A DNA stretch of 64,000 bases from an uncultured Gemmatimonadales bacterium (GTDB taxonomy: Bacteria; Gemmatimonadota; Gemmatimonadetes; Gemmatimonadales; Gemmatimonadaceae), in assembly GCA_963851265.1 (NCBI GenBank), contig CAWKNZ010000003.1, positions 32,001 to 96,000 of the forward strand. The letters are read 5' to 3'. Both the position numbers and the translations under genes were made by a program. A model generated the notes under the pieces. That model did no database searches. It was not told where the DNA came from and saw only the letters and a list, made by a program, of their open reading frames with translations. Below, in pieces: positions 1 through 64,000 of the stretch (positions within the stretch are counted from its first letter, which is position 1; each line of letters opens with the position of its first letter).

Positions 1-1
1 G

Positions 2-1144
2 CTCGTACTGCAGCACTTCGTTCTCGGTCGCGTCCCACTTGCCGGTGGTCGCGATGGTGACCGGGTCGACGAGTACGGCGCCCGCATCGCGGAGTGCGCG
101 GAGCGCGGCCTCCATCACGAGGTCGACGTCGGCGTGGAAGCCGAAGCTCGAGCGAAGGACGCCGATGCGCGCCCCCCGAAGCGCGCCGGCGTCGAGTCCG
201 GCCGCGTAGTCGGCAACGACGTGCGGCTGCGCGGCCACGGTGGCCGCGTCGCGCGGGTCGGCGCCGCCCGAGGCGAGCACGCCGAGCAGGGTTGCCGCGT
301 CGCGCACCGTGCGGGCCATCGGCCCGGCGGTGTCTTGCGAGTGCGCGATCGGGATCACCCCGGCGCGGCTCACCAGGCCCAACGTGGGCTTGATGCCGAC
401 GACGCCGTTGATCGCCGACGGGCAGACGATCGAGCCGTCCGTTTCGGTCCCCACGGCGATGGCGGCGAGGTTGGCCGACACGGCCGCGCCCGACCCCGAG
501 CTCGATCCGCACGGCGAGCGGTCGAGCACGTACGGGTTGCGCGTCTGGCCGCCGCGCCCGCTCCAGCCGCTCGACGACCGCGTGGAGCGGAAGTTGGCCC
601 ACTCGCTCAGATTGGTCTTGCCCAGAAGCACGGCGCCCGCGCTGCGCAGCCGCGCCGCCAGGAAGGCGTCGCGCGGCGCGGGCCGCCCGGCGAGCGCGAG
701 CGACCCGGCCGTGGTCTGCATCCGGTCGCCGGTGTCGACGTTGTCCTTGAGCAGGACCGGGATGCCGTGTAGCGGACCGCGCACGCGACCGGCGGCCCGT
801 TCCGCGTCGAGCCTGGCTGCTTCGGCGAGCGCGTCCGGGTTGACCTCGATCACCGCCGCCGTGCCCGGGCGGCCGCCGCCCGGCCGATCGACCGCTTCGA
901 TGCGCGCGAGGTAGGCTGCCGCCAGCGCCCGCGCGGTCGTCGCGCCGCTCGCCATCGCCCGCTGCAGGTCGGCCACGGTCGCCTCCTCGAACGCGAAGGG
1001 CGGCGCCGACGCGGCGGGCAGTGCGGAGCCGTCGGCGGTGCCGATCGGGGCCGGCTGCGCCACGGCCGACGCGGGCAGCGCGGCGGAGACGGCGCCGAGG
1101 GCGCCGGCAGCGGCGGTAGTACCGAGGAACGAGCGACGATTCAT
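2..1144 (-). CDS. Amidase-signature family enzyme with Tat signal peptide (3' end beyond window edge)
   Basis: Read manually on the minus strand (absent from ORF track): MNRRSFLG twin-arginine motif, then GPLHGIPVLLKDN, GKTNLSEWANFRS, CGSSSGS, VGTETDGSIVCP. Confidence 0.92.
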   Translation of the reverse strand, partial: MNRRSFLGTTAAAGALGAVSAALPASAVAQPAPIGTADGSALPAASAPPFAFEEATVADLQRAMASGATTARALAAAYLARIEAVDRPGGGRPGTAAVIEVNPDALAEAARLDAERAAGRVRGPLHGIPVLLKDNVDTGDRMQTTAGSLALAGRPAPRDAFLAARLRSAGAVLLGKTNLSEWANFRSTRSSSGWSGRGGQTRNPYVLDRSPCGSSSGSGAAVSANLAAIAVGTETDGSIVCPSAINGVVGIKPTLGLVSRAGVIPIAHSQDTAGPMARTVRDAATLLGVLASGGADPRDAATVAAQPHVVADYAAGLDAGALRGARIGVLRSSFGFHADVDLVMEAALRALRDAGAVLVDPVTIATTGKWDATENEVLQYE

Positions 1145-1324
1145 GTGCGGGGCGGGCGGAGGGCAAACGCGGAGCGGAAAGAGAACGCCCCGCATCCGAC
1201 CGCGCCACGGCGCCGCGCAGGTTGCCGGTTTGAGGGTTGCGGCCGTCGCGCGTCACGCGTCCCTGTGGCGTTCGCGCCACACACGGTGCCTGCCGTACCG
1301 GCGCCTCAAGCCCCACTCTCAGTC

Positions 1325-2140
1325 GTGTTCTCTTCCCCACTCCGAGCCACCGTGACCGGCACGGGCGACGCCGTCCTCGTGTTGGCCAACGGCGTCGGCA
1401 CGCACCAGCACACGTGGCGGCACATCGTGGCGGCGCTCGAGCACGAGTGCCGCCTCGTCCGATTCGACTATGTGGGCACGCCCGACGCCGACCTCGCCGA
1501 GTACCGGCCCGAGCGATACGACACGCTCGACGGGCACGTGGACGACGTGGTCGCGTTGCTCGACGACCTCGACGCGGCCGACGTGATCTGGGTGGGGCAC
1601 TCGGTGAGCGGGATGATCGGACTGCTCGCGGCGGCGGCGGCGCCGGAGCGCATCGGGCGCCTGGTGACGGTGTCGGCGTCGCCGCGCTACCTCGACGACG
1701 AGCCCGCGGGCTACGTCGGCGGGTTCACGCCGGAGGCGCTCGACGACGTGTTCGCGGCGACCACGGCCGACTATCACGCGTGGGCCGGCGGCTTCGGTCC
1801 GCTCGCCGTGGGCCGGGCGAACGCGCCGGATGCGGGCGAGGAGTTCGCGGCGTACCTGCGGCGTATGCGCCCCGACATCGCGCGGCAGACGCTGCGGGCG
1901 GTGTTCACGAGCGACTTCCGCGCCGTCCTCCCGCACATCGCCCAGCCGGTCACGGTGGTGCAGCCGAGTGCCGACGTCGCGGTGCCCACGGCGGTGGGGC
2001 GGTATCTCGCGGCCACGCTTCCGTCGGCGACGTATTACGAACTGCGCGCCGAGGGGCACCTACCGCATCTGACCGCGCCGGCGGAGATCATCCCGGTCTT
2101 GCGGGGCGTGCTCGCCGACGCGGCCGCCGTTCGCGCGTGA
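1325..2140 (+). CDS. RsbQ/KAI2/D14-like alpha/beta hydrolase
   Basis: FDYVG..YDTLDG, GHSVSGMIG nucleophile, SPRYLDD..YVGGF, D(VAVP) and GHLPHL triad residues. GTG start at 1325 is an estimate. Confidence 0.88.
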   Translation: MFSSPLRATVTGTGDAVLVLANGVGTHQHTWRHIVAALEHECRLVRFDYVGTPDADLAEYRPERYDTLDGHVDDVVALLDDLDAADVIWVGHSVSGMIGLLAAAAAPERIGRLVTVSASPRYLDDEPAGYVGGFTPEALDDVFAATTADYHAWAGGFGPLAVGRANAPDAGEEFAAYLRRMRPDIARQTLRAVFTSDFRAVLPHIAQPVTVVQPSADVAVPTAVGRYLAATLPSATYYELRAEGHLPHLTAPAEIIPVLRGVLADAAAVRA

Positions 2141-5100
2141 ACGCCTCGATTGCCAGCGCGGCCCAGGCGTCGCACGCGCTCTCGGCCCTCGACGCGCTCA
2201 CCGGGGCCGTGCGCGACCTGCTCGGCGCCGACGTGGTGCTCGCGTTCGGGTGGAGCGACGATCGGACCGCGCGCGTGCGCGCCGCGGCTCCCGCGCTGCC
2301 GGCAGGCGGCGCGCCCGTCGCGTGGCCCGCCACCCTGACGCTCGCGCGCCCGCCGATCGCCGCGCGTGGCGGCGTGCACGTCGAGCTCGACGTTCCGCGG
2401 CGGCTCGTGTCGAACGCGCTTCGCCTCGCGCTGCCCGTGCCGGCCCGTGCTGCCCTCGTGGTCACCGCCGGCGCGCCGGACGGCATCGCCGACGATGCGT
2501 CGCCGGGCGGACTGCTGGCGATCTGGCACACGGCGCGGCTGGACGCGACGGACGCGGCGTCCCTCGGAAGCCGGGTGGCCGGACTGCGCCCCGCCCTCGC
2601 GCGCGCACTCGCCGAGGACGGCGCGGAACTGGCGCACGACCGGCTCGCTGCGCGGCTCGCGGCGGTGATGACGACGAGCGCGCAGGCGATCGTCTTCGTC
2701 GACGCGGCCGCGGGGACGATGGTGAACGCAGCCGCCGCGCGCCTGCTCGGACTCGGGCCCGGCGCGGCCGACACCGCGCACGTGGCCGAGCGCATGGCCG
2801 CGCTGCGCGCGCGGGCGGTGAACGCGGACGAGCTGGAAGCCGACGCACGCCGCCTCGTCACCGACCCCGACGCGCGGCTGGAGCACTGGAGCTGGACCTT
2901 CGACGCGCCGGAACGACTGCACCTGCGTGTCGCCTCGGTGCCGGTGGCGCGCGGCCAGTCGCCGGCGTCCACCGGCCGACTCTGGACGTTCGACGACGTC
3001 ACGCGGGAGGTCGAGGGGCAGCGCGCCGCGCGCGCGAGCGAGGCGCGCTTCCGGGCGGCGATGGACGCCTCGCCGGACGCGTGCTTCCTGCTCGAGTCGG
3101 TCGGGGGCGCCGACGGTGGCGTCGACGATTTCGTGTTCATCAAGGCGAACGCGGGCGCCGGCGCGCTGTTAGGCATGCCCGCCGAGGGGCTCGTCGGCAA
3201 GCGCATGTGCGAGACATTCCCGACGGTGCGCGGCAGCGAGCTGTTCGCCCGCTATGCGGCGGTCGCGACGACTCGCGTGATATACGAGGGCGAGTACCGA
3301 ACGCGCGACCCGCGGACCGCCGCGGCGTGGCTCTCGCTGCAGGTCGTGCCGGTGGTCGGGACGGACGCCGCGGGGAGCGGGATCGCGATCACGGCGCGCG
3401 ACGTCACGGCGGCCAAACGGGCCGAGGCGGAGGCGCGGCTGGTGCACGACGTCACGCGCGTCGTGGGCACGGCGTCCGACGCGCGGGAGGCGCTCCGGGC
3501 GGCGCTGGCCGCCATGTGCACGTCCACCGGTTTCGTGTACGGCGAAGCGTGGGTGGCGGAGACGGTGGGGCACGACGACGCGACGCGGACCGGTCCGACA
3601 ATGGTGCAGGGCCCCGTCTGGCACGCCCCGGACGACGAACGCCTGCGCGCCTTCGCCACCGCGTCCGCCGCCTACACGTTCCGCCCGAGCCAGGGCCTAC
3701 CCGGGCAGGTAGTCGCCGCGGGCGCTCCGGTGTGGCTTCCCGACATCACCGACCCGCATGCGGAATTTCAGCGCGCGGCCCTGGCGCGGCGCACGGGAAT
3801 TCGCCGCAGCTTCGCCATCCCGGTGATGGCCGACCGGAGCCTCGTCGCCGTCCTCGCGTTCTACTCGCGGGAGGCGGGCGAGTGCGGTCGGGCGGAGCGC
3901 GACCTGCTGGAGGCCGTCGGCGCGCAGGTCGGGCCGGTGGTGCGGCAGAAGCTGGCCGAAGCCGCACTGCGCGAGCGCGAGGCCGAACTGCGCGCCCTGT
4001 TCGCGGCCATGCGCGACGTCGTGCTCGTGTTCGACGCCGACGGCACGTACCTGCGGGTAATGCCCACGATGCCGGCGCGCGCCCTCCAGCCGGTCCAGGG
4101 TGTGGTGGGGCAACGCGTGCACGACGTGCTGCCGACCGACGTCGCGGACCAGATCCTTGCGACCGTGCGCCGCGTGATCGCGACGGGCACCGCGCAGCAC
4201 CTCGATTACACGATGGACGCGCCCGGCGGCCCACGGTGGATCGCCGCGACGGGTTCGCCGCTCGGCCGCGACGCCGTGCTCTGGGTGGCGCGCGACGTCA
4301 CGGTTCAGAAGTCTGCCGAGGCCGCCGTGCGTCAGAGCGAGTCGCGCTACCGCGGCGTGCTCGAAAACCTGAGCAGCTTCGCGGTGCAACTCGACCGGGC
4401 GGGGCGGATCACATTCGTGAACGACGCGCTGCTGGCGGCTACCGGCTGGACGCGCGACGAGGCGCACGGCGCGGACTACTTCGCGCGCTTCATCCCCGAC
4501 GAACACGGCCTCGGCGCGGCGTTCGCGAGGACCGTAGGGCTCGGTCGGGCCGACGGCGTGCCCGCACACTACGAGCACGAGATCCTCACGCGGGACGGAA
4601 GGCGCCGCCTCGTGGCGTGGGACACCGCGGTGCTGCGCGACAACGCAGGGCAGGTCGAGGGTGTGTCGAGCGTGGGTCGCGACGTGACCGACGAGCGCCA
4701 CCTCGCGGCCGAGCGCGAACGTCTCGTGCGCGCGCTCGAAGACTTGGCCGAGCAGGACGATCTCACGGGACTCCTCAACCGCCGGGGGTTCGTGCGCATG
4801 GCCACGCAGGAGCGCAAGAGCGCGGCGCGCACGGGGCGGCTGGACGGCGTGTGCTACGTCGATCTCGACCGCTTCAAGCCGATCAACGACACGTACGGGC
4901 ACGCGGCGGGCGACGCCGCGCTGCGTGCGGTCGCGCGCGTGCTGCGCGACACCATGCGCGGCGCCGATTTCTGCGCGCGGCTGGGCGGCGACGAGTTCGC
5001 GGTGTACGCACTGGGGATCACGGCGGCGGGAGGCACACAGGTGCTGGCCGACCGGCTGCGCGGCGCCCTGGCCGCACACAACGTGGCCGCAACCGCCGCG

Positions 5101-5238
5101 GGGCGGCCGTACGAGCTCGCGTTCAGCGTGGGGGTCGCCGAGTTCACCGGTGGCGAGCAGCTCGACGAGGTGTTGGCGCGGGCCGACGGCGCGCTCTACG
5201 CGGCGAAACGCTCCCGGGTCACGCTCGCCAGGTCATGA
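2137..5238 (+). CDS. Multi-PAS/GAF sensor diguanylate cyclase
   Basis: GTG overlaps the upstream TGA (GTGA). Four PAS-like repeats ending DDVT/RDVT and a GAF (QGLPGQVV); DDLTGLLNRR, DLDRFKPINDTYGH; RGAD I-site and GGDEF. Confidence 0.92.
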   Translation: MNASIASAAQASHALSALDALTGAVRDLLGADVVLAFGWSDDRTARVRAAAPALPAGGAPVAWPATLTLARPPIAARGGVHVELDVPRRLVSNALRLALPVPARAALVVTAGAPDGIADDASPGGLLAIWHTARLDATDAASLGSRVAGLRPALARALAEDGAELAHDRLAARLAAVMTTSAQAIVFVDAAAGTMVNAAAARLLGLGPGAADTAHVAERMAALRARAVNADELEADARRLVTDPDARLEHWSWTFDAPERLHLRVASVPVARGQSPASTGRLWTFDDVTREVEGQRAARASEARFRAAMDASPDACFLLESVGGADGGVDDFVFIKANAGAGALLGMPAEGLVGKRMCETFPTVRGSELFARYAAVATTRVIYEGEYRTRDPRTAAAWLSLQVVPVVGTDAAGSGIAITARDVTAAKRAEAEARLVHDVTRVVGTASDAREALRAALAAMCTSTGFVYGEAWVAETVGHDDATRTGPTMVQGPVWHAPDDERLRAFATASAAYTFRPSQGLPGQVVAAGAPVWLPDITDPHAEFQRAALARRTGIRRSFAIPVMADRSLVAVLAFYSREAGECGRAERDLLEAVGAQVGPVVRQKLAEAALREREAELRALFAAMRDVVLVFDADGTYLRVMPTMPARALQPVQGVVGQRVHDVLPTDVADQILATVRRVIATGTAQHLDYTMDAPGGPRWIAATGSPLGRDAVLWVARDVTVQKSAEAAVRQSESRYRGVLENLSSFAVQLDRAGRITFVNDALLAATGWTRDEAHGADYFARFIPDEHGLGAAFARTVGLGRADGVPAHYEHEILTRDGRRRLVAWDTAVLRDNAGQVEGVSSVGRDVTDERHLAAERERLVRALEDLAEQDDLTGLLNRRGFVRMATQERKSAARTGRLDGVCYVDLDRFKPINDTYGHAAGDAALRAVARVLRDTMRGADFCARLGGDEFAVYALGITAAGGTQVLADRLRGALAAHNVAATAAGRPYELAFSVGVAEFTGGEQLDEVLARADGALYAAKRSRVTLARS

Positions 5239-5830
5239 ACCAGTCGCGCTGCGTTTCGGCGCCCATGGTGAACGTGCCCGGGCCGGCGACGACGAAGCCG
5301 TACCGGGTGTAGAACGACACCGCGCGGGCATTCGCCTGATAGACGGCGAGCCAGAGCGGGTCGGCGCCCCCGGGTTCGGCTTGCGCGCGCGCCTGCACCG
5401 CCCGCAGCAGTGCGGGACCGACGCCGCGCCCGTGCCACGCGTGGTCGACGTAGAGGCGCGCGAGCTCGCGCGGGTGTGCGCCGGCGCACGCCGCCGGTGG
5501 GGCGGCGTCCGCGTGCGGGCGAAGGCGGAGCTGTGCGTACCCGGCCCACTCCGCAGCTGCGGCGCTCTCGACGTCGGCGATCATCGTGACGAGCGCCGGG
5601 TCGGCGAGTTCGACGCGCTGCCGCTCGGGCGTGAAGTGGGTGCGTACGTACGCGGCCACGTCCTCGGGGCGGCTGTTGGCGACAGGACCGACGCCCCCGC
5701 GCGCGTAGGTGGTCGTGAACGTGCGCGCGGCGAACTCGGCGAGGTCCGCCGCGTCGGACGGCGTGGCGACCCGCACGCGGACCGGGGCGTTGGCCGAGCA
5801 TGGCGCGGTCTGTGCCGTTTCTACGCGCAT
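5219..5830 (-). CDS. GNAT N-acetyltransferase (PaiA-like)
   Basis: ELARLYV, HGRGVG acetyl-CoA loop, LWLAVYQANARAVSFYTRYGF. Start uncertain. Confidence 0.88.
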   Translation of the reverse strand: MRVETAQTAPCSANAPVRVRVATPSDAADLAEFAARTFTTTYARGGVGPVANSRPEDVAAYVRTHFTPERQRVELADPALVTMIADVESAAAAEWAGYAQLRLRPHADAAPPAACAGAHPRELARLYVDHAWHGRGVGPALLRAVQARAQAEPGGADPLWLAVYQANARAVSFYTRYGFVVAGPGTFTMGAETQRDWFMTWRA

Positions 5831-5853
5831 ACCCTTCCGATTCGAGAGGTCAG

Positions 5854-6216
5854 ATGACACGTTCGCTCGCCGCCGCACTGATCGCGGCCGCCGCCCTCGC
5901 CGTGCCTGCACGCCGCGCCGCCGCCCAGACCGTGAAGGAGGACGTCAATACGGGCGCCCACGCCGTCGGCAGCACCGCGTCGAAGATCGGCAAGGGCACC
6001 GCGAAGGTCGCCGTCAAAGCCGCCGACGCGACGGCGGACGAGGGCAAGAAGATCGGGAAAGGCACGGCGAAGGTCGCGGTCACGGCGGCCGATGCGACAG
6101 CCGACGAGGGCAAGAAGGTGGGTACGTACGTCAAGCACCGCGTGAGCAAGCCGCACCGGAAGTCTGCGGCCGCACGTCGCGCCGCCGCGGCCAGGGCCGA
6201 CTCGACACGCCGCTGA
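5854..6216 (+). CDS. Small secreted Lys/Ala-rich protein with 22-aa tandem repeat
   Basis: GAGAGG before ATG; signal peptide ending AAA-Q; KIGKGTAKVAV(K/T)AADATADEGK twice. Confidence 0.75.
   Translation: MTRSLAAALIAAAALAVPARRAAAQTVKEDVNTGAHAVGSTASKIGKGTAKVAVKAADATADEGKKIGKGTAKVAVTAADATADEGKKVGTYVKHRVSKPHRKSAAARRAAAARADSTRR
5983..6123 (+). repeat. 66-bp imperfect coding tandem repeat (2 copies plus start of a third)
   Basis: Units 5983-6048 and 6049-6114 differ mostly at synonymous positions. Confidence 0.85.
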
Positions 6217-6258
6217 TCGCCCGCGCGTCGAAACCGGCGCGTCGCCGCCCGCAGGCGG

Positions 6259-6684
6259 TCAGCCGCGGGACGACCTCCACGGCCGGCCGCCGCCCGCGGG
6301 ACATCGATACACGAGCCCTTCGAGCCCGCCCGCGCCCTGCAGCTGCCACGCTTCTTCGCGCGGGTGCGGCTGGACAGTGAGCAGCGTCCCGTCGCTGAAC
6401 GCGATCTCGACCGCGCCGCTCTCGGCCACGTCCAGCGCCTCGACGCGGCGCCCGACGAGGGTCAGGAGGGGCGCGAGTCGTTCCGGCTCCGCGGGGTCGA
6501 CGCGACGTGCCTCGCCGTCCGCCTGCTGAAGGGTGAACGGCACCCCGACGCGCAGCTCGATCGCGTCGTGCAGCGAGTAGGTGAGCAGCCGCATCGCGCG
6601 CAACTCCACGAGCAGCTGCGTCACGCGATGTTCGTCGAGCAGAAGGACGTGCCCACCAGGGCGTTCGTCGAGCGTCGCAGACAT
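6259..6684 (-). CDS. DUF6188-like hypothetical protein
   Basis: PFTL..DP..LAPLLTLVGRRV..G.VEIAFSDGTLLTVQPHPREEAWQL..CPAGGG pattern. Confidence 0.7.
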   Translation of the reverse strand: MSATLDERPGGHVLLLDEHRVTQLLVELRAMRLLTYSLHDAIELRVGVPFTLQQADGEARRVDPAEPERLAPLLTLVGRRVEALDVAESGAVEIAFSDGTLLTVQPHPREEAWQLQGAGGLEGLVYRCPAGGGRPWRSSRG

Positions 6685-6739
6685 GCTCGCAAGGTAGCCG
6701 CGGCGTCGAGCCCTCCCGCGGTCGCTCGGCCCCGCTCCG

Positions 6740-7798
6740 TCAGCGCGCATGTGCGGCGAAGTAGGTGAGGAGCCAGCGGGAGAGAGGCACCCGGGGCGCG
6801 GGACGCGGAGCAAGCAGCCAGGGCCGGCGGCCGCCCGGCCACGCGTGCGCGTTCCCGTGGACGAGGAGCTGCGCCGCCACGAGCGAGTCCGGACACCCCG
6901 CGTACGCGTCGGCCGTGACGCGCGCCGCCGCCCGCCGCACGACGGGGCCGGCGCAGGCATTCCGACGCCCCCAGAACGCGAGCGCCGCGCGCATCGACTC
7001 CGCGGCGCGGTACGGACCGCCCTGGCCGCGGTTCTCGGCGAGGTCGGCGCGCAACTCGGCGTCCTCACCGCCGCGCACGAGCCACACCGGCGTGGGCCGC
7101 GGGGCCGCACACGGCGCGTCTGGCATCGTTCCTTCGACGCTCGCGACGGCGGCGACGAGGTCCGGGCGGTTGCAGGCAATCATCAGTGCGAGCGTGCCGC
7201 CGATCGAGAAGCCGGCCGCATACACGCGGCGGCGGTCGACCGACCCCTCCGCGACGAGGGTGCGCACCACGGCCGCGGCAAAAGCCACGTCGTCCACCCG
7301 GTCGGACGACGCGGGGGCGCAGCACGCGCCGACGTTCCACGTGCGTGAAAGACCGCCGAGCGCGTCACCGACGAGCGGCAGGCGGGCGACGGTCGGCCAG
7401 CGCGACACGCCGTCCGGATAGGCGACGAGCACGCGCGCCCGGTCGGCCGCGTCGTCGAGACCCGATTCGTACTCGAGCGTGCGCCCGGTCGCCGTGTGGC
7501 CGTGGAAGGCGAGGACGAGGGGGAGTGGCTGCTCGGGGTCCCACGCCGCGGGGTGGTGCAGCCGATAGCTGCGCACGCGCCCGCCGACCGTGAGCGTGCG
7601 CGTCTCGGTGCGCGGCGCCCCGACGACGAGGGCCGGCCAGAGCACGCGTAGCGCGAGCGCGAATGCGGCCGCGCCGACGACGACCCACGCCGCGGCGCGC
7701 ACGCGGCGCGCCCAGACGTCGGCGCGCCGGCGGCCGCCGTGCCGGCGGTCGGCGGCACGGCGGTCGGGCGCGGCGGGCCGAGGCTCGACGGACGTCAT
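6740..7798 (-). CDS. LpqC/PHB-depolymerase-like esterase, membrane-anchored or secreted
   Basis: N-terminal TM; PLVLAFHG, VAYPDG, WNVGACC, VDDVAF, GFSIGG nucleophile, HAWPGG. Confidence 0.85.
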   Translation of the reverse strand: MTSVEPRPAAPDRRAADRRHGGRRRADVWARRVRAAAWVVVGAAAFALALRVLWPALVVGAPRTETRTLTVGGRVRSYRLHHPAAWDPEQPLPLVLAFHGHTATGRTLEYESGLDDAADRARVLVAYPDGVSRWPTVARLPLVGDALGGLSRTWNVGACCAPASSDRVDDVAFAAAVVRTLVAEGSVDRRRVYAAGFSIGGTLALMIACNRPDLVAAVASVEGTMPDAPCAAPRPTPVWLVRGGEDAELRADLAENRGQGGPYRAAESMRAALAFWGRRNACAGPVVRRAAARVTADAYAGCPDSLVAAQLLVHGNAHAWPGGRRPWLLAPRPAPRVPLSRWLLTYFAAHAR

Positions 7799-7910
7799 TG
7801 GGCGGTGGACACGGCCCGGCGCTGGTGCAAGCGCGGTGCGAGCGCGGCGGCGCGTTAGGCCATGCCCGTCTCCGCCGGCGCAGCCGGGGTGCTACGCCGC
7901 CCGCGGGGCG

Positions 7911-7936
7911 TAAACGTTCGGGGGGATCGGGACGTC
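7911..7936 (+). promoter_or_regulatory. Candidate ECF sigma promoter TAAACG-N16-CGT upstream of the small OMP
   Basis: TAAACG TTCGGGGGGATCGGGA CGTC; one of five equally spaced copies. Confidence 0.7.
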
Positions 7937-8132
7937 CAACCTGTACACGCCGTTCACAACGCCGCCCGCATCGAGGCTCCGTCATGCGCCGTCACCCGCA
8001 CTCGCCGTCCGCCGTCCGCCGCGCCGTGCCGCCGACCCTTCCGCGGCTGTGGCTCGCGTCCGCGGTGTGCGAGGCCGCGGTGGCGCTCGGGGCCGCGGGC
8101 GCGTTCTTCGTCACACACAGCACATTTTTCCG

Positions 8133-8750
8133 ATGAATCGACTTGCTGCAGTCGCGCTCGTCACGGCTGCCGGCGCGCTCGCCGCGGCGCCGGCAGCCGC
8201 ACACGCCCAGTTCGGGACCGGCCGTACCAGTCCGCTGTCGTTCGGCGTCGAGGGCGGGCTCTCGGTGCCCGCCGGCAACCTCGGCGACAACCTGAACTCC
8301 GGCTACTCCGTGGCCGGCATGGTCGACCTGCACCCCGCACCCGGGCCGCTGTCGCTCCGCCTCGAGGTCGGCTACGACCGCTTCAACTACAAGGACGCGT
8401 ACCAGACGTACGTCGCGCAGATCGCGGGCGGCAACTACTCGTCCAACACGCACTTCCTGCGCGGCACGGCGAACCTCGTCTACCGGTTCTCGAACATGAG
8501 CGGGTTCCGCCCGTACCTCACGGGCGGCGTCGGGGTGTACAACAACAGCGACGGGACCACGCTCCAGTACGGGAACACGACCACCTCGTACAGCTCGGGG
8601 TCGACGACCAAGTTCGGCGTCAACGGCGGCGTGGGGGTCGAGCTGCCGCTCTCGGGGATCACGCCGTTCATCGAGGTGCGCGCGCACGGCGTTCAGACCG
8701 ACTACACGCCGGTGACGTACGTGCCCATCACGGTCGGCTTCCGCTTCTGA
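8133..8750 (+). CDS. Small outer-membrane beta-barrel protein (OmpA-TM/opacity-like)
   Basis: Signal peptide AHA-Q; alternating strands, RPYLTGGVG, C-terminal VGFRF. Confidence 0.88.
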   Translation: MNRLAAVALVTAAGALAAAPAAAHAQFGTGRTSPLSFGVEGGLSVPAGNLGDNLNSGYSVAGMVDLHPAPGPLSLRLEVGYDRFNYKDAYQTYVAQIAGGNYSSNTHFLRGTANLVYRFSNMSGFRPYLTGGVGVYNNSDGTTLQYGNTTTSYSSGSTTKFGVNGGVGVELPLSGITPFIEVRAHGVQTDYTPVTYVPITVGFRF

Positions 8751-8790
8751 GCGGTCGCCGCCCCGCGCCGTCGGGCGGACCGGCCGGCGC

Positions 8791-10155
8791 CTAACGCGCC
8801 GGCCGGTCCGCCCGGGCGGGGAGCGTCAGGGTGAACGCCGCCCCGCCCTGCGGCGCGGCGCCCGCGGTGAGGTCGCCGCCCAGCGCGCGCGCGACCCGCC
8901 GCGCGGCGGCGAGTCCGACGCCCGCGCCCGCGATGTGTCGCGTGCCCGCGAGCCGCACGGACTCGGCGAACACGCGCTCGTACGCGTCGGGGGGCACGCC
9001 GGGGCCGCTATCGTGCACGGCGAGCCAGCATCCGCCGTCCGGGCCCGGGCCACCGGCGACCTCCACCCGTCCGCCGGCTGGCGTGTACTTGCACGCGTTG
9101 GACAGGAGGTTGCCGAGCACCTGGTGTACGCGGGCAGGGTCGGTGTCTACCCAGCACGGCACGCCGTCGGGGGAGCCGACGCTGCAGGTCAGCGAGAGCC
9201 CCGCGCGGGCCGCGAGGGCGGCGTGTTCGGCGACCGCGTCCCGCGCCAGCGTTTCGAGCGACACGCGGTCCGGGCGTACGGCCAGCCCCCCACCCTCGGC
9301 CATCGCGACCGCGAGCATGTCGTCGACCCCGCCGAGCGTGGCCGTGATGAGCCGATGGCTGCGCGCGAGCGAGTCGGCCTGGCGCGCGTTGACCGGTCCA
9401 AGCAGCCCGTCGGCGACGAGCTCGATGTGCCCGCGAGCGGCGGCGAGCGGATTCCGCAGGTCGTGCGTCACGCCGCGCAGAACGGCCGCGCGCTCGGTGT
9501 GCGCGGTCTCCAACTCGCGGCGCTGCGATTCGGCGAGCGCGGCGAGGCGCGCGGTGCGCAGGCCCGCGCGCGCGAGCATGAGGACGCCCAGGACGGCCAG
9601 GCCGACGAGCACGGCGTCCGTCATCACCTCCGTGTTCCGGGCCCGCGCGATGGCCCGCGTCTCGTGCTCGGTGTAGCCCGAGAGCGCGCCGTCGAGCCCT
9701 TCGGCTGCGTCGAGGGCGGCGAGGCCGCGCGTGTCGACGTGCCCCTCGTGCCAGGCCGCGACGGTCCTCCGGAGGGTGTCGGCGGAGGCGCGGATCCGCT
9801 CGTCGGTGAGCGGCGCGACGAGCGAGTCGACGGCGCGGATGTCGGCCGAGACCGTCGCGTGCGCGAGTCGCCCGCGTTCGCTCGCGTTGGGACCCATCAC
9901 CCGCGCGCCCGTGGCGGCTTCGTACAACTCGACGCCGATTCCCGCCTCGAGATCGTTCACCGCCACGCGGGCGGGGGCGACGTGTTCGGTGAGGCGCCGC
10001 CGCGCCTGGAACGGTCCCACCGACGTCACCAGCGGCACGAGGGCCAGCGCGGCGAGCAGGACGATGACGGTGGCGAACGGAATCCAGAGGGCGCCGGAGC
10101 CGACGGGCCCGGTCGACGCGGGTTCGTGCGTCACGTCGCGCGTCGAGCCGGGCAT
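8791..10155 (-). CDS. Membrane sensor histidine kinase (orphan)
   Basis: Two TM segments; HDLRNPL, NLLSNACKY, DSGPGV, GAGVGL. Confidence 0.9.
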   Translation of the reverse strand: MPGSTRDVTHEPASTGPVGSGALWIPFATVIVLLAALALVPLVTSVGPFQARRRLTEHVAPARVAVNDLEAGIGVELYEAATGARVMGPNASERGRLAHATVSADIRAVDSLVAPLTDERIRASADTLRRTVAAWHEGHVDTRGLAALDAAEGLDGALSGYTEHETRAIARARNTEVMTDAVLVGLAVLGVLMLARAGLRTARLAALAESQRRELETAHTERAAVLRGVTHDLRNPLAAARGHIELVADGLLGPVNARQADSLARSHRLITATLGGVDDMLAVAMAEGGGLAVRPDRVSLETLARDAVAEHAALAARAGLSLTCSVGSPDGVPCWVDTDPARVHQVLGNLLSNACKYTPAGGRVEVAGGPGPDGGCWLAVHDSGPGVPPDAYERVFAESVRLAGTRHIAGAGVGLAAARRVARALGGDLTAGAAPQGGAAFTLTLPARADRPAR

Positions 10156-10206
10156 GGAGGCGAGAAGGGGACCGGGTGGGGCGGAGCGCAGGCGCTGCAC
10201 TCGGGA

Positions 10207-10232
10207 GACGCGGGCGTGAGCAGGTTCGTTTA
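10207..10232 (-). promoter_or_regulatory. Candidate ECF promoter TAAACG-N16-CGT upstream of the histidine kinase
   Basis: Minus strand reads TAAACG AACCTGCTCACGCCCG CGTC. Confidence 0.7.
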
Positions 10233-10238
10233 GAACCT
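10222..10238. promoter_or_regulatory. Palindrome AGGTTC-N5-GAACCT, possible operator
   Basis: Perfect 6-bp inverted repeat in a divergent intergenic region, overlapping the TAAACG element; TTGACA at 10250-10255. Confidence 0.35.
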
Positions 10239-10317
10239 ACAGGGTGCAGTTGACAGCAGCGGAGGGCGGGGGTTGGATGCGGCGACCATCGCCCGCCCCC
10301 CTCTGCGAGTGTCCGAC

Positions 10318-11241
10318 ATGACTGTCGCACCATCAGCAACGGCCGTGAGGCCCTCCGGCGGCAGCCTCGCCGGCAAGACCCTGTTCATCACCGGGGGGAG
10401 CCGCGGCATCGGGCTCGCCATCGGGGTGCGAGCGGCCCGCGACGGCGCCAACGTCGTGATCGCGGCCAAGACCGACGCGCCGCATCCGAAGCTGCCGGGC
10501 ACGGTGCACTCCGCGGCGGCCGAGATCGAGGCGGCCGGCGGCCGGGCGCTCGGCGTCGTCTGCGACATTCGGTCGGCGGATCAGCTGCAGGCCGCGATCG
10601 ACCAGACCGTCGCGGCGTTCGGCGGGATCGACGTCGTCGTCAACAACGCGAGCGCGATCAGTCTCACGCCCACGGCCGACACCCCGATCAAGCGCTACGA
10701 CCTGATGCAGGAGGTGAACGCGCGCGGCACGTTCCTCTGCACGCAGCTGGCGCTGCCGCACCTGCGGCGCGCGCCCAATCCGCACGTGCTCACGCTGTCG
10801 CCGCCGCTCGACATGCGACCGCGCTGGTTCGCGGGCCACGTCGCTTACACGGTCGCCAAGTACGGCATGAGCATGTGCACGTTGGGCATGGCCGAGGAGT
10901 TCCGCGCGGAGGGGATCGCGGTGAACTCGCTCTGGCCGTTGACGGCGATCGACACGGCCGCCGTGCGCAACGTGCTCGGCGGGGACCGCATGGCGCGCAT
11001 GAGCCGGACCCCCGACATCGTCGCCGACGCCGCCCACGCGATCCTCACGCGGCCGGCGCGCGAGTGCACCGGCAACTTCTTCATCGACGAGGAGGTGCTA
11101 CGCGAGAGCGGGGTCACGGACTTCGCCCCGTACGCCCCGCACTCAGCCGACGGGCCGCTCGTCGCGGACTTCTTCGTTCCCGACGCGGTGTTCGAGCGGT
11201 CGCCGACGCAGGTCGTGCACGCGCTCGACGGGGCGCACTAA
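10318..11241 (+). CDS. Short-chain dehydrogenase, HSDL2/citronellol dehydrogenase-like
   Basis: ITGGSRGIG, HPKLPGT, NNASAI, YTVAKYGMS, NSLWP. Confidence 0.92.
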   Translation: MTVAPSATAVRPSGGSLAGKTLFITGGSRGIGLAIGVRAARDGANVVIAAKTDAPHPKLPGTVHSAAAEIEAAGGRALGVVCDIRSADQLQAAIDQTVAAFGGIDVVVNNASAISLTPTADTPIKRYDLMQEVNARGTFLCTQLALPHLRRAPNPHVLTLSPPLDMRPRWFAGHVAYTVAKYGMSMCTLGMAEEFRAEGIAVNSLWPLTAIDTAAVRNVLGGDRMARMSRTPDIVADAAHAILTRPARECTGNFFIDEEVLRESGVTDFAPYAPHSADGPLVADFFVPDAVFERSPTQVVHALDGAH

Positions 11242-11260
11242 CGGCGTCTCGGGTGAACGG

Positions 11261-11286
11261 TGGACCCCCGCTTTCGCGGGGGCCCA
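11261..11286. terminator. Hairpin between convergent genes
   Basis: CCCCCGC-TTTC-GCGGGGG stem-loop; no clear U tract. Confidence 0.55.
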
Positions 11287-11302
11287 GGGTTGTCACTGGC
11301 GG

Positions 11303-12667
11303 CTATTCGTACCGCAGCGCCTGAATGGGGTCGAGCGACGCCGCGCGCCGCGCGGGCCACGTCCCGAAGATCACGCCGACCACGGCGGAGAACGCGAACG
11401 CCATGATCACCGACGCCGGCGCGACCTCGGTGCTCCAGCCGAGGAACGCGTGGAGCGCGATGGCCGTCCCCCAGCCGATGGCGACGCCGATCAGCCCGCC
11501 GAGCGAGCAGAGCACCACGGCCTCGGTGAGAAACTGGAGGAGGATGGTCGCGCGCGAGGCGCCCAACGCCTTGCGCACGCCCACCTCGCGCGTGCGCTCG
11601 GTGACGGAGACGAGCATGATGTTCATGATCCCGATGCCGCCGACGAGCAGCGACACCGTCGCGACGCCGGCGAGCAGGTAGGTGAACACCTGCGTGGTCT
11701 CGCCGAGCGTGTTGAGGAAGTCGGCCTGGTTGCGGATCTGGAAGTCGTCCGGGCGGCCGACCGGCGTGCGATGCGCGCGGCGCATGATCCGCTGCACCTC
11801 GGCCATCGTCTCGGGAATCTGCGCCTCGTTCGGGGCGAGCACCGAGATGGTGCGCAGGTTCTCGGTGCCGAACAGGCCGAAACGCGCCGTCGAGAGCGGG
11901 ACGATGATCTCGTCGTCCGGATCGTTGAAGCCGGTGGCGCCGCCCTTCTGGGCGAACACCCCGATGACGGTGAACGACTGCGCGCCGAGGCGGATGCTCT
12001 GGCCGACGAGCGCCTGGGGGTCGGTGACGCCGAGGTTGCCGGCGGTGGTCGCGCCGACGACGGCGACGCGCTTGCGGCCGGCGTCGTCGGACTGGGTGAA
12101 CATGCGGCCGGCCGCCACGGTGTAGCGGCGTACATCGGCGTAGTTGGGCGACGTGCCGATGACCTGCGTGCTCGCGTTCGCGGTGCCGAACTGCACCTGC
12201 TGCTGCTTCGTCATCTCGGGTTCGACCGCGGCGATGACCTGGGCGCGCTGCGTGAGGAAGTCGGCGTCCTGCACCTTGAGCGGGGCGCGGTCGGTCTGCG
12301 ACGCGACGCCGCCGGTGAACACCTGCCCCGGAATGACGGTGAGGAGCGTGGTGCCGAGTGAGGAGATGCGGTTCTTGACCGCGTCCTGTGCGCCGCGGCC
12401 GAGCGCGAGCATGGCGATCACCGCGCCGACGCCGATGATGATGCCGAGCATCGTGAGGAGCGAGCGCAGCTTGTTGACGCGCAGCGCCTCGAGCGAGACG
12501 CGGAGCACCTCGCCGAACTGCATCCCGCGATGCTTTGCGGGCGGCGGCGGCGCGCTCCGCCGCGGAGCGGGCGACGGCTCGGGCGGCGCCCCGGGCCGGA
12601 CCGCGGGGGTCGGCTCGAGCGCGGGGTCGACCGACGTGTCGCCGGGCGGACGGAGTGTGACGGCCAT
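11303..12667 (-). CDS. MacB/FtsX-type ABC permease (no nucleotide-binding domain)
   Basis: NKLRSLLTMLGIIIGV, VGGIGIMNIMLVSVTERTREVGVRKALGA, PARRAASLDPIQALRYE; GAGGAG RBS. Confidence 0.95.
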   Translation of the reverse strand: MAVTLRPPGDTSVDPALEPTPAVRPGAPPEPSPAPRRSAPPPPAKHRGMQFGEVLRVSLEALRVNKLRSLLTMLGIIIGVGAVIAMLALGRGAQDAVKNRISSLGTTLLTVIPGQVFTGGVASQTDRAPLKVQDADFLTQRAQVIAAVEPEMTKQQQVQFGTANASTQVIGTSPNYADVRRYTVAAGRMFTQSDDAGRKRVAVVGATTAGNLGVTDPQALVGQSIRLGAQSFTVIGVFAQKGGATGFNDPDDEIIVPLSTARFGLFGTENLRTISVLAPNEAQIPETMAEVQRIMRRAHRTPVGRPDDFQIRNQADFLNTLGETTQVFTYLLAGVATVSLLVGGIGIMNIMLVSVTERTREVGVRKALGASRATILLQFLTEAVVLCSLGGLIGVAIGWGTAIALHAFLGWSTEVAPASVIMAFAFSAVVGVIFGTWPARRAASLDPIQALRYE

Positions 12668-12751
12668 CTCTGAATCTCCTCGAAAGTCGGCGGGGCCGAA
12701 CGGGACCCGCCTTACGCCGTACGCATCACGAACGGACGATGAACGCGCGCC

Positions 12752-14365
12752 TCAGCCGGGCGGTCGTCCCCCGCCGCCACCACCGCCGCCGGTGGCGCCG
12801 CCTCCTGCGCCGCCGCCCTGGCGACCGCCCGAGCCCGACCCGCCGCCGCCGATGCCCGGCAGCGCGGTGCGGCTGCGGATCTGATTCTGGAACTGCGTTC
12901 GCTGCTGCTGCAACACTGCGGCCGAGACCAGCGCGACCTGCTCACCCTCGCTCAGACCGTTGGTGATCTCGACGACGTCGTAGTTGGACAGGCCCACGGT
13001 GACGACCCGCGGAATGAACGCGGGCTGCTGGGCGGTCCCACCCTTCACGAACACCACCGCGTGCGCGCCGGGGACCAGCGCGCCGCCCTGTCCGCTCCCC
13101 GCGCCACCGCGGCCACCGCCCTGGCCGCCGCCGTTGCCGCCGCCCGCACCACCTCCCCCACCACCGCCCGCAGCGCCGCCACCACCGCCACCCGCCCCGC
13201 GGCCGGTGCGCCGCCCGGCGCCTCCGGCCGCGGCTCCCCCGGCCGCGGCGGCGCCCGCCGGTCCCGCCGCGCCACCGCGGCCGCCTACGGTGACGCTCCC
13301 CGGCGTGTCGGCGCCGGCCGCTCCCGCCCCCGCCCCGCGGTTGCCGCGTTGTGCCTGCAGCATCTGGCGCACCGAATCCGCGTCGAGCCCGAGCGCGGTC
13401 GCGGCGCTGGCCGCGTCGCGCCCACTCCGGACCGCGTCGACCGGCACGGCGAGCACGTTGTCGCGCTCCGAGACGAGCACCGACACGTCGGTGTTCATCC
13501 CGGGCATGAGCGCCCGGTCCGGGTTGTCGATGCGGATGAGCACCGGGAAGAACGTGACGCTCTGCTGAACGGTCGCCTGCGGCTCGACCTTCTCGACGAC
13601 GCCCTTGAAGGTGCGGCCGGGGTACGCGTCGACGGTCACGCGCGCCTCCTGTCCCGACCGCACGCGGCCGATGTCGCTCTCGTTGACGAGCGTGCTGTCG
13701 TAGACCGCGCCGAGGTTCGCGACCGTCATCAGGATGGTGCCGCCAGACGGCGAGTTGATCGACGACGCGATGACCTGGCCGAGCGAGACGGGCCGCGTGA
13801 TGATCGTGCCGGCCGACGGCGCGCGGATCACGACGTTCTCGATGCCGATGCGCGCGTTCTCGAGTTGCGACTGCGCGGCGACGAGCGCGGATTGCGCGTT
13901 CGCGTACGCGAGCCGCGCCGCCTCGATGTCGGGCGCGGTGAGCACGCCCTGGCGCAGCAACGCCGTGTCGCGGACGAACTGCGTGCGGGTGATCTGCACC
14001 TGCGAGCGCGTCGCGACCACCGCGGCGTTCGCCTGGTTGAAGTTCGCCGTCGGGATGCGCGGGTCGATGCGCACGAGCACCTGCCCCGCGGTGATCTGCG
14101 ATCCGGTCTGCACCGGCAGCGCGGTGATCTGCCCCGACGTCTGCGAGCGTACGTCGACCGCGTTGATCGGCGTCACCGTGCCGGTCGCCTCGACGTCGAC
14201 GACGATGTTCTGCCGTGCGGCGGGAGCGCTCTGGATGGCCGTCGCCGCGTCGGCCTGCTTCTTGGCGCACGCCCCGGCCAGCGTGGCCGCGGCGGCGAGG
14301 GTGGCGGGCAGCGCGAGCGATCGGCGGCGGGGGCGCGACGGCATGGGCAGGGGCGGGAGGGTCAT
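12752..14365 (-). CDS. MacA-like periplasmic adaptor (MFP), lipoprotein, with Gly-rich insertions
   Basis: ATG overlaps TolC TGA; LAGAC lipobox; IRAPSAGTI, VNESDIGRV, VDAYP, LMPGMN, GLSEGEQV. Confidence 0.92.
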   Translation of the reverse strand: MTLPPLPMPSRPRRRSLALPATLAAAATLAGACAKKQADAATAIQSAPAARQNIVVDVEATGTVTPINAVDVRSQTSGQITALPVQTGSQITAGQVLVRIDPRIPTANFNQANAAVVATRSQVQITRTQFVRDTALLRQGVLTAPDIEAARLAYANAQSALVAAQSQLENARIGIENVVIRAPSAGTIITRPVSLGQVIASSINSPSGGTILMTVANLGAVYDSTLVNESDIGRVRSGQEARVTVDAYPGRTFKGVVEKVEPQATVQQSVTFFPVLIRIDNPDRALMPGMNTDVSVLVSERDNVLAVPVDAVRSGRDAASAATALGLDADSVRQMLQAQRGNRGAGAGAAGADTPGSVTVGGRGGAAGPAGAAAAGGAAAGGAGRRTGRGAGGGGGGAAGGGGGGGAGGGNGGGQGGGRGGAGSGQGGALVPGAHAVVFVKGGTAQQPAFIPRVVTVGLSNYDVVEITNGLSEGEQVALVSAAVLQQQRTQFQNQIRSRTALPGIGGGGSGSGGRQGGGAGGGATGGGGGGGGRPPG

Positions 14366-15687
14366 TGGTTGCCGCCGACGAGCGCTTCGAGCTGCGCCCG
14401 CGCGGACCGCGCGGAGAAGCGCGCCTGCACGAGTCCGAGCCGCGCCTGGGTGAGCGTCGTCTGTGCGGTGAGCACGTCGAGCGAGGTGGCGACGCCGAGC
14501 TGGTATCGCTGGCGCTGCACGCGCAGGTTCTCCTCGCCGGCGGCGATGGCCTGCGCCTGGGTCGCCTCCTGCTGCCCCGCGGTGCGGAGCTCGGTCAGCG
14601 CCTGCACCAGCGTCTGCTGCGCGGCCAGCTCCTGGTCGCGCACCGAGGCCTCGCTGTTGGCGTAGTTGACCTCGGCGTTGGCCACATTGGTGGCCGTGTT
14701 CAGCTGATCGAAGACGGGCAGCGTGATCGCGAGCCGCAGCTGCCCGCTTGGCACGTAGCTCCCCGAGAAGATGTCGAGCGTGCTCGCCGCGCCGGTGAGG
14801 TTGCGGCCGTAGCTGACCGACAGGTTGGGGAAGTACGCGGCGCGTGCGGAGCGCGACTGGTTGCGCGCCTGTTCCACCGACGCCCGCGCCTGCCGCACCG
14901 CGGGCCCCGTGGCGGCGAGGCGTGCGAGCCCGGCGCTGTCGATGGTGAACGCGGTGTCGGGCGGCAACCCGCCGACCGTCGCGCTCACCGGCGCGTCGGA
15001 GCCGATCACGCGGGTGAGGGTCGCGTCGGCGTTGGCCCGGTTGCTGGCGGCGGTGATCGCGGCGAGCTGCGCCTGCCCGACGGCGATCACCGCCTGCAGC
15101 GAGTCGCTGCGCGTGGCGGTCTGGGCGCGGAGCCGCACCGTGGCCAGGGTGAGCTGCGTCTGCGCCTGGGCGAGCTGGTCGCGCGCGGCCGCTTCGGTCT
15201 CGCGTGCGGCCAGCGCGGCGAAGTACTGCTGCTTGACCGAGAGGGCGAGGCTCGCCCCGGTCGACTGGGTGTTTGCGCCGGCGGCGGCCTCCTGCGCCCG
15301 CGCGGCGCGCACGTCGTACACGCGCCTGAAGCCGTCGAACAGGGTGAGCGACGCCGTGAACCCGGTCGTGGTCTGGTACGCGCCGCTCACGATCTCGCCC
15401 GTCTGCGTGTTGACGCGCTGCGTGACGTTGATCTGGCGCGTGAGCCCGCCCGTGACCTGCACGGCGGGGAGGAACTGCGCGTACGCGCCCCGGAGGGCGA
15501 CGCTGCCGGCGCGCACGAGGCCGCGCGCCTGGATGGCGCCGGGCGCGGCCCGCTGCGCCGTCTTGATGGCGTCGGCAAGCGAGATCGGGCGGCCGGTCGC
15601 GCTGTCGGAGGCGAGCGTTCCGGGCGCGGCGACGAGATCGCTCGCGACCGGCGGCAGCGTCGCGGGCAGTTGAGCAGCGAAGAGCAT
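14362..15687 (-). CDS. TolC family outer-membrane efflux protein
   Basis: ISLADAI, LTLFDG, YFPNLS, ITLPVFD, RYQLGVATSLDVL, QLEALVG. Confidence 0.92.
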   Translation of the reverse strand: MLFAAQLPATLPPVASDLVAAPGTLASDSATGRPISLADAIKTAQRAAPGAIQARGLVRAGSVALRGAYAQFLPAVQVTGGLTRQINVTQRVNTQTGEIVSGAYQTTTGFTASLTLFDGFRRVYDVRAARAQEAAAGANTQSTGASLALSVKQQYFAALAARETEAAARDQLAQAQTQLTLATVRLRAQTATRSDSLQAVIAVGQAQLAAITAASNRANADATLTRVIGSDAPVSATVGGLPPDTAFTIDSAGLARLAATGPAVRQARASVEQARNQSRSARAAYFPNLSVSYGRNLTGAASTLDIFSGSYVPSGQLRLAITLPVFDQLNTATNVANAEVNYANSEASVRDQELAAQQTLVQALTELRTAGQQEATQAQAIAAGEENLRVQRQRYQLGVATSLDVLTAQTTLTQARLGLVQARFSARSARAQLEALVGGNQ

Positions 15688-15748
15688 GGCGGGGGTGCAG
15701 GCGAATGCGGCCGAGCGGTGACGCGCACCGCCCGGCCTTCGACACGTC

Positions 15749-15774
15749 AACGCACGGCGGCGGCGAAGCGTTTA
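15749..15774 (-). promoter_or_regulatory. Candidate ECF promoter TAAACG-N16-CGT upstream of tolC-MFP-permease
   Basis: Minus strand reads TAAACG CTTCGCCGCCGCCGTG CGTT. Confidence 0.72.
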
Positions 15775-15806
15775 GCGCCGCCGCCTTCGCACCCGCACCG
15801 TACTGC

Positions 15807-16394
15807 TTACGGCGTGCCCATACGCCCGCCCGACATGCCCCCGCCGCCGCGCGGTGCGCTCCGCGCCGCGCCGCTCAACTGCGCCTCGGCGAACGCGCTG
15901 CGGCGCATGTCGTCCTCCATCTTCGCGGCGCGCGCCCGCTGCTCCGGATTCAGCGCGGCCAGCGCGTCCTCGCGCGCCTGCGCCTCGGCGTCGCGCTGCG
16001 CACGGAGCGCGGCCGCCCGCGCGCGCAGCCGATCGCGCATGGCGACCCGATCGCTGTCGCTCATCGTCGTCCACACGTTCGGATCGCTCGGCGGCTTGAG
16101 CGAGGCGGCGCGCGCGCTGAGCGTGTCGACCGCCGCATCGCGGCGCACCTTGGCCGCGCTCACGCGCCCGACCTGCTCCGGGTTGAGCCCCAGGTCCGCA
16201 CGCCGCTCGAGCACCACGTCGACGAGATTGATGGTGTTCGGATCGCGCTTGGGACGTGCGTCCGCGCTATCCCGGTTGTCGCCGCCGCCGCGCGAACGGC
16301 CACCGCTGAACTGCGCGCGCGCGGGCAGGGCGGCGCCGGCGAGCGCGGCGAACGCGACCACGACCGGGGTCACGCGAGAGAAGCGGTGCGACAT
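15807..16394 (-). CDS. Secreted Spy/CpxP-like (LTxxQ) helical protein
   Basis: Signal peptide ARA-Q; two LNPEQ motifs (LGLNPEQ, ALNPEQR) around a long helix. Confidence 0.78.
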   Translation of the reverse strand: MSHRFSRVTPVVVAFAALAGAALPARAQFSGGRSRGGGDNRDSADARPKRDPNTINLVDVVLERRADLGLNPEQVGRVSAAKVRRDAAVDTLSARAASLKPPSDPNVWTTMSDSDRVAMRDRLRARAAALRAQRDAEAQAREDALAALNPEQRARAAKMEDDMRRSAFAEAQLSGAARSAPRGGGGMSGGRMGTP

Positions 16395-16417
16395 GGAAGC
16401 GGCAGGCTGCGAGGGGA

Positions 16418-16460
16418 ACGGACGGGGAGCGCGGCAAACTACCCCGCGCTCCCCGTCCGT
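16418..16460. terminator. Perfect 17-bp stem, 9-nt loop hairpin
   Basis: ACGGACGGGGAGCGCGG-CAAACTACC-CCGCGCTCCCCGTCCGT between the lipoprotein stop and the Spy-like start. Confidence 0.65.
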
Positions 16461-16480
16461 GTGCCGTAGTCAGCCGCCGA

Positions 16481-17494
16481 TCACGAGCAGCTCAGGCGGC
16501 CGCGCGGCAGCGGGAGCGTGCAGTTCTTGGTCGTGTCGTTCTGCACGATGACGACCTTCGCGGTGGCCGAGCCGTCGTACGTGACGACCTCGCGGCGCTT
16601 GGTCGTCGTCGCCGACCCGCCGGCGAGGGTGACGGTCGCCTGGGTGGCGCGGATCACCGTACCGGCCGTGGGATACACGCCCGACCCGGTCTTGACCGGG
16701 ATCACCAACCCGGTCGTCGTATCGCCCATGACGCGCGTAGCGCTGAACTTGGTGCTGTCGCTGAGTGTGCCGGAGGTCGATTCCTGCCCGGCCGAGGTGC
16801 CGTTGACCGTGCGCTGTGCGCTGCCGCCGGCGAGGCCGACGACGGTGCGATCGCTCACGGTGCTGACCGTGCTCGTCGCCGTCGCCACGGTCACGCGCGC
16901 GCTGTCGGGCCCGAAGCCGTGGCCGAAGCCGTGGTGATCACGCGGGGTGAACGTCGTCGTCCCGCTCACCTCGACGTGCGTCACGGCGGTGTTCGTCGTG
17001 GTGTCGAGGGCCTGCTGGGTCGCGCCCGCCGCGGTCGTGTAGATCGCGTAGCTCGAGATCGTCAGGCCGTTGAGAGTGGTCGGCGCGCAGGTGATGCGGC
17101 CCGTGCTCGCCGCGAACGTGCAGCTGGTGGTTGGGGCGCCGCCGAACGGGTTGCCGAACTCGCCGCGGCCGAAGCCCGGCCCGAAGCCGCCAAGGCCGGC
17201 GAACTCACCGCCGAGCCCGCCGCCCATGAAGGCGCTGAAGCCAAGGCCGCCGTCGCCGCCCCCGTCGTGGCCGCCGTGTCCACCCGGGCCGAACGAGCCG
17301 GTGTTTCCGCTCGCGTCGAAGCTGCTCGACACCATGTCATAACCGGGTGTCGCGCTGGTGAACGCGGTCGAGAGAAGGGCGGACGACGTCGCGGCCGCGG
17401 CGGCCGAGGGCGCAGTGGCGGTGTCGCTGCACGCGGCGGCGAGCACGCCGCCCAACGCTGCGACGCCGACGACGAGCTTGGGGAAGCGGGACAT
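16481..17494 (-). CDS. Thr/Gly-rich lipoprotein of unknown function
   Basis: LAAAC lipobox; two Cys pairs; Gly/His-rich patches; beta-rich C-terminus. Confidence 0.8.
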   Translation of the reverse strand: MSRFPKLVVGVAALGGVLAAACSDTATAPSAAAAATSSALLSTAFTSATPGYDMVSSSFDASGNTGSFGPGGHGGHDGGGDGGLGFSAFMGGGLGGEFAGLGGFGPGFGRGEFGNPFGGAPTTSCTFAASTGRITCAPTTLNGLTISSYAIYTTAAGATQQALDTTTNTAVTHVEVSGTTTFTPRDHHGFGHGFGPDSARVTVATATSTVSTVSDRTVVGLAGGSAQRTVNGTSAGQESTSGTLSDSTKFSATRVMGDTTTGLVIPVKTGSGVYPTAGTVIRATQATVTLAGGSATTTKRREVVTYDGSATAKVVIVQNDTTKNCTLPLPRGRLSCS

Positions 17495-17599
17495 GCGGAA
17501 CGGCTCCGGAAGTTGGGATCTGGTGAAAGCGGACGGCGCGGCGCCTGGTCACCTGCGCATGGTCACTTGCGCGTGATCGCCTGGGCGGCGCTGCGTCCA

Positions 17600-17627
17600 A
17601 CACACGCGTCCGAAACGGGCCCCCTAC
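17600..17627 (-). promoter_or_regulatory. Candidate ECF promoter GTAGGGG-N15-GTGTGT upstream of the lipoprotein
   Basis: Minus strand reads GTAGGGG GCCCGTTTCGGACGC GTGTGT; same boxes and spacing as 18294-18321. Confidence 0.68.
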
Positions 17628-18247
17628 TCCGATCCCTCGTCCCCGCCCGGCAGCCACGGGCCGAGCCGGGCGCGGAGCAAGCGGAGGGCACGCCCCATCT
17701 GCGCCTCGACGGTTTTGGGGGAGATGCCGAGCCGCGCCGCGATGTCGCTGTATCGAAGACCCTCGGCGCGGCTGAGCAGGAACACCCGCCGGCAGCCCGG
17801 GGGGAGCGCCGCGACCGCCGCGTCGATCGCCGCGGCCAGTTCGCCCTCGACGGCCTGGGCGGCGGGGCTCGCGCCGGGCGCTGCCTCGTCGACGGCGAGC
17901 ATCGGAGCCGCGCGCGCCGCGACGCGGGCGTGACGCAGCCGGTTGAGCGCGCGGTTCCGCACCGCGCGGATCAGATAGGGGCCCGGCTCGTCGCCCGTGT
18001 CGAGCGTCGTGCGCCGACGCCACAACTCGAGCAGGACGTCCTGTGCGAGCTCCTCCGCCGCCGCGGCGTCGCGAAGCATCCGGTCGGCGACGCCGACGAG
18101 CGGGGCGTACCAGCGCCGGAAGATCGCGTCGAATGCCGCGGATGGTCCCGCGTCGTCGTCGGCCCCCTCGCGGAGGCGGGCGAGCAGGGCGCGGTCGTCC
18201 TCGATCGGCGAGTCGTCTTCGTCGAGCGGTGAAGCGTCGGAATGCAA
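17624..18247 (-). CDS. ECF sigma-70 factor (FecI-like)
   Basis: AFDAIFRRW, AEELAQDVLLELW, YLIRAVRNRALN, LPPGCRRVFLLSR.EGLRYSDIA.LGISPKTVEAQM. TTG start uncertain. Confidence 0.9.
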   Translation of the reverse strand: MHSDASPLDEDDSPIEDDRALLARLREGADDDAGPSAAFDAIFRRWYAPLVGVADRMLRDAAAAEELAQDVLLELWRRRTTLDTGDEPGPYLIRAVRNRALNRLRHARVAARAAPMLAVDEAAPGASPAAQAVEGELAAAIDAAVAALPPGCRRVFLLSRAEGLRYSDIAARLGISPKTVEAQMGRALRLLRARLGPWLPGGDEGSE

Positions 18248-18293
18248 CAGGGCGGACGGAAGAAGGCGACGACCGGCTACCGAGCGGGCCCGC

Positions 18294-18321
18294 GTAGGGG
18301 TAGCGTTCGCCTCCTGTGTGT
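18294..18321 (+). promoter_or_regulatory. Candidate ECF promoter GTAGGGG-N15-GTGTGT, 8 nt before the fecR-like ATG
   Basis: GTAGGGG TAGCGTTCGCCTCCT GTGTGT ACAAGGGC ATG. Confidence 0.68.
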
Positions 18322-18329
18322 ACAAGGGC

Positions 18330-19664
18330 ATGAACGGTCGCGAACCTTCGTCGAGCGCGTCGCCGGACCGGCCGGTTCCCGAGGGAACCGGGCCGGACTG
18401 GACGGCGATCGCGCGCCTCGTCGCGGGCGAGCCCGCGGCGAACGCCGACGAGCGCGCGCGCGAGGACGCCGCGCGCGCCTGGCTCGCCGCGCGTCCCGAC
18501 GAGGCGGCGCGGGTTGCGGCGCTCGGACGCGTGCTCACGCCGTCCGCCCTCGCCGACGTGTCGCGCGCCGAGGGCGCGGATGGATCGGGGCGTGTGGTCG
18601 ACGTCGAAGCCGCACTGGCGCGGGTACGGCGCGCCGCGCTCCTCGACCGCGCCCCGGCCGCGACCGCTGCGCGCGAGAGCACCGGGCCGCAGATCGCGAT
18701 CCCGCAGCTCACGGGTTCGCAGCTCACGGGTTCGCAGCTCACGGGTCCGCAACTCACGGTCGTGCGCGGCGGAGCGCCCCGCCCGCCCGCCTCCGAACCG
18801 GCGCGTGCCACGCCGCGGCAGCTGGTCATGCCCCGGCCGGTGCCGGCGTGGCGGCGTGCGGCCGGATTGGTGGCAGCCGCGGCGATGCTCACCGCTGGGC
18901 TCGCCTGGTGGCGGACGGGTGGACGGGTCGGCCGCACCCTGACCGATTCGGGCGCGGGCGGTACGACCGTCGCGCAGCACGTGGTGACGGCGGTCGGCGA
19001 GCGCCGGGTGCTCCCCCTCGCCGACGGGTCCGCGGTCGTGCTCGGCCCGGCGAGCACGCTCGACGTGCCGGCCGGCTACGGCGGCGCGGCGCGGCGCGTC
19101 CACCTCACGGGCGAGGCGTATTTCCGCGTCGTGCACGACGACCAGCGCCCGTTCGAGGTGGCGGCGGGCGACGCGATCGTGCACGACGTTGGCACCGCGT
19201 TCGTGGTCCGCGCCGGCGGCACCCCGGGCCAACCGGTCGACGTCGCGGTGACGACGGGAGTCGTCCGCCTGCAGGCGGCGGGTCCGGCGAGCCCGGGTAC
19301 CGAGCGGGACGGTGTGCTCCTCCGCGCTGGCGACCGCGGCCGCGTCGCCGCGGCGACCAGCGGCGCGCCGGCCGCGGCGGCCGTCGTCGCGCGTGGTGCG
19401 GACGTCGGGTCTGACACCGCCTGGACCACCGGCCACCTCGTCTTCCGCGACGCCCCGCTCGGCGACGTGGCCGGCGCGCTGCGTCGCTGGTACGGCATCG
19501 ATCTGCGCTTCGCGGACTCGGCGGTTGCGCAGCGCCACCTCACGGCCACCTTCGCGGGTGAGTCGACCGGCGCGGTGCTGCACGTGATCGAACTCGCCAC
19601 CGGGGCGCGCCTCGATCGCCACGGCGATACCGTCGTGGTGCGGGAGGCCGCGCCGTCCCACTGA
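18330..19664 (+). CDS. FecR family anti-sigma factor
   Basis: Single TM; LADGSAVVLGPAS, LTGEAYFRV, DVGTAFVV, WTTGHLVFRDAPL, LRRWYG. Confidence 0.93.
   Translation: MNGREPSSSASPDRPVPEGTGPDWTAIARLVAGEPAANADERAREDAARAWLAARPDEAARVAALGRVLTPSALADVSRAEGADGSGRVVDVEAALARVRRAALLDRAPAATAARESTGPQIAIPQLTGSQLTGSQLTGPQLTVVRGGAPRPPASEPARATPRQLVMPRPVPAWRRAAGLVAAAAMLTAGLAWWRTGGRVGRTLTDSGAGGTTVAQHVVTAVGERRVLPLADGSAVVLGPASTLDVPAGYGGAARRVHLTGEAYFRVVHDDQRPFEVAAGDAIVHDVGTAFVVRAGGTPGQPVDVAVTTGVVRLQAAGPASPGTERDGVLLRAGDRGRVAAATSGAPAAAAVVARGADVGSDTAWTTGHLVFRDAPLGDVAGALRRWYGIDLRFADSAVAQRHLTATFAGESTGAVLHVIELATGARLDRHGDTVVVREAAPSH
18704..18759 (+). repeat. 15-bp tandem repeat GCAGCTCACGGGTTC (about 3.7 copies) in the FecR linker
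   Basis: Encodes QLTGS QLTGS QLTGP QLT. Confidence 0.9.
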
Positions 19665-19669
19665 GCCGC

Positions 19670-22261
19670 GTGCCGTTTTCGGCGACGTCGCGCCGGCGCG
19701 CCCGGCGCCGGCGGGTGCGTGCCGCGCGCGCGGCGCGCGCGACCACGATGCTGGCTCTCGTCGCGGGTCCGGTGAGGGCCGGCGCGCAGGCCGCCGCGTG
19801 CACGCCGGTTTCGCTGCGCGACGCACTCGACCGTATTGCCGCAGCGGCGCACGCACGCCTCTCGTACAGCCGCGAGCTCCTAGACGTCGACCGCGCGGTG
19901 TGCGAGCCCGCGCCCAACGCACCGCCGCTGGCCGCGCTCGACGAACTGCTTCGCGGCACGGGCCTCGAAGCGGTGTCGGTGGGCGGCGGACAGATCGTGC
20001 TGACCCCGTCGGCGCACGCAGCCGGTGACGGGGTCGGATCGGCGTCGCGGCCGGCCGTGCTCGACCGCGTGGTCGTCACTGGGAGTGCAGCCGGCGCGCC
20101 CGCGCGCGGGCTCCCGGTCGCACTCTCGGTCGTCGACGGCACCGCGCTCGGCGCGCGCGCGACCACCGCATTCTCGACGGCGCTCGACGGGGTGATCCCG
20201 GGGCTCTGGGTCTGGACGCAGCCCACGACCACGCTGCTCGCGCGCTACGCCGGCCTGCGCGGCGCGAGCTCGTTCGGCCTCACCACGCCCAAGCTCTACA
20301 TCGATGGGGTGGAGGTCGCGAACCCGCTGTTCGTCACCTCGCTCATGCCCGACCAGATCGAACGGATCGAGGTGATCCGCGGACCGCAGGGGGCCGCGCT
20401 GTACGGGGCGGACGCGATCAGCGGCGTCATCAACATCGTCACGCGACACGACGGCGCGGCCAACGGCGGGCGCGACGTCACGCTTCGCAGCGGCGTGGGC
20501 GCCGCAGCCACGGCGTTCGCGCCGCGCCCCGCGTTCTCGCAGGACCAGGGACTCACGCTGCGCGCGGGCTCTGGCGCGCAAACCGGTGGGCTGTCACTCG
20601 GTTTCGCCACGCTCGGACCGGTCGTTCCGGGACGGACCGCGTACCAGTTCAACGCGCTCGGCAACGCACGCCGCATCGGGCAGAACGGCGTGCTCACGCT
20701 CACCGCGCGACTGGCCGACGCGATCACCCCGCCGAGCGACACCAGCGGACTCGGGTCTGCCGTCGCCGCGTCGCAGGCCATCGCGGCGATGCAGCACATC
20801 ACCCAACTCACGCTCGCGGCCAACCAGGTGCGCACGGCGGGGGGGCGCTGGACGCAGACGTTCACCGCAGGCGTGGACGCGTACCACCTGTCGGGCATGG
20901 CTGCCCCTTCGGTCGCCGCGCTCCCGGCGGGTGCGGACACGACGCAGCAGGGCGCGCGCGGCTCGGCCGCCCGTGGCACGCTCCGGGCGAGCACCACCGC
21001 CACGTACGACCCGGCGCGCGACGTTGCCGTGACCGTGACCGGCATCGCCGACTACGGCCTGCTGCGCGACGGCACGCAATACGACAGCCCCTACGGCATG
21101 TCGCAGTCCGGCGGCACGCCGCTCCCCCAGACCACGCCGACCTCGGGATACGCGCACGGCGGACTCACGACGTCTACGCCGGTGACCTGGCTGAGCACGG
21201 CCGGACTCGTGGGACAGACCACGGTCGCGCTCCGCGACGCGCTGTTCGTCACGGCCGGCCTTCGGGGCGAACGCAACGACGGCTTCACCGCCGCGAGCCG
21301 CACCGCGCTACTCCCGTCGCTCGGGGTGTCGGCGGTGCGGACCCTCGGCGGCGCGACGCTCAAGCTGCGCGGGGCGTACGGCAGCGGGCTCAAGCCGGCC
21401 CGCAACGAGGCGCGCACCCTCTCGTGGCACGCCATCGGCGGCGGCGCACTCCCGTCGTCTCTCGCACCGGAATCGCAGACCGGTGTCGAGGCCGGCGCCG
21501 ACCTGTTCCTGGGCCGCGCCGCGCGCGAGGGCGGGGCGGCGACGACGCTCGCGCTGCACGTCACCGGCTACGACCAACACGCGTCCAACCTGATCCAGCA
21601 GGTCGGACTCGCGCCGAGCGGGCGCGACCACGACCGGCGGTGGACCGAGCCGTCCGCCGACTGGGCGGGCACGTGGTCCGACGCCGATTCGGACGGCCAC
21701 CGCTACGGTCCGAAAGGTCTCGCCTACGAGCTGCAGAACGTCGGGGCGATCAGCAATCGCGGGTTCGAAGGTGAGACGCAGCTCCGTGCGACGCGCCCCG
21801 GCCGCGGCGTGCTGACGTTCGGGGCCACGGTCGCGTACGTCGACAGCCGGGTGACGCACACCGCGGACACCTATAGCGGCGAGCTACGCGCGGGCGACCG
21901 GGTGCTCGAGGTGCCGCGGTGGACGTTCGGCGCCACGGCGAACTGGCGCATTGCGGGCTGGGCCACCACGGTCGGGCTCGCGCGCGCGGCCAACTGGATC
22001 AATTACGACCGCGTTGCACTCGTACAGGCGGTCGGCGCGGGGCGCGCGGATTCGGCGCTCACCGGCCCCGCACTGCGCGCGTACTGGCGCACCTACGCGG
22101 GCGAGACGCGGCTCCGTGCCGACATCCTGCGCGAACTCACGCGCGGCCTCTCAGTGGTCCTGACCGGTGAAAACCTGCTCGGTCAGCAGCGCGGCGAGCC
22201 GGACAATCTCACCACGCTTCCCGGGCGGACCTTCACCGCCGGCGTCCGCGCCCGCTTCTGA
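19670..22261 (+). CDS. TonB-dependent transducer/receptor with N-terminal STN-like domain
   Basis: SLRDALDRIA..ALDELLRGTGL (STN); LDRVVVTG TonB box; plug YIDGV, IERIEVIRGPQGAALYGADAISGVINIVT; C-terminal GVRARF. Start may be ATG 19748. Confidence 0.9.
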   Translation: MPFSATSRRRARRRRVRAARAARATTMLALVAGPVRAGAQAAACTPVSLRDALDRIAAAAHARLSYSRELLDVDRAVCEPAPNAPPLAALDELLRGTGLEAVSVGGGQIVLTPSAHAAGDGVGSASRPAVLDRVVVTGSAAGAPARGLPVALSVVDGTALGARATTAFSTALDGVIPGLWVWTQPTTTLLARYAGLRGASSFGLTTPKLYIDGVEVANPLFVTSLMPDQIERIEVIRGPQGAALYGADAISGVINIVTRHDGAANGGRDVTLRSGVGAAATAFAPRPAFSQDQGLTLRAGSGAQTGGLSLGFATLGPVVPGRTAYQFNALGNARRIGQNGVLTLTARLADAITPPSDTSGLGSAVAASQAIAAMQHITQLTLAANQVRTAGGRWTQTFTAGVDAYHLSGMAAPSVAALPAGADTTQQGARGSAARGTLRASTTATYDPARDVAVTVTGIADYGLLRDGTQYDSPYGMSQSGGTPLPQTTPTSGYAHGGLTTSTPVTWLSTAGLVGQTTVALRDALFVTAGLRGERNDGFTAASRTALLPSLGVSAVRTLGGATLKLRGAYGSGLKPARNEARTLSWHAIGGGALPSSLAPESQTGVEAGADLFLGRAAREGGAATTLALHVTGYDQHASNLIQQVGLAPSGRDHDRRWTEPSADWAGTWSDADSDGHRYGPKGLAYELQNVGAISNRGFEGETQLRATRPGRGVLTFGATVAYVDSRVTHTADTYSGELRAGDRVLEVPRWTFGATANWRIAGWATTVGLARAANWINYDRVALVQAVGAGRADSALTGPALRAYWRTYAGETRLRADILRELTRGLSVVLTGENLLGQQRGEPDNLTTLPGRTFTAGVRARF

Positions 22262-22375
22262 GGAGCGAGCGACCGGCGCGGCCCTCGCGATTCGCGTGGG
22301 GCCGGACCGCTGCGCGGATCGCCGCGTCCGGCAGTCCCATCACACCACCGCCTGTCGACGCGTCTGACCGCCCGC

Positions 22376-22864
22376 TTACGGCCGCGGTCCTCTCGCGGGA
22401 TCGGCGCCGGGCCCGCCCGGGCCGCCGCCCGGGCCGCCCGGGCCGCCCGGGCCGAACCGGCCGCGCATCCGCCGCTCGTGCTCGGCGTGCGCCGAGTCGA
22501 ACCGGACACGCTGCTCGGGCGTGAGCACCGCGCGGACGTCCGCGCGCGTCGAGTCGAGGATCGCCCGCAGCGACTGTCCGGGGCCGCGCCAGAACCCGTC
22601 GATCTGTCCGCGGCGCGCCACGAGCACACTGTCGATCCGCGTGCGCTGTGGCGCACTCAAGCCGTAGCTCGCGATCGGTCCGCCGTCGAGCAACATCTCG
22701 TCGCGTGGCCCGCGGCGTGGGCCGCGTGCGCCGAATCGCGTTCCGACTCCCCAACCCGTGCCTGCCCCCGCCAGGAAGACGAGCAGCATCGCGAGCGCGG
22801 CGAGCCACCGCGTGTTCGGCGCCGCCGGTGACGGCCCCGCGTCCCCACCGTCGGCTAGGGTCAC
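22376..22864 (-). CDS. Membrane-anchored periplasmic LTxxQ (Spy/CpxP/CnrX-like) protein
   Basis: GTG overlaps upstream TGA; TM LLVFLAGAGTG; GLSAPQ and VLTPEQR motifs; GGP tail. Confidence 0.75.
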   Translation of the reverse strand: MTLADGGDAGPSPAAPNTRWLAALAMLLVFLAGAGTGWGVGTRFGARGPRRGPRDEMLLDGGPIASYGLSAPQRTRIDSVLVARRGQIDGFWRGPGQSLRAILDSTRADVRAVLTPEQRVRFDSAHAEHERRMRGRFGPGGPGGPGGGPGGPGADPARGPRP

Positions 22865-23376
22865 GGAGCGCCCCCGAGCCCGATCGCGCGGCCGAGCGCG
22901 TCGACGCTCGGCGCACGCGCCTGGTCGGGCCACTGCGCGCTCGGATCGTGGAGACTGAGCGCCTGGACCGCCGACGCGTCGCTGAGTTCCTGCCCGGTCG
23001 CGGAGCCGGGGCCCGTTCCCAAGCGCGCGAGTCCCACGGCCAGCAGCCCGGCCGCCGCCGCCGCGAACAGGGCCGGGCGGAGCGCCCGCGCGAAGAGAGG
23101 GGTCAGCTCGTCGCGTCCGCGCGCGCGACCCGCGACGCGCCCGGCCGCGTGCGTCGTGCGGACGACGACGAGCGGCGGACGGCCGCCCCGAAGCGCGGCG
23201 CGGCGGGTGAGTTCGGCCGAAGCCGCGGCCTCGATCCGCCGCGCGAGCGCGTCGTACTCCGCCGCGCTGCGCGCGTACGCGCCGAGTTCGGGAGGCGGCG
23301 GCTCGGCCGCGAGTTGCGCGTCCGTCACCGGATCGAGGTCCGTAGGGGCCATGTCGTCGGCTCTGTGGTCCGTCAT
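22861..23376 (-). CDS. Putative anti-sigma factor (single TM)
   Basis: ATG overlaps the sigma stop; hydrophobic PALFAAAAAGLLAVGL. Function inferred from position. Confidence 0.6.
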   Translation of the reverse strand: MTDHRADDMAPTDLDPVTDAQLAAEPPPPELGAYARSAAEYDALARRIEAAASAELTRRAALRGGRPPLVVVRTTHAAGRVAGRARGRDELTPLFARALRPALFAAAAAGLLAVGLARLGTGPGSATGQELSDASAVQALSLHDPSAQWPDQARAPSVDALGRAIGLGGAP

Positions 23377-24011
23377 CGGTCAGCTCCGCGCCGCCACTCG
23401 GCGCTCAACCGCTCGCGGAGTGCGCGCCGCGCCCAGAACAGGTGCGCACGCACGGTCCCCTCGGCGATCCCTAGATGGTCTCCGATCTCGCGGTGGGTCC
23501 ACCCCTCCACGTCGTGCAGCAGTACCACGGACCGGCGCGTCTCGGTCAGCGACGCCAGCGCGGCGCGCAGATGGTCGCGCGCGTCGGCCCGTTCGGCCGC
23601 GTCGAGCACGCCCCCACCGGTCGACGCGGCCAGCGCGCCCGAGAGGCTCGCCGCGCGCTCGTCGTCGTCGAGCGATTCCGCGCGGCGCACGCGGGCACGG
23701 CGCCGCAGGTCGATGGCGCGGTTGCGCACGATGACGAGGAGCCAGGGGCGGAATTTCTCCGCCGGGCGGCACTCCTCGATGCGCGTCAGCGCGGTCACGA
23801 ACGCGTCCTGCGCGCAGTCGTCGGCGTCGGTGGGGTCGCCGAGTACCGACAGGGCGGCACCGCGTGCCGCGGCGAGGTGCCGCCGCACGAGGAGGCCGAA
23901 CGCGCCGCGGTCGCCCGCCACCGCCCCCTCGACGAGGACGGCGTCGGAGACGTCCGCGGGCGGCGCGCCCGCGGGAGGAACGTCCGCGGCAAACGCGTCA
24001 GCGGCAGCCAC
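23373..24011 (-). CDS. ECF sigma-70 factor (RpoE/SigW-like)
   Basis: GDRGAFGLLVRRH, ADDCAQDAF, FRPWLLVIVRNRAID, LHDVEGWTHREIG.LGIAEGTVRAHL. Start uncertain. Confidence 0.92.
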   Translation of the reverse strand: MAAADAFAADVPPAGAPPADVSDAVLVEGAVAGDRGAFGLLVRRHLAAARGAALSVLGDPTDADDCAQDAFVTALTRIEECRPAEKFRPWLLVIVRNRAIDLRRRARVRRAESLDDDERAASLSGALAASTGGGVLDAAERADARDHLRAALASLTETRRSVVLLHDVEGWTHREIGDHLGIAEGTVRAHLFWARRALRERLSAEWRRGADR

Positions 24012-24041
24012 CGCTTGCGAGACGGGCTGCGCGGAGCGCGG

Positions 24042-24515
24042 TCAGCCGTGCCCGGGGCCGCCCATCCCGCCCTGGCCGCCCTCGCGCATCCGCTGCTGGC
24101 CCTGCTCGCGCATCTTGGCCAGGTTGGCGTCGAACGTCTTCTGCTGATCGGGCGTGAGGATGGCGCGCATGGCCGTGCGCTGCGACTCCATCTCGTGGCG
24201 GAACTGCATCATCGTCGCGCTGTCCGGAGGGCCGCCCTGCATCATCTGGCTGCGCATGGCCTGCATGCGCGTGCGGCCGGCGGCCTGCACCGAGTCGAGC
24301 TGCGCGCGCTGCGCGTCGCTCAACGTGATGCCCTGCATCAGCATGCCCATGCCGCGCATGCCCATGCCGCCGCGGCCCGGACCGCCGGCCGGCGGCTGGC
24401 CCGCTGGGGGCTGGTCGCCTGCCTGCGCGGCAAGCACGGCCGGCGCGGCGCAGCAGATCGAGGCGATCGCCGCGGCGAACGCGACGCGGTGGGGAAAACG
24501 GAGGATCGAGATCAT
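24042..24515 (-). CDS. Spy/CpxP family periplasmic chaperone-like protein
   Basis: Signal peptide; Met/Gln-rich; GITLSDAQ and ILTPDQQKTFDAN motifs. Confidence 0.88.
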   Translation of the reverse strand: MISILRFPHRVAFAAAIASICCAAPAVLAAQAGDQPPAGQPPAGGPGRGGMGMRGMGMLMQGITLSDAQRAQLDSVQAAGRTRMQAMRSQMMQGGPPDSATMMQFRHEMESQRTAMRAILTPDQQKTFDANLAKMREQGQQRMREGGQGGMGGPGHG

Positions 24516-24624
24516 GGCGGGACTCGCGAAAGCTACGGGTGGGGGTCGCACCGCAGCGAAGGACCGTGGCGTGCTGCGCGACGGCGGAGCGCTCGAGGGT
24601 GCGGTCGAGCGCTCCTGTCGAGAA

Positions 24625-24650
24625 GACGCGGAGCCGTCGGACAGCGTTTA
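24625..24650 (-). promoter_or_regulatory. Candidate ECF promoter TAAACG-N16-CGT upstream of the spy-sigma-antisigma operon
   Basis: Minus strand reads TAAACG CTGTCCGACGGCTCCG CGTC. Confidence 0.75.
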
Positions 24651-24715
24651 AGCGTGGCCTTCAACCACGAGTTCGATCGCGGCGTTCGAGAGGTGCGGCC
24701 ACCGGCCGTCGCGGG

Positions 24716-24741
24716 TAAACGCGGGCCGACGGTGGGGCGTG
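24716..24741 (+). promoter_or_regulatory. Candidate ECF promoter TAAACG-N16-CGT upstream of Oar-type receptor 1
   Basis: TAAACG CGGGCCGACGGTGGGG CGTG; divergent from the copy at 24625-24650. Confidence 0.7.
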
Positions 24742-24824
24742 TGCAGGGCGGGACGGAATCGGCACGCGCCGCGCGCCCCTCTCCTGCCCTTCCAGTGTAG
24801 CGCCCGTTCACGCCCGCCGTCGCG

Positions 24825-24879
24825 TGCCCCGCTCTCGCATGCCCCGCTCTCGCATGCCCCGCTCTCGCATGCCCCGCTC
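24825..24879 (+). repeat. 15-bp tandem repeat TGCCCCGCTCTCGCA (about 3.7 copies) at the receptor start
   Basis: Units start at 24825, 24840, 24855, 24870; junctions form in-frame ATGs (MPRSR). Confidence 0.9.
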
Positions 24880-24880
24880 C

Positions 24881-27800
24881 ATGCGCCGTTCCGCGCGCCG
24901 CGTCCGCCCCTGGCTCGCGGCCGTCGCCGTGTTCGCCGCCCCCGCGCTCGCCGCGCCCGCGGCCGCAGCGGCGCAGGTCGGCACGACCACCGACGTGCTC
25001 ACCGGCACGATCCGCGACCCCGCGGGCAAGCCGCTCGCCGGCGCGACCGTCACGGTCACGTCGGTCGAGACGCAGGTCGCCCGCACGCGCCAGACCGACG
25101 CCAAGGGACGCTACGTGATCGTCTTCCCCGAAGGCGGCGGGCGCTACCAGCTCTCGGCGCGCAGCATCGGCCTCGCGCCGCGCACGGTGCTCGTCCAGCG
25201 ACAGGTGGACGAGGACCAGCTGATCGCCAACCTCACGTTGGGCACGCCCGGCGCGAGCGGCACGCCGACGCTCGACCGCGTCGTCGTCCGCGGCCAGCGC
25301 AACGCGGGACGCGGCAACGACCGCCCGTCCCCGGGCTCGACCGAGCGCCTGCTCACCCCCGACCAGGTGCTGCGCCTGCCGATCGAGGACGCGAGCGACC
25401 TCACCGCCCTCGCCGCACTCGCGCCGGGTGTGGTGAGCATCACGGGCACCGACTCGACGGCGAACAGCTTCTCGGTCGCGGGGCAGCGCACCGACCAGAA
25501 CAACGTCACGCTCGACGGCATCTCGTTCGGGTCCAGCTCGATCCCGCAGGACGCCGTACGCAACACGCGCGTGATCACGAGCACGTACGACGTCGCGCGC
25601 GGGCAGTTCTCGGGCGGGCAGATCGCGAGCACCACGCGCTCGGGGACGAACCTGCTTCAGGGCAGCTTCACCGAGCAGTACCGCAATCCGAGCCTCGCGT
25701 GGTCGCCGGCTGGCGCGGGCGCGTTCGGCCAGAGCTACCTGCAGAACAGCTTCTCGGGCGGGATTGGCGGACCGATCATCAAGGACCGCCTGTTCGTCTT
25801 CGGCGCGTTCCAGCTGCGTGAACGCTACGACCCGATTCAGTCGCTCACGACGGCGAACGCGACGACGCTCGAGCGCCTCGGCGTGAGTCCCGATTCGGCG
25901 GCGCGCTTCCTCGGCGGCCTGTCGCAGTACGGCGTGGCGCCGACGCTCGCCGGGATACCGTCGCGACGCACCACCAACAGCGACCAGCTCTTCGCGCGCG
26001 TCGACGCCGTGCTGACGCAGAGCGAAACGCTCACGCTGCGTCTCGACGCCCGCCGTACGAGCGCCGACGCGACGCGCATCTCCGCACTCGGCCTTCCCTC
26101 GGCGGGAGGCACGCAGAGCCAGAGCGGCGGCGGCGTGTTCGGCTCGCTCACGTCGCAGTTCACCGCCACCGACGGACTCTTCGCCGGCGCGTTGATCAAC
26201 GAGGTGCGCGCCTACCGTTCGTTGGGCAAGCAGGCCACCGACGCGTACCTCGACGCGCCCGCTGGGCGCGTGCAGCTGATCTCCGCGCTGCCGGGGGCTG
26301 CCGGCACCGCCGGGGGCGTCGGGGCGACGGTGCTACAGTTCGGCGGCAACGCCTCGCTGCCGCAGGCGAGCAACAACACGGCGTTCGAGGGCACCGAGGA
26401 GCTGTCGTTCATCCCCGCCGGCCGGCCGCACCGCGTCAAGCTCGGCGCCCTGCTCAACGTGAGCGACCTCGACCAGACCACGGCGACCAACAGCCTCGGC
26501 ACCTACACGTTCTCGTCGCTCGCCAACTTCCTCGCCGACCAGCCCTCGCAGTTCACCCGCACGCTCTCGCCCACGCAGCGCCTGGGCGGGTCGGTGAACG
26601 CGGCCGTCTACGCGGGTGACACGTGGCGCGCCGGCCAGGGCGTGCAGCTGACCTACGGGCTCCGCGTCGAGCACTCCAACTACACCCACCCGCCCGCGGC
26701 GAACGCCGCGCTCGACTCGGCGTTCGGCGTGCGGACGGGCGCGTTCCCCACCGAGACGCACCTGAGCCCGCGCATCGGCTTCACCTGGGCGCCAGTCCGC
26801 GCCTCCGCGCCGAACGCGAACGCCGACGCACCGGGCGCGCAAGGCGGCGCGCCCGATGCGGGCGGACGCGGGGGTGGCGGGGGCGGCGGCTTCGGTGGCC
26901 GCGGGGGTGGCGGATTCGGCGGGGGCTTCGGCGGCGGTCGGACCGGCGGTCCGACGACGGTGATCCGCGGCGGCATCGGCGAGTTCCGCGGGCTGGCGCC
27001 TGCCGGACTGTTCGCCGCCGCGCAGGGCGCGCCGGGGTTCCTCGCCACGCAGTCGCAACTCGTTTGCACCGGGGCGGCCGTGCCCGCGCCCGACTACGGC
27101 GACTGGACGAGCGACCCCGCGGCCATTCCGTCGTCGTGCGTCGACGTTCCGATCGACGGCATTCCGGTGGGCGCGCCGGGCACTGGCGCCCGCCCCAATG
27201 CGGTCGTCATCGGGCAGGGGTTCCAGGCGCCGCGCGCATGGCGCGCCTCGCTCGGCGGCCAGCGGCGGGTCGGCGAGCGCACCGCCGTCTCGCTCGACCT
27301 CAACTACGCGCTCGGCGTGGCGCAGTACGGGTTCCGCGACCTCAACCTGAACACGGCGCCGCAGTTCACGCTCGCCGCCGAGGGCGGTCGGCCCGTGTAC
27401 GTGCCCGCGTCCAGCATCGTGCCGGCGACCGGGGCGCTCTCGCTGTTCAACTCGCGCGTCGACCCCGCCTTCGGCCGCGTCCTCCAGACGACGAGCGGGC
27501 TGCGGTCCGACACCAAGCAGGCCACGCTCGGCGTCAACACGAGCACCGCGCGCGGCCTCCTCCTGAGCGCGAGCTACACGTTCACGCGCTCGACCGACGA
27601 GTCGTCGTTCCCGGGATCGTTAGGCGGCGCGGGGGTCGCGGGCACCACGCCCGGCAACCCCAACCTCGTGCAGCGCGCCACCAGCGACCTCGAGCGCCGG
27701 CACCAGCTCCTCGCGACGATCACCTACCCGATCACGTCGACGGTCGAGCTGACGTCGATCGCCCGCCTCAACTCGGGCGCGCCGTTCACGCCACTCGTCG

Positions 27801-28759
27801 GCAACGACATCAACGGCGACGGCGCGCGCGACGACCAGGCGTTCGTGTTCAACCCGGCGGCCGCGTCGGACACGGCGGTCGCGGGCGGGATGCGCCGCGT
27901 GCTGGCCGCGGCGCCGGCGAGCGTGCGCCGCTGCCTCACCTCGCAGCTCGGCCTCGTCGCGGCGCGCAACAGCTGCACGGGCCCGTGGACCCCCTCGCTC
28001 GATTTTCAGGCCAACATCCGCCCGACCGTGTTCGGGCTCGACCGCCGCCTGTCGCTCTCGGTGTCGACGACCAACTTCCTCTCCGGGCTCGACCAGCTGG
28101 TCCACGGCTCCAACAACGTGCAGGGTTGGGGCAACCCGGGACGCCCGGACGCGACGCTGCTCACGGTGCGAGGCTTCGACCCCGCGTCGCGACAGTTCCT
28201 CTACACGGTCAACGAGCGCTTCGGACAGACGGGCGCGGGGGCGAACGCGTTCCGCGTTCCGTTCTCGTTAGGCCTCCAGGCGCGCCTGGCGATCGGACCC
28301 GACCCGGCGCGCGACCGGCTGCGTCAGGTGTTCGGCGATCCCGGCGCCAGGGGTGCCGACGCGTCCGCGGCGTTCAACGACCGCTTCGCGCGGCTGGTCC
28401 CCAACCCGATCGACACGATCCTCGCGCTCCGCGATTCGCTCGCGCTCACGCCGCCGCAGCTCGGGAGCCTCACGACCCTCCGCGATTCGCTCCGCGCCCG
28501 CAACGCGCCACTCGCGGACTCGCTGCGTGCGCGCCTCGCCGCGGCACAGAGCGCGCCCGACCCGCGGCAGGCGTTCGCCACGATCGCGCCGCTGCTGCAG
28601 CGCGCGAGGGCGAACGCCGCCGCGACGTTGACGGCCGCACAGGGAGTGCTGACGCCCGAGCAGTGGGCGCGGGTGCCGGAGAGCGTGAAGCGGCCGCCCC
28701 GCGGCGGGGTGGGCGGAGGAAGAGGAGCGGGACGACCGGGCGGCGCCGGCGGGCCGTGA
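24881..28759 (+). CDS. Oar-type TonB-dependent-receptor-like protein 1 with C-terminal Spy/CpxP-like tail
   Basis: Signal peptide; carboxypeptidase-regulatory-like N-domain (PLAGATVTV, TDAKGRY); plug NNVTLDG, GQFSGGQI, RSGTN; barrel LTYGLRVE, SPRIGFTW; tail with LTPPQ and LTPEQ. Confidence 0.88.
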   Translation: MRRSARRVRPWLAAVAVFAAPALAAPAAAAAQVGTTTDVLTGTIRDPAGKPLAGATVTVTSVETQVARTRQTDAKGRYVIVFPEGGGRYQLSARSIGLAPRTVLVQRQVDEDQLIANLTLGTPGASGTPTLDRVVVRGQRNAGRGNDRPSPGSTERLLTPDQVLRLPIEDASDLTALAALAPGVVSITGTDSTANSFSVAGQRTDQNNVTLDGISFGSSSIPQDAVRNTRVITSTYDVARGQFSGGQIASTTRSGTNLLQGSFTEQYRNPSLAWSPAGAGAFGQSYLQNSFSGGIGGPIIKDRLFVFGAFQLRERYDPIQSLTTANATTLERLGVSPDSAARFLGGLSQYGVAPTLAGIPSRRTTNSDQLFARVDAVLTQSETLTLRLDARRTSADATRISALGLPSAGGTQSQSGGGVFGSLTSQFTATDGLFAGALINEVRAYRSLGKQATDAYLDAPAGRVQLISALPGAAGTAGGVGATVLQFGGNASLPQASNNTAFEGTEELSFIPAGRPHRVKLGALLNVSDLDQTTATNSLGTYTFSSLANFLADQPSQFTRTLSPTQRLGGSVNAAVYAGDTWRAGQGVQLTYGLRVEHSNYTHPPAANAALDSAFGVRTGAFPTETHLSPRIGFTWAPVRASAPNANADAPGAQGGAPDAGGRGGGGGGGFGGRGGGGFGGGFGGGRTGGPTTVIRGGIGEFRGLAPAGLFAAAQGAPGFLATQSQLVCTGAAVPAPDYGDWTSDPAAIPSSCVDVPIDGIPVGAPGTGARPNAVVIGQGFQAPRAWRASLGGQRRVGERTAVSLDLNYALGVAQYGFRDLNLNTAPQFTLAAEGGRPVYVPASSIVPATGALSLFNSRVDPAFGRVLQTTSGLRSDTKQATLGVNTSTARGLLLSASYTFTRSTDESSFPGSLGGAGVAGTTPGNPNLVQRATSDLERRHQLLATITYPITSTVELTSIARLNSGAPFTPLVGNDINGDGARDDQAFVFNPAAASDTAVAGGMRRVLAAAPASVRRCLTSQLGLVAARNSCTGPWTPSLDFQANIRPTVFGLDRRLSLSVSTTNFLSGLDQLVHGSNNVQGWGNPGRPDATLLTVRGFDPASRQFLYTVNERFGQTGAGANAFRVPFSLGLQARLAIGPDPARDRLRQVFGDPGARGADASAAFNDRFARLVPNPIDTILALRDSLALTPPQLGSLTTLRDSLRARNAPLADSLRARLAAAQSAPDPRQAFATIAPLLQRARANAAATLTAAQGVLTPEQWARVPESVKRPPRGGVGGGRGAGRPGGAGGP

Positions 28760-28790
28760 CGGCGCGCGTGGTCGCGTCGTCGCGGCCGCC

Positions 28791-30212
28791 TCAGCCGGCC
28801 AACCGCAGCGTCACGGTGAACGTCGACCCGCGCCCTTCTCGACTCCTCACCCGCAGGTCCCCGCCCATTCCCCGCGCCAGGTCGCGCGCGATCGCGAGCC
28901 CGAGCCCCGTGCCCTCATGCGCGCGGGTGTACCCCGCGCGTACCTGCACGAACGGCTGAAACACCGACTCCTGCCGCTCGCGCGGGATACCGATTCCCGA
29001 GTCCGTGACGCGCACGAACGCGACCCCGCCGCGCGTCGCGTCGCGTACCGCGGTGCGCGTGAGCACGGCCACCCGCACCCGCCCTCCCTCGGGCGTGAAC
29101 TTCACCGCGTTCGAGAGCAGGTTCACCATCACCTGAACCAGCTTCTCGCGGTCGGCCCACACCTCGTGCTCCCCTTCGGCCGGTGTTGGGCGCTCGAACA
29201 GGAGGCCCTTCGCCGCGAGCTGCGGCTCGACGAGCGGCGCCACCTGCTCGACGACCTCCGCCATCGCGACCGGCTTGACGTCGTACTCCACGCGCCCGCT
29301 CTCGAGCTTGGCGTAGTTGAGCACGTCGGTGATCAGGCCGAGGAGATGGCGTTGGGCGCGGTCGACGCGGGCGAGCGCGTCGCGCTGCGCGTCGGTCACC
29401 GGGCCGTGCAGTCCCATGTCGAGTAGCTGCACGTAGCCGGCGATCGCGTTGAGCGGCGTGCGCAGTTCGTGGCTCATGTTGGCCAGGAACTGGCTCTTGC
29501 TCTGGTTGGCGCTCTCGGCGCGCGCGCGCGCGGCTTCGGCCTCGGCGCGCGCGGCGCGCTCGGCCGCGTAGAGTTGTGCGCGTTCGACCGCCTGCGCGCA
29601 TTGCTGCGCGACCGCGAGAAGGAACGCCCGATCTTCCGGCGCGAAGGTGCGTGCCTCGTCGAAGTTGAAGCCGAGCGCGCCGACCGCCTGTGGGGTCGCG
29701 CCGTCGAGGCCCGGGGCGAGCAGCGGCACGGCGACCATCGCGCCGTCGCCGTTCTCTTGCGAGAGCGGCGCGAGGTGCGGATACCGGGCGCGGCGCGCCT
29801 CCGCCGACGTGAGGAGCAGCGGCTCGCCGCTGCGGACCACGTCGCTCAGCGGGAACTCGGACGCGAGCGGGATCCGCGCGTATCTCGCCATCGCCTCGGC
29901 GCTGTACCCGCACGAGGCGACGACGTTGAGCACCTGGCCCGGTCCGTCGGGATCGGCGGCGAGCAGTGCGACCGCGCCGCGGCGTGCGCCGAGCGCCCGC
30001 GCCGCGTGCTCGATGACGACCGCCGCGACCGCTTCGGGCGTGGCGGCGCGGACCAGCGCCCCCGTGACCGCGAGCAGCGCGTTCGCGCGCGCGACGGCCG
30101 CGTCGCGGACGTGGGTCGGAACGCCGTCGGTCCGACCTCCCGCCGCCGCAGGGCACGAAGGTTCGGGGCGATAGCTGTCGAACGACGAACGGGCATGGGT
30201 CGCGGCGGGCAT
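28791..30212 (-). CDS. Cytoplasmic GAF-domain sensor histidine kinase (orphan)
   Basis: GAF domain; [39 protein letters not shown]. Confidence 0.92.
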
Positions 30213-30265
30213 GAGCAGGTGACGACTCACGCCGCGGGCGGGCACCCGACCGACGCGCGACGAAC

Positions 30266-33200
30266 TTACGGTCGCCCGCCGCCGGGCGGTCCGCCGAACG
30301 CCTGGCGGAACGGGTTCTTGACGTCGTCGCCCACCTTGGCCCACTGCGCGGGCGTGAGGATCGCCTGCGACTGCTGCACGGCCTCCTCGAGGAGCTGGCG
30401 GCCGCGGGCGAGGTCGGGACGGATGGTCGAGAAGATGACCGCCGGGTCGGGGTTGCTGCCGAGTTTCTGGACCTTCGCGCGCAGGTCGGTTCGGAACCGC
30501 TGGTAGCGCGCCGCGAGCGAGTCACGCACGGGCTCGAGCTTGCGCACCTGCGCGGAGTCGAGGCCGAGCGAGTCGCGCAGGTCGATGAGCTTCGCGGCCG
30601 GGTTCAGGCTGGCGGCGAGCGCGGTGCTGGGTGCGGCTCCGCCCTGTCCGCCGCCGAGCAGGCCGGCGAGCGGACCGCCCCCGCCACCCCCGCCGCCCGG
30701 ACCGCCACCGCCCGGACCGCCGCCCCCGAAGCCGAACGCGCCGAAGGGGTTCGCGCCGTAGACGTATCGCGCCTGGATGCCGAGCTGGAACGTCTGCCGG
30801 AACACGGAGGCCTGGCCGGTCGTGTTCCCGAAGCGCTGGTTCACCGTGTACGAGTACGTCTGCGTCGTCGGGTTGAAGCCGTTGATCGCGAGCAGCGTCT
30901 GGTCGGGGCGCACCTGCTGCCCCCAGCCGCGCAGGTTGCTGGACCCGTGGAAGAGCTGGTCCAGCCCGGCGAGCGTGTTGAGCAGCGTGGCGGAGATCGT
31001 GAGGCGGCGTTGCAGGCCGAGGCGGTCGGGCTTGTAGTTGAACTGCACGTCGAGCCCCGGCACCCACGGCCCGCGGCAGCTGTTGCGCCCGGCCACCTGA
31101 CCGAGCTGCGACTCGAGACACGCCCGCGCCGAGCTCGGCGCGCTCGCGAGCACCTGCTGCATCGCGGCGGCGAGGGCGGGGTCGAGCCCCGGCGCCTTCG
31201 GGTCGAAGACGAACGCCGCATCGTTGCGCGCGCCGTCCCCGTTGACGTCGCCGTTGACGGTCGGCGTGTAGGGCGCGCCGCTCGTCAGGCGGCCGATGCC
31301 GGTGACCTCGAACGACGGGTTGAGCGGGAACGTCGCGGTCCCGATCAGGTTGTGCCGGATGTCCTGGTCGGCGCTCGCGAACGGCAGCAGGTTGGGGTTG
31401 CCGCGCGTGGGCGTCTGCTGGTAGCCGAACGCCGGCGGGCCGAACGCGTACGAGCTCTGGTCGCGGTTGCGCGCGACCGTCCACGACAGGTTGAAGATCG
31501 CCCCGCGCGAGCTGATGCCGTTGAGCGACGCGGTGACCTGCGCGTTGCGCGAGCGCAGCCCCGAGCTCACGTCGAGCACCTGGCCGAACGCCGCGTCGCG
31601 ACGGCTGGCGGCGAGCGACGTCGCGCCGGTGAGCGGCGAGATCGCGGTCGGCGAGACGAACACCGGCCGGTTGCCCTCCTGCGCGAGCGTGAAGCCCGAC
31701 CCCGCGGCGGTGTTGAGGTTCGCGTCGGTCACGCCGTACTGCGCGACGCCCCACGCGTAGCTCGCGTCGAGGCCCGCGGTCCAGCGCTCCCAGAAGCGGC
31801 GCGTGACGCCTAACGACGCGCGCACCGAGCGGGGGGAGCGGAAGTCGGGCGCGAACGCGGTCACCGAGGGCACCGCGCTCGAGGCGACCGCGCCCGGGAA
31901 GAGGGTCCCGGGGCGCTGCGTGCAGGTGGTCGGGATGGCCGACACGCCGCTCGCGAGGATCGCCGAGTAGTCCGGGCCGACGGGGTCGAGGCAGGTGATC
32001 TGCGTCTGATCGCCGGGGAGGCCGGAGCCCTGCTGCGCGGCGGAGAAGAGTTGCGTCGGCGCGCGCCCGCGGAACTCGCCGACGCCGCCGCGCACGAACA
32101 GCGTCGGGCCGCCGCGGAAGAGCGACGGCGCCCCGGTCGCCGCCTGGCGCGCCTGCGCGGCCGCCTGCTTGGCGCTGTCGGGGAAGAACGTGTACGTGAA
32201 GCCCACGCGCGGGCTCGCCCGCAGCTCGCTCGGGAAGCGGTCGGTGCGCAGCCCGAACGCGGAGTCGACCGGGTGGTTGTAGGCCGGCGCGCCCGAGTAC
32301 GTCGTCCCTTCCACGCGCACGCCGTACGTGAGCTGGAAGTTGCGGCTCTGGCGCCAGGTGTCGCCGAGGTACGCGTTCAGGTTGAGCGCGCCGCCGCGCA
32401 CGTCGGGCGCCTGGAGCGTGCGCTGAAAGAGGGCCGGCGTGTTGCCGAGGAAGTCGGCGAGCGTGTTGTACGTGTACGTGCCGTACGGGCTCGTCGCCGT
32501 CTGCTGGGCGAAGCGGCTCGCGTTGAGCAGGCCGCCGAGCTTGATGCGGTGCTGGCCGTTGCCGGTGAGCAGCGACAGCTCGTCCGTGGCCTCGACGTAG
32601 TTGGTCTGCCCCTCGTTGGGCAGGCCGGCGTTGGAGCCGAAGCCGAACGACGAGATGCCGGTCGTGCCGTCGGCGAGCGTGCTGGTCACCCGCACGCGGC
32701 CGCCCGGGATCTCGACGTAGGGCTGGGCGTTGTTGCTCGCGCGGTTGACGTACACGCGCCCTTCGTTGAGCAGCGCGCCGCCGAGGACCTCGTTCGGGAA
32801 GCGCGACGAGAGGGAGGCGAAGAGGCCGCCGCCGCGGTTGGTGCTCTGCCCGCCGTTGGTCGGCACGGCGAACGGCGAGATGCGCGTCGCGTCCTGCGTC
32901 TGCGAGCGGAGGTCGCCGCGCAGCGTGAGCGTCTGCGACTCGGAGAGGTTGAAGTCGAACCGCGCGATGCCGGTGACCTGGTCGTTGACGCGCGTGCCGG
33001 GGATGCCCGCCTGGCTGACCGGGATGCCGCGCGTGTTCAGCGCGGAGAGGAACCGCGCCGCCGAGTCGCTGCTCGCGCCGAGCCCGGCGAGGGCGCGCGG
33101 GTCGGCGCCTAACAGCGAGGTGAGCGGGTCGGTGCGGCGGCTCCCCTGGAGCGCGAGGAAGTAGAACGCCTTGTTGGGCGCGAACGCGCCGCCCACGCCC

Positions 33201-34054
33201 GCCGAGAGCTGGTTGGACGTGTAGCCGGTGCCGTACGCGCCCGTGTAGTCGGGAGTGACCTGCAGCTGCGGCGCGCGCAGCGTGTAGGTGCCGCCCACGT
33301 ACAGGTTGTTGGTGCCCGAGCGCGTCGTGCTCGCCACCTGCCCGCCCGAGAACTGGCCGCGCGCGACGTCGAACGTGTTGGTGATGACGCGCGTCGCGCG
33401 CACCGCCTCCTGCGGGAAGCTCGCGCCGCCGAAGGTGATGCCGTCGAGGGTGACGTTGTTCTGCGACGCGCGCTGCCCGGCCACGTTGAAGCCGGCCTGC
33501 GTGGTGTCGTTCCCGCCCTGGGAGATCACGCCCGGGGTGATGGCGGCGAGCGCGTTGGGGTCGGTGGCGTCGACCGGCAGGCGGAGCGCCTGCTCGGTGG
33601 TGACGGTGCGCTCCGAGTTGCCCGGCTCCTGGCCGCGGCCGTTGTTGGTGGGCGCGCGGGCCGTGACGCGAACCGGGGCGAGCTGCGTGGTGCTCTGGGC
33701 GAGCGAGACGTTGGCGACGAGGCGGTCCTCGTCGCCCTCACGCTGCACGTTGAGCGTGCGCGGCTGCTGGCCGATCGCGCGCACCACGATCCGGTAACGG
33801 CCGCCGCCGTCGGGAAAGAGCACGGTGTACGTGCCCTTCTCGTTGGTCGACCGCGTGCGGCTCACGCCCGTCTCGAGTGACGTGACCGTGACCTGCGCGT
33901 TCGCCACCGGCTGACCCTGCGTGCCGACGACCTTGCCGGTGACGATGTCGGTCGTGCTGCCGACCTGCGCGGCGGCGACGGCGGGCAGGGCGGCGGCGGC
34001 CGCGACGGCGAGGGCCGCGACGATAGAGCCGCCGGGGCGAGGATGTCGGGACAT
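30266..34054 (-). CDS. Oar-type TonB-dependent-receptor-like protein 2 with C-terminal Spy/CpxP-like tail
   Basis: Paralog of 24881 (QVGSTTD, FPDGGGRY, NNVTLDG, FDVARGQFSGG, SPRVGFT); tail LRDSLGLDSAQ and ILTPAQW. Confidence 0.88.
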   Translation of the reverse strand: MSRHPRPGGSIVAALAVAAAAALPAVAAAQVGSTTDIVTGKVVGTQGQPVANAQVTVTSLETGVSRTRSTNEKGTYTVLFPDGGGRYRIVVRAIGQQPRTLNVQREGDEDRLVANVSLAQSTTQLAPVRVTARAPTNNGRGQEPGNSERTVTTEQALRLPVDATDPNALAAITPGVISQGGNDTTQAGFNVAGQRASQNNVTLDGITFGGASFPQEAVRATRVITNTFDVARGQFSGGQVASTTRSGTNNLYVGGTYTLRAPQLQVTPDYTGAYGTGYTSNQLSAGVGGAFAPNKAFYFLALQGSRRTDPLTSLLGADPRALAGLGASSDSAARFLSALNTRGIPVSQAGIPGTRVNDQVTGIARFDFNLSESQTLTLRGDLRSQTQDATRISPFAVPTNGGQSTNRGGGLFASLSSRFPNEVLGGALLNEGRVYVNRASNNAQPYVEIPGGRVRVTSTLADGTTGISSFGFGSNAGLPNEGQTNYVEATDELSLLTGNGQHRIKLGGLLNASRFAQQTATSPYGTYTYNTLADFLGNTPALFQRTLQAPDVRGGALNLNAYLGDTWRQSRNFQLTYGVRVEGTTYSGAPAYNHPVDSAFGLRTDRFPSELRASPRVGFTYTFFPDSAKQAAAQARQAATGAPSLFRGGPTLFVRGGVGEFRGRAPTQLFSAAQQGSGLPGDQTQITCLDPVGPDYSAILASGVSAIPTTCTQRPGTLFPGAVASSAVPSVTAFAPDFRSPRSVRASLGVTRRFWERWTAGLDASYAWGVAQYGVTDANLNTAAGSGFTLAQEGNRPVFVSPTAISPLTGATSLAASRRDAAFGQVLDVSSGLRSRNAQVTASLNGISSRGAIFNLSWTVARNRDQSSYAFGPPAFGYQQTPTRGNPNLLPFASADQDIRHNLIGTATFPLNPSFEVTGIGRLTSGAPYTPTVNGDVNGDGARNDAAFVFDPKAPGLDPALAAAMQQVLASAPSSARACLESQLGQVAGRNSCRGPWVPGLDVQFNYKPDRLGLQRRLTISATLLNTLAGLDQLFHGSSNLRGWGQQVRPDQTLLAINGFNPTTQTYSYTVNQRFGNTTGQASVFRQTFQLGIQARYVYGANPFGAFGFGGGGPGGGGPGGGGGGGGPLAGLLGGGQGGAAPSTALAASLNPAAKLIDLRDSLGLDSAQVRKLEPVRDSLAARYQRFRTDLRAKVQKLGSNPDPAVIFSTIRPDLARGRQLLEEAVQQSQAILTPAQWAKVGDDVKNPFRQAFGGPPGGGRP

Positions 34055-34265
34055 GGCGTGAAAGCGGTGCAGAGCGGGGCGACGCGGCAGGACGAACCGC
34101 CGGACGCACGAGGGCCGACGGGCCGGTCGGCCCGGCGGTCTCCCGTCTGAACGCGCAGCCGGCGCGATTCGCTGCTTCCGGCGACGCCGCCGCACGTCGC
34201 GCCAGAGTGCGCCACGCGCCAGCGCGCCGCGTCCAGCCGCGGACCGAGCCCGGGTAGATTCCGGG

Positions 34266-35072
34266 ATGGCCGAATCGTTTGCAGACGACGCGCCCGCGCC
34301 GTCGGTTGTTCCCGGCGCGGAGCTGATGGTCGCGCGCGCGGTGGCGCGCCGCTCCGGGCGCCCGGTGTTCGCGGTCCGCGACGCGACCACGGGCAATCGC
34401 CGCCTCGCGGGCGAGCCGCCCGACGACGTGCGCGACCTCGCCTACCTCGTCGACCGGCGGGGTGGCGTGCGCTACGGTCCCGCCGGGCGGCCCGACGCGC
34501 CGGCGGCCGGCTCGTCGCTCATCCGCGAGGCCGCGCGGATCCCGGCGGCCGAGCTGGCGGTGGCGCGAGACGTCGCCCTCGCGGCCGGCGCGACGGTGTT
34601 CGTGGCCGACCCGCCGGTCTCCGCCCTCGGGGCACTCGACGACGAGGACGACGAGGACGAGACCGTGCTGCTGGCCGACCAGGGCGGCCCGGCGTTCCGC
34701 TTCGAGCCGCCGGCCGACGGCACGCTCCGCTACGCCGTGCGCCCGTGGGGCGAACTCCTGCTCGGCGACGACGCCCGGCGCGAGACGCCGCGCGCGGTGG
34801 ACGACGCGGGGTGGACGCCGCGCGTGAGCGCGGTGCTCCGCACGCTCCGGCGCTTCCGCGAGCGCGGCGCCGCCCTCGCCCCACTCGGCGTGGTGGACGC
34901 GCGCGCGTGGGGACGGGTGGAGCGGCTCGTGCCCGACGCGGAGCGCAAGGCACTGCGCCCGGGCGTCGTCGTGGGACGGCCCGGGCGCGAAGTTGCGGCC
35001 GCCATCGAGGCGGCCGCGGACCGCGAGGTCGCGCGGCTCCGGGCCGAGGCGCGGCGCCGGGTGCGAGACTAA
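34266..35072 (+). CDS. Hypothetical protein
   Basis: Fills the gap with gene-like codon usage; acidic DDEDDEDE patch; no family recognised. Confidence 0.6.
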   Translation: MAESFADDAPAPSVVPGAELMVARAVARRSGRPVFAVRDATTGNRRLAGEPPDDVRDLAYLVDRRGGVRYGPAGRPDAPAAGSSLIREAARIPAAELAVARDVALAAGATVFVADPPVSALGALDDEDDEDETVLLADQGGPAFRFEPPADGTLRYAVRPWGELLLGDDARRETPRAVDDAGWTPRVSAVLRTLRRFRERGAALAPLGVVDARAWGRVERLVPDAERKALRPGVVVGRPGREVAAAIEAAADREVARLRAEARRRVRD

Positions 35073-35113
35073 CCCGACGCGCGGCCCGCCCGGCGCGCGG
35101 CCGCGGCGGTCAG

Positions 35114-35527
35114 TTAGGCCATCGGCCCGGGCGCGCCCTCGCGCACCGCGATCTGCACCCCGGCCTTGGCCTCGCCGTCGATCTCGAGCATGAACGTGTA
35201 GCGCCCGAACTCGGGCAGCCCGAACATGTCGAAGATCATCGGCAGGTCGATCGCGATCGAGTCGATGCCGGCCGGCACCTGCGGCACGTTGATCTCGCCG
35301 CCCGGACGGGCGAGTTCCTGACCCTTGGGGTCCTTGATGACGACTTCGGCCTTGTACGTGCGGCCCGTCTCGTCGCCGGTGAGGAGCAGGCGCGCGGCGA
35401 ACGAGAGGCGCGGCAGCGTGACCGGCACCTGCACCGCCTGGATGTCGCTGAAGACGCCGATGAGCGACGGCTTGCCGTCGGCCCCGACGAGGACGTGGTC
35501 GCACACGGCGACGTATTGGACGTGCAT
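35114..35527 (-). CDS. DUF6941-like protein
   Basis: VCD..ADGKPSLIGVF..DPKG..LPEFGRYTF.LEIDG. Confidence 0.75.
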   Translation of the reverse strand: MHVQYVAVCDHVLVGADGKPSLIGVFSDIQAVQVPVTLPRLSFAARLLLTGDETGRTYKAEVVIKDPKGQELARPGGEINVPQVPAGIDSIAIDLPMIFDMFGLPEFGRYTFMLEIDGEAKAGVQIAVREGAPGPMA

Positions 35528-35739
35528 CGAGTAGCGCGGATTGAGTGCGAGAAGAAGCCGGCGGTGCCGGACAACGGGCGGCAATCTAATACCGCACGCC
35601 CGGGTCGCCCGCCGCGGCGCCCGCGACTAACTTTCGGCGGATCTTCGGGTACACGCCTAGGTAGCACGACTGGTCGGAGCACCCGGGGCGGGTCCCCGCG
35701 GGGTCGGGGAGCGGGGATGGCCGACGACGGGAGGATGGC

Positions 35740-37143
35740 GTGGAGCTCGAAGCGAAGCTGGCGGTGCTGGCCGACGCCGCCAAGTACGACGCCTCGTGCG
35801 CGTCGAGCGGGTCGAAGGGGCGCCGCGCTGCCGCGGGCTCGGGCGGGGTGGGCACCACAGAGGGGATGGGCATCTGCCACAGCTACACGCCCGACGGGCG
35901 CTGCGTGTCGCTCCTCAAAATCCTGCTCACCAACTACTGCGTCTACGACTGCCTGTACTGCGTCAACCGCCGGTCGAGCGGCGTCGAGCGCGCGCGTTTC
36001 ACCCCCGCCGAGGTCGTCCGCCTCACGCTCGACTTCTACCGGCGCAACTACATCGAGGGGCTGTTCCTCTCGTCCGGGATCGCGCGGTCGCCCGACCACA
36101 CGATGGAGCAACTCGTCGAGGTCGCGCGCACGCTGCGCGTCGTGCACGACTTCCAGGGCTACATCCACCTCAAGACGATCCCGCACGCGAGCCCCGGGCT
36201 GATCGCCGAGGCCGGGCGCTGGGCCGACCGGCTGAGCATCAACGCCGAGCTGCCCACGCAGGGCGACCTCGCCGCCCTCGCCCCCGAGAAGGACCTCGGC
36301 GTGATCCGCGGCGCGATGACGGCCATCCGCGGGCGGATCGACGAGGCGCGGGCGGCGGGGCCGGGCGCGCGCGCACCGCGCGGCCCCGAGCTCGTCACGC
36401 TCCGGCGCGCGGCGGCGCAGCGGCCCAACGACGCGGCCTCCACGACGCGCGCGCCCGCGCTCTTCGCGCCCGCGGGGCAGAGCACCCAGCTCATCGTCGG
36501 CGCGACCGCATCGACCGACGCCACGATCCTCGCGACCGCGACGTCGCTCTACCAGACGCACCGCCTGCGGCGCGTCTACTACTCCGCGTTCAGCCCGATC
36601 CCCGACGCGCCCACCGCGCTGCCGAGCATGTCGCCGCCGCTCGTGCGCGAGCACCGGCTGTACCAGGCCGACTGGCTCGTCAGGTTCTACGGGTTCCGCG
36701 CCGCGGAGCTGACCACGGCCGCCGCACCCGATCTCGACCTCGCGCTCGATCCCAAGCTCGCGTGGGCGCTCCGCAACCGCGCCGACTTTCCGGTCGACGT
36801 CAACCGCGCGCCGAGGGCGGTCCTGCTGCGCGTTCCCGGCGTCGGCGCGCGGAGCGTGCAGCGCATCCTCGCCACGCGGCGGTGGCGGCGACTGCGCCTC
36901 GCCGACCTCGTGGCACTCAAGGTGGCGGTGAAGCGCGCGCTGCCGTTCGTCGTCACCGCCGACCACACCCCGCGGTTGCTCGACAGCGCCGACCTGCGCG
37001 AGCGGCTGCTCGCCGCACGTCCGCGCGCCGCGGCGGTGCAGACCGACCTGTTCGCCCAGCCGCCCGCCACGTTAGGCGCGGACGGCTGGGCGGCGGCCCG
37101 GGCCGGTGCGTCCGCGCGGTCGGTGCTCTTCGGCGAGCTGTGA
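35740..37143 (+). CDS. Putative DNA modification/repair radical SAM protein (TIGR03916 type)
   Basis: DAAKYDASC, GICHSYTPDGRCVSLLK, CVYDCLYC, GYIHLK, PAGQSTQ, REHRLYQADWL, HhH LLRVPGVG. Confidence 0.95.
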   Translation: MELEAKLAVLADAAKYDASCASSGSKGRRAAAGSGGVGTTEGMGICHSYTPDGRCVSLLKILLTNYCVYDCLYCVNRRSSGVERARFTPAEVVRLTLDFYRRNYIEGLFLSSGIARSPDHTMEQLVEVARTLRVVHDFQGYIHLKTIPHASPGLIAEAGRWADRLSINAELPTQGDLAALAPEKDLGVIRGAMTAIRGRIDEARAAGPGARAPRGPELVTLRRAAAQRPNDAASTTRAPALFAPAGQSTQLIVGATASTDATILATATSLYQTHRLRRVYYSAFSPIPDAPTALPSMSPPLVREHRLYQADWLVRFYGFRAAELTTAAAPDLDLALDPKLAWALRNRADFPVDVNRAPRAVLLRVPGVGARSVQRILATRRWRRLRLADLVALKVAVKRALPFVVTADHTPRLLDSADLRERLLAARPRAAAVQTDLFAQPPATLGADGWAAARAGASARSVLFGEL

Positions 37144-37153
37144 GCGCGCGCTG

Positions 37154-38818
37154 ATGCCGGAAGCCGCGTTCGACGGAACGCTCGACGGCTGGCGCGCGGC
37201 CGCGCGGGCGGCGCTCGCGGCCGGGCTCGCGCCCGCGCAGGTCGTTTGGGCGCCCGCCGACGATCCGCAGGAAGGGCTCGCGCTCGACCCGCCACCGGCC
37301 CCGCCCGGGACGCCGCCGGCCGCGCGGCCGGACGCGTCGCCCGCCGCGCCTCCGAGCGTCCCGCGCCGGTTCCTCGCGCTCGCTGCGCTGGTGGCCTGCC
37401 ACCGCGACCCGGAGCGCTGGGCCACGCTGTACCGCGTGCTGTGGCGCCTGACGCGCGGCGGCGAGCCGCACCTGCTCGCGGTGGCGGTCGACGCCGACGT
37501 CTTGCACCTCACGCGCATGGCGAAGGCGATCCGGCGCGAGGTGCACAAGATGCACGCGTTCGTACGCTTCCGGCTCGTGCACGCGGCTGACGGCGCGGAG
37601 GAGTACGTCGCGTGGTTCGAGCCGGAGCACGACGTGGTCGAAGCGGCGGCCGCGCTGTTCGTCCGCCGGTTCGCCAACATGCGGTGGGCGGTGCTCACGC
37701 CGCGCACCTCGGTGCGGTGGGACGGGCGCGCGCTCGCGGTCGGCCCAGGGGTCCCGCGCCGCGACGCGCCGTCGGCCGACGCGCTCGAACGGCTGTGGGG
37801 CACGTACTACGCGCACATCTTCAACCCCGCGCGCGTGAAGCTGCACGCGATGCGCGCGGAGATGCCGAAGCGGTACTGGCGCAACCTGCCGGAGGCGCCG
37901 CTCATCGCGCCGATGGTGCGCGACGCCCCGTCGCGCGTGCGGCGGATGGTCGAGGCGGCCGCGGCGCCGCGGCGGGCGATGTTAGGCACGGCCGACGTGC
38001 GCCGGCCCGCCGCCGCGGCGGCGCCTGACGTCGCGCACGCGGGCCCGCCCGCCCCGGACCCGCTCGGCCGGGAGCCGGTCGACGCGGACGCCCCGGCGGC
38101 GATCGCGCCCGCGCGCGTCGGCACGTCGCTCGTCTACGCGGGCACGAGTGATTGGGAGCAGGACGACGCGCTCGGCCCGGCAGATGCCGCGGAACGGCTG
38201 CGCCGCTACGCGGCCCGATACCCGATGGCGGTCGCCGAGTCGACGCGCCGCCGCGTGTTCGCCCCAGCCCTGGCCGCACTCTGGGCAGCCCGCTCGCCTC
38301 GCGGGTTGCTCTTCGACGTCTACGGCCACGACGCCATGCTCGGCGCGGGCGTTCGGCCGCACCGGCTCCCGCGTGCGATCCGCGACCGCCTTCCGGCTTC
38401 GCTCGCGGGCGCCGAGCGCGTGGACGGCGAACTGGTGCCCGACGCGGTCCGCGATGCGATCTGGGAACGGTTCGAGGCGGCCGTCGCGGTGCTCGCGTCG
38501 CACCGCAAGTTGGGCGTGGTCCTCCTCCGCGTCCCCAGCGGATTCGGGCCGACCCGCGAGCACGCCGAGGCACTCCGCGCCGGACTCCGGCGCATCGCGC
38601 GGTGGGACGTGGCGGTCGAGTTCGAAGCCCGCGAGTGGGTGAGCGGAAAGCTGAAGGCGAGGACGGACGACCTGATCGCGCGGGAAGGCGCGGTGCGCGT
38701 TCGGGAGGAAGGAGAGCCGGTGGAACCCGGGCGACTCGCCGTGGTCCGGGGCGGATTCGTCGGGGAGGGGGCGGAGCGGGTGCACGTGATCGGGAGCGCG
38801 GAGCGCCGTAGCCGTTAG
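37154..38818 (+). CDS. TIGR03915/DUF4130 protein fused to a degenerate DUF72 domain
   Basis: LYRVLWR, HKMHAFVRFR, WFEPEH, FNPARVK, EMPKRYWRNLPE; then YAGTSDW, ERLRRYA, KLGVVL, VAVEF. Confidence 0.85.
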   Translation: MPEAAFDGTLDGWRAAARAALAAGLAPAQVVWAPADDPQEGLALDPPPAPPGTPPAARPDASPAAPPSVPRRFLALAALVACHRDPERWATLYRVLWRLTRGGEPHLLAVAVDADVLHLTRMAKAIRREVHKMHAFVRFRLVHAADGAEEYVAWFEPEHDVVEAAAALFVRRFANMRWAVLTPRTSVRWDGRALAVGPGVPRRDAPSADALERLWGTYYAHIFNPARVKLHAMRAEMPKRYWRNLPEAPLIAPMVRDAPSRVRRMVEAAAAPRRAMLGTADVRRPAAAAAPDVAHAGPPAPDPLGREPVDADAPAAIAPARVGTSLVYAGTSDWEQDDALGPADAAERLRRYAARYPMAVAESTRRRVFAPALAALWAARSPRGLLFDVYGHDAMLGAGVRPHRLPRAIRDRLPASLAGAERVDGELVPDAVRDAIWERFEAAVAVLASHRKLGVVLLRVPSGFGPTREHAEALRAGLRRIARWDVAVEFEAREWVSGKLKARTDDLIAREGAVRVREEGEPVEPGRLAVVRGGFVGEGAERVHVIGSAERRSR

Positions 38819-38888
38819 GCGCCTGCCGCGCCGCGACGACCGGCCCCGCGGTACGCGTTCCGATCGACGGCCGCGACGGCGAAGCGCC

Positions 38889-41657
38889 TCAGAATCTCGC
38901 GCCCGACGAGACGTCCACCCGCCACCCGCCCTGGCGTCCCAACCCCCTCGCCACCTCGCCTCTCACCAACCCGTCCAGAAAGACCGCCCCGCCTCCCACG
39001 CCTTTCAGCGTCTCACCGCGCGCGAACGCCCGGTCGGCCGCCCTCCCCACGTCGTAGAACACCACGGGCTTGAAGAGCGTCCCCCCGCCGAGGCCGAGCT
39101 CCGAGCGTGTGAACCAGAACTGCCGCCCGACGTAGCCCTGCCCCGTCGGTTGCGGGAAGTTGCCTCGCACCGTCTCCAGCCCGCCCAGGTAGAACAGGCG
39201 TTGGTCCGGGACTCGCCCGCCAGCAATTCCGCCAGCCGCGCCCGTGACGCTCGCCGTGATCGGCCCGAGCGGCCGCGAGAACGTGAGCTCGCCCAGCCCG
39301 CGGCCGTACGGCGCGGTGCGGATCCCCGGCTCGTCCGCCGCGTAACGGGCGAACGCTCCTTCGCCCCTCGCACGCACCACCACCCGGAAGCGCGTCGGGT
39401 CCGCACCGAAGGTGCGAGCGAGCTCGCCGCTCAGGCCGGCCGTCGCGACCCGGTTCGCGCCGATGTTGGGCGCGTAGTGCGGACCCACGATTCCCTTGTG
39501 CACGTTTTCGTTCGCCCCGCCCTGCTCCTCGGCGAACACGCGCCAGCCGAGCGCGGCGCCGTGGAAGATCGCGAACGGATTCCAGGCGCTCGCGGGCGTC
39601 GCGTCGGGGTTGGTGATCGCGTCGGCCGGTCGCGTGCCGCGCAGCTCCGCCCCCCAGCTGCGGTAGTAGAAGCCTTCGTCGCGCCCGTACAGCGCCGCCC
39701 CGAGCGAGGCGCTAAACCCGAGCGGGTTCCCCCAGTCGTCGTTCGCGACCGCGAGGCGGCGGTACGCGGCGAGTCGGACCGTCGTCGCGTTCTGCGCGCC
39801 CTGCGTGCGTGAGAGCCCGAGTTCGGCGTTCGGCACGAAGTCCGCGAATCCAAGCCGGAGCGTCGCGTCCGCGCCGTAGCCGGCGGGCAGCGTCGTCGAG
39901 CCGGCAACACCCACCGACAGACCCTCGATACGGTTGAACCGGACGAGGTCGAGCCCCGTCCGGACGCGCGGCGCGTGCCCCGGCCAGCTACCCGGCACCA
40001 CCCCGTCGAGCGAGGCGAGTAGGGCCGCGCGGTCGGCGGCCGCCATCGGTGTCTCGTCCGGATCGTAGGGCGACTTCGGCAGATCGGGCGACGACGCGAG
40101 CGTCGACGGGTCGCAGGGCCGCCGGATGTGGAGCAGCGGACCGCCCGGTCCCTGGCGCACCGTGCCCGCGTCGTACGCGGACGCGCCGCCCGAACACTGC
40201 TGTTCGCGCAGGGCGAGCGCCGCCGCCCGGCGTTGGACGCGGTCGCGCTCCGAGCGCAGCCGCCGCGAGCCCGCCGAGTCGCCACGCGCCGCGAGCGAGT
40301 CGGCGCGGCGCGTCAGGTCGACGCCCGCGCGGGCCCACAGGCGCAGGAGCGAATCGACCCCCGCACGCCGATCCGACGTGGACACCGACATGCGCACGTG
40401 TGCCTGACGCGCGTCGCCCCGCCGATCGTGAGACGACGACACGTCCAGCTCGGCGACCCCGCGGTCCACGCTGTCCTTGGGCGCGAGGGCGAGCGCGGAG
40501 TCGATGGCCGTGCGCAGCACCGCGGGCGGCGACGCCGCTGGCGTGGGCGCCGCAGCCGTGGCAGGTGGCGGCGGCGCGTCCGAGATCTTCACCGCATCGT
40601 ACCGATACCGTTCTTCCAGCGTGATCGGCATGCGGAAGAATCCGCTCCGCGCCTCGCCTTCCGCGACGCTTCGGCGCGGCAGCCACACGCGCCCCTCGAA
40701 CAACCCGTACTCGACCGTGATGGCCGAGAGCGTCGCGCGCACCGGCCCCGTCGCGAAGGTGAACCAGCGCGGCGGCTTGTCCTCCGCGATCGCGCGCTCC
40801 TGCTCCGCCCGCGTCCGCCGCCGGTCGGCGGCACCCGACGCGACCGTGTCGCGCGCGGCCGCCTGCCGCAGCGAGTCGATCCGGCGCCGCATGTCCGCGT
40901 CGGCAGCCGCCCACAGGTCGAAGTCGACGCTCATGCGGTAGACCGCGCGCACCACGTGGCCGCTCGCCGTGTCGAACCAGAACGAGCCGACGAACGCGCG
41001 CGGGCTCGGACGGCGCGGGGTCACGCGCAGCTCGCGGAGCACGATCGACCGTCCGTCAGGCAGGTGGATCGCGGACGACTCGCCGAGCGCGTAGCGGTAG
41101 TACGCCTCCGAGCCGTTGGCGAGCGGGTGGATGAAGCTGGTCGGGTCGACGTCGGCCTTCGCGACGCCGAACGCCGGCGACGGAAACCAGAGCGTCTCGC
41201 GCCCCGGGAAGTACGGGATCGGCGTGGCCTCGACGAGGTCGACGCGCGCGTGCGCCTCGCTCGCGACCGGCACCACCGCGCGGCTCCCGGTCTGCTCGAC
41301 CGTCACGCCGGCCGTGCGTGACCACGTGACGTGCGCCGCGCTTTCGGTGCGCAGCAGCAGCCGCTCGCGCGCGAACGCGCTCACGCCCAGCCCGACCGAG
41401 AAGCGCTGGTAGCTGCGCGCGTCGTACGACGCGAGGGCCGCGTCCTGGGAAAGCCGCGCCGCGCGGGCGTGGGCGAGCAACGCGCGCGCCCCATCGTCGC
41501 CGGCATCGGCCCGCACGGGCGCGATTCGCCCGGGGGACGACGGCGCGACCGTGTCGCGCGCGACGGTATCGCGCGCGGCAGCGGGCGCCTGCGCCACCGC
41601 GGCCGGCCGGACGGAATGCAGCAGCGCGGACGCGGCGGTCAGAGCGGGCAGGAGCAT
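38889..41657 (-). CDS. Large secreted/outer-membrane protein with C-terminal beta-barrel (DUF5686/Omp85-like)
   Basis: Signal peptide; HPLA..YYRY, WLP, RFNRIEGL, LGGLETVRG, VFYDVG, terminal GARF. Confidence 0.72.
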   Translation of the reverse strand: MLLPALTAASALLHSVRPAAVAQAPAAARDTVARDTVAPSSPGRIAPVRADAGDDGARALLAHARAARLSQDAALASYDARSYQRFSVGLGVSAFARERLLLRTESAAHVTWSRTAGVTVEQTGSRAVVPVASEAHARVDLVEATPIPYFPGRETLWFPSPAFGVAKADVDPTSFIHPLANGSEAYYRYALGESSAIHLPDGRSIVLRELRVTPRRPSPRAFVGSFWFDTASGHVVRAVYRMSVDFDLWAAADADMRRRIDSLRQAAARDTVASGAADRRRTRAEQERAIAEDKPPRWFTFATGPVRATLSAITVEYGLFEGRVWLPRRSVAEGEARSGFFRMPITLEERYRYDAVKISDAPPPPATAAAPTPAASPPAVLRTAIDSALALAPKDSVDRGVAELDVSSSHDRRGDARQAHVRMSVSTSDRRAGVDSLLRLWARAGVDLTRRADSLAARGDSAGSRRLRSERDRVQRRAAALALREQQCSGGASAYDAGTVRQGPGGPLLHIRRPCDPSTLASSPDLPKSPYDPDETPMAAADRAALLASLDGVVPGSWPGHAPRVRTGLDLVRFNRIEGLSVGVAGSTTLPAGYGADATLRLGFADFVPNAELGLSRTQGAQNATTVRLAAYRRLAVANDDWGNPLGFSASLGAALYGRDEGFYYRSWGAELRGTRPADAITNPDATPASAWNPFAIFHGAALGWRVFAEEQGGANENVHKGIVGPHYAPNIGANRVATAGLSGELARTFGADPTRFRVVVRARGEGAFARYAADEPGIRTAPYGRGLGELTFSRPLGPITASVTGAAGGIAGGRVPDQRLFYLGGLETVRGNFPQPTGQGYVGRQFWFTRSELGLGGGTLFKPVVFYDVGRAADRAFARGETLKGVGGGAVFLDGLVRGEVARGLGRQGGWRVDVSSGARF

Positions 41658-41712
41658 GCGGCGGGGCGACGGCGGTGAACGCGGTCGAGCAAGCGCCGCG
41701 GTTGACTGCGTC

Positions 41713-42399
41713 CTACGCCGCCACGTCGGACGGGGTTTCCCCGGCCGTCGAATCGCCGCCCGCGACGCCGCCACCCGCGGCGCTGCCACCGGCGCCCGCG
41801 CGCGCGTCGGCCGCCGCCCCACTCGCCGTGCGGTCGGACGCAGCGCGCGCGCCCACGGGTACCCGCCGCGCCCGCGTCGCGAGCGCGATCCGCAACACGC
41901 CCGCCGCGATCGTGGCCGCGCCGATCTCCCACCCGACTCGCACCGCACCGGTCGCGACCGCGCCGAACAGGACGGCGGCGAGCGCGACGTGCGCCACGCC
42001 AGCGCCGGCGAGCAGCGCGGGCGCCGGAATCCGGCCGCGGTTGCGGAGCGCGAGCAGCAACTCGGGCACGCCCGTGACGAGCGCCCACGCGGCCACGATG
42101 CCCAGGAGCGCGGCCATCGCGACGTCGGACCACACCAGGGCGACCACGCCGAGCGCCGTCCCGCCGACGCCCGCCACGAGCACGAGGTCGCGCGGGCTCG
42201 CGACGTCGCGCGCGCGCGTGCGGTACCGCGCGGCCGTGAGCAGCGTGAGCAACCCGTCGACGAGCGCGTACAGCGTGAACAACCAGACGAACGTGCCGAC
42301 GGTCAGCTCCGGCCACGTCAGCGTCAGCACTCCAAAACCCAGCGCCGCCGCGCCACGCGCGCCGAGCGCCCACCAGTTGCGTATCAGACGGTCAGCCAT
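41713..42399 (-). CDS. HdeD/DUF308 family membrane protein
   Basis: NWWALGARG, WP, YALVDG, WALVTGV; multiple TMs. Confidence 0.8.
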   Translation of the reverse strand: MADRLIRNWWALGARGAAALGFGVLTLTWPELTVGTFVWLFTLYALVDGLLTLLTAARYRTRARDVASPRDLVLVAGVGGTALGVVALVWSDVAMAALLGIVAAWALVTGVPELLLALRNRGRIPAPALLAGAGVAHVALAAVLFGAVATGAVRVGWEIGAATIAAGVLRIALATRARRVPVGARAASDRTASGAAADARAGAGGSAAGGGVAGGDSTAGETPSDVAA

Positions 42400-42536
42400 G
42401 ACGTAAACTCGCGATGTCACCTCGGCAGTCTTGCCGCCGACGCAGTCGGAAGGGCACGATCCCGGCCAGACGACCTCGAACCGCCGTCGCCACACCGTCC
42501 GCGACGCCCGTCCGCGGCCCCACTCCGCCCGCCCAT

Positions 42537-43352
42537 ATGTCTACCCTCACGCCCGGCCCGAGGTCACCGGAGCCGCGACCGCTCGCCGTGGTCACCGGAC
42601 CGACCTCCGGAATCGGACGTGCCTTCGCCGAGCGGCTCGCCGTAGCCGGCCACGACCTGTGGCTCGTCTCGCGCGATGCCGCGCGCCTGCACGCCGTCGC
42701 CGACGAGCTCGGCGCCGCCCACGGTGTCGGGACGCGGGTGCACCCGGCCGACCTCGCGGACGAGGCCGCCGTGCGCGGACTCGCCGCCCGTCTCGCCGCC
42801 GAGCCGCGCATCGACGTGCTCGTCAACAACGCGGGCTACGGGACGCACACCCGCATCGTCGGCCGCGATCCGGACGCCGAGGCGCGCATGCTCGCCGTGC
42901 ACTGCGCCGCGCCGCTCCGACTCGCTCAGGCGGTGCTGCCGGGCATGGTCGCGCGCCGCGCGGGCGCGGTCGTCAACGTCGCGTCGGTGGCCGCGTTCGT
43001 GCCCAACGCGCAGTACGCGACGTACAACGCGACCAAGGCGTTCCTCCAACTGCTGAGCGAGGGCATGGCCGCCGAGGTGGCGGCATCGGGGGTGCGCGTG
43101 CAGGCGCTGTGTCCCGGGTTCACGCGCACCGAGTTTCACGCGCGCATCGGGCGCCGGGGGGCGGCAATGGCCGAACGCGTGCCGCGCGCACTCTGGATGA
43201 CGCCCGAGGCGGTCGTCGACGCGTCGCTACGCGCCCTCGCGCGCGGCGGGCCGGTGACGGTGGTGCCGGGACTCGGCTACCGTACGGCGGTCGCCGTGCT
43301 CCGCCGGCTGCCGCTCCGCGCGCTCGCGTGGGGCGCGCGGCGGAGCGCCTAA
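42537..43352 (+). CDS. Short-chain dehydrogenase (DltE-like)
   Basis: VTGPTSGIG, LVNNAG, YNATK, LCPGFTRTEF. Confidence 0.92.
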   Translation: MSTLTPGPRSPEPRPLAVVTGPTSGIGRAFAERLAVAGHDLWLVSRDAARLHAVADELGAAHGVGTRVHPADLADEAAVRGLAARLAAEPRIDVLVNNAGYGTHTRIVGRDPDAEARMLAVHCAAPLRLAQAVLPGMVARRAGAVVNVASVAAFVPNAQYATYNATKAFLQLLSEGMAAEVAASGVRVQALCPGFTRTEFHARIGRRGAAMAERVPRALWMTPEAVVDASLRALARGGPVTVVPGLGYRTAVAVLRRLPLRALAWGARRSA

Positions 43353-43407
43353 CAGGGTCCGGCGCCGCGCCGTCCGCGGGCCACCACGCCTCACCGCCTT
43401 CATCGCC

Positions 43408-44406
43408 ATGCCGCCCGTCGTTCAGTTCGCCCGTTTCGGCGACCCCGCCGAGGTGCTCGACGTCGTCGACGCGCCGGACCCGGGGCCGCCGGGTCCGGGC
43501 GAGGTCGCCGTCGACTTCGTCGCCTCGCCGCTCAACCCGAGCGACCTGCTCACCGTGCGCGGCGAGTACGGCGTGCGTCCGGAGCTTCCCGCCACCCCGG
43601 GCTACGAGGGCGTGGGCCGCGTCGCCGCACTCGGCGACGGCGTGACGCACCTCGAGGTCGGCGACCTCGTGCTGCTCTGGGGCGCGCGCGGCACCTGGCG
43701 CGCGCGGGCCAGGCTCCAGGCGGCTCGCCTGTTCGCACTTCCGCCGGCCGACCCGCTGCAGCTCGGCATGCTCACGGCCAACCCGCCGACCGCGCTGCTC
43801 CTCCTCGAGGAATTCGTCGCACTCGCGCCCGGCCAGTGGGTGATCCAGAACGCGGCCAACTCGGGCGTCGGCGTTGCGCTGGTCGCGATCGCGCGCGCAC
43901 GCGGCTTCCGCACGCTCAACGTCGTCCGGCGCGAGGCGGCGGGCACGTCGCTTGTGGCGGCCGGCGCCGACGCGGTGCTCGTCGACGGGCCCGACCTCGC
44001 AAAGCGCGTCCGCACCGCACTCGCCGACGCCGGCGCCGCGCCGGACGCGCTCCGCCTCGGAATCGACGCGGTCGGCGGCCACGCGACGGGGCGCCTCGCG
44101 CGCGCGGTGGCGGAAGGCGGGACGGTCGTCAGCTACGGGTCGCTGTCCGGCGAGGCGTGCGTGATCGAGGCGCGCGATACCATCTTCCGCGACGTCTCGC
44201 TCCGCGGCTTCTGGCTCTCGCGTTGGATGACCGCGGCCTCCCCCGCCGAGATGTCGCGCGTGTTCGGCACCGTCGCCGGTCTCGTCGCCGACGGCACCAT
44301 CCGCGTCCCGGTCGAAGCCACGTACCCGCTCGCGCGCGTGCGCGAGGCCGCCGCCCACGCCGCGCGCGAGGGGCGCGACGGCAAGATCCTCCTCGTCGCC
44401 AGCTGA
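43408..44406 (+). CDS. MDR-family 2-enoyl-thioester reductase-like oxidoreductase
   Basis: PLNPSDL, PGYEGVG, NPPTA, QNAANSGVG, GFWL. Confidence 0.9.
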   Translation: MPPVVQFARFGDPAEVLDVVDAPDPGPPGPGEVAVDFVASPLNPSDLLTVRGEYGVRPELPATPGYEGVGRVAALGDGVTHLEVGDLVLLWGARGTWRARARLQAARLFALPPADPLQLGMLTANPPTALLLLEEFVALAPGQWVIQNAANSGVGVALVAIARARGFRTLNVVRREAAGTSLVAAGADAVLVDGPDLAKRVRTALADAGAAPDALRLGIDAVGGHATGRLARAVAEGGTVVSYGSLSGEACVIEARDTIFRDVSLRGFWLSRWMTAASPAEMSRVFGTVAGLVADGTIRVPVEATYPLARVREAAAHAAREGRDGKILLVAS

Positions 44407-44413
44407 CGCCGCC

Positions 44414-45559
44414 ATGCGATTCCGCGTTCGCCTCCTCGCCGCCGCGCTCGTCGCGGCCGGTACACTCTCGCCGTCCGTGCGCACCCCGCTCGGCGCGCAG
44501 GTCAACCCCGGCTCGGTCTCCGCCCCGACGGGACCGCGGGCCGTCGCGACCGCCGCGGGCGACGTCACGCTGCGCGACTTCCGCTTCGACTCGGGCGGCA
44601 CGCTCCCCGCACTCCGCATGCACTACCGCACGCTCGGCCGCCCGCGCCGCGACGCGGGCGGCGTGGTGCGCAACGCCGTCCTCATCCTCCACGGCACCGG
44701 CGGCGCGGGTACGCAGTTCCTCGGCCCCAACTTCGCGGGCGAGCTGTTCGGCGCCGGGCAGCCGCTCGACACGACGCGCTACTACGTCGTCCTCCCGGAC
44801 GACATCGGCCACGGCCAGTCGAGCAAGCCGAGCGACGGACTGCGCGCGCGCTTCCCGCACTACACCTACGGCGACATGGTCCGCGCCGAGCGCCTGATGC
44901 TCGAGGAGGGGCTCGGCGTTAGGCACCTGCGCCTCATCCTGGGTACGTCGATGGGCTGCATGCACGCGTGGGTGTGGGGCACCACGCAGCCGGGCTACGC
45001 CGACGCGCTCGCGCCCTTCGCCTGCCTCCCGACGCAGATCGCCGGGCGCAACCGGATGTTCCGCCGCATGGCGATGGACGACATCCGCCTCGACCCGGCG
45101 TGGCAGAACGGCGAGTACCGCACGCAGCCGCCGGGGCTCACCGCGGCGCTGCAGATCCTGTTCATCATGGGCAGCGCGCCGCTCGTGCAGCAGGCGCAGG
45201 CGCCCACGCAGCGCGCGGCCGACAGCGTCATCACCGCGTTCCTCGCGGCGCGGCGCGCCGCGACCGACGCCAACGACTTCCTCTACCAGTTCGATTCGTC
45301 GCGCGACTACGACCCCTCGGCGCTACTCGAGCGCGTGCGCGTGCCGGTCCTCGCCATCAACTCCGCCGACGACGAGATCAACCCGCCCGACATCCACGTG
45401 ATGGAGCGCCTCATCCCACGCGTGCCGACCGCGCGCTACGTGCTCATCCCCGCGGGGCCGACCACGCGCGGGCACGGCACACACACGCAGGCGGCCGTGT
45501 GGAAGGGGGAGCTGGCGCGCTTCCTCGACGCGCTGCCGCCCGTCGCGGCGCTCCGGTGA
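44414..45559 (+). CDS. Secreted homoserine O-acetyltransferase-like alpha/beta hydrolase
   Basis: Signal peptide; LHGTGG, GHGQSSKPSDG, GTSMG, DANDFLY, NSADD, GHGTH. Confidence 0.88.
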   Translation: MRFRVRLLAAALVAAGTLSPSVRTPLGAQVNPGSVSAPTGPRAVATAAGDVTLRDFRFDSGGTLPALRMHYRTLGRPRRDAGGVVRNAVLILHGTGGAGTQFLGPNFAGELFGAGQPLDTTRYYVVLPDDIGHGQSSKPSDGLRARFPHYTYGDMVRAERLMLEEGLGVRHLRLILGTSMGCMHAWVWGTTQPGYADALAPFACLPTQIAGRNRMFRRMAMDDIRLDPAWQNGEYRTQPPGLTAALQILFIMGSAPLVQQAQAPTQRAADSVITAFLAARRAATDANDFLYQFDSSRDYDPSALLERVRVPVLAINSADDEINPPDIHVMERLIPRVPTARYVLIPAGPTTRGHGTHTQAAVWKGELARFLDALPPVAALR

Positions 45560-46365
45560 ACGGGCGCGCCGCGACGCTCGACGCGGTGATCGCGGTCGAC
45601 TGGAGCGGCGCGCTGACCGGCTCCGAACGCAAACTGTGGCTCTGCCAGGTCGAGCGCGGCGCCGTCGTTAGGCTCGCGTCGGGGCGGACGCGCGACGCGC
45701 TCGTCGACGACGTGATCGCGACGGCGCGGCGCATCCCGCACGTGGTCGCGGGCTTCGACTTCGCGTTCTCGTTCCCCGCGTGGTTCTTCGCCGAACGCGG
45801 GCTGCCCGACGCACGCGCCCTCTGGGCACTCGCCGCGCGCGAGGGCGAGGCCTGGCTCCGAGGCCCGGTCACGCCCTTCTGGGGGCGGGGTGGGTCGAAA
45901 CGCCCCGAACTCCCCGCCCACGTGCGCCGCACCGAGCAGGCCGCGGGCGAGCGTGCCGCCCGCCAACCATCCTCGGTGTTCAAGCTCGTCGGCGCGGATC
46001 AGGTGGGCGCCGGCTCGGTGCGCGGAATGCCCGCGTTGGCGCGACTGGCCGCGGCAGGGTTCGCGGTGTGGCCGTTCGACGATCCGCGCGCGGGGCGGCC
46101 GGTCGCGGTCGAGATCTGGCCGCGCCTGCTGTACGCCGCGCCGGTCGTGAAGTCGTCGGCCGACGCGCGGGCGGAGTACCTCGACCGCCACGCGCCGGAC
46201 ATCGCCGACGAGTTCCGGCGCGCGGCCGCGGCGAGCGACGACGCCTTCGACGCGCTCACCGCCGCCCTCGCCATGTGGGACGGCCGCGACGGGCTGGCCG
46301 CCCTGCCCGCCGCGCGCGACGCCGCGGAGCGCCTCGAGGGGCGCATCTGGGGTCCCGCGCCGTAG
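45556..46365 (+). CDS. DUF429-like (RNase H-like fold) hypothetical protein
   Basis: GTGA overlap; AVDWSG, GFDFAFSFP, RRTE, VWPF, EIWP, DAFDA, EGRIW. Confidence 0.7.
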   Translation: MNGRAATLDAVIAVDWSGALTGSERKLWLCQVERGAVVRLASGRTRDALVDDVIATARRIPHVVAGFDFAFSFPAWFFAERGLPDARALWALAAREGEAWLRGPVTPFWGRGGSKRPELPAHVRRTEQAAGERAARQPSSVFKLVGADQVGAGSVRGMPALARLAAAGFAVWPFDDPRAGRPVAVEIWPRLLYAAPVVKSSADARAEYLDRHAPDIADEFRRAAAASDDAFDALTAALAMWDGRDGLAALPAARDAAERLEGRIWGPAP

Positions 46366-46397
46366 TAGGGCGCGCCGCGCAGACTACCTTGACCGCC

Positions 46398-47873
46398 ATG
46401 CCCGACCTGCCGCCCCCGCTCGCCGCCGCGTACCGCGGCGACCTCCCCATCGCCGAGTTCCAGCGCTACGGCCGCGAGCTCGTCGACTGGATCGCCGCCT
46501 ACCTCGCCGACCCCGAGCGATACCCCGTCCTGGCCCGCGTCCAGCCCGGCGACGTCGCCGGCGCGCTCCCGGCGTCTCCGCCGGAGCGCGGCGAGTCGCT
46601 CGCCGACATCCTCGCCGACGCCGAGCGCGTGCTCATGCCGGGCGTGACGCACTGGAACCACCCGGGCTTCTTCGCCTATTTCGCCATCTCGAGCAGCGTG
46701 CCCGGCATCCTCGGCGAGCTGCTGGCGGCGGCGCTCAACGTCAACGCGATGCTCTGGACCGCCGCCCCCGCGGCGACGGAGTTGGAGCAGGTCGCGCTCG
46801 ACTGGCTGCGGCAGCTGTTAGGCCTGGGCCCCGGCTGGTTCGGCCTCGTGCACGACACCGCGTCGGTCTCGACGCTCGTCGCGCTCGCCGCCGCGCGCGA
46901 GGCCGACCCGTCGCTCGCGGTGCGCGAGCGCGGCATGGCCGGCCGCGCCGACCTCCCCACCCTCCGCGTGTACTGCTCCGAGCAGGCGCACTCGTCGGTC
47001 GACAAGGCCGCGATCACGTTAGGCATCGGCCACGTCAACGTGGTCAAGGTCCCGGTCGACGACGCGTTCCGCCTGCGCCCCGACCTGCTCGCGGCGGCCA
47101 TGGACGCCGACGCCGCGAGCGGCATGCGCCCGACGGCCGTGGTCGCGACCGCCGGCACCACGGGCACGACGAGCGTCGACCCGGTGCGCGCCATCGCGGA
47201 GGTCTGCCGCGCGCGCGGCGTGTGGCTCCACGTCGACGGCGCGTACGGCGGCCCGGCCGCGATCGTCCCCGAACTGCGCGGGGTGCTCGACGGCGTGGAG
47301 CTCGCCGACTCGCTCGTCGTCAACCCGCACAAGTGGCTGTTCACCCCGCTCGACTGCTCCGTGCTCTACACGCGGCGCCCCGAGGTGCTGACGCGCGCGT
47401 TCTCGCTCGTCCCCGAGTTCCTCGTCACGCGCGTCGGCGCGGGCGACACCTCGCGCGTTGACCTCATGGACTACGGCGTGCAGCTCGGCCGCCGCTTCCG
47501 CGCGCTCAAGCTGTGGATGGTGCTGCGTGCGTTCGGGGCGGAGGGGCTCGCGGAGCGGATCCGCTACCACGTACAGCTCGCGCAAACGTTCGCGGCGTGG
47601 GTGCGCGCCGAACCGGGCTGGGAGGTGAGCGCCCCGCACCCGCTGTCGCTCGTCTGCTTCCGCCACGCGCCGGACGGCGTCGCGCCGGCCGAACAGGACG
47701 CGACCAACGCGCGCATCCTCGCGGCCGTCAACGCGGGCGGCGAGGTGTTCCTCTCGCACACCAAGCTGCGCGGGCGCTACGTGCTACGACTTGCCGTCGG
47801 GAACATCCGCACCGAGGAGCGCCACGTCGCACGCGCGTGGGCGCTCCTGCGTGCCGCCGCGCGCACCGCCTAG
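46398..47873 (+). CDS. PLP-dependent group II decarboxylase (aromatic L-amino acid decarboxylase-like)
   Basis: THWNHP.FFAYF, AHSSVDKA, HVDGAYG, NPHKW, GRRFRALKLW. Confidence 0.93.
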   Translation: MPDLPPPLAAAYRGDLPIAEFQRYGRELVDWIAAYLADPERYPVLARVQPGDVAGALPASPPERGESLADILADAERVLMPGVTHWNHPGFFAYFAISSSVPGILGELLAAALNVNAMLWTAAPAATELEQVALDWLRQLLGLGPGWFGLVHDTASVSTLVALAAAREADPSLAVRERGMAGRADLPTLRVYCSEQAHSSVDKAAITLGIGHVNVVKVPVDDAFRLRPDLLAAAMDADAASGMRPTAVVATAGTTGTTSVDPVRAIAEVCRARGVWLHVDGAYGGPAAIVPELRGVLDGVELADSLVVNPHKWLFTPLDCSVLYTRRPEVLTRAFSLVPEFLVTRVGAGDTSRVDLMDYGVQLGRRFRALKLWMVLRAFGAEGLAERIRYHVQLAQTFAAWVRAEPGWEVSAPHPLSLVCFRHAPDGVAPAEQDATNARILAAVNAGGEVFLSHTKLRGRYVLRLAVGNIRTEERHVARAWALLRAAARTA

Positions 47874-47904
47874 CCGCGCCCCACGTTCCCGCACCCGCCC
47901 CGCC

Positions 47905-48414
47905 ATGCGCCCCACTCCGGCCGTCGTCGTCGCGGTCGCCGTTGCCCTCGCCGCCACGGCGGCCGGCGTCGCGCTCGCCATCCGCTCCGGCGGCTACGGC
48001 GCGGTCGCGACCTCCACCGGCCGCGTCACGATTCCGGCCGGCTCGCCCCTCGCGCCGGCGGGTAGCTACGCGGCCGTGTACTGCGGGTCGTACGGCAACG
48101 TTGCGACGCAGCAGGGCTACGCGTACACGGTCCGGCTGCCGGCCGGCCGCACGCTCACGCTCACCGATTCGGTCTCCCGCACGCCCGGTCCTCAGGAAGC
48201 CGCCCGCGTCACCCTCGCCCTCGACGGTCCCGACGGCCACTACGCGTGGCCCGCCCCGCGCGGCGGCGCGTCGACCGGCACGGTGGTGCTCACCGGCCCC
48301 GACCTGCTCGTCGCCGACGTCGACGCCCGACTCGTGGGGCCGCGACGGGACACGGTCCCCGTGCGCGCCCATTTCGCGTGTCGGCCGCGCGTGGCGCCGA
48401 AGCCGCGGCGCTGA
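47905..48414 (+). CDS. Hypothetical secreted/membrane-anchored protein
   Basis: Hydrophobic N-terminus; beta-rich body with two Cys. Confidence 0.6.
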   Translation: MRPTPAVVVAVAVALAATAAGVALAIRSGGYGAVATSTGRVTIPAGSPLAPAGSYAAVYCGSYGNVATQQGYAYTVRLPAGRTLTLTDSVSRTPGPQEAARVTLALDGPDGHYAWPAPRGGASTGTVVLTGPDLLVADVDARLVGPRRDTVPVRAHFACRPRVAPKPRR

Positions 48415-48777
48415 GTACGCCGCGGCCCGTGCTGCGTGGTGCGCGTCGAGGACGGCGTGCACCCCTGGTCGGTGATGTCGCGCTTACGCCGAAGCGGCTC
48501 GCCGCCGGACGACGTACCCGCCCACGACCGCCAGCGGAGCCTGCGGAGTCGAACACCCTGCATTCCCTCCGCCGCGGTAACGTAGTGGTCGGCACCGGAG
48601 ATTTGGAGACGTTTCGGCAGTTCTCGATGCCGTCGACCGGGACACGCCACCCGCGTTAGGCCTGCGCCTGGTTTTCGACCACGCGTCAACACGCGGAACG
48701 GCGCTGACCAAGGGATGGCTGCTCCAGCACTCGCGCGTTCACCCGCCCGCGCACCCGCGCCTGCACCCGCGTTCCAG

Positions 48778-48876
48778 CACGACGTCGACCCGAAGCGGTT
48801 CGTCTGGGCCGAGTCTGCCAACCGAATCCTCGCCGCGGTTGACCGGTATTGCCGGCGACCTTCCGGATCACACCAC
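48778..48876 (+). mobile_element. IS630-family transposase C-terminal remnant
   Basis: HDVDPKRFVWAESANRILAAVDRYCRRPSGSHH resembles the IS630 tail HN.NPKPFVWTKSADEILA...RYC; no DDE domain upstream. Confidence 0.65.
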
Positions 48877-48962
48877 GACGCCGCGTCTCGCATCGCCGTC
48901 GCCACGTCCGGTGCGCCGACGGTGCCCACGCGACGAGTTCGCCCTTGCTGCCGCTCACCCTC

Positions 48963-48993
48963 TTGCACCTCACGCCGCGTGAGGGTCTAGCGT
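48963..48993 (+). promoter_or_regulatory. MerR/TipA-type promoter with 19-bp spacer and dyad
   Basis: TTGCAC (-35), CTCACGCCGCGTGAGGGTC (19 nt, dyad CCTCACG-N3-CGTGAGG), TAGCGT (-10). Confidence 0.88.
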
Positions 48994-49074
48994 GGTTCCG
49001 TGGCCACACCGCGTGGCCGGGGGCGGCCGTGGTCGGCCGTCCCGGAGGCCGTCTCAAGGTCGCGGAGCACCGAC

Positions 49075-49676
49075 GTGAACGCATCCGGTACGCAGGATCC
49101 CCCGTGGAAAGTCGGCGAGCTCGCGCGCCGCACGGGGCTCACGGTGCGTGCGCTCCATCACTACGACGCCATCGGCCTGCTCACGCCGTCGCTCCGCACC
49201 GCGGCCGAGCACCGCCTCTATACGCGCCGCCGACGTCGAGCGCCTGCGCGGCGCTCCTCGACCGCTCGGAGGCCCCGAGCGTCGACGCCCTCTGCACCCT
49301 CCTTCAGGAGATGACCACGATGGACCAGCTCAGCCGCCACTTCACCCCCGAGCAGCAGGCCACGCTCACCGATCGCCGCGAGAGCTTCGGCGAGGCGCGC
49401 GCCCGGGAGATTCGCGCCGCGTGGGGCGAGATCCTCCCCGCCGTGCGCGCGGCCATGCAGCGGGGCACCGATCCGACGGCGCCCGAGGTGCTGGTCCTCG
49501 CGCGCCGGTGGCAGGCGCTCGTCGCGGAGCAGACCGGGGGCGACGCGGCCCTCGCGGCGGCGGCCCGCCGCATGTACGAGCAGGACGGCGCGTCTGCCGC
49601 CGCGGCGCTCGGGGACGCGCCGACGCCCGAGATGTTCGCCTATCTCGGGCCCGCCTTCGCGGCAGTCCGCACGTAG
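49075..49676 (+). pseudogene. TipA-like MerR regulator, frameshifted and internally deleted
   Basis: HTH WKVGELARRTGLTVRALHHYD..HRLYT in one frame, AADVERL in a second, TipAS-like domain (GTDPTAPEV..LARRW..TGGD) in a third; coiled coil missing. Confidence 0.82.
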
Positions 49677-49724
49677 GTTCCCGGCGTGCGCGGGAAGCAC
49701 CGCGCCACGGACGGCGTACGGCCG

Positions 49725-50459
49725 TCAGGCCGCCAGCCGCTCCAGCCCGCCGCTCTCCGCCACCCCCGCCCCCGCGGCCGCCCACCGCTCGACCATCGCG
49801 TCCACACGCTCCAGCCCCAGCCCCCACGTCGCATCCCGCACGACCACCACCTCGTACCCCCGTGCCAGCAGCCCCTCCACCGCCTGCCGCACGCAGACGT
49901 CGGCCGCGACCCCGCACACCACGAACGCCGGCGCCGCCGCGGCTCCGCGCGCCACGGCCGCGGCCAGCGCCGCCACGAACGCGTCCGCCCCCGGGTTCCC
50001 GTCGAACACCGAGAACTCGCGCTTGTGCACGAACACCGGCTGCCCCGCCGCGGCCGCCTCCGCCGCCGCGCGCGCCTCGCCCTCGGTCGCGTCGCGGCCT
50101 AACACCACCGTCGCCGCCGGGTCGGGCGCGACGCTCGGCAGCAGCTCCGCCCCGCGCCGCTCCGCGGCGTCGGGCGAGAGCCCCATGCAGTGCGGCGGGT
50201 ACGTCCCGCGCGTGGCGTCGGGCGCGACCGCGTCGATCTCCCGGTCGTCGGCGGCGTGCCAGTCGCCGGTGTACACGAGCGCGTCCGCGTGCGCCCTCAG
50301 CCACGCCACCGTCCGCTCGATCGCCGGCAACGCCCGCGTCGCGCCCGCGTCGGCGGCGTCGAACAGGTCGTGCACGTAGAGCCGCCCCCCGGCGTCCGGC
50401 GGGTCCATGAAGTCGCGCTGCACGTCGACCACCCAGCCGATGAGCGGACGCGCGTTCAC
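49725..50459 (-). CDS. Isochorismatase/nicotinamidase-like cysteine hydrolase
   Basis: VDVQRDF, DWH, PPHCM, HK..FSVF, GVAADVCV; GTGA overlap. Confidence 0.87.
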   Translation of the reverse strand: MNARPLIGWVVDVQRDFMDPPDAGGRLYVHDLFDAADAGATRALPAIERTVAWLRAHADALVYTGDWHAADDREIDAVAPDATRGTYPPHCMGLSPDAAERRGAELLPSVAPDPAATVVLGRDATEGEARAAAEAAAAGQPVFVHKREFSVFDGNPGADAFVAALAAAVARGAAAAPAFVVCGVAADVCVRQAVEGLLARGYEVVVVRDATWGLGLERVDAMVERWAAAGAGVAESGGLERLAA

Positions 50460-50920
50460 GAACGCGCACCCCCGGCCGCCACGTCCGGCATGGGCACGAC
50501 CGCGATCGTACACCGCGACACGCACACCAGCCGGTCCGCCTCGTCGACGATTCGCACGTCCCACACCTGCGTCGACCGCCCGACGTGCGCCGGGATCGCC
50601 GTGGCCGTCACCACGCCCTCGCGCAAACCCCGGACGTGATTCGCGTTGATCTCCAGTCCGACCGCCGCCTGTCGCGCCTGGTCGATGTGCAGCCACGCCC
50701 CCACGCTCGCCACCGTTTCGGCGAGCGCGACGCTCGCGCCGCCGTGGAGCAGTCCGAACGGCTGGTGCACCCGCGCCTCGACCGGCATCCGTGCCACCAC
50801 GCGCTCGCGCCCGAGCTCGACGAAGGTGATGCCGAGCGTGGCCGCGAGCCCGTATGTGGAGAGGCGCTCGACGACCTCCGACACGATCGCCGCCCGATCG
50901 GGCTGCGCGTCAGCCACCAC
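50456..50920 (-). CDS. PaaI/MenI-like hotdog thioesterase
   Basis: HQPFGLLHGGAS, AET, VGLEINANH, HVGRSTQVW. Confidence 0.92.
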   Translation of the reverse strand: MVADAQPDRAAIVSEVVERLSTYGLAATLGITFVELGRERVVARMPVEARVHQPFGLLHGGASVALAETVASVGAWLHIDQARQAAVGLEINANHVRGLREGVVTATAIPAHVGRSTQVWDVRIVDEADRLVCVSRCTIAVVPMPDVAAGGARS

Positions 50921-51428
50921 GCGCCGCCGCGAGCGCGGGGGCCACCACGCGGGCGTGCCACGCCTCGGCGAGCGGCAGCTCGAAGCGCGCGCGCCAGTCG
51001 GCCGCGGTGGTCACGGTCGTGTCGAACACCGGCGTTCCCGGACCGACAGTTCCCGCGGCGACCGCCGCGCGCAGCGCGGCGCGATCCCCGCCCAGCACTC
51101 GCCCGTCCGCGGCGCGCCAGTACACGCGCCCCGCCGTGAGCAACGACGTGCCGAGCGCCGGCTCGATCGCGCGCAGCGAACGGAACAGCCCGTCGATCGA
51201 GCAGCCGCTCGCGCCGGCCGTGGACTGGTCCACCGCGATCGCGAGGAACCGACCGTCGCGCCACTCGCGCCCCGCGCGCAGCGGCGCGCCGTGCGCCGCC
51301 CACCCCGCGAGGAACGCGTCGGCGGCGGCGAGCAGGTCGGCCTCGCTCCCCGCCGCGAGCGGGGCGTCGGCCGCGAACACCCAGAGGCGGGCGTCGTCGG
51401 GAAGCGAGTCGAACGGGACGGCAGGCAT
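50910..51428 (-). CDS. Conserved hypothetical protein with SGCSID motif
   Basis: LPDDARLWVF, WAAHG, ASGCSID, TPVFD, WH; no Walker A motif. Confidence 0.75.
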   Translation of the reverse strand: MPAVPFDSLPDDARLWVFAADAPLAAGSEADLLAAADAFLAGWAAHGAPLRAGREWRDGRFLAIAVDQSTAGASGCSIDGLFRSLRAIEPALGTSLLTAGRVYWRAADGRVLGGDRAALRAAVAAGTVGPGTPVFDTTVTTAADWRARFELPLAEAWHARVVAPALAAARGG

Positions 51429-51562
51429 GGGCGTGCGCGGAGAGCGGTGCAGGAGCTACGGGACACCTCGAACGCGGTCCGGGGTCCAATGGCATCCAAT
51501 GTAGCGTACGCTTCGCGCGGCCCCGACCGGTGCGCGCGAACCCGGCACGTACCTTTCGCCTC

Positions 51563-54500
51563 GTGACTGACCGCCTTCCGCCTTCCGCCGTGACGCCCCC
51601 GCCCGCCGTCGCCGTTCCGACGTACGTCGGCCCGGAGCGCCGCGGCCCCGACCGCCTCCCGGTCTTTCTCGAGCCGACGGGGCGCCGGTGGGAGCGGATC
51701 CGCAGCACGGTCCGCGCGGTCGCGGTGGTCACGAGCCTGCTCGCCCTCGTCGTCGTCGTCGTCGCCCTCGTCGCGCCGAACCTCGGCGGACTCGGGAACA
51801 CGCTGCTCCCCGAGCATCGCGTGCTCGGCCACCCCGCACGGTTGCTGCTCACGAAGAACGCCCGCCAGCGCGCCATCCAGGAGAACCGGCTGTACGGCGC
51901 GCTCAAGGCCAACCGCACGCCCAAGGGCGTGCGCGCCTCCGAGATTCGCGTCGACCCGCGGGCCAAGAAGCCCGGCCGCGTCCCGCTCGCCGATGAGCGC
52001 ACCGATCCGATCGTCGCCGGCTTTTACGTGTCGTGGGACACCACGTCGCGCGTGTCGCTCGCGCGCTACGTCAAGCACCTCGACTGGGTGGTCGGCGAGT
52101 TCGCCTTCGTCGACTCCACCGGCGACTCGCTGCAGGTCAAGGTCGACAAGCGCATCTTCGACATCGTCGACACGGTCGCCGAGGCCGAACGGCCGCGCGT
52201 CTTCCTCATGGTGTCCAACGCCTTCCGCGGCGAGTTCACGCCGCGCGCCCTCGTTCGCCTCACGGGCAGCGCCGCCGGCCGCACGCGCGCGGTGACCCAG
52301 CTCGTCGCCGCCGTGCGCCAGTACGGCTTCGCCGGCGTCACGCTCGACTTCGAGAACTTCCCCCCGTCGGCCGACCCCGGGCTCCTCGCCTTCGCGCGCG
52401 AGCTGCACGACGCGCTCAAGCCCGCCGGCGCGATCCTCACCCAGACCATCGCCACCGACGAGATCGAAGCCGAACGCGCCGCGCGGTACGCGTCGTTCAG
52501 CGACTACGTGTTCCTGATGCTCTACGACGAGCACTACAACACGAGCGGCGCGGGTCCGGTGGCCAGCCAGGCGTGGTTCGAGGCGCACGCGCGCGATTAC
52601 CTGCGCTACATCCCCGCCCGCAAGTCGATCGTCGCACTCGGCGCCTACGGCTACGACTGGAACGACGCGGAGTCGAAGGTCACGACGGTCAAGTTCCAGG
52701 ACGTGATCGAGTTCGCGCGCAACAACGCGGCGACGATGCAGTGGGACGCCCGGTCGCTCAACCCGTACATCACCTGGACCGACCCCGACTCGACCGACCA
52801 CGTCGTCTGGTACCTCGACGGCGCGAGCGCGTTCAACCAGGCGCGCGCCGCGATGCGCATGGGCGTCGCGGGCCTCGGCGTCTGGCGCCTCGGCTCTGAA
52901 GACCCGTCGATGTGGCGCGTGATCGACCGCGCGGGCGTCGCGGCCAGCCCCGCGCCCCTCGCCACCATCGACTCGCTCTACGACGTGGACTTCGTCGGCA
53001 CCGGCGAGGTGCTCAAGATCATCGCCACGCCCACCGCCGGCGCGCGCACCCTCACGGTCGACCCCAACACCGGCTTCGTCACCGGACAGACCGTCACCGC
53101 GCTTCCCTCGCCCTACATCGTGCAGCGTGCGGGCGCGCACCCGGGCAACCCGCCCGGGAAGGGCGGTCGCAAGATCGCCCTCACCTTCGACGACGGCCCC
53201 GACGGCCAGTGGACGCCGCCGATCCTCGACACGCTCAAACGGTACGGCGTACCGGCGACGTTCTTCGTGATCGGGCAGAACGTGCAGAACCACCTCGCCC
53301 TCACGCGTCGCGTGTACCGCGAGGGGCACGAGATCGGGAACCACACCTACACGCACCCCAACCTCGCGCTCGAGCCGCGCTGGCTGCAGCGCCTCGAGAT
53401 CGACGCCACCGCGCGCATCCTCGAGGCCGCGCTCGACCGCCAGTCGGCCCTCTTCCGCCCGCCCTACTTCGGGGACGCCGAGCCGACCACCACCGACGAG
53501 CTCGGGCCGGTGAGCGTGGCCAGCCGCCTCGGCTTCGTCACGGCCGGCCTCCACCTCGACGGCGAGGACTGGGACCTCGCCAACACGCGCACGCCCGAGC
53601 AGATCGTCCAGAACGTGCTCGAGGCGCGCGACGCGCGCCCCCTCGACGGCAACGTCGTCCTGCTGCACGACGGCGGCGGCAACCGGCGGCTGACCGTCGC
53701 CGCGTTAGGCCCGCTCGTCGACTCGCTGCGCGCGCGCGGCGACACGCTCGTCCTCTTCTCCGAACTCACCGGGGTGCCGCGCGACGCGGCGATGCCGCCG
53801 CTCGCGCGCGGCAGCCTCGCGGTCCGCTGGCTCGAACTCGCCGGCTTCGGCCTCATCGGCGGCGGCGAGTGGGTGCTCTTCTGGGTGCTCACCGTCGCGG
53901 TCGTGCTCGGCCTCGCGCGGCTCGCCTTCATCATGACGCTCGCCGCCGTGCACCGCGTGCGCTCGGGCCGCGTCGCCGCGCGCCTCGACGCCCTCGCCGC
54001 GGAAGGGCGGCCCTCGCCGGGCCACGACTACGCGCCGAGCGTGAGCGTGATCGTCCCCGCGTACAACGAGGAGAAGGTCATCGTGAAGACGATCACCTCG
54101 CTCCTGACGCAGCGGTACGCCGGCCCGCTCGAGATCGTCGTCGTCGACGACGGCTCCCCCGACAGCACGTACGAGATCGCCGAGCACGCCTACGCCCAGC
54201 ACCCGCAGGTCTCCGTCTACACCAAGCCCAACGGCGGCAAGGCCAGCGCGCTCAACTACGGCATCGCCCGCGCGCGCGGCGAGATCGTCATCGGCCTCGA
54301 CGCCGACACGGTCTTCCTGCCCAACACCACCGCCGAGCTCATCGCCCCGCTCGCGGACCCGAAGGTGGGCGCGGTGGCCGGCAACGCGAAGGTCGGCAAC
54401 CGCGTCAACATCGTCACCCAGTGGCAAGCCGTCGAGTACGTGACGAGTCAGAACCTCGACCGGCGCGCCTTCGCCCTCCTCGACTGCATCACCGTCGTGC

Positions 54501-55198
54501 CGGGCGCCGTGGGCGCGTGGCGCCGCGCGCTCGTCCTCGAGGTGGGCGGCTTCAGCGACGACACCCTCGCCGAGGACCAGGACCTCACGCTCGAGATCCG
54601 CCGCCGCGGCTACTCGGTCGCCTACGCCGACCACGCCGTCGCCTACACCGAGGCGCCCGACACGCTCCGCGGCCTCGCCAAACAGCGCTTCCGTTGGAGC
54701 TTCGGCACCCTGCAGTGCATGTGGAAGCACCGCGACGTGCTGCTCCGCCCGCGCTACGGCTCGCTCGGCACGGTCGCGATGCCTAACGTGTGGATCTTCC
54801 AGCTCGTCTTCGCGGCGATCGGGCCCGTCGCCGACCTGATGTTCGTGCTGAGCATCCTGTCGGTGTGGCTCAACAAGCTGCAGCACGGCTCCACGTACGC
54901 GCTCGTCAACCTGCAGCAGATCCTCGCCTACTACGCGGTCTTCCTCGTCGTCGACTGGCTCGCCGCGGTGCTCGCCTTCCTCATGGAGCCGGGCGAGGAC
55001 AAGCGGCTCACCTGGCTCATCTTCCTGCAGCGCTTCGCCTACCGCCAGGTGATGTACTGGGTGGTGGTGCGCTCGTTCGCGGCCGCGCTGCGCGGCCGGG
55101 TCGTGGGCTGGGGTAAGCTCGACCGCACGGGCGCGGTCACCGTGCCGGGCGGCGCAGGAGGCGCGCGGCGGTGGTGGCAGCGGCCCCGCCCGGCCTAG
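51563..55198 (+). CDS. Trimodular GH18-like / CE4 deacetylase / GT2 polysaccharide synthase
   Basis: GVTLDFE, LYDEH, WRLGSED; TFDDGP, NHTYTH, FRPPY, LLHDGG; PAYNEE, DDGS, GGKA, DAD, LAED, QRFRW. Start uncertain. Confidence 0.93.
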   Translation: MTDRLPPSAVTPPPAVAVPTYVGPERRGPDRLPVFLEPTGRRWERIRSTVRAVAVVTSLLALVVVVVALVAPNLGGLGNTLLPEHRVLGHPARLLLTKNARQRAIQENRLYGALKANRTPKGVRASEIRVDPRAKKPGRVPLADERTDPIVAGFYVSWDTTSRVSLARYVKHLDWVVGEFAFVDSTGDSLQVKVDKRIFDIVDTVAEAERPRVFLMVSNAFRGEFTPRALVRLTGSAAGRTRAVTQLVAAVRQYGFAGVTLDFENFPPSADPGLLAFARELHDALKPAGAILTQTIATDEIEAERAARYASFSDYVFLMLYDEHYNTSGAGPVASQAWFEAHARDYLRYIPARKSIVALGAYGYDWNDAESKVTTVKFQDVIEFARNNAATMQWDARSLNPYITWTDPDSTDHVVWYLDGASAFNQARAAMRMGVAGLGVWRLGSEDPSMWRVIDRAGVAASPAPLATIDSLYDVDFVGTGEVLKIIATPTAGARTLTVDPNTGFVTGQTVTALPSPYIVQRAGAHPGNPPGKGGRKIALTFDDGPDGQWTPPILDTLKRYGVPATFFVIGQNVQNHLALTRRVYREGHEIGNHTYTHPNLALEPRWLQRLEIDATARILEAALDRQSALFRPPYFGDAEPTTTDELGPVSVASRLGFVTAGLHLDGEDWDLANTRTPEQIVQNVLEARDARPLDGNVVLLHDGGGNRRLTVAALGPLVDSLRARGDTLVLFSELTGVPRDAAMPPLARGSLAVRWLELAGFGLIGGGEWVLFWVLTVAVVLGLARLAFIMTLAAVHRVRSGRVAARLDALAAEGRPSPGHDYAPSVSVIVPAYNEEKVIVKTITSLLTQRYAGPLEIVVVDDGSPDSTYEIAEHAYAQHPQVSVYTKPNGGKASALNYGIARARGEIVIGLDADTVFLPNTTAELIAPLADPKVGAVAGNAKVGNRVNIVTQWQAVEYVTSQNLDRRAFALLDCITVVPGAVGAWRRALVLEVGGFSDDTLAEDQDLTLEIRRRGYSVAYADHAVAYTEAPDTLRGLAKQRFRWSFGTLQCMWKHRDVLLRPRYGSLGTVAMPNVWIFQLVFAAIGPVADLMFVLSILSVWLNKLQHGSTYALVNLQQILAYYAVFLVVDWLAAVLAFLMEPGEDKRLTWLIFLQRFAYRQVMYWVVVRSFAAALRGRVVGWGKLDRTGAVTVPGGAGGARRWWQRPRPA

Positions 55199-55233
55199 CC
55201 ACGCGCCCGCGAAAGCCCGGCTACCTTGCGATC

Positions 55234-58200
55234 ATGACCGCGCCGTCAGCTCCACGGCCCCGCCCGCCGGCGGGCGGCCCATCGGCCGACGGCGCCGACG
55301 CGACCGGCGCGTCGAGGACGCCGGATCGGCGCGGGAACGGCACGTCGACGGGTGCGGCGTCGGTCGCGCCCGCCGGAGGGGGCCGGGCCGGCGACGACGC
55401 CGCCCGCCCCGTCGTCACCCCGGCCGCGGAGGCGCAGATCGCCGAGCGCACGCGCTGGATCGGACCCGCCATCGCCGTCGTGCTGTTCGCGGTCGCGCTC
55501 GTCGTCCTCCAGCGCGAGCTCGCCGCCTACCGTTTCGCCGACGTCACGCGCGCCTTCCACGCGATCCCCGGTTCGCGGCTCGGCACGGCGCTCGCCTTCA
55601 CGGCGCTGAGCTACGCGGTGCTCCCCGGATACGACGCGCTCGCACTCGCCTACGTGCGACGTGAGCTGCCGCTCCGCCGCGTCGCGTTCGCCTCGTTCCT
55701 CTCGTACGCCATCTCGCACACGCTCGGCTTCCCGGTGCTCACCGGCGGCGCCGTACGCGTGCGCTTCTGGAGCGGCTGGGGCCTTTCCACGGGCGAGATC
55801 GCGCAAGCCGTCAGCTTCGCCGGCTTCGCTTTCACGGTTGGCATGGTGCTCATGGCCGGCGTGGTGTTCGTCGCGGCACCGTCCGAAATGACGCGGCTGC
55901 TGCACCTGCCATTCGCGTCGCTGCAGCCCGTCGGGCTCGCCCTCCTCGCCCTCGTCGCCGCGTACGTGGCGTGGAGCGTCGTGACCGCCGTGCGCGGCGT
56001 GCAGGCCGAACCCGCGTACGGCCGCCGAGCCTTCGACCCGCCCGACACGGGTGGCACCGCCGCCGATGCCCGCGTGCACGAGGGGCCCGCCCTCGTCGCC
56101 TCGCCCACCGCGGGAGCGGGACTCACCCCCGTCATCCCCGTTCGCTCCGCGGGCCCCGACACCGCGATCGACGCGTCCGTCCTCTCCGACACCACGCCGC
56201 TCGCGCTCGACGCGGTGGTGCCCGACCGCACCGGTCCGCCAGGCACCGAGGGGCGCGGACGCGCGAGCGCCACGGGCCGCATCCGGATCGGCGGTTGGGC
56301 GTTCCCCGTCCCCAGCCCGCGCCTCGCGATCTCGCAGCTCGTCCTCGCCGCGCTCGACTGGACCATCGCCGGCGCGGTGCTCTGGGCGCTGCTCCCGCAC
56401 GGTGCCGACCTCGGGGCGGTCCCGTTCTTCCCGTTCCTCGGCGCGTTCCTCCTCGCCCAGTTCGCCGGCGTGCTGAGCCACGTGCCCGGCGGACTCGGCG
56501 TGTTCGAATCGCTGCTCGTGCTGCTGCTCGGCCGGTACGTGCCGGCAGCGCAGGTGCTCGGCGCCCTCGTCGCCTACCGCGCCGTCTACTACCTCCTGCC
56601 GTTCGTCACGGCGGTCGCGGCGTTCGGCGTCTACGAGACGCGACTGGGGCAGCACCGCGTCGCCATCGTCGCCGCGCGCAGCGCGCGCGCCTTCGGGCGC
56701 GTGGGGCCCGTCGTCGTGCCCGCGGCGCTCAGCTTCGCCACGTTCGCGGCCGGCGCGGTGCTGCTCGTCTCGGGCGCGACGCCCTCGCTTCACCATCGCC
56801 TCGTCGTCCTGCACACGGAGCTCCCGCTCGGCGTCATCGAGCTTTCGCACCTCGCCGCCTCGCTCGCCGGTGCCGCGCTCCTCGTCGTCGCGTGGGCCGT
56901 CCGCCGCCGCCTCGACGCGGCGTGGGGTCTCGCGGTCGCGCTGCTCGGCGTGGGCATAGTCGGCTCGCTGCTCAAGGGGCTCGACTACGAGGAGGCGATC
57001 GTTCTCACCCTCGTGCTGGCCGCCCTCCTGCCGAGTCGCAAGGCGTTCTACCGGAAGGCCGCCCTCATGAGCGAGTCCTTCACGCCGGGGTGGACGGTCG
57101 CGGTCGCCCTCGTGCTGGGCATCTCGGTCTGGCTCGGCTTCTTCTCGTACAAGCACGTCGAGTACTCCAACGACCTCTGGTGGCGTTTCACGGTCCGCGG
57201 CGACGCGCCCCGATTCCTCCGCGCCACGGTCGGCGCCGCCGGCGGGCTGCTCGTCTTCGGCCTGGCGCGGCTCCTCCGCCACGCCCCCGCCGACCCCGAG
57301 CCGCCAGCGCCGGCCGACCTCGCGCGCGCGGCCGCGGTCATCGCCACGGCCCCCAACACCGAAGCCAACCTCGCCCTCCTCGGCGACAAGTCGCTGCTCT
57401 TTTCGGCGCGCGGCAACGCCTTCGTCATGTACGGCGTGTCGGGCCGCAGCTGGGTCGCGTTAGGCGACCCCGTGGGGCCGGCCGACGAGCACGCGGAGCT
57501 CGCGTGGAAGTTCAAGGAGGCCGCCGACGAGCACGGCGGCTGGCCGGTGTTCTACCAGGTGAGCGTCGACCACCTGCCGCTCTACATCGACCTCGGCCTC
57601 ACGCTGTTGAAGCTCGGCGAGGAGGCGCGAATCCCGCTGCCCAAGTTCTCGCTCGACGGCGGCGCGCGGAAGAGCATGCGCCGCATCGTGAACGCGGTGG
57701 ACAAGACCGGCGCGAGTTTCGAGGTCGTCGGCCCCGAGCAGGTGCCGGCCCTGCTGCCCGAGCTGCGCCGCGTGAGCGACGCGTGGCTCGCGAGCAAGCG
57801 GGTGCGCGAGAAGGGCTTCTCGTTAGGCTACTTCGACGAGGACTATCTGCGCCACTTCCCGCTCGCCCTCGTCCGCGCCCCGCGCCGCGACGGCGGCGAT
57901 CGCACCGGCGACCAGATCGTCGCGTTCGCCAACCTCTGGACCGGCGCCGGAAAGCACGAGCTGTCCATGGACCTCATGCGCTACGCCCCCGAGGCGCCCG
58001 AGAGCGTGATGGAATACCTCTTCCTCCAACTCATGACCTGGGGCAAGGCGCAGGGCTTCGAGGAGTTCAACCTCGGCATGGCCCCGCTCTCCGGATTCGA
58101 GAGCCGGTCGCTCGCCCCGCTCTGGATTCGCGCCGGCGCCCTCGTGTACCAGCACGGCGAGAACTTCTACAATTTCCAGGGCCTCCGCCGCTACAAGGAG

Positions 58201-58323
58201 AAGTTCGACCCCGTCTGGGAACCGCGCTACCTCGCCTCACCCGGCGGACTCGCCCTGCCGCGCATCCTCGCCAACGTCACCGCGCTCATCTCGGGCGGGC
58301 TCAAGGGCGTGGTGGCGCGGTGA
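55234..58323 (+). CDS. mprF: Bifunctional aminoacyl-phosphatidylglycerol flippase/synthase
   Basis: HVPGGLGVFE, YRAVYYLLP, KGLDYEE, APRFLR, LGDPVG, KLGEEA, EKGFSLG, DLMR, YNFQGLRRYKEKF. Confidence 0.96.
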   Translation: MTAPSAPRPRPPAGGPSADGADATGASRTPDRRGNGTSTGAASVAPAGGGRAGDDAARPVVTPAAEAQIAERTRWIGPAIAVVLFAVALVVLQRELAAYRFADVTRAFHAIPGSRLGTALAFTALSYAVLPGYDALALAYVRRELPLRRVAFASFLSYAISHTLGFPVLTGGAVRVRFWSGWGLSTGEIAQAVSFAGFAFTVGMVLMAGVVFVAAPSEMTRLLHLPFASLQPVGLALLALVAAYVAWSVVTAVRGVQAEPAYGRRAFDPPDTGGTAADARVHEGPALVASPTAGAGLTPVIPVRSAGPDTAIDASVLSDTTPLALDAVVPDRTGPPGTEGRGRASATGRIRIGGWAFPVPSPRLAISQLVLAALDWTIAGAVLWALLPHGADLGAVPFFPFLGAFLLAQFAGVLSHVPGGLGVFESLLVLLLGRYVPAAQVLGALVAYRAVYYLLPFVTAVAAFGVYETRLGQHRVAIVAARSARAFGRVGPVVVPAALSFATFAAGAVLLVSGATPSLHHRLVVLHTELPLGVIELSHLAASLAGAALLVVAWAVRRRLDAAWGLAVALLGVGIVGSLLKGLDYEEAIVLTLVLAALLPSRKAFYRKAALMSESFTPGWTVAVALVLGISVWLGFFSYKHVEYSNDLWWRFTVRGDAPRFLRATVGAAGGLLVFGLARLLRHAPADPEPPAPADLARAAAVIATAPNTEANLALLGDKSLLFSARGNAFVMYGVSGRSWVALGDPVGPADEHAELAWKFKEAADEHGGWPVFYQVSVDHLPLYIDLGLTLLKLGEEARIPLPKFSLDGGARKSMRRIVNAVDKTGASFEVVGPEQVPALLPELRRVSDAWLASKRVREKGFSLGYFDEDYLRHFPLALVRAPRRDGGDRTGDQIVAFANLWTGAGKHELSMDLMRYAPEAPESVMEYLFLQLMTWGKAQGFEEFNLGMAPLSGFESRSLAPLWIRAGALVYQHGENFYNFQGLRRYKEKFDPVWEPRYLASPGGLALPRILANVTALISGGLKGVVAR

Positions 58324-59087
58324 GCGCGATCGAGACACCACCCTTCCGCGTCATGTACCGCCTCCTCGTCCTCCTGGCGGTGGCCGCGCGCCCACTCGCG
58401 GCACAACAGCCCGCCGCCGTCCCCGACGTGCGCGACCTGCCGCTGGTCGAAGTGGCCGCGGCGGCGACGCCCGCCACCGCGCCGTCCCCGGCCGCCCAAC
58501 GCGCGTTCGCCATCCTCATCACCGGCGACGGCGACTGGGCGGCGATCGACAAGGGCATCGCCGGCGCCGTCGCGGCCGGCGGCGTGCCCGTCGTGGGCCT
58601 CAAAATCCGCGCCTACCTCGAGCACGGCAAGCGCACGCCCGACGGCCTCGCGCGCGACGTCGAACGCCTCGCCCGCGCGTACGCGGCGCGCTGGAACCGC
58701 GACCGCGTCGTGCTGCTCGGCTTCTCGCGCGGGGCCGAGTTTGCGCCGTTCATCGTCAACCGGCTCGCCCCCGACGTGCGCGACCTCGTCGCCCTCGTCG
58801 GCATGTACGGCCCCGAGCAGAACGCGAGCTTCGAGTTCCACTTCTTCGACCTCTTCTCCAACCCGCACCGCGCGAGCGACGTCCCCGTCGCGCCCGAGTT
58901 CGCGCGCATGGTGGCGCGCCCGCAGCCCCGCGCATTCTGCGTCTACGGCGCCGACGAGCGCGAGTCGGCGTGCACCACCGCCCCCGACACGCCCACCCTG
59001 CACAAGATCGAACGCGGCGGCGCCCACCACTTCGACAAGAACTACCCCGGCCTCGGGCGCCTCGCGCTGGAAGAGCTCGCGCGATGA
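58320..59087 (+). CDS. acvB: AcvB/VirJ-family aminoacyl-PG hydrolase (single domain)
   Basis: GTGA overlap with mprF (alternative ATG 58353); TGDGDW, GFSRGA, CVYG, GAHHFD. Confidence 0.85.
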   Translation: MSAIETPPFRVMYRLLVLLAVAARPLAAQQPAAVPDVRDLPLVEVAAAATPATAPSPAAQRAFAILITGDGDWAAIDKGIAGAVAAGGVPVVGLKIRAYLEHGKRTPDGLARDVERLARAYAARWNRDRVVLLGFSRGAEFAPFIVNRLAPDVRDLVALVGMYGPEQNASFEFHFFDLFSNPHRASDVPVAPEFARMVARPQPRAFCVYGADERESACTTAPDTPTLHKIERGGAHHFDKNYPGLGRLALEELAR

Positions 59088-60376
59088 GCCACGCGCCCCA
59101 CACCGGCGACTCACGCGCAGCCACCTCCGAGACCGCACAGGTCCCCTGCCCGCTCGCCCTCACCCTCGCCGGCCGACTCCGCGACGCGCGCGACGACCTC
59201 ACCGCACGCTGGCTCGAGCGAATCACTCAGCGGGTCGCGCTCGACGCGAACCGCGTCTTCCCCACCGACGAACTGCTCGACCACGTCCCGCTCCTGCTCG
59301 CCGGCGTCGCCGACTACATCGAGAGCCCGGGCGCCGCGGTCCAGGCCGACTCGGCCGTCATGGCGAAGGCCATGGAGTTAGGCGCACTCCGCCACTCGCA
59401 GGGCTTCGACGCCTACGAGGTGCTGAAGGAGTACGAGATCCTCGGCGGCATCGTCTTCGCCTACCTCACCACCGTCGTCGACCAGATCCCCGAGGAGTGC
59501 TCGCGCGCGGAGCTGTTCGTGTGCGCGCACCGCGTGTTCCACGCGATCACCCTCATCCAGCAAGCGACCACCGTCCAGTTCCTGCAGCGCACCACCGAGC
59601 GCCTGCACGAGCGCGACGAGCGCCTGCGCGCCTTCAACCGCACGCTCGCCCACGAGTTCCGCAACCGCATCGGCGCGGCCTCGGGCGCGGCCCAGCTGTT
59701 AGGCCTCGTCGAACTTCCCGAGACCGACCGGCGCGCGATGGCCGACGTGGTCGTGCGCAACGTCGACGGGATGCGCGCCACGCTCGAGAACCTGCTCGAG
59801 CTCTCGCGCATGGGCCAGGCCGACACTCGGCAGCAGCGCCACGTGCTGCTCCCGCGCGCCGCCGCCGAGGTGGCGCGCTCGCTCCGCGACTTCGCCGCCG
59901 CGCACCGCGTCGACGTGCGCGTCGACGCGCTCCCCGACGTCGAAGTCAACGCGGCCGCCGTCGAGCTCTGCCTCACGAACCTCGTCTCCAACGCCGTCAA
60001 GTACGCCGACCCCGCCAAGCCCGTCCGCTGGGTTGTCGTCGACGGCGAGCTCGCCTCCGACGCCGACGAGGGCCGCGAGGTGGTCATCCGCGTCCGCGAC
60101 AACGGCCTCGGCGTCCCCGAGCCGCAGCGCGAGGGGCTCTTCCGCCGCTTCTTCCGCGCCCACGAGCACTCCGCCTCGCACGTCGAGGGCACCGGCCTCG
60201 GCCTCAGCATCGTCCGCGAGACCGTGCGTGCGTTAGGCGGCCGCGTCTGGGCCGAGTTCCCCGACGTGGGTACCGTCTTCGCCTTCGCCCTCCCCGCGCG
60301 CCGCGGGACCGACCGCTCTCCCGCCGCTGCCGCCCCCACCGCTGCCGCCCCTGCCGCGGGCGACCCCGCAGCGTGA
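59084..60376 (+). CDS. Soluble histidine kinase with RsbRD-like N-terminal helical domain
   Basis: ATGA overlap; RWLERI, LLDHVP, LG.LRHSQGF; HEFRN, NLVSNAVKY, DNGLGV, GTGLGL. Confidence 0.9.
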   Translation: MSHAPHTGDSRAATSETAQVPCPLALTLAGRLRDARDDLTARWLERITQRVALDANRVFPTDELLDHVPLLLAGVADYIESPGAAVQADSAVMAKAMELGALRHSQGFDAYEVLKEYEILGGIVFAYLTTVVDQIPEECSRAELFVCAHRVFHAITLIQQATTVQFLQRTTERLHERDERLRAFNRTLAHEFRNRIGAASGAAQLLGLVELPETDRRAMADVVVRNVDGMRATLENLLELSRMGQADTRQQRHVLLPRAAAEVARSLRDFAAAHRVDVRVDALPDVEVNAAAVELCLTNLVSNAVKYADPAKPVRWVVVDGELASDADEGREVVIRVRDNGLGVPEPQREGLFRRFFRAHEHSASHVEGTGLGLSIVRETVRALGGRVWAEFPDVGTVFAFALPARRGTDRSPAAAAPTAAAPAAGDPAA

Positions 60377-60837
60377 GCGGCATCACCTGGCGTGTCGCCG
60401 CGTTCCACGACCTCTCCCTCGGCGACCTGTACGCCGCGCTCCAGCTCCGCTCCCTCGTCTTCGTCGTCGAGCAGACGTGCCCCTTCCTCGACCTCGACGG
60501 CGACGACGACCGCGCCTGGCACCTGCTCGGCTGGCATGAGCGCGACGGCGGCCCGCGGCTCGCCGCGTACGCCCGCCTCTTCGCCCCGGGCATCAAGTAC
60601 GCCGAAGCCTCCATCGGCCGCGTCGTCACCCACCCCGACGTCCGCCGATCCGGCGCCGGCCGCGCCCTCATGGCAGAGGCCATCGCTCGGTTAGGCACCC
60701 TCGCCCCGGGTGCCCCCGTCCGCATCGGCGCGCAGAAATACCTCGAGCAGTTCTACGCCCGATTCGGCTTCACCCGCGCCGGCGACGACTACCTGGAAGA
60801 CGGCATCGTCCACCTCGAGATGACGCGCCCCGCGTAA
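60373..60837 (+). CDS. elaA: ElaA-like GNAT acetyltransferase
   Basis: LRSLVFVVEQTCP.DLDG, IGRVVT, IGAQ.YL..FY, YLEDGIVH. Confidence 0.9.
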   Translation: MSGITWRVAAFHDLSLGDLYAALQLRSLVFVVEQTCPFLDLDGDDDRAWHLLGWHERDGGPRLAAYARLFAPGIKYAEASIGRVVTHPDVRRSGAGRALMAEAIARLGTLAPGAPVRIGAQKYLEQFYARFGFTRAGDDYLEDGIVHLEMTRPA

Positions 60838-60878
60838 GCCTCGAACGCCGGGCGGGGCCTATCGGCCGCCGACCACCC

Positions 60879-62096
60879 TCACGGCCGCGCGCCCTCCTCC
60901 CCGAACACGAGGTCGTCGACCCCGCCATCGCCGGGCCGCATCTGCGCGTCCGGCTCCCCGCCGCGCCCCGCGATCCGCGCCAACACCGGCGGCGCCATGA
61001 AGGTCGTCGCGAGCACCATCAGGGCCACGGCACTGAACAACGCGGGCGACAGGGCGTGACTCGCCAGCCCCGCCTGCGCGAAGATCAACCCCACTTCCCC
61101 GCGCGGAATCATCGCCGCCCCGATCAGCGACTTGCGCCCACGGAACCACACCGGCGCATACCCGGCGAGGAACTTCCCCACCACCCCCGTCGCGACCAGC
61201 GCCGCCCCGACGGCGAGCGTCTGCGGGTCGCCTAACGTTCGGACGTCCACCGACGCACCGACCGCGGCGAAGAACACCGGCACCACGAGGTGCCCGACCG
61301 TCGTCGTCGCCTGCTCGACCTCCGCACGCTGCGGCGTCTCGTGCAGCACGAGTCCCGCGGCGAACGCGCCGATGATCGTCGCCGACCCGACCCCCTCGGC
61401 GAGCCACGCCAGCGCGAACGCGAACGCCAGCCCGACCACCACCAGCGTCCCGGGCGCCTGCATCCGCGCCGCGGCGCGGAACATCGGCGGCGCGAGCAAC
61501 CGACCGAGCAGCAGCGCGCCCGCGATGAACCCCGCGGCGACCGCCGTCGTCCGCGCGACCAGCAACACGCCGACGCCCGCGCCCGCCACCACCGCGCCCA
61601 CCACGGCGAGGATCACGAGCCCCACCACGTCGTCGAGCACCGCCGCGCCTAACACTACCTGGCCTTCCGGCGTTTCCAGCTGGCCGAGGTCGCTCAGCAC
61701 CCGCGCCGAGATCCCGATCGACGTGGCCGAGAGCGACGCGGCCGCGACCACCGCGGCGAGCGGCGGCAACCCGAGCGCGGTCACCGCCGCGTAGCCCATC
61801 ACGCACGGCAGCGCGACGCCTACCAGCGCCACCGTCGTCGCCGCACCGCCCACGCGCACCAGCGCCCGCAGGTCGGTTTCCAGCCCGATCTCGAACAACA
61901 GCACGAGCACGCCGATCTGCGACAGCGCGTGGATCACCGGGTCCGCCGGATCGAGAACCCGGAGCAACGACCCGCCGAGCAGCACGCCCGCAACGAGCTC
62001 GCCCAGCACTGCGGGTTGTCCGAAGCGCTGGGCGAGGGCCCCGAGCAATTTGGTCGCGACGAGAAGGGCGACGAGCGCGCCGAGCAGGTGGTGCAT
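60879..62096 (-). CDS. CPA2 cation:proton antiporter (NapA/KefB-like)
   Basis: QPAVLGE, LFEIGLE, ATSIGI, AAVLDD, PVFF, MIPRGEV. Confidence 0.93.
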   Translation of the reverse strand: MHHLLGALVALLVATKLLGALAQRFGQPAVLGELVAGVLLGGSLLRVLDPADPVIHALSQIGVLVLLFEIGLETDLRALVRVGGAATTVALVGVALPCVMGYAAVTALGLPPLAAVVAAASLSATSIGISARVLSDLGQLETPEGQVVLGAAVLDDVVGLVILAVVGAVVAGAGVGVLLVARTTAVAAGFIAGALLLGRLLAPPMFRAAARMQAPGTLVVVGLAFAFALAWLAEGVGSATIIGAFAAGLVLHETPQRAEVEQATTTVGHLVVPVFFAAVGASVDVRTLGDPQTLAVGAALVATGVVGKFLAGYAPVWFRGRKSLIGAAMIPRGEVGLIFAQAGLASHALSPALFSAVALMVLATTFMAPPVLARIAGRGGEPDAQMRPGDGGVDDLVFGEEGARP

Positions 62097-62168
62097 GCCG
62101 GAACGCTAACCCGGCCGGCCGCCCCCTTCTACCACGGCCGCGGGTGCAGAAACCGCCGAGTGCCGCGC

Positions 62169-63650
62169 CTACCGCGAACGCGGCGTGCCGATCCGCGCCG
62201 GCGCGACCGGCGCGTCCAGCGGACCCCGCCCGAGCACGTTCCCGCCGTTCGTGACCGGTACCGCGACCGGAGCGGCGTTGACGGGCGACACGCGCGAGGT
62301 TCCGACCGGCTCGCGCGCGCTGTCACCGTTGCTCACGCCGTTGCCACTCTCGCCGGCACCCGCGTCGCCGAGCACGTTCGCGCGCGTCACGAGCTGCGCG
62401 GCGAGCACGGTCTGGATCACGCCGGTGATGCTCTGCGTCGCCGAATCCGGAGCGCTGCGCCCGTCGCTCGACACGGTCACCAGCCGTGCCGCCGCCAGGG
62501 CCCGCGCGATGGCCGGCGCGACCTGCGGCACGAGCTCGATCTGCCGGTAGCGGAAGTACGCTTCCCCGCCCGCCTCGATGGCCTCGTTCACCTTCTGAAT
62601 GCTCTCGGCCTGCGCGGCCGCGACCGTCGTGATCCGGATCGCCTCCGCCTGCGCCGCGGCCTGCGCCTCGATGCGCACGCGCTCCGCGTCCGCCCGCGCC
62701 TGCGCGATTTGCGTCGCGTCCAGCTCGGCCGTCCGCTGCACCGCGAGCGCGTCCTGCTTCTTCGCCTCGGCCTGCGCGATGAGCGCCGCGTTGGCGGCGC
62801 GCGTCTGCTCCAACTCGCGCTGCTTGTCCGAGATCGCGCGGTCCGCCTCGAGCTGCGCCTCGCGCGCACGCCGCGTCTGGTTGGCCGCGACGATTTCCGC
62901 GTTCGCCTGCGCCTCGGCCGCGCTCTGGCGTCGCCGCGCGTCGGCGACCTCGCTCTGGACCACCTTGATGTTGAGCGAATTGAAGATCAGCCCCAGGTCG
63001 GTCAGCTCGCGCGAGCACGCCTTGCGGATGATCACCGCGAGCGGGTCGTCGTCGTCCTCGACGGCCGCGACCGCACCCGCGGCCGAGGGCACGACCTCCA
63101 TTCCTCCGAGCGTCGTGAGCGCACCGCCGCCCGCCGAGAGCATCGCCGGCGCGCTCGGTGCGGGCAACGTGCGCACCGGCGCCGTTTTGGCCGAGAACAG
63201 CTGGTCGTGCGTGAGCAGGTTGATCGCGCGACGCCCCGAACTCGAGAGCAGGTCGGTGAGCGTGCTCACCTGGTCCCCCTCGCCCTTCGAGAAGAAACGG
63301 TTCGCCGCGGTCTTGATCAGCGTGTCCGTGTCGCCGACCGAGACGATCGCGCTCGCGAGCACGCGCACCTTGATCGGCCGCGGTACGCCGGCGTCGTCCA
63401 CGTCCGCAGTCTGGTCGGTGATGTCGAGGTCGACGTTGATGACCTTCGACGAGATGGTGGTCCCGGTCGTGAGCAGCGGGATCTCCTTGCTCTTGCCCGG
63501 GCCACGGTAGATGACGGTCCCCCCGTGCAGCCAGCTCACGAGGCGGATCTCGCCCGCCTCCACGTTGCGCAGGAACGACGCGACGACGAGCGGCACGAGC
63601 AGAAACACGGCCGCGATGACGATGACGATGACGACGGCGGACGACAGCAT
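62169..63650 (-). CDS. Flotillin-like SPFH domain protein
   Basis: N-terminal TM; SPFH core (AANRF, ELTDLGL..NSLNI); AEA/AQA coiled coil. Confidence 0.85.
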   Translation of the reverse strand: MLSSAVVIVIVIAAVFLLVPLVVASFLRNVEAGEIRLVSWLHGGTVIYRGPGKSKEIPLLTTGTTISSKVINVDLDITDQTADVDDAGVPRPIKVRVLASAIVSVGDTDTLIKTAANRFFSKGEGDQVSTLTDLLSSSGRRAINLLTHDQLFSAKTAPVRTLPAPSAPAMLSAGGGALTTLGGMEVVPSAAGAVAAVEDDDDPLAVIIRKACSRELTDLGLIFNSLNIKVVQSEVADARRRQSAAEAQANAEIVAANQTRRAREAQLEADRAISDKQRELEQTRAANAALIAQAEAKKQDALAVQRTAELDATQIAQARADAERVRIEAQAAAQAEAIRITTVAAAQAESIQKVNEAIEAGGEAYFRYRQIELVPQVAPAIARALAAARLVTVSSDGRSAPDSATQSITGVIQTVLAAQLVTRANVLGDAGAGESGNGVSNGDSAREPVGTSRVSPVNAAPVAVPVTNGGNVLGRGPLDAPVAPARIGTPRSR

Positions 63651-63708
63651 GTGAGATAGAGGAAGTGGAGGGGGAAGGTTCGGGAGGAGGGAGAAACGTG
63701 CGGCAGCG

Positions 63709-63999
63709 TCACCCGGGCCCGGCGACCGACACGATGCAGCGGTTCCGCTCCGCGTCGACCTCCTCGACCCGCAGGCGGTCGCCCAGGCGTACGCGGCGCT
63801 CCTGGTCCGCCGGGCACAGTCGACCGAGCAGCTGCACGACCTGGCCGTCCAGCTCGAGCGCCACGAGCCCTTCGCCGCGCGCGTCGAAGCCACTCGCCGC
63901 GCGCGCGTGGTCGTACAGCGCGGTTTCCAACGTCTGCGCCGGCGCCGACGCGAACCGCTCGACGAATCGCCACATCGGCGACACCGCCGCACGCTCGAA
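63709..63999 (-). CDS. NfeD-like OB-fold partner of flotillin (5' end beyond window)
   Basis: GEGLVALELDGQVVQL..GDRLRVEEVD; directly upstream of the flotillin gene. Confidence 0.6.
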   Translation of the reverse strand, partial: FERAAVSPMWRFVERFASAPAQTLETALYDHARAASGFDARGEGLVALELDGQVVQLLGRLCPADQERRVRLGDRLRVEEVDAERNRCIVSVAGPG

Positions 64000-64000
64000 C

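Follow-up and report, generated by a model that had tools for sequence, protein, structure and literature searches.

In the Gemmatimonadales genome studied here (G000, Gemmatimonadaceae, probably Gemmatirosa; 94% complete), the heptamer GTTAGGC occurs in 1,762 copies, about one per 2.6 kb, which are present on all 12 contigs. The copies are flanked by a symmetric GC halo, in which A/T-ending codons are down by about 40% with a decay length of ~300 bp. The halo is the signature of GC-biased gene conversion (gBGC) and is new here. It is quite probable that the word anchors tracts of GC-biased conversion or repair. For the longer chain, an even balance of belief is appropriate: (C>T)GTTAGGC may be recognised by a protein as double-stranded DNA and turn its fragment into a favoured donor in short events of homologous recombination, in the manner of an uptake sequence.

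Abundance and placement of GTTAGGC

The original prediction listed 28 copies in the 64-kb window, which is the whole stretch of DNA that was analysed, and all 28 were confirmed with exact coordinates and strands (Table 1). About five copies had been predicted from base composition and the mononucleotide expectation is 5.2, while 100 dinucleotide shuffles of the window gave a mean of 1.98 and a maximum of 6. By the gene calls made in this analysis, 19 copies are read as G-TTA-GGC (Leu-Gly), two as GTT-AGG (Val-Arg) and one as CCT-AAC (Pro-Asn), with two TAG stops, two TAA stops and two intergenic sites making up the rest; this is the mixture of frames and stops that had been described. All 19 TTA codons of the window genes lie inside the word. 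An inverse-core partner within 160 bp was found for none of the 28 copies, and an Rfam search of the window returned 0 matches.

Table 1. GTTAGGC copies and one copy-free gap in the window, with reading frames from the gene calls of this analysis
Positions	Strand	Context
3168..3174	+	G-TTA-GGC, PAS/GAF/GGDEF gene 2137-5238
7854..7860	+	Intergenic
8789..8795	-	TAG stop of histidine kinase gene 8791-10155(-)
8796..27618		Copy-free gap, 18.8 kb; efflux, FecR, TonB-receptor genes
27619..27625	+	Leu-Gly, gene 24881-28759
28267..28273	+	Leu-Gly, gene 24881-28759
31808..31814	-	Leu-Gly, gene 30266-34054(-)
33107..33113	-	Leu-Gly, gene 30266-34054(-)
35113..35119	+	Opposite strand GCC-TAA-C, stop of gene 35114-35527(-)
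37071..37077	+	Leu-Gly, radical SAM gene 35740-37143
37981..37987	+	Leu-Gly, gene 37154-38818
38814..38820	+	TAG stop of gene 37154-38818
43347..43353	-	GCC-TAA-C, stop of dehydrogenase gene 42588-43352(+)
44918..44924	+	GTT-AGG (Val-Arg), gene 44414-45559
45667..45673	+	GTT-AGG (Val-Arg), gene 45556-46365
46817..46823	+	Leu-Gly, decarboxylase gene 46398-47873
47018..47024	+	Leu-Gly, gene 46398-47873; 201 bp from copy at 46817, closest pair in window
48655..48661	+	Intergenic
50097..50103	-	Leu-Gly, gene 49725-50459(-)
53704..53710	+	Leu-Gly, glycosyltransferase gene 51590-55198
54781..54787	-	Antisense CCT-AAC (Pro-Asn), gene 51590-55198(+)
57459..57465	+	Leu-Gly, mprF 55171-58323
57822..57828	+	Leu-Gly, mprF 55171-58323
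59377..59383	+	Leu-Gly, histidine kinase gene 59084-60376
59698..59704	+	Leu-Gly, gene 59084-60376
60232..60238	+	Leu-Gly, gene 59084-60376
60690..60696	+	Leu-Gly, GNAT gene 60373-60837
61230..61236	-	Leu-Gly, Na/H exchanger gene 60879-62096(-)
61647..61653	-	Leu-Gly, gene 60879-62096(-)

Genome-wide, GTTAGGC accounts for 71% of all TTAG tetramers and contains 995 of the 1,281 TTA codons. There are 1,283 coding copies compared to 17 after synonymous resampling, a 75-fold excess over the codon-preserving null. Neither of the outcomes that would have refuted the original prediction was thus obtained. The word is used in any frame and on either strand, including stop codons and intergenic spacers, and the proposal of a motif imposed at DNA level rather than at protein level is upheld. 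The word is so frequent that it saturates its sub-words, and it therefore did not show up in a Markov ranking of order k-2; HTTAGGC replaced the reversed pattern, a poor control here. The 5' neighbour is a pyrimidine, C over T, and the word has graded soft positions that differ by genus, which would fit a binding preference. A literature search found no description of the word.

The original prediction also held that orientation mostly follows the coding strand. This describes the window correctly, as 23 of 26 genic sites are in sense, but it is a by-product of peptide opportunity: the bias exists because peptides differ in allowing the word, which fills 991 of 10,793 Leu-Gly openings (9.2%) and 198 of 1,425 antisense Pro-Asn openings (13.9%). 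With protein constraint taken into account, there is no strand or replichore preference, and relative to dif the intergenic copies of C2 are split 38 leading to 35 lagging. Chi and KOPS, also short, asymmetric and over-represented, are linked to recombination or segregation. A polar signal of this type, or bldA-like control through TTA, has next to no probability here, even though the word is non-palindromic, recurs at such density and mostly uses TTA in coding copies. It is refuted by the polarity and frame tests, as leading/lagging bias is absent, the zone of effect is symmetric, openings are filled no less often in antisense than in sense, and stops and spacers carry the word.

Comparison with relatives shows that copies arise by point substitution, without cassette scars, and that they are conserved between species: at 908 Leu-Gly sites kept in both G000 and G004, 65 copies are common to the two compared to 12.7 expected. 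They are also spaced apart. Coding pairs less than 300 bp apart number 28, with 115 ± 11 expected and a minimum of 91 in 200 draws, and spacing is more even than random in G012 and G004 as well. Among 1,750 gaps, 19 pairs lie within 60 bp and only six of these are inverted, so the word is not used in inverted terminator pairs. In the first three distance bins, halo-only arithmetic predicts pair ratios of 0.26-0.34, 0.38-0.45 and 0.50-0.57; the observed ratios of 0.034, 0.19 and 0.42 lie below these, and the 300 bp exclusion is therefore stronger than the halo by itself would produce. Neither the exclusion nor the halo was mentioned in the original prediction. DUS and USS uptake sequences are concentrated in core genes and missing from recent acquisitions. 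GTTAGGC does not appear to be enriched in core genes, its deserts covering the gidA-parAB, pheT and infB/secDF regions (genes named by reading sequences). In the 12 most AT-rich genes, 0 of 15 openings are filled.

The GC halo

Within the same 756 genes, AT3 is 0.0316 near the word and 0.0493 ± 0.0011 at other Leu-Gly sites; a matched comparison gives a ratio of 0.63 (95% 0.58-0.68), and none of seven control words gave a V-shaped profile like that of GTTAGGC. An exponential fit gives 300 bp and a logit of -0.6 to -0.8, and an additive model beats a nearest-site model (log-likelihood gain 365 vs 343). All GC-to-AT changes near the word are lowered (C>T 0.52, G>A 0.68, C>A 0.64, G>T 0.57), whereas G/C swaps are unaffected (C>G 1.03, G>C 1.00). 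In addition, where the sister genome has A/T, its retention close to the word is 0.47 of that elsewhere, which points to faster A/T loss and not only to slower gain. At amino-acid level, GC-to-AT changes stand at 0.74, and AT-to-GC changes rise only 1.08-fold, which is not significant. When only one lineage has a given copy, the halo is found in that lineage (Fisher p 0.001 and 1e-5).

Motif-centred gBGC is known from PRDM9 hotspots in mammals. As at gBGC hotspots, strong-to-weak changes are down, strong-to-strong changes are neutral and optimal-codon choice does not account for the substitution bias, the rise in weak-to-strong changes resting on the retention of A/T. The word differs from such hotspots in offering single-site resolution in a bacterium and in that the motif accumulates rather than erodes. 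In bacteria, gBGC is reported at gene level (PMC4450053). Replication of the halo is weak in G040 and G012. In 300 kb of the G. kalamazoonensis plasmid the nearest bin stands at 0.86, but the control RGATCY stands at 0.90. Public sequencing runs contained no more than one third of the sampled words and yielded only short, mixed contigs.

A very similar footprint would be expected from GC-favouring repair at the word or from shielding against damage there. In the former, a protein at the unmethylated word would resolve heteroduplex mismatches within ~300 bp toward G/C and toward the word strand, so that the word ratchets up without uptake. The gBGC-like footprint, the additive halo and the MutS and MutL motifs of G000 agree with this, and an orphan pair found across the order, a type IIG-like methylase and an SNF2-like helicase (38 and 37 of 41 genomes), could act as a site-loaded machine. 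However, the pair does not track the word, Vsr occurs in only four of 41 genomes, all word-poor, and NucS was not found in G000. Ordinary mismatch repair would not reduce transversions as much as transitions, and here the two are lowered equally. Site-anchored repair is rather unlikely.

Shielding would involve a nucleoid protein that nucleates at the word, spreads ~300 bp and protects against cytosine deamination and guanine oxidation, with sites spaced for coverage. While the symmetric, orientation-neutral decay, the joint reduction of C>T and G>T and the even spacing are as such a protein would produce, the low retention of sister-genome A/T, the long deserts holding core genes and the roughly 100-fold range of density across the order argue against it, and this reading, which takes up the nucleoid-protein site of the original prediction, is regarded as unlikely.

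Distribution and candidate readers

Of 41 relatives, 16 show enrichment of the word. It is restricted by lineage and is not a codon effect, which bears out the prediction of a lineage-specific, iterated motif. The cultured type strain of G. kalamazoonensis carries 806 copies on one plasmid. ComEC (40 of 41 genomes), DprA (38 of 41), IntI, the SNF2-like helicase and Vsr were compared with the word across the 41 genomes and none tracks it. By reading sequences, G000 has comEA-like, pilB, pilT and pilC genes and four pilin-like genes. Competence machinery, as carried by the hosts of DUS and USS, is present, with ComEC and DprA also found in word-poor genomes.

A single-copy N6-adenine methylase occurs across the order, its motifs intact and its C-terminal region conserved. 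It was rejected as the reader: it is present regardless of the word, its C-terminal blocks are alike in word-rich and word-poor genomes, and the word-rich label needs eight changes on the methylase tree (30 rows, excluding G011 and short rows). A fold predicted from the single sequence was too poor to use (pLDDT 37), and a PDB search gave no match. The idea that each lineage has its own methylase dialect was likewise rejected, as ten low-copy relatives, sampled at 66-80 kb each, held no comparable dispersed word. Two of these ten showed longer repeat elements.

HIP1 (GCGATCGC) of cyanobacteria resembles the word in being hyper-abundant, short, conserved and able to override codon use. It differs in being palindromic with cognate methylases, whereas GTTAGGC is asymmetric. 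In Elhai's model, copies marked by a methylase are made and maintained through methyl-directed repair. The order-wide adenine methylase would suit such a ratchet, and type IIG enzymes do read asymmetric words. The enzyme is nevertheless the same with or without abundant words, the soft positions are unlike a methylase target, and no C5 methylase or PF01555 match was found in the 94% complete G000. HIP1 itself, on one Nostoc plasmid (250 kb, crude ORF calls), shows only a weak dip (0.97 within genes) and a weak halo. The SMRT methylome of G. kalamazoonensis lists RGATCY, ATGCAC and CCAGN7TCA only (PMC3974934); as this strain carries the word, its absence from the list argues against an adenine-methylation mark and against the modification site that had been suggested. 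The ratchet is very unlikely; it is largely refuted for m6A and less so for 5mC. The function of HIP1 is described as open (PMC5861425, PMC4390886).

An integron origin was also considered, in which the reader would be an integrase, another tyrosine recombinase domain or a cassette-catching uptake receptor, and the attC R box would have become a genome-wide tag. The R box consensus is GTTRRRY. The attC-like sites of G000 and its relatives read GCCTAACG...YGTTAGGC, which is the same word with the same 5' pyrimidine; cassette ends also carry the variants GTTATGC and GTTAGGT, which show enrichment in G012, G008 and G040; the dif site contains GTTATGT; and intI is present in 30 of 41 genomes. Yet many of these are word-poor, intI was not found in G008, G013, G016 or G018, and it looks interrupted in G000. 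GTTAGAC ranks second among the attC cores (6 of 34 rows); it is enriched in G000 (46 vs 12) but not in three relatives. The attC architecture of inverse core plus core at a hairpin, in cassette arrays, was seen at only a handful of sites, on C6 and C10, and only about ten of the 1,762 copies have a hairpin partner, the rest standing alone. Dispersed copies are scar-free point substitutions, and selection would oppose integration into genes. This origin is quite unlikely.

A possible donor word and its significance

The favoured chain, in which the word acts on the donor side, starts from two observations. Point changes create copies wherever the sequence permits, regardless of strand and frame, and the copies are kept, as seen between relatives. 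Around them, GC-to-AT change is suppressed and A/T is lost faster over the observed range, with G/C swaps left untouched. This may reflect GC-biased gene conversion in ~600 bp tracts centred on the word. As the word spreads instead of eroding, it would have to belong to the donor, much as molecular drive works for DUS and USS. The 300 bp exclusion could then arise because a second copy in one tract would bring little benefit while requiring two disfavoured A/T changes. A preference of the natural-transformation machinery for word-bearing fragments would most likely give the donor advantage, and the candidate reader would belong to the type IV pilus/ComEA/ComEC apparatus found across the order, with lineages differing in how much they transform.

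DUS of Neisseriaceae and USS of Pasteurellaceae are likewise non-palindromic and conserved, with 1,000-8,000 copies per genome, on both strands, evenly spaced at permissive sites within genes, in lineage dialects and in hosts with competence genes. USS copies arise by point change and uptake declines with distance from USS (PMC7811141), and DUS spacing tracks the size of conversion fragments, 573-1,734 nt (PMC2397512). Of the options raised originally, an uptake-like sequence fits best; HIP1 differs as a palindromic, methylase-tied word. Against uptake, competence genes are equally present in word-poor genomes, and the word is shorter (7-8 bp vs 9-10 bp), lacks terminator pairs, does not appear core-enriched, is patchy in the order and belongs to another phylum. 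The better fit of the additive halo is also not as "one tag per fragment is enough" predicts. No published account of a GC halo at DUS or USS was retrieved in a literature search.

In the literature consulted, sequence-specific uptake tags come from two families of Proteobacteria. Another case, from a phylum abundant in soil, would, if true, mean that such tags evolve repeatedly. A more tentative and rather improbable version is that the word is a third independent DNA self-tag, outside Proteobacteria, derived from the integron attC core, and that a receptor of gene cassettes came to favour any CGTTAGGC fragment; copies would be donor-side recombination hotspots, each with a GC-biased conversion tract readable base by base, and their density would help to set gene GC. 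The halo bears on why bacterial genomes exceed mutation-predicted GC, as a GC-favouring force is pinned to 1,762 points, with a range of about 300 bp and a size of logit 0.6-0.8. This force moves with the word between lineages, and sister genera with and without the word are controls. Since the word is present in a cultured type strain, bench work can separate selection and repair from biased gene conversion.

The word as a DNA-level feature and its spacing

The source genome (G000; 4.6 Mb, 73% GC) carries 1,762 copies of the heptamer GTTAGGC, the word, which are spread over all 12 of its contigs. The original prediction had placed 28 copies in the window, which spans G000:C3:32001-96000, and every coordinate and strand is exact, while dinucleotide shuffles of the window give a mean of 1.98 copies and a maximum of 6. 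It had also proposed selection on DNA or RNA rather than protein, and this is borne out in the 3,751 genes that our dicodon-based caller predicts: there are 1,283 coding copies versus 17 after synonymous resampling, and 995 of the 1,281 TTA codons lie within G/TTA/GGC. In addition, 71% of TTAG tetramers sit in the word. Among stop codons, TAA makes up 126 of 260 in GCC-stop-C context (438 of 3,751 in all genes) and TAG 84 of 91 in GT-stop-GC context (757 of 3,751). GTTAGGC is a DNA-level word rather than a codon effect.

Where the encoded protein permits the word, it fills 13.9% of antisense Pro-Asn openings versus 9.2% of sense Leu-Gly openings. Fill is graded by the base 5' of the word, being 14–22% after NCG codons, 4–8% after NTG and 0.4–3.5% after others. 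Separately, G000 avoids six-base palindromes such as GAGCTC, CTCGAG, AGCGCT and GGCGCC.

Copies of the word exclude one another. Coding pairs less than 300 bp apart number 28, whereas random placement of the copies at permitted sites gives 115 +/- 11, and the shortage holds in every orientation. Consistent with this, Leu-Gly fill rises from 0.4% at <100 bp from another copy to 12.5% at >600 bp. The close-copy dip is likewise present in the relatives G012 and G004, and is weaker on the plasmid of the cultured Gemmatirosa kalamazoonensis strain KBS708. The exception is a few intergenic copies in short direct pairs, 12–19 bp apart, in G000 and the KBS708 plasmid.

Relative to the dif-like site of contig C2, intergenic copies are divided into 38 leading and 35 lagging. 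Genes converge strongly on this site for ~0.5 Mb either side, and GC skew is almost nil. Word-free deserts occur in the pheST/infC and infB/secDF regions, in addition to the one tabulated.

Coordinates of features in the source genome and the window
Feature	Location	Strand	Content
dif-like site	G000:C2:1368947		xerC/D gene 21 kb away
Word-free desert	G000:C1:182876-227962		45 kb; gidA, parA, parB, mnmE-like genes; A/T-ending codon fraction above average
Integron	G000:C6:30-6230 and C10:188936-203792		intI apparently split by 890 aa recombinase-like gene
Methylase-helicase pair	G000:C7:579717-585511 (L007:4717-10511)	minus	type IIG/DrmMI-like N6-adenine methylase (1,141 aa), then SNF2/DrmD-like helicase (759 aa)
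Pilus and competence region	G000:C7:759939-775054		comEA-like, pilB, pilT, pilC, then fragmented type I restriction-modification island and IS at contig end
Radical SAM region	window 35740-38818		putative DNA modification/repair radical SAM gene (TIGR03916), then TIGR03915 protein fused to DUF72-like domain
Single gene run	window 51590-59087		GH18/deacetylase/GT2 fusion, long MprF (1,050 aa), VirJ-family hydrolase

Spread among relatives and candidate readers

Enrichment across 41 genomes of the order Gemmatimonadales was measured as the ratio GTTAGGC:HTTAGGC. It is 2.3 to 70 in 16 enriched genomes and 0.4–1.6 in the 25 at baseline; these tallies take in G011, an unpublished baseline genome on which no claim rests. 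G012 holds 7,758 copies, and plasmid 2 of KBS708 holds 806 in 1.04 Mb, with 82 of 91 TTA codons within the word in the 300 kb examined. Roseisolibacter, a word-poor sister genus of Gemmatirosa, has 42 copies in G042. In a 151-genome sample of the phylum, more than 150 copies of CGTTAGGC occur in 9 genomes, every one inside the order, and each of the 45 genomes outside it has 70 or fewer. Soft positions are genus-specific: CGTTAGGT and CGTTATGC in G012, CGTTTGGC in G008 and CGTCAGGC in G040. Abundant repeats of GGAAGCGGGAAG type in G019 (L042-L045) and of TGACTAGTCA type in G020 (L070-L073) are probably longer repeat elements.

In orthologue alignments, copies match substituted, ungapped sequence, often via GTTGGGC or GCTGGGC. 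Of the 908 Leu-Gly sites that G000 and G004 both retain, 65 have the word in the two genomes alike, with 12.7 expected. On a 30-row tree of the conserved methylase, the word-rich label takes 8 changes, and branches with good support require 5 of these.

An integron source is brought to mind by the attC-like sites of G000 and relatives, which read GCCTAACG...YGTTAGGC; the dispersed copies, unlike these, are lone words. In the G000 integron, small cassette genes and attC-like sites adjoin the split intI, with further attC-like sites near the C10 end. IntI (30 of 41 genomes) does not track the word among genomes, and neither do ComEC (40), DprA (38) or Vsr (4).

As for methylation, searches of G000 for PF01555 and a C5 methylase gave no match, and its two type I-like methylase genes lie at contig ends. 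The type IIG/DrmMI-like methylase is found in 38 of 41 genomes and the SNF2/DrmD-like helicase in 37, regardless of the word. The two are single-copy and adjacent in most genomes, with a tree that follows families, and look like a domesticated orphan pair, unusual among restriction-modification genes. Their target may be ATGCAC, a guess from the KBS708 SMRT methylome, for which the text of PMC3974934 lists RGATCY, ATGCAC and CCAGN7TCA and no others. Around RGATCY and ATGCAC in G000, the dip reaches 0.95 at most.

The GC halo around each copy

Fourfold-site A+T in G000 rises from 4.0% at <100 bp from the word to 8.9% beyond 5 kb. Within genes, the closest bins stand at 0.68–0.74 of expectation on both sides, and the same comparison gives no V-shaped dip around seven control words. 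This halo is clear at coding copies, sense and antisense, and noisy at intergenic and stop-codon copies. In the same 756 genes, the A/T-ending codon fraction is 0.0316 near the word versus 0.0493 +/- 0.0011 at other Leu-Gly sites. Every codon family is touched (A/T-ending ratios 0.32–0.86) and G-versus-C choice barely changes, which, by the reasoning in PMC4450053, counts against optimal-codon selection. Ile/Val, Thr/Ala, Gln/Arg and Ser/Gly ratios are down 8–14%, and seven further amino-acid pairs show no fall. A logistic fit to 1.19 million codons gives an exponential decay over ~300 bp, an additive effect of copies, and a peak of -0.6 with gene effects or -0.8 with 30 kb effects.

Comparison of 283 G004 and 86 G001 orthologues with G000 shows that the halo tracks whichever lineage holds the copy. 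Where G000 alone has the copy, G000-private A/T is 0.026 near versus 0.044 far, with no trend in that of the relative; where the relative alone has it, A/T private to the relative drops from 0.039 far to 0.022 near and that of G000 only from 0.055 to 0.046. Near/far ratios are 0.52–0.68 for C>T, G>A, C>A and G>T and 1.0 for C>G and G>C, and A/T retention near the word is 0.47 of that far away. G004 and G001 show a clear halo, G008 and G012 a weaker one, and in G040 it is not significant; in 300 kb of the KBS708 plasmid the nearest bin is 0.86, with the control RGATCY already at 0.90.

A proposed donor-side reading of the word

A motif-centred, symmetric, exponential zone with fewer strong-to-weak changes and no shortage of strong-to-strong ones would be the footprint of GC-biased conversion tracts. 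The total tract, ~600 bp, agrees with the lower part of the size range of neisserial conversion fragments (PMC2397512). GC-favouring repair inside the cell is a less probable origin for such a zone, and nucleoid shielding less probable again. A motif that initiates conversion of the chromosome carrying it would be erased over time, yet GTTAGGC accumulates, and we therefore infer that it acts on the donor side. The halo by itself accounts for only part of the exclusion.

In literature that took in few subscription papers and no supplements, neither GTTAGGC nor GCCTAAC is described as a motif and the one match to GTTAGGC is unrelated; the same search found no Gemmatimonad uptake sequence and no GC-biased gene conversion (gBGC) at uptake sequences, the match for gBGC with Chi concerning apes. 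ComEC-linked recombination is reported in soil populations (PMC7305173).

The pattern is real and strong, and apparently undescribed so far among iterated genome words. GTTAGGC would work like an uptake sequence and is a putative member of that class, although it lacks the terminator pairs that are a feature of known ones. Sequence-biased uptake would put the word on the donor and make close copies redundant.

Follow-up and report, generated by a model that had tools for sequence, protein, structure and literature searches.

TonB-dependent transporters are known for import; their chains stop at the last strand of the barrel, typically with an aromatic residue, and their accessory domains are N-terminal. 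Among the described systems that come closest to the one analysed here, Oar from Myxococcus xanthus is required if the protein PopC is to be secreted, according to the accessible parts of two papers (PMC6434023, PMC11658791); the first of them states that passage of PopC through the Oar barrel had not been shown (PMC6434023). Sources available in similar part describe Spy as working in the form of a dimeric cradle (PMC8144458) and CnrX as a dimer that shares the fold yet acts as a regulator (PMC6851896). The accessible sections of a supplement on ECF sigma factors class groups with an anti-sigma gene at +1 and an LTXXQ gene at +2 as likely envelope-stress systems, and give the promoters as TTAAACC for ECF03 and TTGAACCT/GTCTAAA for ECF111 (PMC7826278 supplement).

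The family analysed here departs from the importer pattern in having a fixed C-terminal domain, predicted to be periplasmic, and in carrying a promoter that recurs at chaperone-like and efflux genes but not at nutrient-uptake genes. The window, that is the whole stretch of 64,000 nucleotides that was analysed (Table 1), stems from an uncultured Gemmatimonadales bacterium, a lineage of soil and water bacteria. Two of its genes are confirmed to encode Oar-type TonB-dependent transporters: transporter 1 comprises, in this order, a signal peptide, CarboxypepD_reg, a TonB-box-like motif, a plug, a 22-strand barrel and a helical tail, and its paralog, transporter 2, is 48% identical to it. Both match PF13620, PF25183 and, weakly, Plug in Pfam, with recorded scores of 60.4, 159.6 and 19.8 bits, the last being under the Pfam cut-off of 23.9, and no STN domain (PF07660) was matched. 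NCBIfam gave nothing above cut-off for either transporter, and a PDB sequence search with the full transporter returned no real match. The TonB-box-like motif recurs in 92 of 104 homologues when searched with an ad hoc pattern, and the host genome shows 13 TonB_C matches.

Table 1. Features of the window, with coordinates counted from its first letter
Feature	Position	Strand	Remarks
Small outer-membrane beta-barrel gene	8133..8750	+	ECF motif at 7911-7935
Histidine kinase	8791..10155	-	ECF motif at 10208-10232
TolC-like, membrane-fusion and MacB-type permease genes	11303..15687	-	ECF motif at 15750-15774
Second free LTXXQ-like secreted protein	15807..16394	-	
Membrane-anchored LTXXQ protein, CnrX-like position	22376..22933	-	Homologues weakly match PF07813/PF13801
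Small single-pass membrane protein, putative anti-sigma factor	22861..23376	-	No Pfam match
ECF sigma factor that may read the promoter	23373..24011	-	
Free secreted Spy-like protein	24042..24515	-	PF07813 37 bits; weak, sub-threshold NCBIfam Spy match
Predicted ECF promoter, divergent operon (Spy-like, sigma, anti-sigma, sensor)	24626..24650	-	
Predicted ECF promoter of transporter 1	24716..24740	+	TAAACG-N16-CGT
Tailed Oar-type TonB-dependent transporter 1	24881..28759	+	1292 aa
TonB-box-like LDRVVVRG of transporter 1	25271-25294	+	
Gly-rich disordered insertion of transporter 1, strands 12/13	26789..26965	+	pLDDT <50
Last barrel strand of transporter 1, FSLGLQARLAI	28262..28294	+	Ends on Ile, invariant Gly next
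Linker of transporter 1: two helices, the first short and amphipathic, around a variable Gly-rich spacer	28295..28387	+	
Spy/CpxP/CnrX-fold LTXXQ domain of transporter 1	28388..28696	+	103 aa
Tailed transporter 2 (paralog)	30266..34054	-	1262 aa; architecture as transporter 1
Tail core of transporter 2	30311-30619	-	

The earlier note, made from the sequence of the window, had proposed that both barrels continue into a Spy-like tail, and this proved correct: FSLGLQARLAI of transporter 1 is followed by 154 further in-frame residues, which include NPIDTIL at 28403, LTPPQ at 28445 and LTPEQW at 28649, and FQLGIQARYVY of transporter 2 (30790-30758) is followed by 163 residues. AlphaFold2, applied to residues 140-1270 of transporter 1 with 105 sequences in the alignment, gave a model with a mean pLDDT of 86.9 and a pTM of 0.85 that displays the plug and, by our own count, 22 barrel strands, of which FSLGLQARLAI is the last; after model residue 993 the chain forms helices, with block pLDDT values of 76-97. 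VIA-align superimposes model residue 993 on the residue with which each of BtuB (594), Cir (663), FhuA (714), FecA (741) and FusA (867) ends, and matches model residues 1-993 to solved TonB-dependent transporters at Z 30-37. As FSLGLQARLAI is thus both the last strand and the end point of BtuB, FhuA and FusA, and the tail is helical, the tail is neither part of the barrel nor disordered, both of these readings being ruled out by AlphaFold2 and VIA-align. The C-termini of BtuB, Cir, FhuA, FecA and FusA face the periplasm, and because the transporter model aligns with them its tail should lie there as well; the Gly-rich insertion, judged from strand count, is a periplasmic turn. The top two Foldseek rows for the barrel are the protein-import receptors FusA and YddB: FusA exhibits the longest aligned length (681), but VIA Z puts it no higher than 8th, with siderophore and B12 receptors ahead of it. 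ARF closes the STN receptor at 19670, as the earlier note had observed, and three tail-less Oar-like barrels from the same genome end in ..RYTFQ, ..GYRF and ..RYAF; a fourth carries a short extension with no match to the tail.

When the 103-aa core of the tail was folded alone it reached a pLDDT of 94.2. Foldseek gave no match for the tail at E<=0.001. Most proteins retrieved from the PDB with the tail profile were helical ones of a generic kind; the STV protein was among the hits, at E 0.011. In a fold comparison among 48,161 chains, seven of the top nine rows are CnrX (Z 8.6, twice), STV (8.1), ZraP (7.8), CpxP (7.7) and Spy (7.5, twice); the best match is to CnrX (rmsd 2.9, 95 aligned residues), and the hairpin of Spy, CpxP and ZraP fits the tail with an rmsd of 2.2-2.5 over 71-89 residues. 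Z values of 7.5-8.6 fall within the range that the tool calls common for helical bundles, and they are convincing only because the LTXXQ sequence match agrees: taken by itself, the tail scores 28.2 and 30 bits for LTXXQ in Pfam, above the cut-off of 24.3, and PF07813 is matched at E<=0.01 by 29 of 43 aligned tails. Two LTXXQ motifs can be traced through 375 tails (L20 92%, Q24 96%, L88 97%, T89 88%, Q92 97%), in which core positions are 86-97% conserved, and the domain of transporter 1 closes with a conserved Q-W-x-x-(L/V)-P motif. The net charge has a median of +2 over the 375 tails and is +6 in the present tail; conserved Arg residues are found at core positions 67 (56%) and 74 (77%). The likeness to the free protein at 15807 to which the earlier note had drawn attention is real (hhalign 73.8%, E 2.9e-5), but modest, being no stronger than that to the Spy-like protein at 24042 (72.7%). 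Its idea of a tethered chaperone or sensing domain survives in part: the models support a folded Spy/CpxP/CnrX-family domain tethered to the periplasmic side of the TonB-dependent barrel, whilst metal sensing of the CnrX type appears unlikely because the 375 tails exhibit no conserved His or Cys columns, nor any other metal-ligand columns (His <=8%, Cys <=0.4%, Met <=20%).

The tail is present in 120/120 top homologues and in 67/67 complete C-termini from 80 further loci, the best 80 of 499, and because all of these relatives carry it a read-through or mis-assembly artefact is ruled out. Gemmatimonadota is the name borne by 77 of these best 80 of 499 loci, and every named relative there belongs to this phylum, in which the Atlas clusters are also commonest; amongst relatives with a name, a Gemmatirosa sp. 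contig (88%) and a protein of Gemmatimonadetes T265 (87%) come nearest, and cultured Gemmatirosa and Gemmatimonas strains encode the tailed transporter. Of 301 genomes of the phylum, with G156 counted as one of them, 142 gave a match to a C-terminal query (66 of 70 in the own family of the host) and 151 to the tail profile; a single genome had up to 10 profile matches, although the weakest profile matches overall may represent free LTXXQ proteins. Across 258 of 260 sampled proteins, the identity of the tail rises and falls with that of the barrel (Spearman 0.85), the nearest tail neighbour lying within the barrel top 10 in 224 of the 258 (10 expected); this agreement points to one old fusion, inherited together with the barrel. 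Of the two parts the tail diverges slightly more rapidly (median identity 0.30, vs 0.39 for the barrel). The best 150 profile hits in the 50% library comprise 64 with a barrel upstream (one match weak), 62 with at most 45 residues upstream and 24 others. Two tails stand in tandem in 8 of the 64 barrel-bearing hits; amongst the homologues of one tandem protein (P0140, tandem tail at residues 1148-1378), 107 of 118 have two tails, their names being mostly Longimicrobiales, and eight secreted stand-alone proteins exhibit two LTXXQ repeats. A separate case is P0121, an 856-aa protein with Exo_endo_phos and a tail. In 113 new hits (110 with a barrel, 3 short fragments) no tail fused to other domains was found. 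As Spy and CnrX are dimeric and a tandem-tail subfamily exists, we infer that the working unit consists of two tail domains, a unit that can form within one chain.

Tailed genes exhibit an ECF-type promoter pattern, AAC-N16/18-CGT, which the earlier note had not picked up: AAC-N17-CGT was the top motif in an unbiased search of 27 upstream regions and is found in 22 of 43 upstream regions, compared to 69 of 523 background regions. A promoter matrix was constructed from 27 tailed-transporter upstream sites, none of them from the window, and a score of at least 11 was taken as a site. Such sites were found on leave-one-out in 23 of 40 training regions (shuffles 2.5, antisense 8) and in 46 of 64 independent tailed genes (68 minus the overlap with training; shuffles 5.6, antisense 2), 43 of these 46 lying 95-190 bases before the mature N-terminus. 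Free LTXXQ genes share the promoter (16 of 25; 1.6 expected), as do homologues of the sigma gene (8 of 14, being 16 loci minus the own genome and G156; 1.2 expected), whilst SusC-like transporter genes display it in only 1 of 28 cases (2.3 expected) and M13 peptidases (4 of 26), DegP (2 of 26; shuffles 1.9 for both) and DUF1800 genes (4 of 26; 2.1 expected) do not clearly share it; since kin are not independent, these ratios are not probabilities. The gene sets began at 30 loci, from which own-genome, G156 and contig-edge loci were dropped, as were the DUF1800 locus L334 and, in the LTXXQ set, two genes of the tailed type. In the window TAAACG-N16-CGT occurs 5 times against 0.14 expected, in each case before a gene start (transporter 1, the Spy-like/sigma operon, the TolC operon, the kinase and the small barrel), although the pattern was drawn from the first two sites and therefore only three are independent. 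The site of the Spy-like/sigma operon ranks third-best among 3777 called genes; no site was present within 200 bases of transporter 2 or of the three tail-less Oar-like genes. We infer that the sigma factor encoded at 23373-24011 reads this motif. Because the promoter is common to free Spy-like and sigma genes and rare in SusC-like genes, the transporter probably belongs, judging by sequence, to a sigma/anti-sigma/CnrX-like envelope-stress regulon that includes TolC-MacB efflux. A peptide-foraging regulon had been considered from the top promoter hits of the own genome, where 4 of 20 annotated hits are peptidases; it failed across genomes, with about 2 sites expected for each of M13, DegP and DUF1800, and in the own genome only 2 of 27 hits from seven peptidase/hydrolase queries scored at least 12.

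The explanation that we tentatively favour, at somewhat less than an even chance, is that of a stress-induced TonB-dependent transporter of the Oar subclass that handles polypeptides and has a built-in periplasmic holdase. Triggering of the sigma/anti-sigma/CnrX-like module would lead to synthesis of the transporter; beneath the barrel, two tail domains would then come together as a flexibly leashed, Spy-like cradle. The second domain would be supplied by the same chain in the tandem subfamily, and elsewhere by another transporter or by a Spy-like protein that is free. As TonB draws on the plug, this cradle would hold an unfolded polypeptide by the mouth of the pore. Such a conduit for polypeptides, with its holdase tethered to it, is proposed because of the co-induction with Spy-like and efflux genes, the Oar subclass of the barrel, the chaperone-family tail and the lack of a nutrient partner: the 84 immediate neighbours at 41 tailed loci include no SusD gene and no recurring nutrient partner, no neighbour cluster other than generic kinases is found at more than 6 of the 41 loci, and a conserved substrate-specific operon was not found. 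This suggests that the transporter may move or hold unfolded proteins, not ordinary nutrients. Against a holdase stands the charge of the tail, which at a median of +2 is mildly basic, whereas the Spy cradle is strongly basic; CpxP, moreover, shares the fold yet is a regulator. Further points against this explanation are the middling fold Z values, the 8th place of FusA by VIA Z, the poor showing of the promoter at DegP, M13 and DUF1800 genes, the missing promoter site at transporter 2, the null covariation check for a dimer and, in contrast to oar, the absence of exbB/exbD/tonB genes from the 84 immediate neighbours.

The regulators amongst the relatives of the tail lead to the best placed of the alternatives, C-terminal cell-surface signalling, which we nevertheless regard as unlikely. 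Here the tail would be an outer-membrane-anchored CpxP/CnrX-like regulator that alters ECF activity in a feedback loop: upon ligand or barrel stress it would pair with the inner-membrane CnrX-like protein or with the anti-sigma factor, thereby replacing the N-terminal STN domain of FecA-type transducers, which the transporter lacks. That CnrX is the best fold match of the tail (see above) agrees with such a role, as do the Gly-rich leash, which could span the periplasm, the promoter motif common to the transporter gene and the sigma module, and the conservation of this module: homologues of the sigma factor are followed by a small gene at +1 in 14 of 14 loci and by a membrane-anchored LTXXQ-type gene at +2 in 13 of 14 (five of the +2 proteins were checked), with the +3 gene, read by eye, being TolC-like in 5 and a tailed-type transporter in 3. 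However, the neighbours of tailed genes are mostly unrelated and an ECF sigma gene with the small downstream genes is close by in only 5 of 41 loci, genomes carry up to 10 tail matches and one or two close sigma homologues each, tandem-tail proteins could satisfy their own interface, and the tail is devoid of CnrX-type metal ligands. Within the window, FecI and FecR are encoded as a pair together with the separate STN receptor at 19670.

Somewhat less probable again is a structural role only, with the tail dimerising barrels, as the earlier note had suggested, or chaperoning its own large barrel during assembly at BAM and the cargo being that of ordinary import. At the position of the BtuB terminus the 105 homologues display I (60), L (25), V (15) or F (3), so that I/L/V replaces the terminal aromatic residue in 100/105, followed by Gly in 105/105, and a tail could offset this degenerate terminal signal; similar-size Oar-like barrels in the same genome, however, manage without one. 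The LTXXQ family is dimeric, and in single tails 9 of the top 10 long-range couplings join the hairpin tip to its base, as in an antiparallel dimer, albeit for a class picked post hoc. The independent covariation cross-check for the dimer in tandem proteins was null (p 0.6-0.85, no enrichment, low depth), and a two-copy complex prediction of model residues 995-1128 scored 0.00 against a mark of 0.42, which according to the tool is evidence neither way. Pairing of barrels would also not need two tails per chain, and the promoter common to free Spy-like genes is left unexplained. An ordinary nutrient importer, for example of peptides, with the tail as an old near-neutral appendage and the promoter as that of a general envelope sigma factor is improbable: about 8 of the 84 immediate neighbours are peptidases or amidohydrolases (a count without background control), peptidases appear amongst the top promoter hits of the own genome and the tail diverges somewhat faster than the barrel, but no tail was lost in the 120/120 and 67/67 relatives, the duplication is kept in more than 100 proteins, the tail core is highly conserved as described above and the promoter is all but missing from SusC-like genes.

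For the stress-induced polypeptide transporter with a built-in holdase, we lean slightly, by analogy, towards export of a periplasmic polypeptide (Oar/PopC-like) over import capture (FusA/FusC-like), as the co-regulated genes are protective and efflux genes. The sharper claim, that a stress-induced TonB barrel with a Spy-like cradle clears or secretes polypeptides, or else that a post-barrel domain signals to the CnrX/anti-sigma complex, is doubtful; if true, either would mean that TonB-dependent transporters can operate on a principle new to them. The natural fusion of a putative client-binding module to such a barrel makes the recognition and movement of proteins by Oar-type transporters testable, and the analysis outlines what may be the main envelope-stress regulon of a common, little-studied phylum. 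We found no published description of a tailed TonB-dependent transporter in a search whose coverage mostly excluded subscription papers. Databases record the domain string automatically (JGI names), without interpretation.

Of the known systems, Oar shares with the tailed transporters CarboxypepD_reg, a TonB box, a plug, a 22-strand barrel and the lack of STN; in the accessible parts of its description it adjoins tonB/exbB/exbD and has no post-barrel domain, whereas the tailed gene stands mostly alone behind an ECF-type promoter and encodes a Spy-fold domain after the barrel (PMC6434023, PMC11658791). FusA/FusC and YddB/PqqL likewise exhibit a large barrel and, in the available text, a periplasmic partner that handles the polypeptide, but there the system is under iron regulation and the partner is a protease in its own right, of the M16 type (PMC6793856); FusA and YddB are only about 11% identical to the tailed transporter, amongst whose 84 immediate neighbours at 41 loci no M16 gene was found. 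Spy, CpxP and ZraP have in common with the tail the two LTXXQ motifs, the helical hairpin and apparent stress regulation; they are free periplasmic oligomers with a long last helix, whereas the tail, less basic than they are, is joined to a barrel of the outer membrane and finishes with W-x-x-(L/V)-P. CnrYXH-CnrCBA of Cupriavidus metallidurans, as far as the source is accessible, resembles the present locus in its operon of sigma, anti-sigma and LTXXQ genes followed by efflux genes (PMC6851896), and the ECF03 and ECF111 groups resemble it in gene order, with an apparently autoregulated promoter, in the accessible sections of the source (PMC7826278 supplement). In these same partial sources no TonB-dependent transporter is described for Cnr, ECF03 or ECF111 (PMC6851896, PMC7826278). 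The His/His/Glu/His site of CnrX and its inner-membrane anchor are both absent from the tail, which has no His/Glu/Met ligands. FecA-type transducers exhibit an N-terminal STN domain and a linked FecR, whilst the tailed transporter is devoid of STN. OmpA-type proteins, finally, are a precedent in that the last strand of their outer-membrane barrel is followed by a periplasmic domain, but in their case an eight-strand barrel is joined to a peptidoglycan-binding domain, rather than a transporter to a Spy fold.

Between the TolC operon and the stress sigma operon of the window we observed a set of FecI-like sigma, FecR and STN-bearing receptor genes, which apparently interrupts a sigma-to-TolC gene order that is unbroken in relatives. 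By gene calls, no ABC ATPase gene adjoins the TolC, membrane-fusion and MacB-permease genes, and the lipoprotein-like ORF returned no Pfam match. At one homologous locus (L052, 1-15000), a tailed transporter, that is a TonB-dependent barrel with a C-terminal LTXXQ tail, has two flanking sigma modules, and TolC, membrane-fusion and MacB genes come after the second of these.

Features of the window with their coordinates
Feature	Window position	Size	Location
TolC, membrane-fusion and MacB-permease genes	11303-15687		
Lipoprotein-like ORF	16481-17494	337 aa	upstream of the 15807 LTXXQ gene
FecI-like sigma, FecR and STN-bearing TonB-dependent receptor	17624-22261		
Repeats of a 15-base unit	about 24826-24883		immediately ahead of the transporter 1 start codon
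GAF histidine kinase, soluble-looking	28791-30212		between tailed paralogs 1 and 2
Two neighbouring ORFs	35740-38818	467 and 554 aa	

The 15-base unit is present in 3-4 copies. The GAF histidine kinase is not conserved as a neighbour of tailed transporters, and the pair of neighbouring ORFs is one that we take to resemble a radical-SAM and DNA-processing pair. When the source genome was searched with the promoter motif of the tailed transporters, the top matches (L071-L090) included peptidases (M14, two M13 and one S9) together with an amidohydrolase, DUF1800, a Band 7 protein, a PF14905 barrel and two sigma factors; across genomes, the promoter association was not upheld for the three families tested (M13, DegP and DUF1800).

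In the alignment of tailed-transporter homologues, the large barrel loops contain two invariant Cys pairs (model residues 584/608 and 873/887) and an equally invariant DxNxDG motif (831-840) that is presumably calcium-binding-like. Some tailed barrels (L060, L066, L069, L070 and many further search matches) form a multi-copy subfamily that has diverged more, and the conserved Trp is missing from their tails. One 856-aa protein from a single short contig (P0121) joins an N-terminal Exo_endo_phos domain to a C-terminal barrel end and tail, and is possibly a chimera. Two LTXXQ repeats were found in eight secreted stand-alone proteins (P0182, P0209, P0218, P0226, P0244, P0254, P0266 and P0267): these may represent single-chain Spy dimers.
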